Origin: Octopus vulgaris
Lineage: Eukaryota
Assembly: GCA_951406725.2 (NCBI GenBank)
Contig: OX597843.1
Coordinates: 19,840,001-19,904,000 of the forward strand
DNA length: 64,000 bases
Direction of reading: 5' to 3'
The notes under the pieces are model-generated. The model ran no database searches, had not been told where the DNA came from, and was given only the letters and a program-made list of their open reading frames with translations. This document shows, one piece after another, positions 1 to 64,000 of this stretch (the stretch's first letter is position 1; every line of letters starts with the position of its first letter). Made by a program: the position numbers and the translations under genes.

Positions 1-22
1 GCAGCTTTATTGCTTTATTTAG

Positions 23-124
23 CACAACAATCGTTTCAGCTGCCTTTTCCACAACTCACTAGTGGGTGGGGAACGATGTAATGACATCAGATGCATCGCG
101 CAGTATAGGAAGCCTCATCAGGTG
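23..124 (-). ncRNA. Type I hammerhead ribozyme motif with long stem II (Penelope-type)
   Basis: Minus strand reads cac-CUGAUGA-ggcu...(~75 nt)...agcu-GAAA-cgauug-UU-gug. Stem I is cac/gug and the near-palindromic stem III is typical of minimal PLE hammerheads. Confidence 0.55.
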
Positions 125-841
125 ACGTAATATGATTCGAAAGTTATAAGTTTTACATTGCATCCAAAGTTAGATGCTGGTGGTATTGTGGTGTGTTACT
201 AGTAGTTCACAAACATTGGTGAAGTGAGGATACTGGTGGTCAGTTGATAAGAAAATAAAAAATAGAAAAAATATACTGTAAATGGAGGGTAAGGGTGGTT
301 ATAGTATTGGATTGAAAGGCCCTAAAGAGTGTGGAGTCCTTTGATGGCTGACTATTAAGTTAAACGTGACGGCGTGGCCATGAATTTGGTAGGGGCGTGA
401 TTCCCGTCTTTAGAACTGATGGCTGGTTACTCTGACAGATATACACACTAAAACTGTAATATATAGGTAATAATGATATATATGTGCGTGTGCATGTTTA
501 TGTCTGTATATACACACACCGGCCACATGCGTTATATATATATATATTTACGTGAGTATGTGTGTGTGTGTGTGTGTGCGTGTGTGTGTGTGTGGGTCGG
601 TATGTTGGCCACTCTGTCAATTCTAGTTTATTATGTGTATTTATAAACATGAAGGAAACAAGGTCAAACCAATTGTCATGGTATTTGAAAATAAACTTTA
701 CAATGCTCGGAAATCGTGTTGATCCGCTGAAATTTAGACCAACTCATCGCTATATTTTACCACCTACACTTAGCAAAGAACTGATAATTTGGTGAACTCA
801 TTTTATGATTTTAATTTTCCAACAAAGAGACTTGTCCTTAC

Positions 842-913
842 ATTGTCTTTATACTGGGCAGGAATAGGAAAGCGCCATCTTCATACTTTTGTATTTGGTT
901 GTTTTGCAACTCT
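842..913 (-). CDS. 72-nt LRR exon (one 24-aa leucine-rich repeat) of a minus-strand LRR protein gene
   Basis: Acceptor tttgtctctttattttcAG and donor GTaagg. Phase 2-2 translation is ELQNNQIQKYEDGAFLFLPSIKT(I), matching LxxIxLxxNxIxxxxxGAFxxLP. Confidence 0.88.
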
Positions 914-1242
914 CTGAAAATAAAGAGACAAATATTACATACGTCAAGATAATTAAAAGTAAATAACTTTGTTTTCTGTTGTTCAATACTGTCTAAATTG
1001 CTCTTTTGTCAACACCAAGAGAATAAAAACTGATGCTCACAGACAATTGTTTATTTCTCTTCATAGTTCTCATAGAAATGTTGTTTGAATAGGATTAAGT
1101 TTCTTCATTCTAACTTAATTATCCTTAAAGAATACATTCTACTAACCAAACAGCAAAAGATAAATGATGATAAAATATAAAAATAAAATAACAACGACAC
1201 TTTATGTGCACAATATGGGTTTTACATAACATTTTATTCATG

Positions 1243-1289
<47 letters not shown>

Positions 1290-1295
<6 letters not shown>

Positions 1296-2510
1296 GGGAA
1301 TAAATCCAAACATACAGGGAAAAATTAGATTAAGGATTAAATCAAATTTCACATTATAAATATAAATTAAATTAGAGATAAAACCACAATGAGGCAAATC
1401 AAACAGTGAAGAATATAAACCAAAACATAAAAATAAATATAATTAATATAATATACAAAATATATAAAATTTAAAATTTAAATTATTTAAATTTAAAATT
1501 TTTAATTTATATTTATAAATTTTTATATTTTTAAAATTTAAAATTTTAATTTTTAAACTTTTAATTTTTTAATTAATAATTTTTTTTAATATTTTAATTT
1601 TGCTAATTTTTTTTATATAACTATCAAAAAGTATTAAAAAGTTTAATATAATATAATATAATAAGTAAAACCACTACGTACGTTTCGTGGCCATAACCCA
1701 ATTCGAATTATAATAATTTAAATTCCATTAAAAATCCGAATTATAATTATAATCAATCTTCAGGTTAATGATAATAGTCAAATAAATAAGCAAATATATT
1801 TAAACAATATTTTTTAAGAAATAAAAAAAATAATATTTTTCTTATAAAATACTCTATTATCAAATTAGAACTTTAATGATTAGGATTATGTCATACAATC
1901 CAATTATAATGTCAAATATTCATAGATAGAAAATGTATTTAACTATTAAGATATAATAAGGCTTGAATAAACATAATAAACTCACGAATAACCTAATCTC
2001 AGTTATAGTCAATATCTGATTACCAAATTATTTAACAAAACAATAATCACTATTCATATTTTTAAATTTTAGCTGAAAATGGCGGGCTTATTCGCAATGC
2101 ATTTCGGTTCCAATCTGCCTATTCGGAACAAAAATTCAGAATTGAACTATTCCGGTAAAAAATATAAATTTAAAATTAAGGATAACATCTTTATAAGAAA
2201 TTATCAGTAGCTAGCGTGAAAAACCTCGTAAGAGAAAATCTGTAAATTTTCATAGATATGTAAAGATAAACAATCGTACATGCTACGACGAATTCTACGG
2301 TTCGCTGTCGGGTATGCTATATTGTGTTTTTTCCTTACATGTCTTGAGTTCGTTGCACTGAAGAGCATAGAATGCATATTCTGCATTGATTGCGAAATCA
2401 CAGGTGATATGCAACTAAATTCTGTCTTTAAATGGCTTGCTTTGAAATTTTGCATTCGGTACAATTTGTTTATTTTAGTAGTTTTGACTGCAAGAGTCCC
2501 TCCTAGCGCG
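1290..2510 (-). mobile_element. Decayed Penelope-like terminal-repeat fragment next to a (TA)n array
   Basis: Abuts a (TA)n array. Contains a degenerate hammerhead (CUGAAGA...GAAAcguacgUA, 1671-1768 minus). No intact ORF. Confidence 0.4.
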
Positions 2511-2572
2511 CGGTACCTATGAATAATAGTACCCTCTATATAATATATATATATATATATATATCATTTTCA

Positions 2573-2975
2573 ATACAGGCATGGTTCTGTGGCAAGAAGA
2601 TTGCTTCTCACATACATGGATTCTTTAGTCTCATTATGTGGCACCATGTACAAATAGCGTCTACTATAAGCTTGGGTCGACTAAGCTTTCTGAGTAAATT
2701 TGCTACCGGAAGCAGTGTGGAAGCCCGTTGAATATATATGTGTGTTTGAGTGTGTGTATGTGTGTGTGTGTTTGTCTTTCTGTTTATCACCACCAACGCT
2801 TAATAACCAATGATGTTGTGTTTATCTGTAACTTAGTGGTTGGGCAAAAGCTATCCGATTGATTACGTTCCAGATTTTAAAAAGTAATTACTAAGAACAA
2901 TTTGGTCGAGTAAACCCTTGAAGTTAGTGCCCCAGCACAGCCGCAATCTAATGACTGTAACAAAGAATAGTAAAA
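2573..2975 (+). mobile_element. Diverged octopus-type tRNA-derived SINE
   Basis: Alignable by eye to the well-preserved copy at 58775-59198 (head, internal TA/TG tract, tail ccagcacagccgcaatctaatgactgtaaca). Confidence 0.7.
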
Positions 2976-3808
2976 GTATGTACTCCAGTGGCAATGTAAT
3001 GATATAAGAACTTTAAAAAAATGAATTATTACAATAACATTGACTATCTTCAGACTAGTTCACAACTTTAAGCATCATATGCGAAGAACATAAAACAATA
3101 AATGTTCATCTTTAATACATACATGAATATATATATCACATATATTTAGCCACTTTAAAGTGATCATGGGCAATATTTTTTGCTTCTTATTCAGCTTCTT
3201 TCATGAACAGAGATTTTCTAACATTTTAGTGTCCTAGTCACACAATCAATGACACTATTTTCTATATATTGCAATCGAAGTAAATCCTGACATGCCTGGC
3301 CACGACTACCCACCTCTAAGGGGATCAAGTACAGATCGAAACCTGTGGGGTAGAGTCTTCAAGCTAGGGAAGCAGGTGTTATCTCCCGATTGCACTAAAT
3401 ATCGAGTGTGAGAAGCGAACTGAATAAATCAACTGATGTGTTCCTGTGGTTAAATGGCAGTATAGTCGTATCGTAGACGACAGATTGATAGATAGATAGA
3501 AATAGATAGAATAGAAAGAGAGAGAGAGAGAGATAATATAGATATAGATATATATTTACAAATATATATATATAAATACACAAATACAAGCAGATATATG
3601 TATATGAGATAGATGTATGCATGTATGAATATTTATTAGAGCATATATATATATATATATATATATATTACGGAGATGTACTCGCATAGCAAGTAATTTG
3701 ATCTGAGATCGTGTGCTGAAACGAAAACAATTGCAGCGTGGAAGGTGTTTATAAGCTAATTAAGAAACACACAAAAGCCGTTCGATTCACTTCAACATTT
3801 AAGTTTAA

Positions 3809-3858
3809 TTTGTCAAAATATTTTCGTCGCTAAAATCCGTGACCTGTTCACTGACAAA
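3809..3858 (-). ncRNA. Minimal hammerhead motif, G3-C8 core variant, in a ~200-bp cassette (3670-3872) inside (TA)n
   Basis: uuuguca-GUGAACA-ggucac...gcgac-GAAA-auau-UU-ugacaaa, with a perfect 7-bp stem I and palindromic AAUAUU stem III. Confidence 0.7.
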
Positions 3859-3870
3859 GTCCGTGCTGCA

Positions 3871-3927
<57 letters not shown>

Positions 3928-3947
3928 GTATATATATATGTATATGC

Positions 3948-3982
<35 letters not shown>

Positions 3983-4010
3983 ATATGTATATATATATAT
4001 GGATATATAT

Positions 4011-4080
<70 letters not shown>

Positions 4081-4089
4081 ATGCATGTA

Positions 4090-4875
4090 CGAGGTCGTTT
4101 CAAAATTTCACGAATGCGTTCTATAACGCGCCATAAGAGGGTTGCATACAATTGTATGCGCGATGGTACCTAGCATTGACCATCATCAGACACCCTGCTG
4201 AGTGACATCGCTGTATATATTTCGCAAGATGTGGAATTTGCATTTCGGTGATACTGTAATCTCCGATTTTTGTCATGAACAGGAAATTGGAAGAAATGAA
4301 GAAAGTGTAATTTTGCGTTAAAATTGGGAAGTCTGCTACAGAGCGATTGAGCATGCTTTGGCAAACTTATAGCGGCGAGACAGTGGGTCGTATGCAATGT
4401 TTCGAGTGTACGGGCGCACGAACAAATCACAGTTTAATCAAGACCATGTTCATCATTTTCTTCCGACATCCTCGGTATTGTGCATTGGGAGATTCTTCAG
4501 GGAGGACGTTTGGGGAAAATGACCGGATGTGGATTCGCGAAGTATTGAATTATTCACGACAACAATGCACCTATCACCTCACTCGTGAGTTTCTCACCAA
4601 AAACAATATGCTATCGCCTCGGCACTTGCTCTATTATGGAGATTTACCACCTGCTGACTTGCATGTTCCTCAAGATGAAAAATCAGCTCAGGGGTCGAGA
4701 TCAAGAGTGAATTTAATACCATTGTTGAGATCAAGCGGTCCTCGACTCGCCTATGGAAAACTACGTCCAGGCCGGATTCCAAAAGTGTCAGAAAACCTGG
4801 GGCAGTTGTAGTATTGCTCAGGTAAAATGAGTTACTTTTATTAAACATAGCTCGTTCAGAAAATTTGTATATATG
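4090..4875 (+). mobile_element. Decayed mariner transposon
   Basis: TA-flanked start cgaggtcgtttcaaaattt. Transposase remnants HD(x)NAP and DLPPAD; the paralogue at 46.2 kb keeps HLPYSPDLPPADFHLF. Confidence 0.8.
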
Positions 4876-5011
4876 ACAGGTTTCCTTCAGTTACCGTGTA
4901 CCCAATTAACTAACATACACGGGTTTGTTCGGTTGGAGACCAGAGTACACGCAGAAGGACTGAATACAGAAGCAAAATTCTTATCACACAGCCATGCCAA
5001 CGCCTAAGCGT

Positions 5012-5045
<34 letters not shown>

Positions 5046-5297
5046 ACATACACACAAACACATACACACACAAACACACTACACACACACATATTACGGA
5101 AATGGAAAATGGATTTTACGAGATTCGTTAATCATTACTACCGGTTCAACCCGTCTTAAATCGGCCCCTCACGGATGAGATAATGGTCGATTGGCGGCGG
5201 TGCATCTTTCTTTGCAGATGTTTCTCATCAGTTGACATTTCAAAAAGTACTCTGCTCAATAAACTCGGTTTCACTTGGTTCAATTATAATGTATTTC

Positions 5298-5622
<325 letters not shown>

Positions 5623-6326
5623 CGGTGATGAAGAAAAAGTAATATAAGTAGCAAGAAAACAGAAAAGATGGACAAGCAAAACAATAAAAAAAATTTGGGA
5701 ATGAGGATAGAAATGATAATAAAAATATATCAACATAAGTAAAATTATCAGACATACACACAGACACAAACGTACGAGGGACACACCAAACGTTGTTTTA
5801 TGTTGTGGACGACTAGCTACATTAACATCCTTCCTAAAGGAATTGAAACGGAATATGCAGCCATCACACTGCACAGTTTGGCCAAATTGCCCCAGCTGTA
5901 GCTCACTATACAAATAGAAAATGACGACTACCAACTCCAGCACGTCATGTAATTGTAGAGTTTGAAATAACTCATATTATTGAATCAGTATCTCAAAAGA
6001 GTGAGGATGAATACATTTCTATACGTTCTTTTCTTGAAGTGAGTTTAACTCTGCATAAATATATATTTCATAATATACCCACCTATAGACACAAATGCAA
6101 ACATAGATATTCACGTGCAATCTTACACTCATACATAAAATGTTAGACATTTATGCAGACACATAGAGACACAAACCATCATAGACACCTTCATACACAC
6201 TCTTACATGAAAATAGTAGCAGAACATTAGTTAGAGATAGAGAGAGAGAAAAGGAAGATGAGAAGACATTAAGTTCCTAGAAAAATTTCGTATATAGAAT
6301 AATATAAAAAAACTTTAGCAACTTAC

Positions 6327-6398
6327 ATTGTCTGTAAACTTAGAAGATTTTGAAAGGCTCCTTGTGAGATGGTTGTGATCTTATTCCTATCGAGATCT
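6327..6398 (-). CDS. 72-nt LRR exon (one 24-aa repeat)
   Basis: Acceptor tgtgttttatttttcAG and donor GTaagt. Phase 2-2 translation is DLDRNKITTISQGAFQNLLSLQT(I). Confidence 0.9.
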
Positions 6399-6829
6399 CT
6401 GAAAAATAAAACACAATTCAAAAGTAAGAGTATTAAATATTATTAAAAAGATTTCTTATAAGATATTAATTCTTGTATCTTTAGAATCATATTAATAAAA
6501 AGAGGACGGTGAAGGAGAAAATGGCCGAGATGATGTTGATGATGATGATGGGGATGAGGATTGCGATGTTGACTGTAAATGTTGTAATAATGACGGTGAG
6601 AAGGAAAAATAATGTTGATTATTATCGAAAACCATGACAAACGCTACCGATTAATTGGTGATGACGAAGTTGATTATTATGATGTTCATAACGAATGTGA
6701 TGACGATTCTGCATGCTAGAAATAGCAGAGTAAATGAGGGAAGGAAATAGTTATGATGACATGATAAAATATAACGATTAGTGAAAACGAAAATATGATT
6801 AGCAGAAGGACTATGAATATGATAGCGCT

Positions 6830-6840
6830 GAAGATGATAC

Positions 6841-6880
<40 letters not shown>

Positions 6881-6937
6881 AATGATGACGAAGATGATGA
6901 TGATGATGATGATGATGATAATGACGACGATGATTAC

Positions 6938-6996
<59 letters not shown>

Positions 6997-7040
6997 CGAT
7001 GACGATGATGGTGACGATCGTGATGATGATGATGATGATG
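6830..7040. repeat. (GAT)n microsatellite
   Basis: Directly visible. It produces the spurious poly-His and poly-Met ORFs. Confidence 0.95.
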
Positions 7041-7153
7041 CAAGATGTGATGGAAAATTAGAAATTGATTAGAAACGAAGATGGTGAAGGAAAATAAGTC
7101 ATAGAACGGATAAATACAGAGAAGTAGAAGGAGAATAATAATAATAATAATAA

Positions 7154-7184
<31 letters not shown>

Positions 7185-7439
7185 AAGAAGAAGCGAAAAT
7201 GATTCATGAAGAGAGGAGAAAGCAGTTGATTAAAAGCAGAAGAATCAGAAAATGATGAACAAGATGAATGTAGAGAAAAATTGTGAAGAAGACGATAAAT
7301 GCAGGAAAAGAAGTTATATTAAGACAAGAAAAATAACGTGGAATATCAGAATGGGGAAACAAGTGGGAATAAAAGAATATAAATACAAATACTATAGTCA
7401 CACATCAAACAAACGCAAACATATATATATATATATATA

Positions 7440-9560
7440 TATAACGGGAAGCTTTATGAAAATAAACAAAAGACGAAGGCAGGTGGAAAACAAACGAACA
7501 ATTGTATTAGTATGGCGCTCAGGAAATATAAATAAAACAAGTCTTTAACGTTTCGAGCCTACGCTCTTCAACAGAAAGATACACAGAGAGAAAAACACAG
7601 AAAGAAGGAGAGAAAAAAAATGCGTGCAGTAGCTAACGAATCAACATGGCGATCTGATTTCGGCCAGAGGTCAAAGATCAAACATGAGACGCGAGAGCGA
7701 AATAAGGGGAGATAATAGGGTTGAGGGACCAGCTAAAAGTGCGTGGGAGGGGTCTGGATGTGTGTATGTATAGGGTTGGTGTATGTATTAGTATGTATAA
7801 GGGTGTGTGTGTGTGTGTGTGTGTGTGTATGAGAGAGTATTAGTGCGTAGGATTGGTCTGGACGTGCGTATGTATGGGGTTGGTGTATGTATTAGTATGT
7901 ATTAGTATGTATTAGTACGTATTGGTATGTATAGGTGTGTGTGTGTGTGTGTGAGAGAGTATAAGTGCGTATGTGGGGTCTGGACGTGTGTATGTATAGG
8001 GTTGGTGTAAGTATGAGTATGTACTAGTATGTATTAGTACGTATTAGTATGTATTAGTTGGTGTGTGTATTAGTATGGCACATCATATGTGATGTGATGT
8101 GTAAAGTCATGTGGTGTAGTGAGGAGAAGAGGGGGAGGGGAGAAGAGGGGGAGAAGGGGAGGGGAAGAAGAGGGGGAGGGGAGGGTGAAGAGGAGAGGAT
8201 GGGGAGAAGGAAGGGGAGGAGAGGGATGAAGGAGGAAAGAGGGAGAGGGGGAGAGAGAAGGGGAGAGAGGGAGTGAGGGAGCAGAGGGAAGGGGAAGAGG
8301 GAGGGAGAAAGAGGGAAGAAGGGAAGGGGAGTAGGGGTGAAAGGATGAAGGACTGAAGAAGTAGGGGTCGGGGGGAGAAAGGATAGGTGAGGAGGGGGGA
8401 GAGGGGGGGTTAGATGAGGAGGGGGGGGGGGAGAGTTGAGACCAAATGGCGTATAAGAGCGAAGAGAGAAGATTAATTCCTGTTCACGGCGCAAACGGGA
8501 ATCCGGATGGCCTCTGTGTAAGGACAAACCGAACACAGATAGGTGTTGCAAGGAGTGACCGGTGGAGCGGAAATGGCGTGAGACCGGTGTGTCGTTCGCA
8601 AGGTGGATGTCACGAAGGTGTTCCGCGAACCGGTCAGCCAAGCGGCGTCCCGTTTGTCCGATGTACAAGGAATTGCAGAGAGAGCAAGAGATGCAATAGA
8701 TAATATTGCTGGAGGTGCAGGTGAAGGAGTGGATGATGGGATAGGGTCGATGGTGGGTGCTAGTGAGGCGGGTGGTGTTGGAGAGGTAAGGGCAAGTGCG
8801 GCAACGTGGGCGGGAGCAGGGGAACGAGCCGGGTTGGGAGGTAGGGTCAGGGAAGGAGCTATGGACCAAAAGGTCTCGAAGGTTGTGGGCTCGTTTGAAA
8901 GAGGGGAGGGGTCGGTTAGGGAAGAGGTGTGAAGTGGACGGGTCGGACTGGAGATGACGGAAAGCTCGAAGAATGGTGGGTTGGAGACGTAGGGTCGTGG
9001 GGTGGTAAGTGAGGGGAAAAGGAGGCGGGAGACTACAGGGCGGGTTCGGGGAGAGAGAGCAGATACACGGTCCACGGACCGTGCTCTGGCAAGGGCGGTG
9101 TGGATAGTGGTGAGGGGGTATCCACGTAGGGTGAAGTGGTGAGCCATACGTTGAGACTGAGTCTCAAAGTCATGGTCGTCACTACAGAGCCTACGTAGAC
9201 GGAGGAATTGGGAATAGGGGATGGAAAGCTTGGTGTGTTCTGGGTGGGAGAAAGAGAAGTTGAGGTATGAGTGTGAGTCTGTGTGTTTGTAGTGAATGGA
9301 GGTGGTAAGAGTGGAGTCAAGAATGCTAACCGAAATGTCGAGGAAGGAGATAGTGGAAGTGAAGTGGAGGGCTGGATGGAAAGATTGGACGAAAGAGAGG
9401 AAGGAATCTAGATGTTCGCGGGAGAGTGAGGTGGCACCGATAATGTCGTCAATATAACGACCATATAGTTCAGGAGTGGGACCAGTGAAAGTAGAGAATA
9501 TTTGGGCCTCAACATAGCCAACGAACAGGTTCGCATAGTTGGGGCCCATTCGCGTTCCCA
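7440..9560 (-). mobile_element. 5'-truncated Penelope-like retroelement (RT C-terminal part + GIY-YIG endonuclease + terminal repeat)
   Basis: MGTRMGPNYANLFVGY...RYIDD (RT) and IIYCISCSLCNSLYIGQTGRRLADRFAEH (GIY-YIG), frameshifted and flanked by microsatellites. Confidence 0.92.
7541..7580 (-). ncRNA. Minimal hammerhead motif (U3-G8 variant) in the Penelope 3' repeat
   Basis: ucuuucug-UUGAAGA-gcguaggcuc-GAAA-cg-UU-aaagac, at the expected place downstream of the GIY-YIG ORF. Confidence 0.55.
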
Positions 9561-9570
9561 TATATATACC

Positions 9571-9623
<53 letters not shown>

Positions 9624-9674
9624 GATTATGCATTTGATTTGCAAGAATTTTGATGTTAAATCGTGTGTTGAAAC

Positions 9675-10156
9675 AGATATTGTTGTATTTAGGAATGGTC
9701 ATTTTGCCAGTTTAGCCAATAAAAACACACGCACTATATATTTAGTGTTATTGTGCTTCAGTGTATTTATTTTTTACATTAATCTTATTTCGACCAAAGT
9801 ACTTTCGTCACACTCCTGTGACCTCATCAGTAGTCCTTTGTTTTTTTCTTTCATATTTGTGTGTCTCTCCTTACTAACGATCAGCCATTTTGTATTTTGT
9901 ATTCCAATTGTACGTGTCTTCATTTGCGCATGGGTATACCTCTATATGTGTCTATGTTTAGTTAGTGTGTGTGTGGGGGGAGGTGCCTATAATATTTGTA
10001 TCTCATGTTTATATACGTCCGAAAGAAATCTGGCCGAAATAAAATTTAGATTAATGTAAAAAATAAATAACGCAGAAGCAAAATAACACCAAATATATAG
10101 TGCGTGTGTTTTTATTGGCTAAAGGGCCAAAATGACCATTCCTAAATACAACAACA
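9675..10156. repeat. Inverted repeat (~130-bp arms, 9675-9808 / 10018-10156) of a PLE terminal repeat
   Basis: ttgttgtatttaggaatggtcattttg...acacacgcactatatattt is the reverse complement of aaatatatagtgcgtgtgt...caaaatgaccattcctaaatacaacaa. Confidence 0.85.
9792..9835 (-). ncRNA. Canonical minimal type I hammerhead motif
   Basis: gacua-CUGAUGA-ggucac-aggagu-gugac-GAAA-guac-UU-ugguc, with palindromic AAGUACUU stem III. Confidence 0.8.
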
Positions 10157-10779
10157 ATATATATATATGTGTGTGTGTGTCTGTGTGTGTCTGTGTACAT
10201 ACACACATCCACCTATATATACGTTATCAGACCCTGATGTATAAACGCACACACTCACTTCCAGCCCTCACATATATTCCCACTTACTTACACACAGGCA
10301 AACACAAATTGCAAGACAATATGAATTGTAGAAGAATGAGGGTAAATAAAGAAGATAAGAGAGACATTTAGTTTGTGGAAATGACATTGGATGACATATC
10401 GTGATCTTATTATGAAGAAGATGACTAACATAAGAGAAAGTTGATGATGAAGAAGAAAACAACGATGAAGCAGCAGCAGCAGCAGTAGTAGTGGTAGTAG
10501 TAGTAGTAGTAGTAGTAGAAGAAGAAGAAGAAGAAGAAGAAGAAGAAGAAGAATACGATGGTGATGATGATGATGATGATGATTATGATGATAACGATGA
10601 TGAGCAACAACAACAGCAACAACATTAAAACAACAATAAGAGAAGTGGCAGAAAATGTAGGAACTGAAGAAAAGAATGATATAACAAATAAGGAGGAAAC
10701 GAAGGAGTCTGTCATGAAGAAAACTTGAATATAATATTTCTGATCTTATAATAATTCTGCTTGTCATTATGTTAATTAG

Positions 10780-11400
10780 TCCGTCGGTAACGCTTTCTCG
10801 TGATTAGAGAAAAAGAGGGAGAACGAAAAAGAGCAAAAGAGAAATGTCCATGACCTGAGGTAGAAGGGACGTGACTGTAATGCTTTCACGTGATTAGTTA
10901 AATGGAAAGAGAGACCAAGAGAAAGAAAAAGGAATGAGAAAACGAAAGTAAGTCGAAGAGTGGGGCAGAAAGAGAGAGAGAGGGAGAAAAGGGGAGAGAG
11001 AAAAGAGCGAGGGAGAAAAAGAGGGAGGGGACATGTGGTAGGGGGAACGTAATATTTATTACGTGATGAAAAAGTTAGTTGAAGGTAGTGATATTGAGGA
11101 GGGTTACGAATATAATTTTAGCAGAACGGTGATGTTCTGATGGTGAGATTAAAATAAGGCAGATAGGCAGATAAAGAGATAGGTATATAAACTGAGAAAA
11201 TGAGAGAAAGGGGGAGTGAGAGACGGTGGTAGTGGTGGTAGTGGTTGTGGTGGAAGTGGTGATGATGAGTGCATAATGCAAAGTAACTTTTTAATTGAAC
11301 TAAGTATTTTATATTCCCTATCACTTAACGCATGCTCATAAATGCAATTCTTTTAAATATTCAAACTTATTTACAGTGTCATATGTACGGCGTATATATA

Positions 11401-11494
<94 letters not shown>

Positions 11495-14326
11495 CAATTA
11501 AGAAACATATACACTATAATTAAAATATATATATTTCAATTAAAATAGAGGTGGACACAGTAAATTCCATCTCTACAAGATCCCGGTTGATGTTGTTACT
11601 ACTTCTCATACATTCTGCCGTTGGTTGTGCTTCCGCTTCGGCGAGATAGAAATTCGCAGTTTACGGTTATTTGATCGTTGTTCCAAAGATGTGCTTATGA
11701 AATAAGCAAATTACAAAACTTGACCGAACAATGGATAATTAAAGAAGATTAGAAGCTACTCGCGAGAGGGTTAGGGACTACAGGCAGCGGATAAGAGAAG
11801 AGCAGCGGTAAGAAATTAGAGAAAGGGATAAATGGTACCAACAGATGAGACGATCTGCAATAGACGAAGAGCAACGCAAGGCACAATTGTAGTGAGAGAG
11901 AATGCGAGACCAAGGTAGACGACAGGATGAGGAAGAACAAACAGAGTACAAGGAACAACAAAGATTGATATTTCTGCGGAGAATGGAAAACATGAATGAT
12001 ATGCAGTGTGCGCAGTATCAAGACCAACAGAAAAATGTTATGTAACAGAGAAGGGAGAATATGGATGATTTGGAAAGGGCTGCTTGTCTTCAAGGTCAAA
12101 CAGAGAGACATCAAAATGGAGTTGCAAGTATGAATGCTGAACAGGCGTTACCTTGTTCGAGATGAACAGGTGCAACGAAAGCGTGAAGGTAGACATGGAC
12201 TAACACTGAACAGACACAATAATTCTAAACGAACCTATCGTATTGGTCTTCTACAATTAAAATAGTAAATAGTTCACTGTGAGCCATTGACAGAGAGCGT
12301 TGGGTAATCGATTTGCGTCGTGTAAACACTTTCTTTCCCCCTCGATTCCTTAAATCATACGTCCAAACCAGGGTATAAAAGTGCCGAAGAGTTCTTCGAA
12401 GTTTGAGTTGGACGTTTAAATTTGTACGGGATGGGTATGAAACCAAAGAAAAATCGTTTAACATAGAAGGCTTATTGGCGTCTGTGGTGCAGTTGCAACA
12501 GCAACAATAGTAACAACAACAAGAGCAACTACAACAGCAGCAACCACAAAACCAAGAGTTGCTGGAATTAATGTTAAAGAAGTCTAAAAATACTTCAGGT
12601 GCGAACTTGCCAGACAGCGTAGCAATCTCTATTGAAGAGTTCAGTTATAATCCAAAAGATGGGATTACCTTCTCTAAGATACGAATAAATTTTTAAAGAA
12701 GAATTTATAAATTGATCTGAGGGGGAAAATAGTACGACTACTTTGTAAGACAGGTATCCCTTGCCAAATACAGAAAATATAGTAATTATATTCTGGCCAT
12801 GAAGTCAAGTGAGATTTGTTTCAATAAAAACTATTAACATTTTATCAAATGATTTAGAACTGGACCAAAATTAACTCTACAGACAGAAGTAGAAGAATGC
12901 CAGGAAAGACGACGCAGAAAAAAATGAAAGAAAAGATTGCTCTCATATTCCAGTGTCTCCACCGTAACGGATAAGAAATCAGACAAAAAATGTCACGAAG
13001 GAGTCCATGTTGTGGTCTACATTTTAAAAGGAACTGCCCGTTTAAAATCCAAAACCGAAATTTTATCAAAACGTTTCAGGGAAAGGAGTTCTCTGCTAAA
13101 TACTTGAGGACAGATTTTATATTTTGTCCAAAAACATGTAGATTTCATCACCTGTGCCGAGGCTGTTAACGGAAAGTGTAAAGAATTCAAATTATATGAA
13201 TTAAGATGATGTTCAAATGCATATTTTTGGTTTAAGGCCTAACTGCAAGCAAAGATGGAAATATATGTTCACGGATGTCAACAAAATTAGAACTGGACAA
13301 AAAGTAACTCTACAGGCAGAAGCAGAAGAATGTCAGGAAAGACGACGCAGAAAAAATGAAGAAAGCGACGCCCAAAACGAAATTGAAGAAAAAGATTGCT
13401 CTCATATTCCAGTGTCTCCACCGTAACGGATAAGAAATAAGAGAAAAAATGTCAAGATCGAATCCATGTTGTGGGTGCGGTGGTCAACATTTTAAAAGTA
13501 ATTGTCCGTTTCAAAATATTAAAGGCGTCAAATGTGGCAAGAGAGATCATTAAAAAATCACACTGTAGAACAAACCTGGAAAACAGTTCAACAGAAAGAA
13601 AACACGAAAACAGGTTATCGGTGACCAAAAAAACGAACAGCCTCAAAGGAAATTTGTGTACGTAAAGTTGCAACTAGATAAGGGCAGTGATACCTGTATA
13701 ATTAACACAGATACATAGAAAAAAAACAGAAATCCTAGATTAAAAGACATTTCGAAAATTGTAGGTGGTGTTTCAGGAAAATAATTACATTTTAATGGTG
13801 TAATGATAAATCACGTTCCATTTTGTAGGAAAACCTCACTAATTTATTCTGAACACTGAATAGAATTGCTTAACTTATCGGAACTCCCCATAAATCTTTT
13901 CAGTAAAAATGTGAATGGTTTTCTTGCCAATACAAATAAATCGTCGACTATTTGTAGAAATAATTTTAAATGATTTTTTCTGAAGTTCTCTCTGATAAAT
14001 TAGATCTCAGCATCACCACGAAAACGAAGTTCCAAGTAAAAGTAAATGCCAAACCGGTATTTAAATATAAACGAACTGTAACCTTTGCATCGTGGGAACA
14101 GATAAGCTTTTGCATCGTTAGAAACAAATAAACAAAATCAGAGTGTATGCTGATTTTTCCACTGGTTTAAATGAGTGTCTTAAAACGTTCCACTATCCGC
14201 TACCTACCCTGGGGGATATATTTGCAAAATTAGACGGTGGCAAGGTATTTTCTTAATTGGATCTCTCTGACGCGTACCTACATATTAGAGTAGACGATGA
14301 ATGCTATAAATACCTAAACATTAACG

Positions 14327-14366
<40 letters not shown>

Positions 14367-17300
14367 ACAGGTTACTATATGTCTTTAATGTCACACCGGC
14401 AATTTTTAAACAGCTTATAGATGCAGTGTTAGCGGATAGTGAATTTGCATTTCCATATCTGGATGATATACTCATTAAAAGCGGATCACGGGATCAACAT
14501 GTAGAGCATATAATACATATGTTCGAAAAAAATTAGGGATTACATTGAAAAAGAAAGCGTGATTTCTTTCTGACCGTGATTTCTTTCTGAATACTGAATC
14601 GGCGCAGTAATGCTACATGAATAAAAAGATGGTAACATGAAGGCGGTGGTTCTTGATATCAGCAGAAAATATTACAGCCAAATCAAAAAAGAGGCTCTTG
14701 TAATTATTTTTGCCGTAAAAATTGCATAGATTTTTACACGGCAGAAGTTTTTGAATACAGACAGATCATCGTCCGTTATTATCAGTATATGAGTAAAAGA
14801 AATAAATATCTAGCCGTACTGCTAATAGGCTGCAACGCTGGGGTACTGTATTATTAAACTATGAATTTAAGATAGAGTATATACTATCTAAAAGATTAGG
14901 ACACGCTAATTGTTTATCATGACCGATTTCAGAAAATGCTGAACCATGTGAAGATACCGTGATTGCTACTTTGCGAATAGAAAATGAAATTAAAAGCAAA
15001 CGGTATAACTCCATGCGTGAACTGCTATTTACGTTACAAGACATAAAATTACAATTGGGAAACGATATATTCATTACAAAATGAAAGAAATGCAGAAGTG
15101 TTAAAGAGATAAAAGATATTCGAGCCTATCACGAGCTGTGACAATGTGCTGATGTATGCACAAAGAGTCGTAGTGCCAGCCACACTACAAAAGCAATTAC
15201 TAAAGGAATTTCATATTGAGTCAAAGGGATTTCGATAATGAAATCGTTAATGAGAAGTTAGGTATACTGGCCAACAACGGACTGTAACATTGAAGATATA
15301 GTGATAGTATGCAATACGCTGTTCTCTAGCTCCAAATACACCCGTCACAAAATGGCACCCGTGGCCAAAATCACTTAAGGTTTCATATTTTTTCGTTGTG
15401 GGGGAATGTTTTTCAACGTGGTCTGAAGTGCATAAATGTAGAAAGCAGACATCTCTGGTTACAAATATATTTGATGTTTGTTAGAATAATCAGATCCATC
15501 TTTGATCAGCCGATACCGAGAGAAAATATATAAAAAAAGAAACAATATTTCAAAATTCTTCAAGTTAGGTGACAAAGTGTTTGAAGACCTATAGATATCG
15601 TAAACAAGGCTGGGAGGATGGTACAATTGTTATATAAATTGCAAGAATGATATTCCTGGTAAAAGGTAAAACAAATATCGAACATAAAAGACTTATTAAC
15701 CAACTTAAAACCTGATTCAAGGAAAAATCAGACAAAAGAAGTGAATTTCTCATGAAAGTATTGCACGACACGTTTGAGGTACCAACACAGAAACAATTTG
15801 TAATTACACGTTCTAGCACCAGAAAACGAAACGAATGGAAACACAAGAATTGAGCCCTAAGCATAAGAGATATTAAAATTCTGAGCGATTTTAATTCTCA
15901 AGTGGAGAATTTAGGGGAGACTAATTCTATAAAGGGGAGATGCTGTGGAAAGATTCTGACAATCTTCCAAGTGACTAAAAGTGGTCTGACACATTTCCAT
16001 TACATGGAGAACTGTCTAGTCGTAAGCAACTGATTGTGAAGAATTGATTGGTAAGCATTTCCCTATGATCCGTTGGCAGAGAGCGTCGAGTCTCACGTAA
16101 CAGTAATCGTATTGCGTCGTGTAAATAGCTTCGTTAAATTATATATCCAATACCAGGATATAGAACGTATTCAGGGCCAAACTTAGCACAACACTACGAA
16201 CTGTCAATGGTCACCTGCAGTACAGTCAGTTGTATATTATTAATACATCGCAGAGTGGAAGCAAGTCAGAACTCCCAAAGCTCTTCTCAAAGAATGGGTG
16301 TCATGTGCAACAAGTAAATCCTTATGCTGAGTTATATGGGAACATGCACTTAATTGAACAACAAGAGATTGGAAGTGCCAGGAGTGAAAATTTACAATTA
16401 CGAAAGTGTGAAATACATTTCAAAAGAACGGGATATATAAGGCGCTACAATTTTTCCCCTAGCAATGAAATAACTGCACCCTGAAAACCCTAATTGCCAT
16501 GAGAGAGAAAATAATCTGCAGCGAAATAAGACTTTTGAAAACCGATATATCATTGAATTTCTGAAGGATATGGTGGACAGACATGTATTTGATGTAAGAG
16601 TAACTCATGTCCGTGTCATTGAGTTTCAAAAGAGAGGACTTCCACACTGCCATATGCTCGTAGACAAAGTGAAGATCAGATATGATATAGACAGAATGGT
16701 ACCAGCAGAAATTTCTGATTCAAATGATGACCCCGTCTTACATGATTTAATTTTAAAAAATTCATGAGACTTGGACATTGTGGTGTTTATAACCCCTCAT
16801 CGCAATACATGGGGAATGGCTCTTGCCAAAGGAAGTTTCCGAAGAACAACAGAAATGAGACACTACTAAATATTAATGGATATCCAGAGTACAGGAGGCA
16901 CAATAAAGGGATCACATCACAAGTTGGATGCCATTCTTTTAACAACTGGTATGTCGTTCCATACTATGCTTACCTATTAAAGAAATTCCGAGCTCATATT
17001 AACGTTGAAGTTTGCTCATCTTTAATAATGTCAAGTATATATGCAAGTATGTCTAATACGGTCGTGATAGCGCTTCAGTTGAAGTAAGGAATGATGCAGT
17101 TGCAGAAGGTGGACAGACTCAGCAACCCCAAGGCTAAATCAGAAATTATTTTGCGTGTTGATATGTTTCACCTTCTGAAGCCATGTGGAGAATGCCTACG
17201 TACAAGCTGCATGACTCGTTCCACACTGTCTACAGATTAGCAGTTCACTTTGAAGACCAGCGGAGACTGAGCTTTCACAGAGGTAGCACTTAGCAACCTG

Positions 17301-18030
17301 ATCAAGAACAGAGAGATCGTGACAATACTCTCACTGCATGGTTCAAACTGAATGAGCACGATTAACGGAAGTACTTGTACCCTAACATTCCTATGCGTTA
17401 TGTGTTTAATGAACGTACAAAAACCATGAACACTCAAGAGAAAAATCAATACCATCGGCTGCAGAATGAACACAGTGAGTCCTAAGGACGTAAAAAAATT
17501 TCATTACGATTGCTATTTCGGATGTTCCAGGTGCTAAGCGCTTTGAGAAGTGAGCACTGTAGGAGGTGAAATCTATGCAACATTTAAAGATGCGTACGTA
17601 TGAGTTGGTCTCCTCCAAAATGATGAGGGTTTGGAGCATACTATACTTGAAGCTGCTGCGTATCGGATGCCATTTCAGTTGCGTATTACGTTTGCTGTCC
17701 TCTGCACCTATTCAAGTTCTTCCAATGTTCTTCGCCTGTGGAATACTGACAAGAATTCTATGATGGAAGATTATGCTCACCGAGGGTTGAATGCAGACAC
17801 TACACTTCATAAATTCTCTGTTAATTGAAAATGGCGTTAGCTGGTTTAATATTAGCTTGCTTGAACCAATTGGAATGTAACGGGTTGAGCAGAAAGATGA
17901 CATGAACCACCCACTCATTGCAACCCTTACCAACGAGAAGAAAGGGATCGCCGATGCAGTCATTAAAGACAGTTGGTAAGAAAAGTTTGAGGTGAGATGC
18001 TGGAATCTTTCTATTTCTCTGCTGATTTTC
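10780..18030 (+). mobile_element. Decayed Helitron (family A) interrupted by Gypsy
   Basis: Charged N-terminal repeats at 11.75-12.2 kb. Rep motifs RVIEFQKRGLPHCHML, HCGVYNP and VVPY...KKFRAHINVEVCSS at 16.5-17.05 kb. Confidence 0.82.
12247..16198 (+). mobile_element. Decayed Ty3/Gypsy LTR retrotransposon nested in the Helitron
   Basis: Protease-like LQLDKGSD, RT LDLSDAY...FPYLDD, RNase H YSQIKKEAL, TDHRPL, ANRLQRW and integrase-like VYWP. PPT aaaggggaga (15931-15940) precedes a 3' LTR starting TG at 15941. Confidence 0.88.
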
Positions 18031-18284
18031 CCGGGGGCTGTAACTTCATAAATTCCAATTCAATCCGTACACTTCTGTAAATTTCTTATTTACTTTTGCA
18101 ACGTTTTGTGTTTTGTGTTTGTTGTTGTTGAAGGAATTACTGATAAATGTAATTTCATAATTTACTGCCAGGAGTAACTTCAAACATTTCGCTTAAACCC
18201 GCGCACATAATTAATTTCCCTAAAAATTTCTTATTTACCACATTTGTTTTCAAGTAACCCTCTGTTTTAAATTTCCGGTTTCAT

Positions 18285-20700
18285 AGGATTATGCTTCGTC
18301 ATTCATACGTACCATCCTTGCTACATTCACCCATCTTTCTTAAAACATTCGCTAGACAAAACTTGCCTCTCTGCTCTCACTTTTTTTTTCAAGTGATACT
18401 TGAAGAGATGATACAAGAAGATGTTGAGAGATTGACCAGAGAGGAAAGTGTTTGTCTCCAATCCTTTCATACGCGTCCACCAGATACATTATGTCGCCAT
18501 ATGATGAAAATAGCTCTTCCTTTCTGCTTGAAAGAAAGAGGCGTGACACTATTGACGATAGACTCGGCTGTTTAACTGACTCGTCCCACACGTGACAGAA
18601 GTTGTTCGACATAAGCCCACAGTTCGAAAATGTTTGGACACTGCACGAGTGCGTGCAGAACTGTTTCGTCATTCTGACCGCATCTCGGCCCCGTGTTCCT
18701 CGAGCCGTGTCTGTAGAGCTTATCCCGAAGGAGTAGCGCTTCTCGGTAGCACTGCCAGGTAAAGGATCTCTGGATGCTGTGAATGGGCGCTGGCCCGAAA
18801 GTCGTCCTGAACAGGCGGGTCAGGTATTCCTCGTCGACGTCCAGGTTCGCCCCGAGCTCGTCGTCCCACCTCCCCTCCACTAATCCCCTATAGAATGCTT
18901 TGGTTGTGTTGATGTCACTCATGGTCGACCCGGGACGGCATAGTTGCTTGACAGCAACGGGACACTCGCGGTGCCATTCGCACCTTCTCGGCCTCTTTTT
19001 GATCCACGGCTGCAGTTCGGTCATGGAGATGAGTTCACACCTGTTCACCGTCGTCTACGTAGAGCCTGAGATTTCGCAGTCTCAGCGCGTGTCTGCGCAT
19101 CATCAACCACGGTATGCCCAGCCCTCCTTTTAACGGGTGTTGACAGCAAATGTATCGCCTGACCATCGGGACGCATCCTTTCCTCAAGACGCGAAAGAGA
19201 ATGCGTTCTAGCTTGGTGCTAGTAGGGTCGGGACAAGGCACGACGGTCAGGCGGTTGTAGATGACGTACGCGATGTACGAGTTCGCCACCTCCGCCCGAC
19301 ATTTTAGGGACAATTTCTCTCGGCCCATTGCCGGGCGAGAGTGGCCACCCTGCTCATTATCTCATTCTACTTTTTCTCCATTTGGAGGTCTCGCCCAAAC
19401 CAGACCCCGAGAAACTCGACCGGACCGCCGTCCAGCGTCCCACGACGGAGGCGCTGGTGGACTGCATGGGCTTGCTTCTCCAGGTGCCGAGTCGCAAGCC
19501 CACTGATTTTTCCCGGTTGATTTACGCTCCTGTCACCGCAACGTAGTCTTTCAGTGTCTCACCGACATGCTCGACATGCTCGTGGCTAGACACTATGACG
19601 GTGTCGTCGTCCGCGTATGCCGACACGCTCGTCACGAATCCCAATTCTCGTGGGATGACCCTCACAGCTGGCAGCTTCCGTAATAATGTCTCGAGAGTCA
19701 ATGCGTTCAGAAGCGACGAGAGGAGGCATCCCTGACGGACATAACGTGCAATGTCTAAAGGTTTCTATAGAAGTCCATTTACACGAATTACCGTACGGAT
19801 GCCTGTGTACAAAGCGGCTATCCAGCCGCGGAAGACGGGACCGAATCCAGCCGCTCAGAGGACAGCTTCCAAGTATCGATGGTCTACCCTATCGAAAGCT
19901 TTCGATTGATCCAAATTGATCTGCGCTCCACCCGTACCAGATTCCTTAACTACCCTGTCTATGATGTAGCGCATCAGGTGGCGGTCGTCATGGATGCTCC
20001 GGCCCGGCACGGCGCACGTTTACGCCTTGTCGACCAGTTTCTCGATGACAAGCGCCAACCTCTTGGCTAACACATTGGCCAAAATTTTCAAGTCTGCATT
20101 CAGCAGAGTAATGGGCCCAAAGTTATCTATAACATTCCCCTTGTTTAGATCTTTCTTCAGCAGTGTTACGGCTCCTCGGATCACAAAACCAGGAATGCTC
20201 CAGTTTTGCTGCCAGTTGCAGTACACCGCTGCCAAGACGTCTCCAAAATGTCTGGCATACAACTGTAAAGCTCGTGGTGTAGACAAACAAAACCCGTCGA
20301 TTTGTCTCTCGAGCATTCTGCTATCGCGTCCTGCACTTCCGCCGCCCTGATGGCACCTTCGCAGCGCCCTGCCTCTCTTGTCGAGAATCGTGGAAGGCTG
20401 TGTAGGTAGGTACCGAAGTCCACCCTAAGTTCTTGCTCGCCACTAGTCCCGAACAGTCGGCCAAAATGCTGTTGGAAGGCCTCACACATTTGACTTGGCT
20501 CGAGTAATTCGCGCCCCTGTTCATCTACCAGAGACTGAATGGTGCCATTGTTGCCCTGTTGCGCCTCTGCCACCCGGGCTTCTCTCGCGGCTCTAACGCC
20601 TTCGATCATTAGAGCACGCATCATAGATCTGGCAACACACCCTTCGTGTTTGTCGTTGACGTGTTGGTCGAGGGCCAACCTCGCCGCCAAAACGTCGGAT
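18285..20700 (-). mobile_element. 5'-truncated L1-clade (Tx1-like) LINE ORF2 pseudogene
   Basis: PITLLNADLKILANVLAKRL, DQSKAFDRVDH, VRQGC, VSAYADD and C-terminal RCGQNDETVLHALVQC. Confidence 0.88.
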
Positions 20701-20799
20701 AGATAGATTGATAATTTAGATAGAGCGAGAGAGACAGATAGAAACATACAAAGATACATACATACATACTTATATATACATACATACTTAGATAAAAAG

Positions 20800-21185
20800 A
20801 ATAATTTTAAAAATCGGTATGCTAATCACGTAGCCATCTTCCGACATCAGGAAACAAGCAAAGCTAAGTTCGCTGCCTATTCTTTATTAACATTTTGTAA
20901 TCTTTCCAGCCCTTTAATTTAAGAGCTAAAAAGGATTACACTTTCACCTTTTCTACTTTTTCATTTTTAGATTTTTGTGTTTTCATTTTCTTTTTTTTTT
21001 AACTTTCTACATTTTCTATATGCTATATTCTCAGTTTTCTCAAGTTTCTTCTCTTATTCATTTTTCTTTAGTTCGTAACGATATGTTGTTTGTGCCGGGT
21101 GTATATGTTTGAGATATCCCTCAACATATGAAACTGAACTTAAAGTCAGGTACTGTGTCCATTAAATAAATAAATAGTATATATA
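20800..21185 (+). mobile_element. Probable Penelope 3' remnant
   Basis: FKNRYANHVAIFRH resembles the GIY-YIG helix (FKxRyxnH) and is followed by a T-rich UTR. Confidence 0.4.
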
Positions 21186-21189
21186 TTGT

Positions 21190-21400
21190 TGTTTGTTCAT
21201 TCTCGAGCCATGCCTGGCTCATAAGGGACGGGGCACTGGACCTCTGCCGGTGAGCTGCTAGAAGTAGGAGGAAAGAGTGAGAGAATGTGGTGGAGCTGAG
21301 GAGTTCCGCTCATAAACAAACATCGCATAATCTGAGATTCGAAACCGCGATCCCTCGAGCGCGAGTCTGCTGCTCTAACCACTAGAACTTCTGCCTCCAT
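21190..21400 (-). mobile_element. tRNA-derived SINE
   Basis: Minus-strand head tggaggcagaagttctagtggttagagcagcagactcgcg...ggtttcgaatctc has A/B-box-like motifs and is related to the head at 24857. Confidence 0.7.
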
Positions 21401-21679
21401 ATATATATGCTCATGTGCCTCCATATATATATACATATATACACGATGTTGGACCCGGCTTTACTCGTGTTTTCCGTTTAGAAGTAAAGCCCACCTCTGA
21501 CCTTGTATTGAAATCTTCTACATTCTCTCTACCAACTGTTACCAATTAAGATGTTATATCTGATTCGGCAGGGATTTTACCCGCTTAACGCTTTTGACAT
21601 ACTCCTACATACTGGACCGTCTGAAATAGCAGTGAAACGTTTGGGTGTACTTCGAAACTTTGATTGTGATGTCTGTTTA

Positions 21680-22738
21680 TTTCTCCCCCCTGAATGTCAT
21701 TCTTGGTACAAAATTAAGCAGTGTGTCCAATCTGAGTAAAATCTAAAGAAGAGTGGTAAGTTTATGTCATAAAATAGAATCCATGTGACCATTTACATGA
21801 AAATATTCCATTGACATTTTAATCTCAATACGTTATATAAATAACCGACGTTTTATATATTATAATTTTACACACTGGACAATTTTCTTCAAAATCAGTT
21901 CATTATTTTATTGTGAATGATTTTGACGATTTCTGCCTTTCATCATTTTCATTTTAATGCTACTACATGACTCAGGCCTTAAACTTTACCTAAAAGTCGA
22001 AGTTCATCAAAATCGGATGAATTGTGTAAAAGTTACAGCATAATATACTAATCCTATGTGTGATTGCATACAATAAGCCGATTGATTTTTTAAAACGCAG
22101 TTATCGATTTTTTGTCAACTCTTAATCTGGTATCAACTAATGGACATGAACTGTAATCACGTGTAAAATTTCTACAAAATCGTTAATAATGTCTGTATGC
22201 TCATTTATCTACACTTCATATTTCATTAAAATCGGATGAAAAATATGAAATTTACGGCCAAAAATAAATCCCCTATGGGTATTTGCACGCAAAACGTCTA
22301 TTGATTTTATAAAACCACTGCTCCGGCCCAATTACCATTTTTTTCTCAACGTCATATACTGAAATCAACTCACTGCCATGAGCCTTGCTCACTCATCGAT
22401 TTTCATTAAAATTGGACAAAAAATGCAAAAGCTGCTGGGAAAATAACATCGTTATGGGAATATGCGAGGTTAATGAACACAATTTTAAAATGTCGCCATT
22501 GTTTTCAAATTAGGTTTCACATTTTGTTTGAAAAAATGTGTGGATCACAATGGTGATCACCGATTTCCAAAATTTTTCATTCAAAACTTTTGTTAATGCG
22601 TCGTTCAAAAGCATTGCCCAAAATCGGTACCGATTGGGATTGGGGATTTGAAAAAAATGAAAACACATTCAAACAATTTTTAAAGACCGTCCTGCCATCA
22701 TTTCAAACGTTGAGGTGAAAAAAAAAATTTGAAAATCA
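21680..22738 (+). repeat. Unclassified ~1.05-kb non-coding interspersed repeat (copy at 37120-38210)
   Basis: Collinear homology between the two copies, with recurring ttcat(c/t)aaaatcggat subrepeats. Confidence 0.75.
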
Positions 22739-23369
22739 TCACCAGGAGTGCAGGAGTGGCTGTGTGGTAAGTAGCTCGCTTACCTCATTGAGCATGTGCG
22801 AATCAGAGTTGTGTTTGATACTGAAACTATAAAGACGTGTTTTTGAAGCCGTCTTAAATTGAAGATATTTGAAACTCAGCTGTAAAGTAAGAATTTTTGT
22901 GTGTCTAGTGGGGACCTGTTGTCTACCGCAATTATTATTTGCAAACAAGAAGTCCTCACTGGATTCTAGTCTACCTGTAGCTGAGCGAATATTTTTTCAC
23001 TTAACTGTGAAAATTATTGTTTTTGTGGGCGTATCCTGCCGCAAAATTTTGTTTGAGAATCGTGTTTGTCCAGGAATAACTCTGGGAATTTTTAGAAAAG
23101 ATTTCAACAATATTGTTCCTGTTAAGGATTACCTATGAGAAGAAAATTGGAATGATTTGCGTTAAAATTTTGGCCTGGAGTACCGAGTGTCCTTTGCTGT
23201 GTTTTGAACTGCTGCTCTGTCTTCACCCCTCTTTTATTTAAAAAAGACTCTTTATTGAACTGTTAATTTTTTCTCCTTCCATTTTGTTTAGACTATTTTC
23301 TCTTCCTTCTTTTTCCTTAATTATTTTGTATTTTATGAGGTGTTTTTTTTTACTTTTATTAAAAGAAAC

Positions 23370-24620
23370 ATGGCAAAGAACAATGGAATGTTGGTGGAGT
23401 GGGAATTTATACCACCCAAAATATGATTAAAAGAACTTGAAAGTAAGACGGTGGTTTTGAGGACCTACTCTAGGATCCTCGACGCCATTGCCGTTTTCAA
23501 AAAATATTAACGAAAGAGAGATGGCAGAATTTAAGCCAGCTATTAAGTTTATCACTCGGAGGGTCAAATATGCAACCGTGTGGTACTATTTTACATCCCA
23601 GAAGTGGATTGTGATTTTGCGTGCCAGCTCCTGGAAGGCAATGAAATTTTGTTTCTTCCCACTTATTGTGGGAAGTATTTGACGAGGGCTTGGGTTTGCG
23701 GCTTTCCACCCGGTGCTGAGCCCGAGTGGATAGGAGATACTATCCGCCGGGGTCTGGGTGGCAGTAGCACCAAGCTCTTCAATGTAAATATTCTGCCTGC
23801 GGCTTACTGGGAGGGGTCAAAAGCTGTTTTGACCCTCTGGACCAAGTCAGCCGAAAGTCTTGTATTTCCAGACTTTTTGAGAATCGGCTGGTCCAAGTAT
23901 CCGGTGATGCTTGAGGGAGCCCCCCTCCAAGTGTTATCGGTGCCTGGAGCCTGGCCATATAAAAAATAACTGTCCTCAACTGCAAAGCTAAGTCCTGGAG
24001 CTGTTGACGGAGACCTCTGTAGAAGAAGGAATGCAGGCGGCTTATGAGACAGAGGATGCCTCAAAGAAGAGCCGCAAAAGGAAGAAGGTGAATAATAATG
24101 GGTGCTCACCGAAGGATTCTGGGAATGCGGGAGGGGAGGCACATGTTCCGATCACGGACGAGATGCACCCTCCCCCAGTCAAGAAGCAAAAAGAGGATAA
24201 AGGAGAAACGGGATATTGCCGATAGTCGGAGACATGGAGCCTCATCGGTGGGGGTCGTGCCACTGGCGGGGCGGCGTGGGTAGACACACTTGGTAAGAAT
24301 TTTTCCGCCAATGGTAGGATTGACTACCTCGGACCCGCAGGAGGAAGAACTGCTGTTCTTCTGTTATAGAGGGGAGTGGTGGAAAAGGTGTAGAACACTA
24401 CAACGGAGTACCTTTGGCCTTCGCACGGTAACCCGAATGGCCTCCGCAGATGGCTGTGGAGTTCATAACGTTGTGCATATTTCATAGGGTGTGGGGACTA
24501 AAAGAGGAATATCGCTCGTGACCGGGTGACGCCAACTCGGAGCATACCTTGATTTTAAATGTAGCATGGGCGATGCTGGAGTACACGTACTCAAGCGATG
24601 AAGAGGATTGACAAGAGGTT
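23370..24620 (+). mobile_element. Gag-like ORF1 fragment of a non-LTR retrotransposon
   Basis: CCHC zinc knuckle KCYRCLEPGHIKNNCP at about 23929-23975, after YPVMLEG (frameshifted). Confidence 0.65.
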
Positions 24621-24659
24621 GAAAAGCCTCAGTGTTATAATGTGTAAGAATTTAAGAGA

Positions 24660-27600
24660 TAAAAAGGGAGGCTAAGAGAAATGGTGGTAGTGGTTGTGGG
24701 TGTGGTGGTAGTTAGTATTTCAAATCCCCTATCACATAACGCATGCTCAGAAATGCAATTCCATGAAATATTCACACTTATATACAGTGCCATAAGTACG
24801 GCGTATATATATTTTACAAGTATATATATATAGATATATATATATATATATATGTGTGGAGGTGCAATGGCCTAGTGGTTAGGGCAGCGGACTTGCGGTC
24901 GTAGGGTCACGGTTTCGATTCCTTGTGAGTGTATATTGAGTGAAAACACCTAAAAGCACCACGAGGCTCCGGCAGGGGGTGGTGATCCCTGCTGTACTCT
25001 TTCACCACTCTTTCTCCCACTCTTTCGTCTGTTGACCTGCTAGCTTAGCCAGCGGGGTGGCGTCATTTCAAGGCTAAAACAATGCGAACACATTGTGACC
25101 AGCGATGTGTAGCAACATCTGATGGTCTGGTCGGTCACATGATAATGATGATGGTGATGATGATATATATATATATATATATATATTATAATGAAAGTAC
25201 CAGGAGTGTAAATGTACAATTGCAAAAGTGTGAACTACACTTCAGAAGAAGGGATTATATAAGGGGTTACAATTTTTCCACAAGCAATGAAATAGCTGCA
25301 CCGTGAAAATAGAGACATTCTTGTCTATCCATGGAATACACATGCAGAGCGAATCTCGCAGACATAGTGCCATCTAGTCTCAATGAGTTATCCACTTCTA
25401 TTACCTCATGGAATGTCCGGATGGCACTGTGGGATTCTATATGTGGAGAAACGCAGAACATCCGCTGGCAGACGACTCACGATGTAATTTAGGGTTGCTG
25501 ATTGCAGTACCTAGGGGACCATCAGGCCCAGTTGCTCGTAGAGCAGTACAGTGGACTTATGGACTACATGCAGAGAGGAGCTTTGAAGAAGTGAACACTG
25601 TAGGAGGTGAAATCTATGCAAGATTTAAAGATGCGTACATATGAGTTGGTCTCCTCCAAAATTATGTGATGTTGGAACATGCCATACTAAAGGTGCTGCA
25701 TACATATCGGATGGCATTTCGGCCGCGTATCACGTTTGTTGTCCTTTGCACCTATTCAAATCATTCAAATGTCCTTCGCCTGAGGAACACTCACAAGAAT
25801 ACCATGATGGTAGATTATGCTCAGCGAGGTTTGAATGCATACTCTACACTCTATAAATTCTATGCAAATTGAAAATGGCATTAGCTGCCTTAATATTGGC
25901 TTGTCTGAACCAGTTCGAGTGTAACGGGTAGGGCATAAACATGACATGAACCACCCCGGCATTGCAACCGTTACCGATGAGCAGAGAGTGATCGCTGATG
26001 CATTCATTGAAGACAGTTGATAAGAAAATGTGAGGTGAGGTGCTGGAATGTTCCTGCTTCTATGCAGAGGTTCCTGGAGGTTGGGACAAGAATTACATAT
26101 TTAATACGCTGATCTCACATCTACGAAGGAGAAACTATCAAGTGGTGCGTGCAGAGGCATAGCTTCAACATTGATGTCTGGTGGAGGGACGGTGCACAGT
26201 TTGCGCAAATTGCCCGTTCCTCTGTTGGAAAGTAGCTTTTGCAGTGTACCACCCATCTCTGACCAGAAATTATTTGAGAAATTTGTATTTCATCATTATA
26301 GATGAAGCTTCCATGATCCCTCTTTATGCTTTTCATGCAAATGACAAAGCTCTGAAAGAAATCACTGGCAACAATGGTTTCGGTTGAAAAGTTGTGCTCA
26401 TTGGTAGAGCCTTCAGTCAAGTTCTGCCAATATTGCCAAGAGGAACTCGTGAGACAGTAATTCAGATCTCCATTAAGAACTCTCCTCTCTGGTTACACTT
26501 CAGACATTTATATGTTGAGCCAAAATAGAGCAATAACAGATCGAAGAGAATTTGCAACATGGCCACTACACTTTGACAATGGCACCACAGCTCTTTTGCA
26601 AGATCCAAGTGAGTCAGTGATGATGTAAACGTGCGACGTGATTCATGCTTTAATGGGTCGCTGATAAATAATGCTTTTTGGCAATGCCCCTCAAGAAAAA
26701 AGAACAAGTAGAGCGATCCACTCACCAAAAAGTTCAGACTGCTTAAAGATAAACGAAGGGGTTATGGATAAACTCCAAGGTGACCAGTGTTTTTAATACA
26801 GCATGGATAACGTCTTCACAGATGACCTGCTGAAGCTGAGTGATATCCACTGGAATTTCTGATTTCATGGATACCATCTGGAATGCCACCTCCTAGATTG
26901 CATTTGAAACCTGACTCCATAATCATGCCCCTGAGGAATATTTCAATTGAAAATGGTCTCTATAACGGAACATGACTGGAAGTGGAGGCCCTCAATCAAA
27001 ACTCGATTGAAGCCTCAATAATAAGTGGCACATTGATCGGGGGACGTATTCTCATTCACAGAATAAGGCTGGCACTGAGATACCAAACCCCGTTCGCTTG
27101 ACAATTGCAATGACTATCAATAAATCACATGGGCAGATATTTGATAAACTGGATCTATTCTCTCCTGAACTGCGTATTAATGTTCAGCTATATGTCGTTT
27201 CCCAAGGGCTCACAAACATTATCTGATATTAAAGTTAAAGTTATCAACACTGACAAACAAAGGAAAAGAAGAGGGAGAGGTTACGCGAACAACACAATCT
27301 GTAACGAAGTATTGGATTGAAAGGTGTACGCAAATTGAAATATATATAATCTCTGATGCACCGCCTTTCTTATGAACTACCAACGATGTGGCTTTCAGAC
27401 GATGCCATGTTGCATTAAATTTTCAACCCTATGTTTTACCTATAAAATCATTTTTTTACTATAATATTTTTGTTTTCTTGATATGAATTTGTGACCATGT
27501 AAAATTTAAAATGTAATTTTTTTCTCTCTATGGGGTAAATGGAAAAAATATTAAATTTTTATTTTATGATTGCTGTGTATTAAGTCTATAACATCGTACA

Positions 27601-27805
27601 TGAAGTATATAAAGTACATATATACAGTGCATTAAGTAATCATCGTATTTCAGTTTCCTTCAATTTTCATTGAATAGCAGATGAGAAACATTCTTTTCAT
27701 ACACACACAACACAGTCTACGCTTTCAGATTTTTTGGATAAATTTTTCAGGAGTCACCGAAAAGTTTTATTATTAATTCCGTGGAATATTCATGGATCCC
27801 GCTAC
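24660..27805 (+). mobile_element. Decayed Helitron family A copy with Pif1-type helicase and 3' hairpin
   Basis: 5' part matches 11.2-11.4 kb and 16.37-18.0 kb. Helicase motifs FIIIDEASM, QVLPILPRG, GMPP..LHLK and AMTINKSHGQ. Terminal hairpin ccgtggaatattcatgg (27779-27795) then gctac. Confidence 0.82.
24857..25144 (+). mobile_element. tRNA-derived SINE inserted in the Helitron
   Basis: Head tggaggtgcaatggcctagtggttagggcagcggac...ggtttcgattcc. Tail gatggtctggtcggtcacatgata followed by (GAT)n. Confidence 0.75.
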
Positions 27806-28104
27806 CGAAATAATAAATGCTGAGTATTAAGAATCAGATGAAGTGAGAAAAGAGGACAATGAGAGAGAAGGGTGAGACAATTATGACAATCAATATTATG
27901 ATCGTGATGATGATGACGAAGATGATAATGATGATGATGACAGCGATAATGTTGATCATAAATACGGTGTTGAAGGTTGTTATGATGATGAGGATGAATA
28001 TGACGAGACAGCGGATGAGAATGTTGATATTGATATTATCACTGAATATTCTAACAATTCAGATGAAAAAGAAGAGGTGGAGAACAATAGGATGAAGATG
28101 AAAT

Positions 28105-28690
28105 GAAGAATTCCTGCAGATTACTCAATAGTTCAACGAAGGTATTTTCTTTTTCGTTGATCTTTAGCTTCATGTTAACATCCACTGGGCAGCTGATTTC
28201 CACAAGTGTACACAGTTTCTCTCCTCAATCCCAAATCACCATGTCAGGTCTATTGTGTTTACATTACATTGGGATTTACCCTGGGACATTCCGGCAGCAC
28301 TCCATTTTATTGGTAGCGGTTTTAGCTTGCACCATATTGTGGGATTTTATTTCTTTATCTTTGGAATTATCCTTCCGACGGATTTCATAATACAGTGTCC
28401 TAGCTACATCATGTCACATCGGTAGATTAAATCATGATGGCATTTTCGGACAACTGCTTGTAATATGGGTGATATCTTCGGTGTTACCGCCACGTAATCT
28501 GCATCGGCTGTCACGCTTTACTGTTTTGCCTGTACCTTTGTCCCTTTTGTGCATTAGGTATTTAGTTGATATTTCCTGTTCCTGGATTGCAAACAGATAC
28601 CCTTCAAATTAGGAGATAGTAATCCGGTTTTTGGACCATGTATATATGTATGTACGGATGAACCTACCTTTTATCTCTTCCCTGTACTAG
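28105..28690 (-). mobile_element. 3' fragment of an R4/Dong-like RLE non-LTR retrotransposon
   Basis: CRLRGGNTEDITHITSSC (CCHC-like) followed by HNRPDMVIWD...LVEISCP (restriction-like endonuclease). Confidence 0.72.
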
Positions 28691-29609
28691 CCAGTATACG
28701 GCGACCATACTGGAGTATCACATTAAAGAGTATTACTCGAACAAATCGAACTCATTACTTATTTTTATAAAGTTTACTACTTATTCTATCAGTCCCTTTT
28801 GCTGAAGCGTTAATTTGCAGAGACGCAAAGAGACCACCACCTTTGAGCTTGTGTTTGTCCCCTTACCATCCCTTGACAATATATATGTATATATATCTAA
28901 TACATCAAATCTGTCCCGTCTGTTTGTGCGCTTATAACTCGAGTATTTTTTATCCGATCGCACTGTAATTTTAAACATGGGCACATGAGAGAGCAGGGCG
29001 TTCTGTAATCTAAAATGATTTTGAAAATTGCTGGTTTCAAAATAAGAATCGCTATTTTTGTAATCTTTTCGTCCTGTTTTTCCGCCATTAAAAGCAACGA
29101 GTTTGTTCAGAGAGCCAGCACATACCATTTAGCTAGCAACAAGTGGCGTACATGATGACAGTCAGCCAAAACCATCGCTATGCTGTCTCTCTTCTTTCCT
29201 CTCTCTGTCTCTCTTATGATGTCCGATTCCACTTGAAGTTGTATATATATTGTGTTAAGATTCGTTTTCAATCATTTATCCTTATGGAGAAGAAACAGAC
29301 AAAAGTAACCACCACATACAATAAAGAAACATCACCACTACTTTACACCGTCCAAGTTAACCCTCTTCACTTTTGCACATGGCATGAAAAACTACGCAAA
29401 AAAGAGAAAAGATCAATTGCTATTAAAACAGCTAACATTTTGGGGTTAATAACCTTAACCTTTAGTTACAGTTTCTCATTCAAACTACATAATGGGTAGG
29501 ATTTTTGAGGGAGATTTGGCTGCTATTTCCCCTAGCTAAATTGTAGAGGTCTGCTTCATTGGCTCAAACATAAATATATACATACATATATACATAAAAT
29601 CGAAATAAA

Positions 29610-29800
29610 ATACTTAAAGCAACAGATGTCAAATAGAAAAGCCAAGGTCCATGCAGTGTCATGGGCCAAAAAATTTCCAACTTCTTGCCTAATGCGAGCC
29701 CAGAGCAATCTTTTATCTCTTACACTATTTCAGTATTACGTCTGTATTGTAATGCGAGATAATACTTTCAGTTTGAAAGAAGCCTATCCTATATATATTC
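29610..29800 (-). mobile_element. Possible hAT transposase fragment
   Basis: YNTDV.../RIRQEVGNFLAHDTAWTLAFLFDI resembles the hAT (Charlie/Buster) region after the RW motif. Confidence 0.4.
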
Positions 29801-30311
29801 CATATGCATTCCAAAACCGAATTACAGATTTTGACGTATGGGGTTTCACATGTCACAGATAAATTCCTCTATTTACATAATACTGAGGTCCCATTCATTA
29901 TTTTATTGGTATACCGCTACTATTAATATATATATGTAAGAGAAGGGATATAATATCAAAGCAGATAGCGAATGGCAAGGCTGGATCCTTCAGATGGTAG
30001 GTTTACGCTGAATGTCCTTTAGGTCCCAACCGATGTAACAGTTTATTTTTTGGCAACCTAGATATACAGTCTAATAATGATAATAATGGGATTGAGTTTA
30101 TATATTCAAATTGTTAATTCTCTCTGTCTCTCTCTCACTCTTTCTTTCTTTCATTCTATCTTTCTTTCTTTCTCTCTTTCGCTTTCTCTCTCACTCTCTC
30201 TCTCTCTACATATATACTTATTAATTGAAGATATACTCATTAAAATGTTATTTGTTATAAACATTTATATATGTATATGTTAGGGTGTGTGTGTGTGTAA
30301 GTACATGTATA

Positions 30312-33050
30312 TATAAAGAAGAATTGGATGCTCATATCAAGGAAACCTACAACGATCCGCACCGTAACCAGCCGCTGCCACCTCTACATGGGCTAAATCA
30401 TCTCTCAGGACCTGGTATCGAATTCCAGATTGGGGACATCAGGGAGAGAGAGGTGAATGACTTTGTAAGAAAAGCTAGAGCAAAGTGTGCCGCAGGAGGT
30501 GATGGCGTCTCATATAAAGCCTACAAGTACTGCAATCGTCTGCGAAAGAAACTCTTCGTTCTACTCCGAAAACTGTGGCGCAAGGAGACTATAGTAGAGG
30601 ATTGGTGTAAGGCAGAGGATTGGTGTAATATACCTGCCGAAAGAGGCCAATGCAAAGACCATAAAACAGTTAAGGCCGATATCCTTATTGAATGTGGAAG
30701 ACAAGATTTTTATGGGAATTCCGTCGAGGAGAACAGTGACATATTTACAGAGTAAATCTGTGAATCTGAGTAAATCTGTGAATCTGTTCAAAAGGCCGGA
30801 AACCCCGGGATCCCTGGATGCATTGAACACTGTTTTCGATTTGGAAAGCGATCCAGGACGCCAAACAGAAAAAGAAAAGTCTGAACGTGGTAAGGCTCGA
30901 CCTAGCTAACGCGTATGGTTCAGTGCCACACGAATTACTAATAACAGCCATGGACCACTTTCATATTCCTGACAAAGTGATCAAAATAATGAGGATGTAC
31001 TATGACAGTTTCGAAATGAGGTTTACACCTGGAAATTGTACAACAAATTGGCACCGATGATAGGTTGGCATTGCTGCTGGCTGTACAATATCTGTCACAT
31101 GGTTTTTCTTGGTCATGGAGTTGATTTTAAAAGGTGTAGATTTTCCGGAACAAATCGCCCATGTACAATCGCCTAAGAAAGCCTTCATGGATGACGTGTC
31201 ACTTCTAGCTACAGATAAACAAATCATGCAGAATGACCTCTTGAGATTAGACGAACTTGTAAGGTGGTCAAGGATGCGATTTAGAGCAAAAAAGTCGTGT
31301 AGTCTGACATTTGTTAAGGGAGTCAGAAAGAATTTAAGTTCCAGATATCTGAAGAAAGCATTCCAACAGTCAAGGAAGAGCCCGTCAAGAGCTTGGGACG
31401 AGTATACGCTGGAACATTGTCAGACAGAAGTCATGGGATTGAAATTATGAAACAGGCCGAGGCTGGGTTATCAGCGATTGATAATCCGAAGTTACCAGGT
31501 AAATATAAAATTTGGTGCTTGCAGTTCAGCTTGTACCCGCGACTTGCGTGGCCACTTTTAATATACGAAGTAGCATTGTCACGAGTTGAAAGCATTGAAA
31601 AAAAATATAATGTGTTCATTAGAAAGTGGCTAGGCCTACCTCGTATGTTGAACAACTCAGCTCTTTATCATAAAAGAGGTTCGTTGCAGCTACCAATAGC
31701 ATCAATATTCGAACTATATAAGCTGGGGAAGATACGGACGGTCATGATGCTGAGAGAATCGAAGGATATGGAAATCAGGCGTAACCCACCAGAGATGAAC
31801 ACAGCCAGGAAGTGGAAAGTAGAAGCAGAAACTGACGACATTTTGTCTTCTCTTATACACAGAGATATGGTGGGAACAACGCAGAATCATCGGAAAGGAC
31901 TTGGTTTTGGCGCAGATCAATTCAGACCGTTTGCAAGCATGATGAGGAGTGAACGCAGATCTGTTGTTAGCAACAGCGTCAAAACAAGAGAAGCAGAGAG
32001 AAGAGATCTTCATTTGATCCGATGTGTTCATCAAGGTCAGATGACGAGATGGGAAGAACATGTTGTTGAGAGGAAGATATGTTGGGATGAGATGTGAAAG
32101 TGGACGACATCTCGGCTGAGTTTCCTGATTCGTTCATCTTATGATGTTTTGCCATCACCTACGAATCTAGTAAGATGGAACGTCTTAGAGAATGTGGAAA
32201 GGTCGGTACACTAAAACATATTCTTTCCAACTGTTCATTAGCATTGAACAGGTATACATGGAGGCACAACTTGGTCCTTAAGGTTATCTTCAATGCTATA
32301 AAGAACGAAATTCATCTCAACAACACTGAGGAAAAACCGTTGAAAGTACCATCAAGAGATTTCATTACCTTCGTGCGACCAGGTCAGCGGATCCGTTTCA
32401 AGAAGTATGGTCAAGAAACTTCCTGAGAAAAATGAAAAGTGGAACGGCTATTGGGAGGTAACTGCAGATTTACCTGGGTGCCAGGTTTTCTTTTCCATCC
32501 CAGTTTCGAAAAAAACATATATTTTGATGTGGTGTGAAAGAAAGAAAGTTGTAAATATAGTCGAGCTAACGGTTCCTCATGAAGATAATATGAACGCCGC
32601 TCGGGCTCGAAAATTGAGCCGTTATGAAAACCTCCTCGAGGAATGTGAAGACGCAGGGTGGAAAGTGGAACATTTTCCTAGCGAAGTCGGATGTAGAGGG
32701 TTTGTTGGATACAGCGTGAGACGACTGTTGTTATCGCTAGGCCTAACTCATCGTAAAGTCAATACCACTATGACTGATATCCAATCTACAGTGGAGAAGG
32801 CTAGCCACTGGATTTGGTTAACAAGAGACGATGAGCGATGGCTAGAAGTATATTGAGTTTAACTTCATAACCAGCTGATCTAGCAAGCGGGGCCTCATAT
32901 CAGTGAGGGGGGCCGGTGCGAATTGATGCCGTCGAGAGGTAGGCCCCGAAACGGCGCGCATTCTCTCCTGATGACCCATACACTTGCTAGCTTCCGGTAT
33001 ACGGAGCTTTCAACTGGTAGCACGAGCATGTGCAAGTTGTTTGCAAGACA
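30312..33050 (+). mobile_element. 5'-truncated HERO-like RLE LINE pseudogene with 3' UTR
   Basis: RT LDLANAYGSVPH and KAFMDD. LPGKYKIWCLQF..PRLAWPLLIYEV, RKWLGLP, TLKHILSNC..RYTWRHN (CCHC) and VELTVPHE..EVGCRGF (RLE). Confidence 0.88.
32880..32990 (+). ncRNA. Permuted/pseudoknotted hammerhead-like structure in the HERO 3' UTR
   Basis: gccgUC(32928-33) pairs with GAAAcggc(32948-55). gagag(32934-38) pairs with cucuc(32963-67), followed by CUGAUGA(32968-74). ggggccu pairs with aggcccc and cuagcaag with cuugcuag. Confidence 0.6.
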
Positions 33051-33179
33051 TATATATATTCAAATAAATTCTCTCTCTCTGATCCACAGATCCAGTTCAC
33101 AGATCCTTGATGATCCTACTAATGGACAGTAAAGACACACGAAACCTAGAAAAAAACCTCTATGAATAAATTATGTAAA

Positions 33180-35340
33180 TGTCCCGCCCTGTGATTTTTA
33201 TTTGTTCCTCAAGATGAAGGAGTTGAAGGGGACTGTAACAGGGGTCCTGGAGACACTCCCTTTCAGATGAGATTTCAGCTTAGGCCTGTAGATTATTTTT
33301 CGAAAGCTGCACCGTGAGAGGTTCCACAGTTTAATGTGCCCCTTGGTTATCCAAACGGTAATCGATGCGAGATGAAGAACTGATTTTAGTATAAGTCATT
33401 TACGCAATTCGGTAGCTTAATAACACCTACGTTTGATAGGTCCGAAGACGTCAGTAGTAATACTGTTTGGAAACATGGCGGTTCTGTCCACTGACATGAC
33501 AGAGGTTCCTCTGTCAAGCATCATGTCTATGTTACCGTTGGTGAATGAATGAGGTTCAAACTAAGACTACGTCTGTCATATTGTTTCCTATGGCTTCAAC
33601 TCTATGCGTAAATTGAATGAAGTATGGGTGTTATGCCTTGTCAAAGTGCAATCCGTGTTTGGTCCAGTGCAATGTTTTATCCATATTCACCATACCCAAA
33701 CCCTAAACCTAACCCTATATTTAGAGGCTGTTCCCCATTCTATCACTTACAGTATACTCATATGCAATAACAAGCTATAGAAGAGTACCTCTCTGTTAAA
33801 TAATTTTGCTGAATTCAAATGTGGAATCCATTTTTTAGGATTACGTCTAGATTTGAAGATACCCAAACCCTCAATTTTCACTATTTTCCTCATATTTAAG
33901 GGGAAATATATTGGGAAATGTAGTACGAATGTCTATTATGGTTTATCGATTATTTTATTAAAGGTCTGGTGTAAACATCAGGTAATGAAATAATGGCCGC
34001 AACGAGCATTAGTCCCAGGGTATTTTAATGTGAATGAACAGACTTTAGTTCAGCTGGAGAAAATCATCCAACATCCACTTCTTATCAAGGAAGATTGCAA
34101 TTAAATACGATACTGGGCTATTGAGCTTCAGCACTAAGAAAACCATTCAAACACAAATTCATGAAAAAATAGGCATGAACAATAATGTAAACTGTCTGTA
34201 GAAATTTAGAGATATTTGCTAGCTTTTCAATAGAAGTTCAAAAAAACCTAGCTTTGAAGACAATGCAATTTCTATGTATATTAGTACGTTCTTCATAAGC
34301 TGGTTTATTCGAAAACAAAACAAAGACATTCTGTGGATCCAGTATCTTACAATTCTGATGTGATCGTATTAAATTGATGTCCGTTTCGGATTCTGTGTGT
34401 CAAAAGACTCCCAGTTCGTCTCCAGTTATTTCGTTCGCCTGACGATATTCCCAAAGTATTGTCTTGAATAAAGTTTAAATTGTTTATACACCAAGAACGG
34501 GGATATATATATTCATAGCGTTGAATAAGGACAGATTTCATATTTTCTTTCGGGTAGGAGTAAAGCAGGCTTGAAACCGATTCACAGGATGACCAAGTCT
34601 AGAGGAAGGAGAAAAGATGGTATTCTTCAACTGAAGAATGTTTAAGACAAGTATGGAATTCACTAGAGGCACTTAAAATTACTAGGTGGCGGTTTTGAAC
34701 AGAGATGTGGTTTAAGACTACCATTGAAATAGGCCATTAGAGACAGAGAAAGGATACAGCATAGCCGTGGACACGGTGTTGAAACACGGTCATTTGTAAT
34801 GGGCTGAAGATTAGGCAAGTGTCCCTCACAACCTTACTTGAAAACTTACACTTCGTTGAGCATTATTAGCAGTGAAGGTCTTTCTTGGCGAAAGTAGATC
34901 CTTTGCATAGCTAGTACGGTATTTTAAAGTCCAATCCTTCTCTTTGCAGCCAAAACTTCAGACCATTTACAATGCTCAAGTGAAGCACACAATGAAGAAA
35001 TCTTTCTACATCTGGAACGGTGATACACATCCGGGATTGCATCGAAAGAAGGGTGACGTGGCTAAATTTTACTCTATCCCTAACAGACATACTCTAACAG
35101 CTATCTCGCAGGCAGGATATCTCTTCTCTTTGTTTTGCCACTGTCACTGTCATGCTACAGATTCTTGTAGGAGTTGGCTGAGCTCTTGACCCCACCAAGC
35201 ACGTACTACCGACTCACTCGTCTATTCCATTGCTCCTCGATCTTAAACATCAGTTCGTTTTCAGTATGAACCACTGTGCTAAACACTTCAACCCCTTCAT
35301 CATTCCTGTAAATGTTGGCCTGTAGCAGCTTAAACAGAAC
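33180..35340 (-). mobile_element. Heavily decayed APE-type LINE ORF2
   Basis: Only faint traces: an N-terminal LLQANI-like endonuclease start near 35330, and RT-like GV..G..L..FN.FI near 33210-33260. Confidence 0.35.
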
Positions 35341-35599
35341 GTCCATGGTATCTATCTCAGATTTCATTCAATTCGCGCTTAAATTATGAAAGATGAAAAT
35401 ATCTAACTTATTAAACAGAACATTGATTTTGCTATTCCACATCTTCAGATTTACGAGGTTTAAAGAATAGCATTAAAAAAACATTGCTATTTGCTTTACA
35501 TTAGGATTTCTCAAATGGTGAAAACGTTCCAAATTTGTTGACAAATGGGACTGATCGAATGAATCGATGCAGTTTAGTATTTGAATATTTGATTAAAAC

Positions 35600-35862
35600 T
35601 TGAAGTGATTAATGCTGTGATGCGAAGAGCGAGAGAAAAGATGGAGTAGAGGGAAAAAGCGGGTAAGGTGAAGAGCGAGAGAAAAACAGGCAGAGAGAAA
35701 AGGAGGGAGAGAAAAAGAGGGTAAGAGAAGCGTCTATGACGTGTGGTAGGGGGAACGTAATAACTATTACGTTTAAAATGTTAGTTGAAGGTAGTGATAT
35801 AGAGGAGAGTGAGAAACAGAATTGTAGCAGAGGATCGATGCTCTGATGGTGAGATTAAAGAT

Positions 35863-35903
<41 letters not shown>

Positions 35904-36305
35904 GATGATGAATGTGTTGGTGGTGTTAGTGGTGGTGGTGGTGGAGGTTGCGTTGGTGAGTGTATGTGAAGAGTGTAATGTTTTTAATTGATATATTTTT
36001 TTAATACCACCTATTACTTAAAGCATGCGCATAAGTGCAATCGTCTGCTCGCTTGAAAAATGTTATTTGTTTATAAACCAAAGATGAGAGACGATGTAAT
36101 CGAACAACAGAAAGAATGAAACCAAATGGGCAATGGCACCAAGAGAAGCAGAGGGTCTTATCCAGAAGGACTGAAGGTGTTTTAAAACGACAATTATGTA
36201 GAATATACAATTTATAAAGGAGCGCTAATTTTTATGTCTCCACATAAACTTACAACCATCTAAAAACTTTCGCATTTTCCGCGGAATTTCTACGGGTGCT
36301 GCTAA
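35600..36305 (+). mobile_element. Short non-autonomous Helitron family A derivative
   Basis: 35700-36040 aligns with 11010-11350. Ends in hairpin ccgcggaatttctacgg then gctaa, like the hairpin at 27779. Confidence 0.6.
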
Positions 36306-36676
36306 TGTATTAAAGAATTACTCTGCTAATGCTGCTCCATCTCTCCAGACGTGAAATCTTTTAAAAACACTTAAAAATTACATAAGTTTTCAGGTGAATC
36401 GAGACATATTCATCAGCAGAAACTTCACCTGAACTTGCATAATTCTTCAGGACTAATAATTGATATGTGTTTACTGTTTGTGATGGCGTAAATTTCACTT
36501 ATGACATTCTATTACAAATAAAATTTTCTTAAGTTGCTCATACAACACTTTTTCGCATTCTTCATTTACGTATTTTAAGAATTTGACAGTTTGAGCGCAT
36601 TTCTTTATTATCCGCACTTTAAACCGTCTATATAACTTTTAATTGCATAAATAATTATTTCTTCTCTCTCTCTTTG

Positions 36677-36760
<84 letters not shown>

Positions 36761-36763
<3 letters not shown>

Positions 36764-37100
36764 CGTAGGAGTGGCTGTGTGGTAAGTATCTTGCTTACGA
36801 ACCACATGGTTCTGGGTTCAGTCCCACTTTGTGGCACCTTAGGCAAGTGTCTTCTGCTATAACCTCAGGCCGACCAAAGATTTGTGAGTAGATTTCATTG
36901 ACAGAAACTGAAAGAAGCCTGTCGTATGTAAGTATATATATTTATGTATGTGTGTATGTATATGTTTGTGTGTCTGTGTTTGTCTTCCCAACATCGCCTG
37001 ACAACCGATACTGGTGTGTTTACGTCTTAGCGGTTCAGAAAAAGAAACCGATAGAATAAGTACTAGGCTTACAAAGAATAAGTTCTGAGGTCGATTTGAT
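36761..37100 (+). mobile_element. Octopus-type tRNA-derived SINE after (TA)n
   Basis: aggagtggctgtgtggtaag...gggttcagtcccac..., homologous to 58775-59198. Confidence 0.85.
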
Positions 37101-37119
37101 CGATGTTTCTTTATCTCTC

Positions 37120-38210
37120 TCCCCTTAATACCACTCGCGGTACAAAATTGATCAGTGTGTCCAATCTCAGCAAAATCCGAAGAAAAATGGTAAGGTTATA
37201 TCATAAAACAGATTCCATGTGACCATTTACACGAAAATATCCCATTGACATTTAAATCTTAGTACATTATATGAATAACGGATGTTTCATACGTCGAAGT
37301 GCTTAATTTTGCTCACGGTTTAAATTTTCTTCAAAATCAGTTCATTATTTTATTGTGAATGATTTGAGGATTTCCGCTTCTCGCTTGGTTTAATTTTAAT
37401 TCTTGTACATGTCTCCGACATTAAACTTTCCCTAAAAGTGAAAGTTCATCAAAATCGGATGAATTCTGTAAAAGTTACTGTATAAAATATTAATCCTATG
37501 GGTGATTGCATGCAAAAACCCTATTGATTTCTTAAAATCTCCTCTGCTCACGCGCAGATATCGATTATTTGTCAACTCTTCATGCTGGCATCAACTAATA
37601 CACATGAACTATAATCACGTATAAAATTTCTATAAAATCGATAAGAATGTGTCTAAGAATATGCTTATTTGCATTTATGCCTATTTCAAGCCATTTTGAA
37701 TTAAATAAATACCTTTCACCCTCTCCCCCACCAATCATTTACCTATATCTCAAATTTCATTAAAATCGGATAAAAAACATGAAATTTACGGCCAAAAACA
37801 AAGCCCCTACTGGTATTTGCACTCTAAACATCTATTGATTTTAGAAAGCTACTGACCTGGCGCAATTAGTGATTTTTCAACGTCATATGCTGAGATCAAC
37901 TTAATGCCGTCAGCAAAAGCTGCAGGATAAATAACATCGTTATGAGAATATGAAAGGTTACCGAACAAACTATTTAAAATATCGCCATCGTTCTTAAATT
38001 ACGTTTCACTTTTCGTTTGAAAAGAAAGAAAGTGTGGATTATAATGGTGGTCGCTGAATTAAATGCGTCGTTCAAAAGCATTGGCCAAAATCGGTACCGA
38101 TTGGGATAGGGGATGTGAAAAAATCAACACACATTAAAACAATTTCTAAAGAGCTTCCTGCCATCATCTGCAACGTTGAGGTGGAAAAAATGGAAAATCC
38201 TCACCATAAC
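37120..38210 (+). repeat. Second copy of the unclassified interspersed repeat (see 21680-22738)
   Basis: Collinear homology, for example ggtacaaaatt...cagtgtgtccaatct and aaaatcggtaccgattgggat. Confidence 0.75.
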
Positions 38211-39399
38211 GTAAAAAAGGTATCTTATGTGGGAATGCTGTACCCAAAATGTACCAAAATATTCTGTTGTGGGATACGCCTTGGAACGAAGAGATATTCA
38301 TCTAGAGATATATATATATAGATATATGCGTATGTGTGTGTAGGGAATGGCGTAGACACAATCCAGGCTACATAAGCTTCATAGCTAAGAGAACCACGAA
38401 AGTAGCATATTATCCTAACATGGGGTATACCACAAGCTACTCTTCAGTCAAAGGATATCTTGATTATGTGTAGTTTACATTCTCGTTAGAATCCCCGTGT
38501 AAACTCGTTGGGAATTTGATCAAAATGCAAAGAAAGGACAGTTCGGGAGGAAAACAGTTGAGCAGAAGGAAAATGCAAATAAAATACCAGAAATCCTATG
38601 TATAAGAATGAGAACGTTTGTTACTGATTAAGGAGTGTACGAAGACAAGGTTTGATATGGAAATTGGCTGGCGAGTGTCTTTATGCACGTATTCCGGGGT
38701 CATTCACGGGTCCGTTGTAGGATAGATAAGTAAACATATTGTAGCCTTATATATAGCCATTTAAAACAGAATTATAGGATGAAGATATAGGTGTAGTATT
38801 TGAAGTGGATAGAGTGGTGTTTGAAGGAGAGGAAGGCGGAAGATAGTGTATTTACGTTGTAAAATAGTAGACCACGGTTTGCTCGTCGAGTTAGTAGAAC
38901 TAATTATGCTTTAAAATCTAAGGACGGCGAGTGAAGTGGGAGATAGTAGTAGTAGTAGCTTTCATCTGAGATTATTATGTGAGTCCGTATTAGTTCACAC
39001 GCGCGTATAAGGTGTGCGTCTGTAGAATCTAGTAGCTGTGTCCGCGTGCCAGGGTCTTTGTATATTATCATATACTGAGGGATGTGTGTAGAGAGAGAAG
39101 AGTTGAGAAAATTTATGACGTATACACGATAAGGAAAACAGGTTGGGAATTAAAAAATGAAACAATAAAATGTTTAGGAAATGTAAAGGTAGATAAACAG
39201 TTGTTTACTGCATCGATATATGGAGCAGGATATCAGTTGAGGTGCAAGGCAATTAGTTAGGGGATGACACAGGGGTGGGTGGGGTATTGTTGCTATTTGG
39301 ACTTAGAATATGAATTGCATAATTTGTGTCGAGAAGTAAATATTATGCTATCCCGTTCATTTCAAATATTTCCTTAATGCGGGCAGTGATGAAACCCGT

Positions 39400-42300
39400 T
39401 TGGATACGATAACTACGACAGAGTTTAGGAGACCTGGCGTTGTGGTTGGTCGAAAAGTTGGCGTATTTGAGGTTCTCCTTAAGTTTTTGTCATGGGTGGA
39501 AGCTGACTGTCCTTTGTTTCGGAAACCTATCGGTCATACGACTGCCTGCAGTACCCCCTACTGTTTCCCCTTTGGAGAGGATGGCAACAGCTTTCACCAA
39601 CGCCATGTTGATCCAATCACGGGTGCTGAATTAACCAAGGCTGTTTCCTGCAAGGAATTCTATGCCTTCCGTCTTATGGTCAGAGAAGGTCAGTTCAACC
39701 AACTACTACGGTACAAGGAAGTCACAAATCAATTCTTGGTTGACATGTTTGCCAAGGCTGAAGGTGAAAGGCTTCTTTGTATTCGTTAAAATCAAAAGAA
39801 ATTGCGTGTGGATCGATATCTTACCGTTCATGTCCAGCTGTATGTTAATGCAAGAAACATTGGCCTTCCGGTGATACGTCCTTCCAGCCATACCGGGTCT
39901 CGACGGTATATGCATCAGCGGACACAGGATGCCATGGCATATGTCCGTAAATTTAGCGAACCTGACCTCTTCATCGCCTTTACGTGCAACTCAACTTGGC
40001 GAGAGATAAAGGAAAACTTATTCGAGGGCCAGGCTGCATGCGACAGGCACGACTTAGTGGCCAGAGTTTTCCACGGAAAATTGCAGAAATGTATGTGGCT
40101 ATTGAAACATGATGCTGTCTACAGAAAACTTAACTCGTGGATGTATATTGTAGAATGGCAAAAGCGGGGTCTTCCACACGCCCATATACTGATTTGGTGT
40201 CAAGAAAGAATCAGACCTGCGGACATAGATAAGATTATATGTGTAGAGCTGCCTGACCCTAATGTCAACTTGCAGGTATTCCAAATAGTGTCGGCGCATA
40301 TGACACACGGGCCCTGTGGTGTCTTGAATACTAATTCTCCGTGTAATGAAAAAAATAGATGTTCAAATAACCATCCCAGGGCTTTCAACAGGGCTATATG
40401 TACTGGTATTGATGGCTACCCAATTTACTGACGACGTGCCCCTGGCATTGGAGGAATTTCAGCGCAAAGAGGATAAAGAGCAAAGACATTGCCTTCAACA
40501 ACATTATGGTTGTTCCCTACAGCCCTGTCTCCCTTAAAAACTTCAACGCCCACATCAACGTTGAATCTTGCACCTCGATTAAAGGCAAAGTACATATGCA
40601 AACATGTAAACAAGGGCAGCGACATGGCTGCTTTGGGTGAGCAGGATGAAGAGACAGCCAACGATGAAATCCTTCAATATTTCGTCTAATATGGCGGCAT
40701 GGCGCATTTTAGGTTTGGATATTCACCAGTCCGCTGCATCTGTTTTTGGCTAGATGTACACTTAGAAAATAGGCAACGTGTTTACTTCACTTGGACTAAC
40801 AAAAAATGTCAAAGGCGGCGTCAGGGTGTGCGAATCGACAATGAGGTCGGCGAGGTAATCTACAAAGGAAACATGATCGGTCGTGTCCACACTGTACACC
40901 CAAAGGATCAGGAGTGCTTTTTTGCGGATGATTCTGTTTCATATGAAAGACCCAACATCATTTGCCCACGTCAGATCATTCGAAGGACAAATGTGTTGCA
41001 CTTACAGGGAAGCTTGCTTGCGACGGTGACTACTCGAGGATGAGGGTCTCTGGAACACGGCATTGCAAGAGGCCTCTGAATGCAGGACACCAGAAGCAAT
41101 GCGCCGAATATTTTGTCTCATCTTGCTATTCAGTAATGTGTCTAACCCTCTTCATTTCTGGGACACATTTAAAGATAGTTTTTCCGAAGATTATCTCCGA
41201 CGACTTCAAGCCGAAGATCCAACGGCTGGATTCGACCTCAATAACGTCATCTACAACACAGCCCTCCTCGATTTGCAATCGCGACTGCAAGCTATGGGAG
41301 GAGTTGGCGTCCTCAGATTTCAGCCGGCCGTCTCCGCGGGATATTTCAACTGCTTTAGCTGCTGAGTACATGCGAGAGATGAGCTACAACACGCAGGAAA
41401 TGGTGGTGCAGGTTGCTCAGGACGAGCCTACACTTTTGGAAGTACAGAGAATTGAATACAATAGGTTCCTCACCAGTGGCAATTCCAACAAAGGACGAAT
41501 TTTTTTTCTTGGATGCTCCCGGCAGAACCGGAAAAACTTTTCACATGAACCTCCTACTCGCCAAAATTCGTCAGAAAATCCGAATTCTTATAGCGGTTGC
41601 ATCCAGCGGCATCGCAGCAACTCTACTGCATGACGGTCGTACGGCACACTCAGCATTCAAATTACCACTAGACTTGACCAAACAGGGAAATCCAACTTGC
41701 AATGTTAGTCGCGGCTCAGCCATGGGGAATCTTCTCACTGAGTGCAGCCTTATCATTTCGGATGAGGAAGCCATGTGTTATAAGGCAGAATTTGAGGCGC
41801 TCGAGCGGTTCTTCAAGACCTGAGACGGAACATGAGAGTGATGGGTGGAGTGATTGTTCTGCTTGCTGGCAACTTCCGACAAACTCTACCTGTCATTCCA
41901 CGGGGGACAAGAGCTGACGAGGTAAATGCTTCCATAAAATCATCCTACTTATGGCACCACAGCGAGAAACTTCACCTGACTACGAACATGAGAGTTCACG
42001 TGTTTGGCGACGAAAATGCGGCCACATTCTCGGCGCAGCTTCTCGATGTTAGTAATGGAACTGTAGCTGGTGATACTGATGGTTTCATCCATTTACCATT
42101 TGGTAACATCGTGCCTACCAAAGATGATTTGATTTCTGCAATTTTTCCTGACATTGCAAGCCAAAGCCTTCACACAACTTGCCTACAAGAAGAGCAATTT
42201 TGGCGCCTCACAACAAAACAGTCGACGCTATCAATAATAAAGTTTTTGATCTGCTTCCTGGAGAAAAACTCTCCTTCAAGTCCATTGACACGCATGAAAA

Positions 42301-42945
42301 CCCGGAGGATATGTCCGTTTTCATAACAGAATTTCTTAATTCCCAAACGCCCACAGGAATTCCGCCTCTGGAACTCCATCTCAAGGTTGGCGCCCCATCA
42401 TGCTGCTGCGGAATCTGGATGCTCAAATAATATGTAACGGCACACGGATGATAATAAAAAATATATACTCCCGAGTTCTGCAGGCAACCATATTGAATGG
42501 ACCAGCCACTGTTCAAGATGTTCTTATAACCCCAATGTCCCTCACTCCCTTCGATACGATCTACAAGTTTAAGCGGTTTCAATTTCCTATCAACATCACC
42601 TTTGCAATGACAATATATAAGGCAGAGGGTCAATCATTGCAAATGGTTGGTTTAAATCTCACAGAGCAAGTATTCTCGCACGGTGAACTCTCTGTTTGAT
42701 GCTCCCATGTTGGCAGCAAACAAAGTCTAGACATTTGCGCATCAGAAGGGAAAACGAGAAATGTTGCCTACAAAGAAGCGCTCCACTGAAAAGATGGCAT
42801 TTCTTCACATCTTTCAAATCACCCCAGTCATCTGCCGCCTCAAAAGCTTCGTAGTCACCGTGCCAGCCAACGTAACTCAATGACACACACCTTAACTCAT
42901 TCACCCTATCTCTCTTTCTCACTCTCTTTCTCTCTCTCACACACA

Positions 42946-42993
<48 letters not shown>

Positions 42994-43374
42994 TTCATTT
43001 CACATATCTTTCAATTTCTGCTCTCTGAAAAGAAAATGTTTATGGATACAACTGCTTACAAAAATAGGGATTAATGTATAATTTCTTTCTATCTTCATAA
43101 TTAAATAAATGTTTTAATGATTAAACAGTGGTCCGATGCAATAGCTCTCAGAAACAGACTACGTACAAATTCTTTCTTCACATCTCCTGAAGCTGTTTTC
43201 TTACAGCGGGCGGGGTTGTGATGGAAAGAAATTTTCATATAGCTGGAGGCTCCAATCGGAACGGGGTACCCGAAATGATAAGGTTGAGAAACGTTGTTAT
43301 AGATTATGCCAAGCCGAAAACGATCACACCCACATCATCCAAACAGACCGGGTGAAACCGGGCTTAGCTGCTAG
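39400..43374 (+). mobile_element. Helitron family B: Rep/Pif1 helicase pseudogene with canonical 3' end
   Basis: AFTCNSTW, VEWQKRGLPHAHILIW, HGPCG, KYICKHVNKGSD, FLDAPGRTGKTF, GRTAHSAFKLP, GNFRQTLPVIPRG and FAMTIYKAEGQSL. Hairpin ccgggtgaaaccgg (43348-61) and CTAG (43371-74) followed by T. Confidence 0.92.
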
Positions 43375-43494
43375 TTTACCTATGTTAACACATGTATGTA
43401 TATGCAAACTTCCTGTTAACAAAAGTCGGGATGCGTGACGTTCAGTTATTCCAAAAATGTAAATTGTTTTAAATACTACAAAACATACAAAAGA

Positions 43495-43585
43495 AACTTG
43501 CCCAAGGTGTCATGCAGTGGGACTTAACCTGGAATCATGTGATTCGGTGGCATACTTCTTAGCGCACATCTACTCCTGCGCCTAC
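43495..43585 (-). mobile_element. SINE 5' fragment
   Basis: Reverse complement of the aggcgcaggagt...ttccaggttaagtcccactg...accttgggcaag head. Confidence 0.7.
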
Positions 43586-43659
43586 ACACACACGCACACA
43601 CACACGCACACACGCACACACACACGCACACACACACACATATATATATATACACACAC

Positions 43660-43722
<63 letters not shown>

Positions 43723-44029
43723 CATACATATATATGATACAATCTTCATCTTAGTTATTTCGCTGTTCACCACCAGAAAGTAAACATTCGCACTGATGGT
43801 ATCTGGACATATAATGCGGGGTTATTTTACACCTATCAGCGCTAAAACGGTGATGATCGAAACCTAACATCACGATGGAAACAATTGTAGGATTGCTTTA
43901 TGTTTATGTCATTTGTTGATTCGCTTCCTTTACATCTTAAATATTGTACGTATTACTCTTTTCAGCGAGATAAAAAAAATAGCCAGGTATCCTCTATATT
44001 TCTTCTCTATTTCCTTTTATTAACTATAT

Positions 44030-44100
<71 letters not shown>

Positions 44101-44103
44101 CGT

Positions 44104-44142
<39 letters not shown>

Positions 44143-44229
44143 GGTAGATACATGGGTAAAAAAATCGGATTCATTATGAAAGAATTCATCAATAAACCAA
44201 ATTTCAAAATCTGTGAGAGAAACAAAGTA

Positions 44230-44284
<55 letters not shown>

Positions 44285-44633
44285 CTATGTCTTTCATTTT
44301 CTCAACGCAAAATTCCCCACTCTATGAATTAATCGCTTAGTTTGAGTGTTAGTGTTTGTGTTTGTCAGTGTATGTGTATGCTTGTGTATAAGGAATTTCA
44401 TTAAGGAAACACGGTAATGTAAAAACTGTATGCAATATAATAGATTTTAATAGCATACATTTCCGTCACTAAATATGATTTTTCTTACACACACACACAC
44501 ACACACACTCACATACACACAGAAGAAAGCACTACGAACGCACGCACGCACATGCACACACACATATATGTACATAACTATAGGTATGTGTTAATGTGTA
44601 ATTTGATGTGTATAATGTATTAATACATACATG

Positions 44634-44664
<31 letters not shown>

Positions 44665-45181
44665 CACATATATTTAGCCACTTTAAAGTGATCGTGGGAA
44701 ATATTTTTTTGCTTCTTATACTGCTTCTTTCATGAACAGAGATCTTCTAACATTTTAGTGTCCTAGTCACACAATCAGTGACACTATTTTCTATATATTG
44801 CAATCGAAGTAAACTCCTGACATGCCTGGCGACGACTACCCACCTCTAAGGAGATCAAATACAGATCGAGACCTGTGGGTGGTAGAGTCTTGAAGCTACG
44901 GAAGCAGGTGTTATCTCCCGATTGCACTAAATATCGAGTGAATAGAATCGAACTGAATAAATCAACTGATGTGTTCCTGTGGTTAAATGGCAGTATAGTC
45001 GTATCGTAGACGACGAATAGATAGATAAATAGAAAGAAAGAGAGAGAGAGAGAGAGAGATAATATAGATAGAGATATATATTTACATATATATATATAAA
45101 TGCACAAATAAAAGCTGATATATGTATATGAGACAGATGTATGCATGTACAAATATTTATTTAGTATATATATATATACAT

Positions 45182-45231
<50 letters not shown>

Positions 45232-45520
45232 ATGTAATTTCAACAATTGAGGGTAAAATTAATTAATTATTAATCAATTTCACCAAGTATTCAGTATGTA
45301 AAGTGACCATTTAAGGCGAATTCAAATTATTACATTATATAAAAGGGCTTAGTAAAATAAATTACTTTGCCACATACTGAACTCATTGGAAATAGTAGCT
45401 AAAAAAACTTTTTAAAACTATTTCTAATACTTAAAAAAATCTCTCTCATATAGTGTTTGCTCAATTCAACTCACGAAAGTATGGGGTAAAGACATTAAAA
45501 AATCAAATGCAAAGGTTATT

Positions 45521-45572
45521 TGAGAACGTACGTTTCAAGATTAGTCAACTCGACATTTCTATCATCAGCTCA
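45521..45572 (-). ncRNA. Type I hammerhead motif inside a ~650-bp insert with ~85-bp direct terminal repeats (45236-45322 / 45793-45879)
   Basis: ugag-CUGAUGA-uagaaaugucgaguugacuaaucuu-GAAA-cguacg-UU-cuca, with palindromic stem III. Confidence 0.72.
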
Positions 45573-45995
45573 GAACTCCTTGGTTTGGATTTGAAAACAC
45601 TGAAAGTGGGAGCATACCCTTTCGGCTTCTTATCGCTTCTGAAGATCTGCTCGAAACTAACAGTGCCAGCAAACCCAAAATATGCAAGCGAAGAATTTCT
45701 GCTCTCCCCTTTCCACCAGCGTGGGTTAAAATCAGTAAACACTATGCTTTTTCGGTAAAATCCGAAGCATTAAATAGAGAGAGATGAATTATAATTTCAA
45801 CAATTGAGGGTAAAATTAATTAATTATTAATCAATTTCACCAAGTATTCAGTATGTAAAGGGACCATTTAAGGCGAATTGTATGTATGTATGCATGAAAT
45901 GCATACATATCTATAAGTGTATATATATAAATACACAAACACAAGCAGATATATATATATGAGATAGATGTTTGCATGTATGAATATTTATTTAG

Positions 45996-46049
<54 letters not shown>

Positions 46050-46091
46050 TGTATATATATATGTATGTATGAAATACATACATATCTATAA

Positions 46092-46146
<55 letters not shown>

Positions 46147-46158
46147 TATATGCATGTA

Positions 46159-46890
46159 CGAGGTCGTTTCAAATTTCTTGAATGAGTTCTATAGCGCGCA
46201 AACAGATGGCTGCATACGATTGTATGCGTGGTGGCAACTATCAGTGATCTTCATGAGGCACCCTGTTGAGCGACATCGCTCTATATACTTCTGCAAGATG
46301 TGGAATTTGAAATTTGGTGATACTGTAATCTGCAATTTTGTCATGAAGAGGAAATTGGAAGAAATGAAGAAAGTGTAATTTTTTGTTAAAATCGGGAAGT
46401 CTGCTACAGAGAGACAGAGAATGCTTTGGCAAACTTATGGCGGCGAGATAGTGGATTGTACTTAATGTTTCGAGTGTATGGGCGCACAAAAATCTACAGC
46501 TTCATCCAGAGCATGTTCATCATTTTTCCCGACATCCTCGGTATTGTGCATTGGGAGATTTTTCAGGGAAGACGTTCGGGGAAAATGACCGGTTCTGTGA
46601 TTCGCGAAGTATTGAAGTTTTCTCGACAACAATGCACCTATCACCTCACTCGTGAGTTTCTTGCCAAAAACAACGTGCTATCGCTTCCGCACCTGCCCTA
46701 TTCGCCAGATTTACCACCTGCTGACTTCCATCTGTTCCTCAAGATGAAAAATCAACTCAGAGGTCGAGATCAAGAGTGAATTTAACACCGTCGTCGAGAT
46801 CAAGAGGTCCTCGACTCACCTACGGAAAACTACGTCCAGGCTGGATTCCAAAAGTGTCAGAAAAGCTGGGGTCGCTGTATTATTGCTCAG
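46159..46890 (+). mobile_element. Decayed mariner transposon (duplicated copy)
   Basis: HLPYSPDLPPADFHLFLKMKNQLRG in ORF 46426-46779. Confidence 0.85.
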
Positions 46891-47341
46891 GTAACATAAG
46901 GTTTCTTTCAGTTACCGTGTACCCAATCAACCAGGTTTGTTCGGCTGGAGACCAGAGTACACGCATAAGGACTGAATACAGAAGGACAATTCTTATCACA
47001 CAGCCATGCCAACGCCAAAGCGAATGCACACGCACACACACACACACACACATACATACACACAGACACACACATACACAGACACACATACACACACAAA
47101 AACACTATACACAATTATTACGGAAATGGAAAATGGATTTTACGAGATTCGTTAATCACTACGGCCGTTTCAGCCCGTCTTCAATCGGCCCCTCACGGAT
47201 GAGATAATGGTCGATTGGCCGCGGTGCATCTTTCTTTGCAGATGTTTCTCATCAGTTGACATTTCAAAAAGTTCTCTGCTCAATAAACTCGGTTTCACTT
47301 GGTTCGATTATAATGTATTTCGTTAGTTAATAATAATAATG

Positions 47342-47384
<43 letters not shown>

Positions 47385-48143
47385 GAGGAGGAAGAAGAAG
47401 AAGAACAACAACAACAACAACAAAAACAACAACAACGAAGTCGGTGATGAATAAAAGTAATACAAATAGCAAAAAAAAACAGACAAGATGGACAAGCAAA
47501 ACAATAACAAGAAAATTTGGGAATCAGGATAGAAACGATAATAAAAATATATCAACATAAGTAAAATTATCAGACATACACACAGACACAAACGTACGAG
47601 GGATACACAAAACGTTGTTTTATGTTTTGGACGACTAGCTACATTAACATCCTTCCTAAAGAAATTGAAACGGCATATGCAGCCATCAAACTGGCCAGTT
47701 TGACCAAATTGGCCCAGCTGTAGCTCACTGTACACAAAGAAAATGACGACTACCAACTTCAGCAAGTCATGTAATTGTAGAGTTTAAAATAACTCATATT
47801 ATAGAATCAGTATCTCAAACGAGTAAGGATGAATATATTTCTATACTTTCTTTTCTTGAAGTGAGTATAATTCTGCATTAATATATATTTCATAATATAC
47901 CCACCTATAGACACAGATGCAAACATAGATATTTACGTGCAATCGTACACTCATACACAAAATGTTAGACATTTATGAAGACACATAGAGACACAAACAC
48001 TCATAGACACCTTCATACACACTCTAACATGAAAATAGTAGCAGAACATTAGAGAAAGAGAGAGAAAAAGGAAGATAAGAAGACATTAAGTTCCTAGAAA
48101 AAATTCGTAAATAGAATAATATCAAAAAACTTAACCAACTTAC

Positions 48144-48215
48144 ATTTCCTTTAAACTTGGAAGATTTTTAAAGGATCCTTGTGAGATGGTTGTGATCTTA
48201 TTCTTATAGAGATAT
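48144..48215 (-). CDS. 72-nt LRR exon (one 24-aa repeat), duplicate of 6327-6398
   Basis: Acceptor tgtgttttatgtttcAG and donor GTaagt. Phase 2-2 translation is YLYKNKITTISQGSFKNLPSLKE(I). Confidence 0.9.
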
Positions 48216-48337
48216 CTGAAACATAAAACACAGTTCAAAAGAAAAAAGTATTAAAAAGATTTCTTATAAAATATTAATTCTTGTATCTTTAGAATCATAT
48301 TAATAAAAAGAGGACGGTGAAGGAGAGAATGGCCGAA

Positions 48338-48368
<31 letters not shown>

Positions 48369-48687
48369 GAAGGAGGACTGCGATGTTGATTGTAAATGTT
48401 GTAATAAGGACGGTGAGGAGGATTCGGGGGATAATGATGATGATTATTATCGAAAATGATGAGAAACCCTGCCGATTAATTGGTGATGACGACGTTGATT
48501 ATTACGATGTTCATAACGAAGGTGATGATGATTCTGCATGCTAGAAATAGCTGAGTAAATGGTGGAAGGAAATAGTTATGAAGACATGATAAATTATAAC
48601 GATTAGTGATAACGAAAATATGATTAGCAGAAGGACTATGAATATGATAGCGTTGAAGATGATACAGATGATTATGATGATGTTGAC

Positions 48688-48729
<42 letters not shown>

Positions 48730-48909
48730 AATGATGATATGCAACAACAACAGCAACAACATTAAACAACAATAAGAAAAGTGGCAGAAAATGTAGGAGC
48801 TGAAGAAAAGAATGATGTAAAAAATAAGGAGGAAACGAAGGAGTCTGTCATGAAGACAACTTTAATAAAATATTTCTGATCTTATAATAATTCTGTTTGT
48901 CGTTATGTT

Positions 48910-49509
48910 AATTACTCCGTCGGTAACGCTTTCTCGTGATTAGAGAAAAACAGAGAGAACGAAAAAGAACAAAAGAGAAATGTCCATGACCTGAGGTAGA
49001 AGGAACGTGACTGTAATGTTTTCACGTGATTAGTTGAATGGAATGAGAGACCGAGAGAAAGAAAAAGGAATGAGAAAACGATAGTAAGTCGAAGAGTGGG
49101 GCAGAAAGAGAGGGAGAGGGAGAAAAGGGGAGAGAGAAAAGTGCGAGGGAGAAAAAGAGGAAGAGGACATGTGGTATGGGGAACGTAATATTTATTACGT
49201 GATGAAAAGTTAGCTGAAGGTAGTGATATTGAGGAGGGTTACGAATATAATTTTAGCAGAACGGTGATGTTCTGATGGTGAGATTAAAGGAAGGCAGACA
49301 CGTAGATAAAAAGATAGATAAACAATGAAAACGAGAGAATGGGGAGTGAGAGAAGGTGGTAGTGGTTGTGGTGGAAGTGGTAATTGTGAGTGCATAATGT
49401 AAAGTAACTTTTCAATTGAACTAGGTATTTTATATCCCCTATCACTTAACGCATGCTCATAACTGCAATTCTGTTAAATATTCTCACTTACTTACAGTGT
49501 CATATGTAA

Positions 49510-49562
<53 letters not shown>

Positions 49563-52500
49563 TACAATTCAAGAAATATACACATTATAATTAAAATATA
49601 TATATTTCAATTAAAATAAAGGTGGTCACACAGTATATTCCATCTCTACAAGATCACGGTTGAGGTTGTTACTGCTTCTCATACATTCTGCCGTTAGTTG
49701 TGCATTGTGCTACGGCGAGATAGAAATTCGCAATTTACGGCTATTTGGTCCTCGTTCCAATGCTGTGCTTATGAAATAACCAAATTACAAAACTTGACTG
49801 AACATTCGATAGATGAAGAAGATTAGAAGCTACTTGCGAGAGGGTTAGGCACTACAGGCAGCAAATAAGAGAAGAATAGCTGTAAGAAATCAGAGAAAGG
49901 GACAAATGGTACCAACAGATGAGAGGATCTGCAATAGATGACGAGCAACGCAAGGCACAATTGTAGTGAGAGAGAATGCGAGACCAAGGTAGAAGACAGG
50001 ATGAGGAAGAACAAACACAGTACAAGGAACAACAAATATTGATATTTCAGCGGAGAAGGGAAGACATGAATGATATGCAGTGTGCGCAGTATCAGGACCA
50101 ACAGAAAAGCGTAATGTAACAGAGAGGGGAGAATATGGATGATTTGGAAAGGGCTGCTTGTCTCCAAGGTCAAACAGAGAGACATCAAGATGGAGTTGCA
50201 AGTATGAATGCTGAACAGGCGTTACGTTTGCGAGATGAACAGGTGCAACGAAAGCGTGAAGGAAGACATGGACTACCACTGAACAGAGACACAATAATCC
50301 TAAACGAACCTATCGTATTGGTGATATGTTTTATATTGCGAGTATTGTGGAGCACTGAACTTTAAATATGAAAACTTCATGTTCAATCACAATATAAAGT
50401 GAATTTTCCTCCACTGCAACTAAATCCCCAGACATTGAAGCGTTTGTCTGAGAAAATTACCAAGAGTCTGCTTCATTTCGAAAAAAACATCAGCAATTAC
50501 AACTGCATATCTTCCTTTACGTCATTTGGTGTGAAACTCTCTGTGCCGCAAGGAAGAGGTCTACATTGTTTCTGTATTGTAGTGGAAGGATTCCGACCAC
50601 CTTCCAATTCACTTAAAGGGAACTGACATATTCCTATTAAATAGACAACTGTCGAGTCTTCAGCAATTAATTGGTAAATAGTTCACTGTGAGCCATTGAC
50701 AGAGAGTGTTGGGTAATCGATTCGCGTCGTGTAAACACTTTCTTTCCCCCTAATTCCTTAAATCATACGTCCAAACCAGGGTATAAAAGTGGCGAAGAGT
50801 TCTTCGAAGTTTGCGTTGGACGTTTAAATTTGTTTGGCATGGGTATGAAACCAAAGAAAAATCGTTTAAGATAGAAGGCTTAATGTCATCTGTGGTGCAG
50901 TTGCAACAGCAACAATAGTAACAACAACAAGAGTGGCTGGAATCAATGTTAACGAAGTCTAAAAATACTTCAGGTGCGAACTTGCCAGACAGCGTAGCAA
51001 TCTCTATTGAAGTATTCAGTTATAATCCAGAGAAAGGGATTACCTTCTCTGCATATTTTCGAAGATACGAATAAATTTTCAAAGAAGAATTTATAAATTG
51101 ATCTGAGGGGAAAAATAGTACGACTACTTTGTAAGACAGGTATCGTATGCCAAATACAAAACAATATAGTAATTATATTCTGCCCACGAAGTCAGGTGAG
51201 ATTTGTTTCAATAAAAACTATTTACATTTTATCAAATGATTTAGAACTGGACAAAAATTAACTCTTCAGACAGAAGCAGAAGAATGCCAGGGAAGACGAA
51301 AAAAATGAAGAAAGCGACGCACAAAATGAAATTGAACAAAAAGATTGCTCTCATATTCCAGTGTCTCCACCGTAACGGATAAGAAATAAGACAAAAATGT
51401 CAAGAATGAGTCCATGTTGTGGTCTACATTTTAAACGTAACTGCCCGTTTAAAATCCAAAATACGAAATTGTATCTAAACGTTTCAGTGAAAGAAGTTTT
51501 CTACTAAATACGTGAGGACAGTTTTTACATTTTGTCCAAAGACATGAAGATTTCATTACCTGTGCCGAGGATGTTAACGGGAAGTGTAAAAAATTCATAT
51601 CATATGAATTAAGATGATGTTCAAATGCATATTTTTGGTTTAAGGCCTAACTGCAAGCAAAGATGGAGATATATGTTCACGGATGTCAACAAAATTAGAA
51701 CTCGACAAAAAGTAAATCTACAGACAGAAGCAGAAGAATGTCAGGAAAGACGACGCAGAAAAAAATGAAGAAAGCGACGCCCAAAACGAAATTGAAGAAA
51801 AAGATTGCTCTCATATTCCAGTGTCTCCAGCGTCACGGATAAGAAATAAGAGAAAAAATGGCAAGATCGAATCAATGTTATGGGTGCGGTGGTCAACATT
51901 TTAAAAGTAATTGCCCGTTTAAAGATATAAATGGAGTCAAATGTGGCAAGAGAGATCATAAAAAAATCACACTGTAGAACAAACCTGGAAAACAGTTCAA
52001 CAGAAAGAAAACACGAAGACAGGTTATCGGTGATCAAAAAACGAACAGCCTCAAAGTAAATTTGTGTACGTAAAGTTGCAACTAGATAAGGGCAGTGATA
52101 TCTCGATAATTAACACAGATACGTAGAAAAAAACAGAATTCCTAGATTAAAAGACATTTCGAAAATTGTAGGTGGTGTTTCAGGAAAATAATTACATTAT
52201 AATGGCGTAATGATAAATCACGTTCCATTTCGTAGGAGAACCTTAAAAACCAAAGATATCACAAATTTATTCGGAACACTGAATAGAATTGCTTAACTTA
52301 TCGGAACTCCCCATAAATCTTTTCAGTAAAAATGTGAATGGTTTTCTTGCCAATACAAATAAATCGTCGACTATTTGTAGAAATAATTTTAAAAGATTTT
52401 TCCTAAGTTCTCTCTGATAAATTAGATTTCAGCATCAAAACGAAAACGAAGTTCCAAGTAAAAGTAAATGCCAAACCGGTATTTAAATATGAACGAACTG

Positions 52501-55500
52501 TAACTTTTGCATCGTTGGAACAGATAAGCTTTTGCAGCGTTAGAAACAAATAAACAAAATCAGAGTGTATGCTGATTTTTTCCACAGGTTTAAAAGAGTG
52601 ACTTAAAATGTTCCCATATCCGTTACCTACCCTGAGAGATATATTTGCAAAATTAGACGGTGGCAAGATATTTTCTTAATTGGATATATCTGACGCGTAT
52701 CTACATATTAGAGTAGACGATGAATGCTATAAATACCTAAAAATTAACGCTCATATATATATATACAACGGGTTACTGTATGTCTTTAATGTAACACCGG
52801 CGATTTTTCAACAGCTTATAGATGCAGTGTTAGCGGATAGTGAATTTGCATTTCCATATCTGGATGATATACTCATTAAAAGCGAATCATGGGATCAACA
52901 TGTAGAGCACGTAATATATATGTTCGAAAAAATTAGGGATTAAATTGAAAAAGAAAGCGTGAATTTTTTTCTGACCGAAAATAAAATTGGACAAACAATT
53001 GAAAGAAATGGACGAGGACCAGATCCGTTGAAGGCAGAGGCAATTAAATACATGCCCCCCCCCGACAAATATAAGGACCTTACATGATTGCTTTGGATTA
53101 CATGATTACCAAAATTATATTCTAAATATGCATAGGGTAAGTGTTACAGTAGATTACGTATTTAAAAAATGTCAATTGAAATTGCTCCGAAAATTATCGA
53201 AGGGATTTCGACGAAATTTTAAAATATTAACATCTGATTTGTTGTTAGCACGCTTCGATTCTGTAGCGAAGAATGTTGTAACTTCAGATGCCTCTGAATA
53301 CTGAATCGGCGCAGTAATGCTACATAAATAAAAAGATGGTAGCATGAAGGCGGTGGTTCTTGATATCAGCAGAAAATATTGCAGCCAAATCAAAAAGGAG
53401 GCTCTTGTAATTATTTTTGCCATAAACAATTGCATAGATTATTACACGGCAGAAGTTTTTGAATACAGACAGATCATCGTCCGTTATTACCAGTATATGA
53501 GTGAAAGAAATAAATATCTAGCCTGTACTGCTAATAGGCTGCAACGCTGGGGTACTGTATTATTAAGCTATGAATTTTAGATAGAGTATATACCATCTAA
53601 ATAATTAGGACACGCTAATTGTTTATCAAGACCGATTTCAGAAAAGGCTGAAGCATTTGATGATACCGTGATTGCTACTTTGCGAGCGGAAAATGAAATT
53701 AAAAGCAAACTGTATAACTCCATGCGTGAACTGCTATTTACGTTACAGGACTTAAAATTACAATTGGGAAACGATATATTCATTACAAAATGAAAGAAAT
53801 GCAGAAGTTTTAAAGAGATGAAACATATTCGAGCCTATCACAAGGTGTGATAAAGAGCCGTAGTGCCAGCCACACTACAAAAGCAATTACTAAAGGAATT
53901 TCATATTGAGTCAAAGGGATTTCAATAATGAAATCGTTAATGAGAAGTTAGGTATACTGGCCAACAACGGACTGTAACATTGAAGATATAATGATAGTAT
54001 GCAATACGCTGTTCTCTAGCTCCAAATACACCCGTCACGAAATGGCACCCGTGGCCAAAATCACTTAAGGTTTCATGTCACTTCGTTTTGGGGGACTGTT
54101 TTTCAACGTGGTCTGAAGTGCATAAATGTAGAAAGCCGACATCTCTGGTTACAGATATATTTGATGTTTGTTAAAATAATCAGATCCATCTTTGATCAGC
54201 CGATACCGAGTGAAAATTTATAAAAAAAGGAACAATATTTCAAAATTCTTCAAGTTAGGTGACAAACTTTATTAAAGACCTATACATATTTGAAACAAGG
54301 CTGGGAGGATGGTACAATTGTTATATAAATTGCAAGAATGATATTCCTGGTAAAAGGTAAAAACAAATATCGAACATAAAAGACTTATTAACCAACTTAA
54401 AACCTGATTCAAGGAAAAATCAGACAAAAGAAGTGAATTTCTCATGAAAGTATTGCACGACACGTTTGAGGTACCAACGGAGAAACAATTTGTAATTACA
54501 CGTTCTAGCACCAGAAAACGAAACGAATGGAAAAACAAGAATTGAACCCTCAGCATAAGAGATATTAAAATTCTGAGCGACTTTAATTCTCAAGTGGAAA
54601 ATTTAGGGGAGACTAATTCTATAAAGGGGATATGATCCGTTGGCAGAGAGCGTCGAGTCTCATGTAACAGTAATCGTATTGCATCGTGTAAACAGCTTCG
54701 TTAAATTATATATCCAATACCAGGATATAGAACGTATTCAGGGCCAAACTTAGCACAACACTACGAACTGTCAATGGTCACCTGCAGTACAGTCAGTTGT
54801 ATATTATTAATACATCACAGAGTGGAAGCAAGTCGGATCTCCCAAAGCCCTTCTCAAAGAACGGATGTCATGTGCAACAAGTAAATCCTTAGGCTGAGTT
54901 ATATGGGAACATGCACTTAATTGAACAACAAGAGATTGGAGGTGCCAGGAGTGAAAATGTACAATTACGAAAGTGTGAAATACGTTTCAAAAGAACGGGT
55001 TATATAACGCGCTACAATTTTTCCCCTTGCAATGAAATAACTGCACCTTGAAAGCCCTAAGGACGTAAAAAAAATTTCATTTACGATTGCTATTTCGGAT
55101 GTTCCAGGTACTAAGAGCTTTGAGAAGTGAGCACTGTAGGAGGTGAAATCTATGCAACATTTAAAGATGCGTACATATGAGTTGGTCTCCTCCAAAATGA
55201 TGAGGGTTTGGAGCATACTATACTTGAAGCTACTGCGACTCGGATGCCATTTCAGTTGCGTATTACGTTTGCTGTCCTCTGCACCTATTCAAATCCTTCC
55301 AATGATCTTCGCCTGCGGAATACTGACGAGAATTCTATGATGGAAGATTATGCTCACCGAGGGCTGAATGCAGACTCTACACTCCATAAATTCTGTGTTA
55401 ATTGAAAATGGCACCAACTGGTTTAATATTAGCTTGCTTGAACCAATTGGAATGTAACAGGTTGAGCAGAAAGATGACATGAACCACCCACTCATTGCAA

Positions 55501-55600
55501 CCCTTACCAACGAGAAGAAAGGGATCGCTGATGCAGTCATTAAAGCCATTGGTAAGAAAAGGTTGAGGTGAGATGCTGGAATCTTTCTGCTGATTTTCCC
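48910..55600 (+). mobile_element. Helitron family A (duplicated copy) interrupted by Gypsy
   Basis: Paralogous to 10780-18030. Keeps an extra Helitron segment (NISNYNCISSFTSFG...GLHCFCI, ORF 50399-50626) before the LTR. Confidence 0.8.
50578..54765 (+). mobile_element. Ty3/Gypsy LTR retrotransposon (duplicated copy)
   Basis: 5' LTR starts TGtagtggaaggattc. RT DISDAYLH...FPYLDDILI (ORF 52680-52943) and RNase H DASEY and ANRLQRW. Confidence 0.88.
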
Positions 55601-56709
55601 GGAGGCTTTAACTTCATAAATTCCACTTCAATCCGTACACTTCTGTAAATTTATTATTTACATTTGCAACGTTTTGTGTTTTGTGTTTGTTGTTGTTGAC
55701 GGAATTACTGATAAATGTAAGTTCATAATTTACTAACAGGAGTAACTTCAAACACTTCACTTAAACACGCGCACATAATTAATTTCCCTAAAAAAATTTT
55801 ATTTACTTTTGCGCCGGTTTTTTGTTTGTCTGTTGTTAATGGCTTTTTTCTGGTTACTTCGATACTGGCACTTTGGTTCAGTACAATTCTTTATTCTCCG
55901 TAAAACTATCTTGTTAATGTTCTGCTGGTCGTATTAAGAAATATAATTTTTGTTACCCAGTTATTATCTTCTGCGCCCGTGTATTTCTGTATAATCAAAC
56001 CTAAAAGGAAGGTGTCAAATTTGTCTACAATGTCAAGGTAAAGCCAAAAGAATGTCTCTGTCCAGGGAAAGAGAGACAGCTGCAGAAAGGGAAGCATACC
56101 AAGAAACGAACAGACTGTGCACTACGAAAAAGCTAGAGCATCTCAGAGTGAGGAACAGAGGTATGCACGGCTGACAAGGAAAACGATCTCCACTGCAGAG
56201 AAGACAAGGAATAAGATCTCCACTAATTACATTTATTTTTGACTGACTATTCGTTTTCCTCTCCTCCCTATTTTCTTTCTTCTTTCTCTTCTACTACTTT
56301 CTTTTCCCTCAAAGCAGTTATGAAAGCGAAAGCTCATTAGGTCACTTTATCTAAAGAGGAACGCAAGACTTCCTCGTTCATATTTTAATCTTTTGCATAT
56401 TTGCAGTCTTATTTGTATTTTATTCGTTCCCCAACTAGATGGCAGTATAACAACATGCCAGATGACCCTCGAAATCTTTAGCCACACACAACTTTATCGA
56501 TGTGCCTAATGGGATCCAGACTGATCGATGTGCCTGATGGGATCCAGACTGATCGATGCAGCACAACACGTTGAACAGAGACCCACAAATAAAGGACAAT
56601 AGCAAGATGGTTCGAAACGAATGTAGTACAGAATAAAATTTAATACCAGATCCATCATTTCGTTACTTAATATAATTATGTATACACAAATACATACAAA
56701 TAAGCAAAC

Positions 56710-56755
<46 letters not shown>

Positions 56756-56834
56756 CTCTTTTTGTTCCACGTCTTCACGTTGTTGTGGTTTTTTGTGCTT
56801 TCTTGTTTGGATTAACTATATATATATATATATG

Positions 56835-58620
56835 TAGGTTGGCCGGCCTGTGAAACCCACCGACAAAGCAATTTTCTAGATATCCTACTGAAACTCTTGC
56901 TGAAATACATCAAAAGTTTCATTAGAGGAAATCCAATTAATGAAGAGGCAATATTGGCTTCCCTCGATGTTATCAAACTTTACACCAACATCCCCCATGA
57001 CTTTGGAATAAAAGCAATTAAATTCTGGTTGGAAAAGTACTCCCGGAATGCATAAAGTAGATTTTTATAATTGAATCCTTAAAATTTATACTTCAGAACA
57101 ATTATTTACTATTTGATGACACATACTATCATCAGAAATGCGGAATTGCAATGGGAACGAAAGCCGCTCCTGTTCTTGCGAACCTCATAATGGGTTATTT
57201 TGAATTCACCTTATATGAAATATCACTTCAGAAATATGGTTACCCTTTTACCTCTACATAAGAGAAAATTGGAAGAGATGCCTAGATGACTGCTTTATCA
57301 TCTGGAAAGAGAACATCGACAAACTGTTGGATTTCAAATCAACGCTAAATGACATCAATAGTAACATACAATTCACAATGGAATATAACAAAGAACAAGT
57401 CCCAGTTTTAGACGTCATGATAAGAAAATTTAACAATGAAATCATAACTGACATTTATTATAAACCAACTAATTCAAAACAATATCTTCTCTTTAACTCA
57501 TGCCACCCGAAACACATCAAAGTAAACATCCCTTTCAATTTGGCAAAAAGGTTCTGCACAATAGTGCCTGATAGAACAACTCGGGACCTTCGTCTTCAAG
57601 ACCTCAAAACAATACTTATTGAAAGACAATATCCAACCTCACCTATTTATATCAACACACAACCACAGAAACAGTGAGGCATTCACCACTATTGTGCAAA
57701 CTCATCCTTTGCTAAATTGAGATTCAAAAAGGAACGACAACCTGAAAACACAGAAACTCATCAAATGCAAAAACAAGACAAATTGCTAGAGAGACTACTA
57801 ACAAACGCGAAGCTTTACAAAGCAACCAAAAAAACCAACGGTTGAAAAATGTGGACGCCCAAACTGTGGAACCTGCCCCAACCTGCTTGAAGGCTCGGAC
57901 TACCTTTTCAAAAAAGGACAGAGGTTCACAATTAAAACTAGTTTCACTTGTGCATCTGAAAACCTAATTCATGTAATAACCTGCTCGGGTTGAGGACACC
58001 ACTATATTGGACAAACGAGTATGACCTTGAGAAAGAGAACCACTCTAAATAAAGGGCAAATCCGTTTCCCGGAATACAGACAAATTCCTTTCAGTGAACA
58101 TATAGAAACTTGTGCAGGTAACATCAAACCAAATTCCACACTCTTCCCCTTTTACCAGTGCAAAGACGCAATCTCTCAACTAGATCGTTTAAATAAAGAA
58201 ACTTTTTTCATTGAAAAATACAAGAGAAAGCCTTAATATCCACGCATAAACAACTGTTATCTTTTTATATATTTCAATTCACGATTACATCACTGTACAT
58301 AAATCCCCTACTAAACAAGGTTTTTGAAACTTGTCTGTCTGTACTTCTATATAATCCGCACCCATTACCGAAAGTGGAACCGTTATCTCCATTACCCACA
58401 ACAATAACATGAATAACGACAACCAATAACCGCCCTTTATTTATCCACTTGTGAAGTCATTCACTCCTGAATTTCATCAAACACAACATGGACAACATTT
58501 CTTTCTAAGAAAAAATATATATTCATATAAGTAAAATATAATATCATGAATAGCGATATCGAAACCGGTCAATATATTAAAAATTATATTAAAACTATGT
58601 AAGTGTGCGTATTTTCCTTT
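56835..58620 (+). mobile_element. 5'-truncated Penelope-like element (RT + GIY-YIG + terminal repeat)
   Basis: ASLDVIKLYTNIP, AMGTKAAP, RCLDD, TDIYYKPT...SCHPKH, CGRPNCGTC and HVITCSG.GHHYIGQT. Starts at a (TA)n array. Confidence 0.9.
58541..58575 (+). ncRNA. Minimal hammerhead motif, A3-U8 core variant
   Basis: auauc-AUGAAUA-gcgauauc-GAAA-ccgg-UC-aauau at the 3' end of the Penelope element. One mismatch at the base of stem I. Confidence 0.55.
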
Positions 58621-58731
58621 TTTAATTTCTTATATACATGACAACTCACCACGTGGGGATAATCGAAATTCCTCTTTTCTGTTACTACAACTACTACTAT
58701 ATACATACATATATATATATATATATATATC

Positions 58732-58774
<43 letters not shown>

Positions 58775-58778
<4 letters not shown>

Positions 58779-59195
58779 GCAGGAGTGGCTGTGTGGTAAG
58801 TAGCTTGCTAACCAACCACATGGTTCCGGGTTCAGTCCCACTGCGTGGCATCTTGGGCAAGTGTCTTCTGCTATAGCCCCGGGCCGACCAATGCCTTGTG
58901 AGTGGATTTGGTAGACGGAAACTGAAAGAAGCCTGTCGTATATATGTATATATATATATATGTATGTGTGTGTATGTGTTTGTGTGTCTGTGTTTGTCTC
59001 CCTAGCATTGCTTGACAACCGATGCTGGTGTGTTTACGTCCCCGTCACTTAGCGGTTCGGCAAAAGAGACCGATAGAATAAGTACTGGGCTTACAAAGAA
59101 TAAGTCCCGGGTTCGATTTGCTCGACTAAAGGCGATGCTCCAGCATGGCCGCAGTCAAATGACTGAAACAAGTAAAAGAGTAAAAGAGTAAAAGA

Positions 59196-59198
<3 letters not shown>
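58775..59198 (+). mobile_element. Near-intact octopus-type tRNA-derived SINE inside (TA)n
   Basis: Head gcaggagtggctgtgtggtaagtagcttgct...gggttcagtccc, internal TA/TG tract, tail gctccagcatggccgcagtcaaatgactgaaacaa(gtaaaaga)n. Confidence 0.9.
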
Positions 59199-59228
<30 letters not shown>

Positions 59229-59233
<5 letters not shown>

Positions 59234-59592
59234 ATCAAGTCAAAATAGAAAATACTAAAATAATTTTATAAAGAACATTTCAGTACCGGTTTCGGTCATT
59301 TTGAGACCTTTTCAACTGTAACGATTAAATAATTAAATTTAGAAAAATTAGAAGAAAAGTTTTTTTAAAGGAATATTTGTATAGTATTCAGATAAAAGTG
59401 GCATTCTGCCTTTCTCTGACTCCCTTGTTTGCACTTGTCTGTTCGAGGTCGCTGTGAATTCTTGGTAGGGTAGAAGAAGAATTTAATTATTTTATCGTTA
59501 CAGTTGAAAAGGTCTCAAAATGTCCGAAACCGGTACTGAAATGTTCTTTATAAAATTATTTTAGCATTTACTATTTTGACTTGTTTTTTCAT
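59229..59592. repeat. Fold-back PLE-derived cassette with ~110-bp inverted arms, each carrying a U3-A8 hammerhead (59279-59320 minus; 59499-59541 plus)
   Basis: Minus-strand arm reads cag-UUGAAAA-gguc-ucaaaau-gacc-GAAA-ccgg-UA-cug; the plus-strand arm has one stem II change (gucc). Flanked by (TA)n. Confidence 0.8.
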
Positions 59593-59624
59593 ATATATCA
59601 ACTCGTGTGTTCCTTTTCACCCTT

Positions 59625-59713
<89 letters not shown>

Positions 59714-60168
59714 ATATGAGAGGTAATGTTTTCAAGGAGACCCAAATGTGACAGTCAAAGCTGAGTAGGTGCTATGGACATGCAAATGAGGAGTCCAACG
59801 TAGGTCATATTTTAACATCTATATGTATAAAATTAACAGAAGGAAATAAAAATGCAAGTCTGTGAAAGATTTAAGAACACTTCTAAAGAGACTACGTTAC
59901 AGCTGTTTCCGGGATATTTATGTATCTCTTTATCGGGGACGTTGCGAGAAGATGGTTAAGTAATAGGTATTCTAGAATAACTATTGCTTCACCATTCTCT
60001 CACACCGTCCTCGATGAAAGAATATATAAAATATCCCTGGAACAGCTGAAAGACCTCTCTATAACTGTTCTGAAATCTTTCACAGTCTTGGACATTTATC
60101 TGATTCATTTATATATATATATATATATATATATACTTTATTTAAAGCAGCAGAAAATTCAACAAAAC

Positions 60169-60200
60169 CTGTTACTCTGAGTTTCCCGTTCATCAGACAG
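60169..60200 (-). ncRNA. Hammerhead motif with collapsed stem II
   Basis: cugu-CUGAUGA-acgg-GAAA-cucagag-UA-acag, in an ~75-bp insert between (TA)n and (CA)n. Confidence 0.5.
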
Positions 60201-60232
60201 CTTTTGCTATACACACACACACACACATACAC

Positions 60233-60263
<31 letters not shown>

Positions 60264-60519
60264 TGCACACACACACACACACACATATATATATACATAA
60301 AAATACATATATGTATATACAAATGCAAGTGTATGTGGTTATCTATGATTGCTTACGAATTTCATTTTCAAATTTCTTAATCCCGAATTATAGGTTTCCA
60401 TAAATTGTGGAGCTGGATACCGTAAAGCTATTTTTCGATATGAAATACCAATTTTCTAGTATTGTGGCCGGAGAAACAGTAGAATTACCCGATCAACGAC
60501 AATTATTACTGCTAGTATA

Positions 60520-60597
<78 letters not shown>

Positions 60598-60598
<1 letters not shown>

Positions 60599-61450
60599 GC
60601 GGTTGTATCAAAATTTCACGGATAAACTCCATAGTGCCCCAACGCTTGGATCCACACAATTGTAAGCACGGTGACAGTGAGCAGTGACCTTCAGGAAGTA
60701 GTATGCTGAGTAACATCGATGTGTATACTTCACACGATGTGGAATTTGTATTTTTGTGATGACGTGTATGAACAGGTCGGGTATGGAAGAAAGCACCAAA
60801 CATGAAATTTTATGTAAAAATTGGGAAGTCTGCTATAGAGAGATGGAGCATGCATCGGCAAGCTTATAGCGACGAGACAACGGGTCGTACATAATGTTTC
60901 GAGTGCACAGATGCACGACAGAATGACAGCTTAATCAAGAGAATTTTCAATATTGTTTCTACATCATCGGGTTGTGCATTGAGAATTCGACCCCCAAATT
61001 CAAATGAGGGATCAACTGCAACATTTTAAAGCTTTTCAAGGATGATATTCGAGGAAACTGACTGGATTTGTGGTGCGCGAATTATTGGATTTTTCACAAC
61101 GACAATGTACTCTGTCACCACACTCGTGGGTATCTTGCCAAAAGCAACATGCTATCGCTTCCGTGCATGTCCTTTTAGCCAGATTCAATACCTGGTGACT
61201 TCCATCTTTTCCCCAAGATGAAAATACAGTTCATAGATCGAGATAAATAGGAAATTTAACACCGTTGTTGAGATCAAGATGTCCTCAAGAGGCCGGATCC
61301 CAAAAGTGTCAAGAATGCTGGATCGGGTGTATTCGAAAATCTTGCCGGTGTATTCCTGCACACGGTGACTTTACCGAAGGAGATGAAGTTAATATAAGTT
61401 AGTTTTATTAAACATAACTCATCCAGAAACATTACGATCCCACTTTGTAT
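60598..61450 (+). mobile_element. Third, more diverged mariner copy
   Basis: Collinear with 4090-4875, including aaaattgggaagtctgcta and cacaacgacaatg. Its downstream flank 61460-61585 also matches 4878-5012. Confidence 0.8.
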
Positions 61451-61601
61451 GTATACGATGGGTTTCTTTTAGTTACCTTGTACAAATATACACGAGTTTG
61501 TTGTGCTGAAAGCCAGAGTACACGCAGTGGGACTGAATACAGCAGAAAATATGATATCACATTCATGTCAACACCTAATCGTATGTACATATATATATAT
61601 A

Positions 61602-62705
61602 CAGGTTGCAACACGAAATTGTCATCATTACCTTTTTAATTTCTCGCATGCGCATTCTTTGTTTTTGAGTTTGTCGACCACTCAGTATAGTATGATCAGT
61701 TGGGTACCGTCTGTGAGAAAAACAGCGCCATGTCGTAATTCACTCTGCCATAACTTTTTGAAACGACATGCTGTACTGCTTGGCATTCGCGCCGAAAGAT
61801 CTAATATGAACATTCCAGAGTGTTTGGGTGTCAGTCAGAGGAATGTGCAATCCGAGGACATGTACTGAGATTGATAAAAATCAAACATCCAGTCAACATC
61901 ATGGTGTTTGGAACGATCGCTTGTGATGGTGAAATTATGCTTTCATTCACGGTTTCAGAATTTAGGCGGCGAGCTGGCAGAAACGTTAGCACGTCGGGCG
62001 AAATGCTTAGCGGTATTTCGTCTACCGCTACGTTCTGATTTCAAATTCCGCCGAGGTCGACTTTGCCTTTCATTCTTTCGGCGTCGAGTAAATAAGTACC
62101 AGTTACGCACTGGGGTCGATATAATCGACTTAATCCGTTTGTCTGTCCTTGTTTTTCCTCTCTGTGTTTAGCCCCTTGTTGGTAGTAAAGAAATAGGTTT
62201 CAGACGGAGGTCAACATCAAGTGCCTGGAGAAGGTAGTGCTTCCCTGGAGCAATGGGATGGCTGCTGGAAGATCCTATCTCTAGCAGGGAGACTCTGTAC
62301 CATGCCATACAACCAGGAGAACCCAGCCATGGCTGTCAGACAGATTTTGCGACCACATCACCCCTAAAGTCACGCCATCTAACTCCCCAGACTGGAACCC
62401 CCTTGATTATCATGCATGGTGCGCAGTTGACTGAGAGGTCAGCAAAACCCCTTGTGACATCAAAGATAAACTGAATACAAGGATTATGGCAGTATTCACG
62501 AAATTAAACAAGGTGACCGTCCAAAAGAGTTGCAGGTGATTCCGAAGCTGACCGGAAGACGTGGTTGAAGCCAATAGCGAATTTATTGAATACATTTACT
62601 TTCAAGATATTTTTCTGTTATTTTGGTAAATATACTTGTTAAAATGGGATCTTAGTGTTTTTTTCATTTTTGCGTAATTAAGACGACACTATATTTACTG
62701 TAACC

Positions 62706-62707
<2 letters not shown>
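61602..62707 (+). mobile_element. Decayed Tc1/mariner-superfamily transposon with imperfect TIRs
   Basis: TA-caggttgca...tgtaacctg-TA ends. KIKHPVNIMVFG and NSPDWNPLDY motifs. Confidence 0.72.
61960..62195 (+). mobile_element. SINE with 9-bp target-site duplication
   Basis: Head ggcggcgagctggcagaaacgttagcac. TSD ggtttcaga at 61951-61959 and 62196-62204. Confidence 0.85.
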
Positions 62708-62779
<72 letters not shown>

Positions 62780-62809
62780 CGTGTGTGTGTGTGTTTTGTG
62801 TGAGGATGC

Positions 62810-64000
62810 TCTTGAGTGCTACTGGTAAATCTTCCTATAGATGATACACAAGATAGCAATCCCTCCACACTATCTATCAAAAGCCGCCTTATCCACATAT
62901 GGAATGAAAAACGTAAAGCCAGAAACCTTTCTTTCTGGAATACGATTAAAAACAACCACAAGGCAGAAATCTACGAACGCTGGCTAAACTCTACACCAAT
63001 AATTTTGACTCGTAAATTCCAAATTCAAGGTATTCCAAAGAAGCCGACAACGGATGTGCGGTAGTAGTGGTGAATACAGAATACTACAAATATTTAACAC
63101 TTTCCATGTTGGAAAATAATATTTACTATGAGAAATTAATACATAACCACCCACAGTAAACGCTGAAAAACTTGCCCTCCTTACTCCAAATTCATGGAAA
63201 GGGTCTCACTAACATTGAAATAGACTTTTTACCCAATTTTAAATACAGTCCTAGTCTATTCTACGGATTACCCAAAATACATAAAAATCCACACATTTGT
63301 GAAGCCTGCAAAATCTCTACAAGCCTATGCATTAATGTCCCTCCCCCTACTGACCTCAAACTGAGACCTCTCATAGCTAGCCCTTCTTGTGAAACCCACC
63401 ATTTGAGCAACTTCCTCGACATCATACTCAAAACGTTTTTTAAAAATATGTGAAAAGCTTTATCAGGGATGACCTAGACATGCTGAACCACCGCCCGAAT
63501 ACAGTAAAGGAAGGAACGCTGCTGGTATCTTTCGATGTGGTGAATCTGTACACCAATATCCCACACGACTCTGGTATAGAAGCAATCACATTCTGGCTAG
63601 AAAAATACCCAGAAGAGATCTCAGGACGCATTAACCACAGAATCATAATCGAAGCACTCAAATTCATCCTGCTGAACAACTATTTCATGTTCGATACAAC
63701 TTACTACCGAAAACATGTGGAATTGCAATGGAAACCAGAGCTACTCCAGTGATTTCAAACCTTGAAATGGGTTACCTAGAACTGAAGTTATACCAATCAT
63801 CACTAGAAAATTATGGCGCCTCTTTTAATTGCTATTTAAAGGAGAACTGGATGAGGTATTTGGATGATTGCTTCATACTTTGGAAAGACAGCATGGACAA
63901 ACTCCTTGATTTGAACGTAATGCTTAACAACATACATAGCAATATACAATTCACTATGGAACACAACAGTAAACAACTCCCTTTTCTGGTCATCTTAATT
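62810..64000 (+). mobile_element. Penelope-like RT pseudogene running off the window
   Basis: FYGLPKIHK, LRPLIA, LVSFDVVNLYTNIP and WMRYLDD. Related to the element at 56835. Confidence 0.9.

Follow-up and report, generated by a model that had tools for sequence, protein, structure and literature searches.

In LRR proteins the concave face binds ligand, and in adhesion GPCR families signalling is the task of the GPS/7TM part. The closest described relatives of the gene considered here are the group 3 adhesion GPCRs of Ritschard et al. 2019 (PMC6408891), which, like our gene, have a GPS and a class-B 7TM, LRRs in some members and a tandem clustering of loci. In the portions of that report used here, LRRs are given for 5 of 22 sequences, selection is described at the level of branches with no selected sites, expression is placed in skin, suckers and gills (in O. 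bimaculoides with enrichment in the axial nerve cord, the suckers and the skin, in C. minor most strongly in the gills), and arrays with one LRR per exon, variation in the number of repeats and exchange of exons go unmentioned. The closest exon design is that of the brown-algal ROCO genes (PMC11378527, which cites Zambounis 2012 on ROCO), where, according to the parts of that paper used here, 72-bp, phase-2 exons of one LRR each stand in tandem arrays, concave sites are under selection, alternative splicing is documented, an immune role has been put forward, and the products are intracellular ROC-COR GTPases. The motif xxLxLxx corresponds to the concave ligand face of LRRs, and in the plant receptors Ve1 (tomato) and Cf its solvent-exposed x residues set ligand specificity (sections of PMC4049777 used here). 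Our literature searches, confined for the most part to papers outside subscription, found no paper describing such LRR exon arrays in cephalopods and no described cephalopod family of highly variable recognition receptors, and the part of PMC9712504 used here has nothing on the octopus LRR adhesion GPCR family; the family as such is already known, and within that search scope we found no prior description of its cassette design.

The window of this study is a stretch of 64,000 nucleotides from Octopus vulgaris (GCA_951406725.2, contig OX597843.1, positions 19,840,001 to 19,904,000 of the forward strand), and its host gene is a ~211-kb octopus adhesion GPCR with a signal peptide, LRRs, a GPS and a 7TM, which is free of assembly gaps. 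The gene reads, in order, signal peptide/LRRNT, five family LRR exons, a penultimate LRR, LRRCT, Cys-rich and HRM-like parts, GPS and class-B 7TM. The signal-peptide/LRRNT-like exon, at C30:19992062-19992250, was recognized by homology and a hydrophobic stretch (no predictor), and from there through the five family exons as far as the penultimate LRR every junction codon is in frame (Leu or Ile). Two of the family exons lie in the window on its minus strand, the fourth at 48144..48215 (YLYKNKITTISQGSFKNLPSLKE; residues 25-47 of the NCBI-named model P0010) and the last at 6327..6398 (DLDRNKITTISQGAFQNLLSLQT; residues 49-71 of P0010); each has 72 nt, an acceptor TTTCAG and a donor GTAAGT, encodes one 24-residue LRR, and is of phase 2-2, as is every family exon, so that all of them are skippable in frame. 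The 41.7-kb intron between the two (6399..48143, minus strand) holds transposon relics, including Helitron and GIY-YIG pieces, and no further LRR exon: over C30:19.78-20.14 Mb, the minus strand offers 546 open AG-72-GY candidates, of which just 7 score as LRR, none of them inside this intron. With the divergent penultimate exon, present once per gene and found here at 842..913 of the minus strand (ELQNNQIQKYEDGAFLFLPSIKT), the gene has six LRR exons. The earlier note had spoken of duplicated exons; two duplicated genes or two alleles are ruled out as their source by the single signal-peptide exon and single LRRCT that flank all five in gap-free sequence, and exons 6327 and 48144 are consecutive repeats of one gene.

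Beyond the window start the LRRCT exon follows at ~10 kb and the class-B 7TM exons, on the same strand, at 45-50 kb. Translated, the latter are 100% identical to P0001, which NCBI names Octopus vulgaris adhesion GPCR G6-like protein and which begins at the LRRCT, mapping exon by exon from C30:19830488 to ~19781217; a second model, P0010, carries both window exons in tandem. Pfam finds LRR_8, GPS, 7tm_2 and a weak HRM in the gene, with 142.6 bits for 7tm_2 (PF00002) in P0010 against a cut-off of 20.6, and 52.7 bits for GPS (PF01825), whose His-Leu-Thr site is intact; GAIN (PF16489) has no match in P0001 or P0010, and the paralogs match it below the cut-off only. The gene thereby combines the marks of an adhesion GPCR, i.e., a class-B 7TM, a GPS ahead of TM1 and a long N-terminus with adhesion-type domains, and its motifs predict that the receptor may undergo autoproteolysis and signal through G proteins. 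Gene models represent the LRR head poorly. P0001 has 0 LRR exons and P0010 has 2 of the 6, only 2 of 58 stored LRR-like proteins that were screened include a family exon, and a genome search with the Pfam LRR_8 model failed to list the family exons because they are too short for it. Gene models that mostly miss the LRR exons may explain why a protein-level study found no selected sites.

Searching the genome with the exon gave 40 matches in 40 scored candidates (of 48), and a pattern search gave 45, with 0 in the reversed control. These 45 close copies belong to four paralogous genes, with 5 in the gene of the window and 9, 13 and 18 in the others (the last a lower bound for the repeats of its gene), and 43 of them are intact in splice sites and frame, one of the remaining two having a 1-nt insertion and the other lacking an acceptor. 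The introns of the paralogs are ~95% identical, and the penultimate exon differs across the four genes at positions 1, 4, 19 and 23 only. Four exons on the plus strand might be taken for a separate gene or a true inversion, a reading that we reject, the block being edged by assembly gaps and a scaffolding flip being likelier. The wider family is larger: with weak and partial hits counted, an N-terminal exon has 53 matches and the LRRCT exon 64. All 49 protein matches to the ectodomain (residues 1-500) appear by source name to be Octopus, one of the names being incomplete. P0001 shares 425 of 882 residues (48%) with A0A0L8FLR8, a protein that Ritschard et al. 2019 (PMC6408891, consulted in part) assign to group 3 in their supplementary file 3, and the gene of the window most likely belongs to that expansion, a placement drawn from homology to a listed member and not from a tree.

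The earlier note had started from the two window exons, for which it counted 9 differences in 72 nt, none synonymous, and about 14 differing sites in 230 of adjacent intron; recounting returned the same 9 differences, with the replacements D1Y, D3Y, R4K, A14S, Q16K, L19P, Q22K and T23E, and 14/230 for the intron. It had also described the differences as clustered on the five x codons, and these codons do hold 6 differences in 15 nt, the other codons having 3 in 57 (p = 0.002), which is the only significant signal of the exon pair alone. By itself the pair does not give a significant dN/dS > 1 (P = 0.055-0.10), the probability of 0 synonymous changes among 9 being 0.104, 0.070 and 0.055 for kappa of 1, 2 and 3, and exon and intron divergence compare with a Fisher p of 0.08 for the note's 230-site intron sample and 0.11 for 81/1113 flank sites. 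Two exons are thus too small a sample to carry the claim of diversifying selection on recognition that the note had built on them; the claim stands across the family, where the dN/dS analysis of 42 exons described below gives an omega of 9-13 at positions 1, 3, 4, 22 and 23 on three topologies.

For that analysis the concave class was set in advance as positions 22, 23, 1, 3 and 4, the x positions of xxLxLxx (the standard definition and also that of the earlier note), which in exon 6327 fall in codons 1-4 (6386..6397, minus strand; positions 1, 3 and 4 hypervariable) and codons 22-23 (6329..6334, minus strand; both hypervariable). When all 43 exons are compared pairwise, concave codons have a pN of 0.572 and the others one of 0.114, with an overall pS of 0.148 and a mean intron p of 0.152. 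A comparison of disjoint pairs kept 20 of 21 (one was dropped for an intron p above 0.15) and found differences at 115.9 of 242 nonsynonymous concave sites (pN 0.479) and at 29.2 of 300 synonymous sites (0.098), with concave pN above the intron value in 19 of the 20; the intron baseline of 0.045 is biased low because the pairs were selected for lowest intron distance, and the fair comparison is therefore with the exon-internal synonymous baseline. Codon models were fitted by ML with our own code, not PAML, to 42 exons (two broken copies and one identical duplicate left out) on exon, combined and intron topologies, for which omega came to 8.96, 13.5 and 13.3, respectively, in the concave class and to 1.26, 1.31 and 1.20 in the remaining codons (LRT of concave vs rest, 123-198), values drawn from 23 codons only and from trees every one of which recombination makes wrong. 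M2a improved on M1a with an LRT of 115-164, and the NEB posterior exceeded 0.95 on all three trees at sites 1, 3, 4, 22 and 23, with site omegas of 5-13, and on two of the three at sites 6, 11 and 14. Selection extends beyond the strand, the non-concave class averaging an omega of 1.2-1.3. The diversity behind these figures is considerable: the 43 exons have 9, 12 and 12 different residues at positions 1, 3 and 4 and 10 at each of positions 22 and 23, and in 42 exons positions 1, 3 and 4 together take 38 distinct combinations of residues. Family-wide, the predicted binding-face residues change ~10x faster than silent sites.

The fold obtained for P0010 was unusable (mean pLDDT 36), and the paralog P0035 was modelled instead. 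In its LRR part (pLDDT ~80-98) strands recur at a 24-residue spacing over positions 23, 24 and 1, so that positions 23 and 1 fall in the repeated beta-strand, in keeping with the earlier note's assignment of the variable residues to the binding surface, and positions 1, 3, 4, 22 and 23 are predicted to lie on the concave face.

Both window exons sit in tandemly duplicated units, one copy at 3146..18238, carrying exon 6327-6398 with intron DNA, and the second at 44674..55806, carrying exon 48144-48215; the two are collinear in blocks with offsets of 37.6-42.1 kb, and over nine blocks 329 of 5264 intron sites are substituted (~6%), with indels in addition. A two-exon unit within the gene has also been copied, with an offset of 45-51 kb. 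The exons themselves are mosaics, whose copies swap short tracts through ordinary ectopic recombination. Exon L013 of the window gene and exon L023 of another gene have 0 differences in 399 flank sites but 14 in the 72 of the exon, L017 and L033 shift from near-identity to divergence within the exon, and the copies with Gln19 carry a linked synonymous marker in 9 of 9 cases, as compared to 4 of 33 others, a linked block that requires 6 changes on the intron tree. Intron diversity is 0.06-0.14 near the exon and at least 0.2 further out, and the relation of incompatibility to distance inside the exon is borderline (p = 0.06). A special mechanism of conversion targeted to exons is unsupported, since the intron trees accommodate the exon sites at least as well as they do the opposite flank (retention index 0.34-0.36 vs 0.36-0.48); upstream and downstream flanks conflict with each other about as much as the non-concave exon sites conflict with either, and ordinary ectopic recombination therefore suffices.

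We give a probability of roughly 0.68 to the reading that strand positions of the LRR head are under strong diversifying selection, likely because the head binds a non-self ligand that keeps changing, for example a protein of a microbe or parasite. That selection acts on a binding face is, taken separately, very probable; that the ligand is non-self and biotic, which is a guess at its class, has slightly better than even odds. A non-self ligand is favoured by the fast rate, the turnover of repeats and the expression of group 3 in skin, suckers and gills. Repeats would be gained and lost via unequal crossing-over of units of 15-50 kb, which phase 2-2 exons would tolerate, germline ectopic conversion would carry short tracts between exons and genes, and the concave sheet would bind ligand for the GPS/7TM to transmit the signal. 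The immune or allorecognition role that the earlier note had proposed for the receptor remains an analogy. A more ambitious and distinctly tentative extension is that of an inherited antibody-like repertoire wired to G-protein signalling, in which dozens of adhesion GPCR genes with interchangeable one-repeat exons would serve to tell self from non-self at the skin, suckers and gills, their binding surfaces being rebuilt through duplication, short-tract conversion and exon skipping; such a repertoire would include a gene of more than 1 Mb with at least 18 such exons.

The variable head might instead serve for self-recognition or as a wiring code in the manner of protocadherins or Dscam, or let suckers recognize self skin, its partners being endogenous or other members of the family. 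Cell contact is mediated by adhesion GPCRs, and diversifying selection is also seen in allorecognition genes. The tissues in which group 3 is enriched in O. bimaculoides agree with such a code, and the portions of PMC6408891 used here include the authors' own suggestion of complementarity with protocadherins; however, the strongest expression in C. minor is in gills, and the very fast turnover of repeat number and sequence between genes with ~95% identical introns would suit an arms race better than a stable wiring code, so that we consider a wiring code unlikely, at perhaps one chance in a handful.

Less probable again is that the diversity is mainly one of combinatorial splicing, with each transcript drawing on a different subset of these symmetric exons in the manner of the brown-algal ROCO genes, whose LRR exons match them in size and phase and undergo alternative splicing (PMC11378527, consulted in part). 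The uniform phase 2-2 makes in-frame skipping feasible, and exon skipping is possible in the octopus receptor. Evidence on splicing comes from contigs of runs X1, X2 and X3, whose RNA status is a guess, none being recorded as RNA; these contigs cover exon only and join LRR exon to LRR exon, as opposed to those of X5 (run kind unrecorded), which extend over introns too. One and the same exon start follows on two different exon ends in X1 and X2, as combinatorial use would have it, but the difference could stem from paralogs or haplotypes, and skipping and paralogs are inseparable in contigs. One X3 contig, a single-piece record and the only one used for identity (difference counts of multi-piece records looked pooled), contains 51 nt of exon 6327 (6327-6377) with 0 differences, and its loose end matches window positions 884-913 exactly, giving a splice joint from 6327 to 913; it extends unbranched for 47 nt into the penultimate exon, a weak sign that this exon has one upstream partner. 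For exon 48144 no X1-X3 contig matches at 99% or more, in data that show presence and not absence. Contigs of X1, X2 and X3 link two or three family exons in tandem rather than one variant exon per transcript, and such joints exclude mutually exclusive exon use in the style of Dscam. Combinatorial splicing and a selected binding face can coexist.

A third reading would do without selection altogether and see in the pattern the noise of a small sample, local hypermutation or an artefact that gene conversion or the assembly had produced. In its favour, the window pair alone falls short of significance for dN/dS, flanks are homogenised near exons, and the assembly may have duplicated one copy, L006 and L007 being identical over 2.2 kb. 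In pair counting, synonymous differences are also raised in concave codons (0.226), probably from path averaging over multi-hit codons, as the ML estimates show no such rise: by ML the synonymous rate is 0.15-0.18 in the concave class and 0.14-0.17 in the rest, and these equal rates argue against local hypermutation at the concave codons. When the concave class was given its own synonymous rate, omega was still 8.8-11.4 (LRT 29.5-35), and neutral simulations reached an LRT of 29.5 in 0 of 40 runs on one tree, 0 of 40 on two blocks and 1 of 40 with the tree shuffled per codon, i.e., in 1 of 120 overall. With the gene in gap-free sequence and its units differing by ~6% and by indels, the no-selection reading is largely refuted. 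Most improbable is a somatic copying of the exons, as VLR-like donor cassettes, into a site of expression. The exons are mosaic, and the 39 PDB sequences matched by the profile of their 24-residue repeats include lamprey VLR structures; but the germline has the whole gene in frame, nearly all exons retain splice sites and frame, RNA-like contigs join at exon ends, exchange has no clear targeting to exons, and true VLR cassettes are germline-incomplete and assembled by deaminase-driven copying (PMC13428168, consulted in part).

Selection on a putative binding face being the reading that we prefer, the locus is a candidate variable receptor that bears an explicit signature on its predicted binding face and has a signalling domain of its own, and the five positions, the four paralogs and the exon maps allow ligands and expression to be tested directly. 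Among known systems, the glycoprotein-hormone receptors and LGRs also have an LRR ectodomain on a GPCR, phase-2 one-LRR exons have been described for the LH receptor, and the octopus exon profile matches the LGR4 and LGR5 structures; those receptors are of class A, with conserved ligands and a fixed number of repeats, in contrast to the octopus gene with its 7tm_2, GPS and hypervariable head. In the VLRs of jawless vertebrates the concave face is variable and is capped by LRRNT and LRRCT, and the extracellular LRR modules have 24 residues, as those of the octopus exons do. VLRs are assembled somatically from incomplete cassettes (PMC13428168, in the part used here), whereas the germline already contains the whole octopus gene, which is spliced, has a 7TM at its end and shows no sign of being an incomplete gene fed by non-spliced donor cassettes. 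The specificity-setting x residues of plant Ve1 and Cf are the same five positions that are under selection in the octopus exons, on receptors that are single-pass, have known pathogen ligands and lack a GPCR part (PMC4049777, in the sections used here). The 72-nt, phase-2, single-LRR exons with selection at concave sites are what the octopus gene has in common with brown-algal ROCO, from which it is set apart as an animal cell-surface GPCR and by duplication units of 15-50 kb per exon. The design thus converges on that of the brown-algal ROCO genes and resembles that of the VLRs minus their somatic assembly.

One paralog carrying the 72-nt, one-LRR family exons spans C30:20.12-21.16 Mb together with C39:105001-125000 (loci L089-L113), with at least 18 such exons spread across about 1 Mb. 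The end of C39 and the sequence past the assembly gap at C30:20120719 are homologous to neighbouring sites of the window gene, 19831943 and 19832008, and because these homologies adjoin, C39 likely fills the gap and would thereby provide the LRRCT to 7TM portion of this paralog. Its introns are about 95% identical to those of the window gene, and it may instead represent a divergent haplotype; a search for its 5' exon up to the contig end found none. A block with four family exons at C30:20581071-20804106 lies on the opposite strand, is bounded by an assembly gap at each end and is likely a scaffolding flip; locus L006, within it, does not differ from L007 across 2.2 kb.

A further paralog, at C30:18.57-18.77 Mb, carries 13 family exons (L056-L063 and additional exon loci). 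Its homology to the window gene model, P0001, ends past the HRM-like exons, and no GPS or 7TM was found on its strand down to 18548001; its predicted product is possibly secreted or truncated. Two family exons are broken, L036 (C31:1287167) and L052 (C30:18637559), the former being 73 nt long with a frameshift and the latter lacking an acceptor. Around the 45 family exons, intron diversity is lowest beside the exon (0.06-0.14), consistent with either homogenising conversion or splice constraint, and increases with distance, the far-flank values being inflated in part by misalignment.

In contigs from X1 and X2, two samples under one organism code that we tentatively take to be RNA, two different upstream exon ends are joined to the start of the window exon 6327-6398, which could reflect exon skipping, paralogs or haplotypes. 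The long intron that follows the other window exon contains two plus-strand Helitron relics, at window 39790-40428 (Helitron_like_N, 134 bits) and 26235-26375 (a weak PIF1 helicase piece), as well as a minus-strand ORF at 8057-9163 whose weak GIY-YIG match, under the cut-off, suggests perhaps a Penelope-like relic.

The His-Leu-Thr of the GPS is altered to Arg-Leu-Lys or Tyr-Leu-Thr in paralogous proteins P0002, P0003, P0005 and P0006, and this change suggests that one receptor family includes both cleaved and non-cleaved members. Elsewhere in the assembly, single-exon 7tm_2 matches are densely clustered at C9:28.19-28.89 Mb, where they number more than 20 and may correspond to the expanded Methuselah-like group 4.
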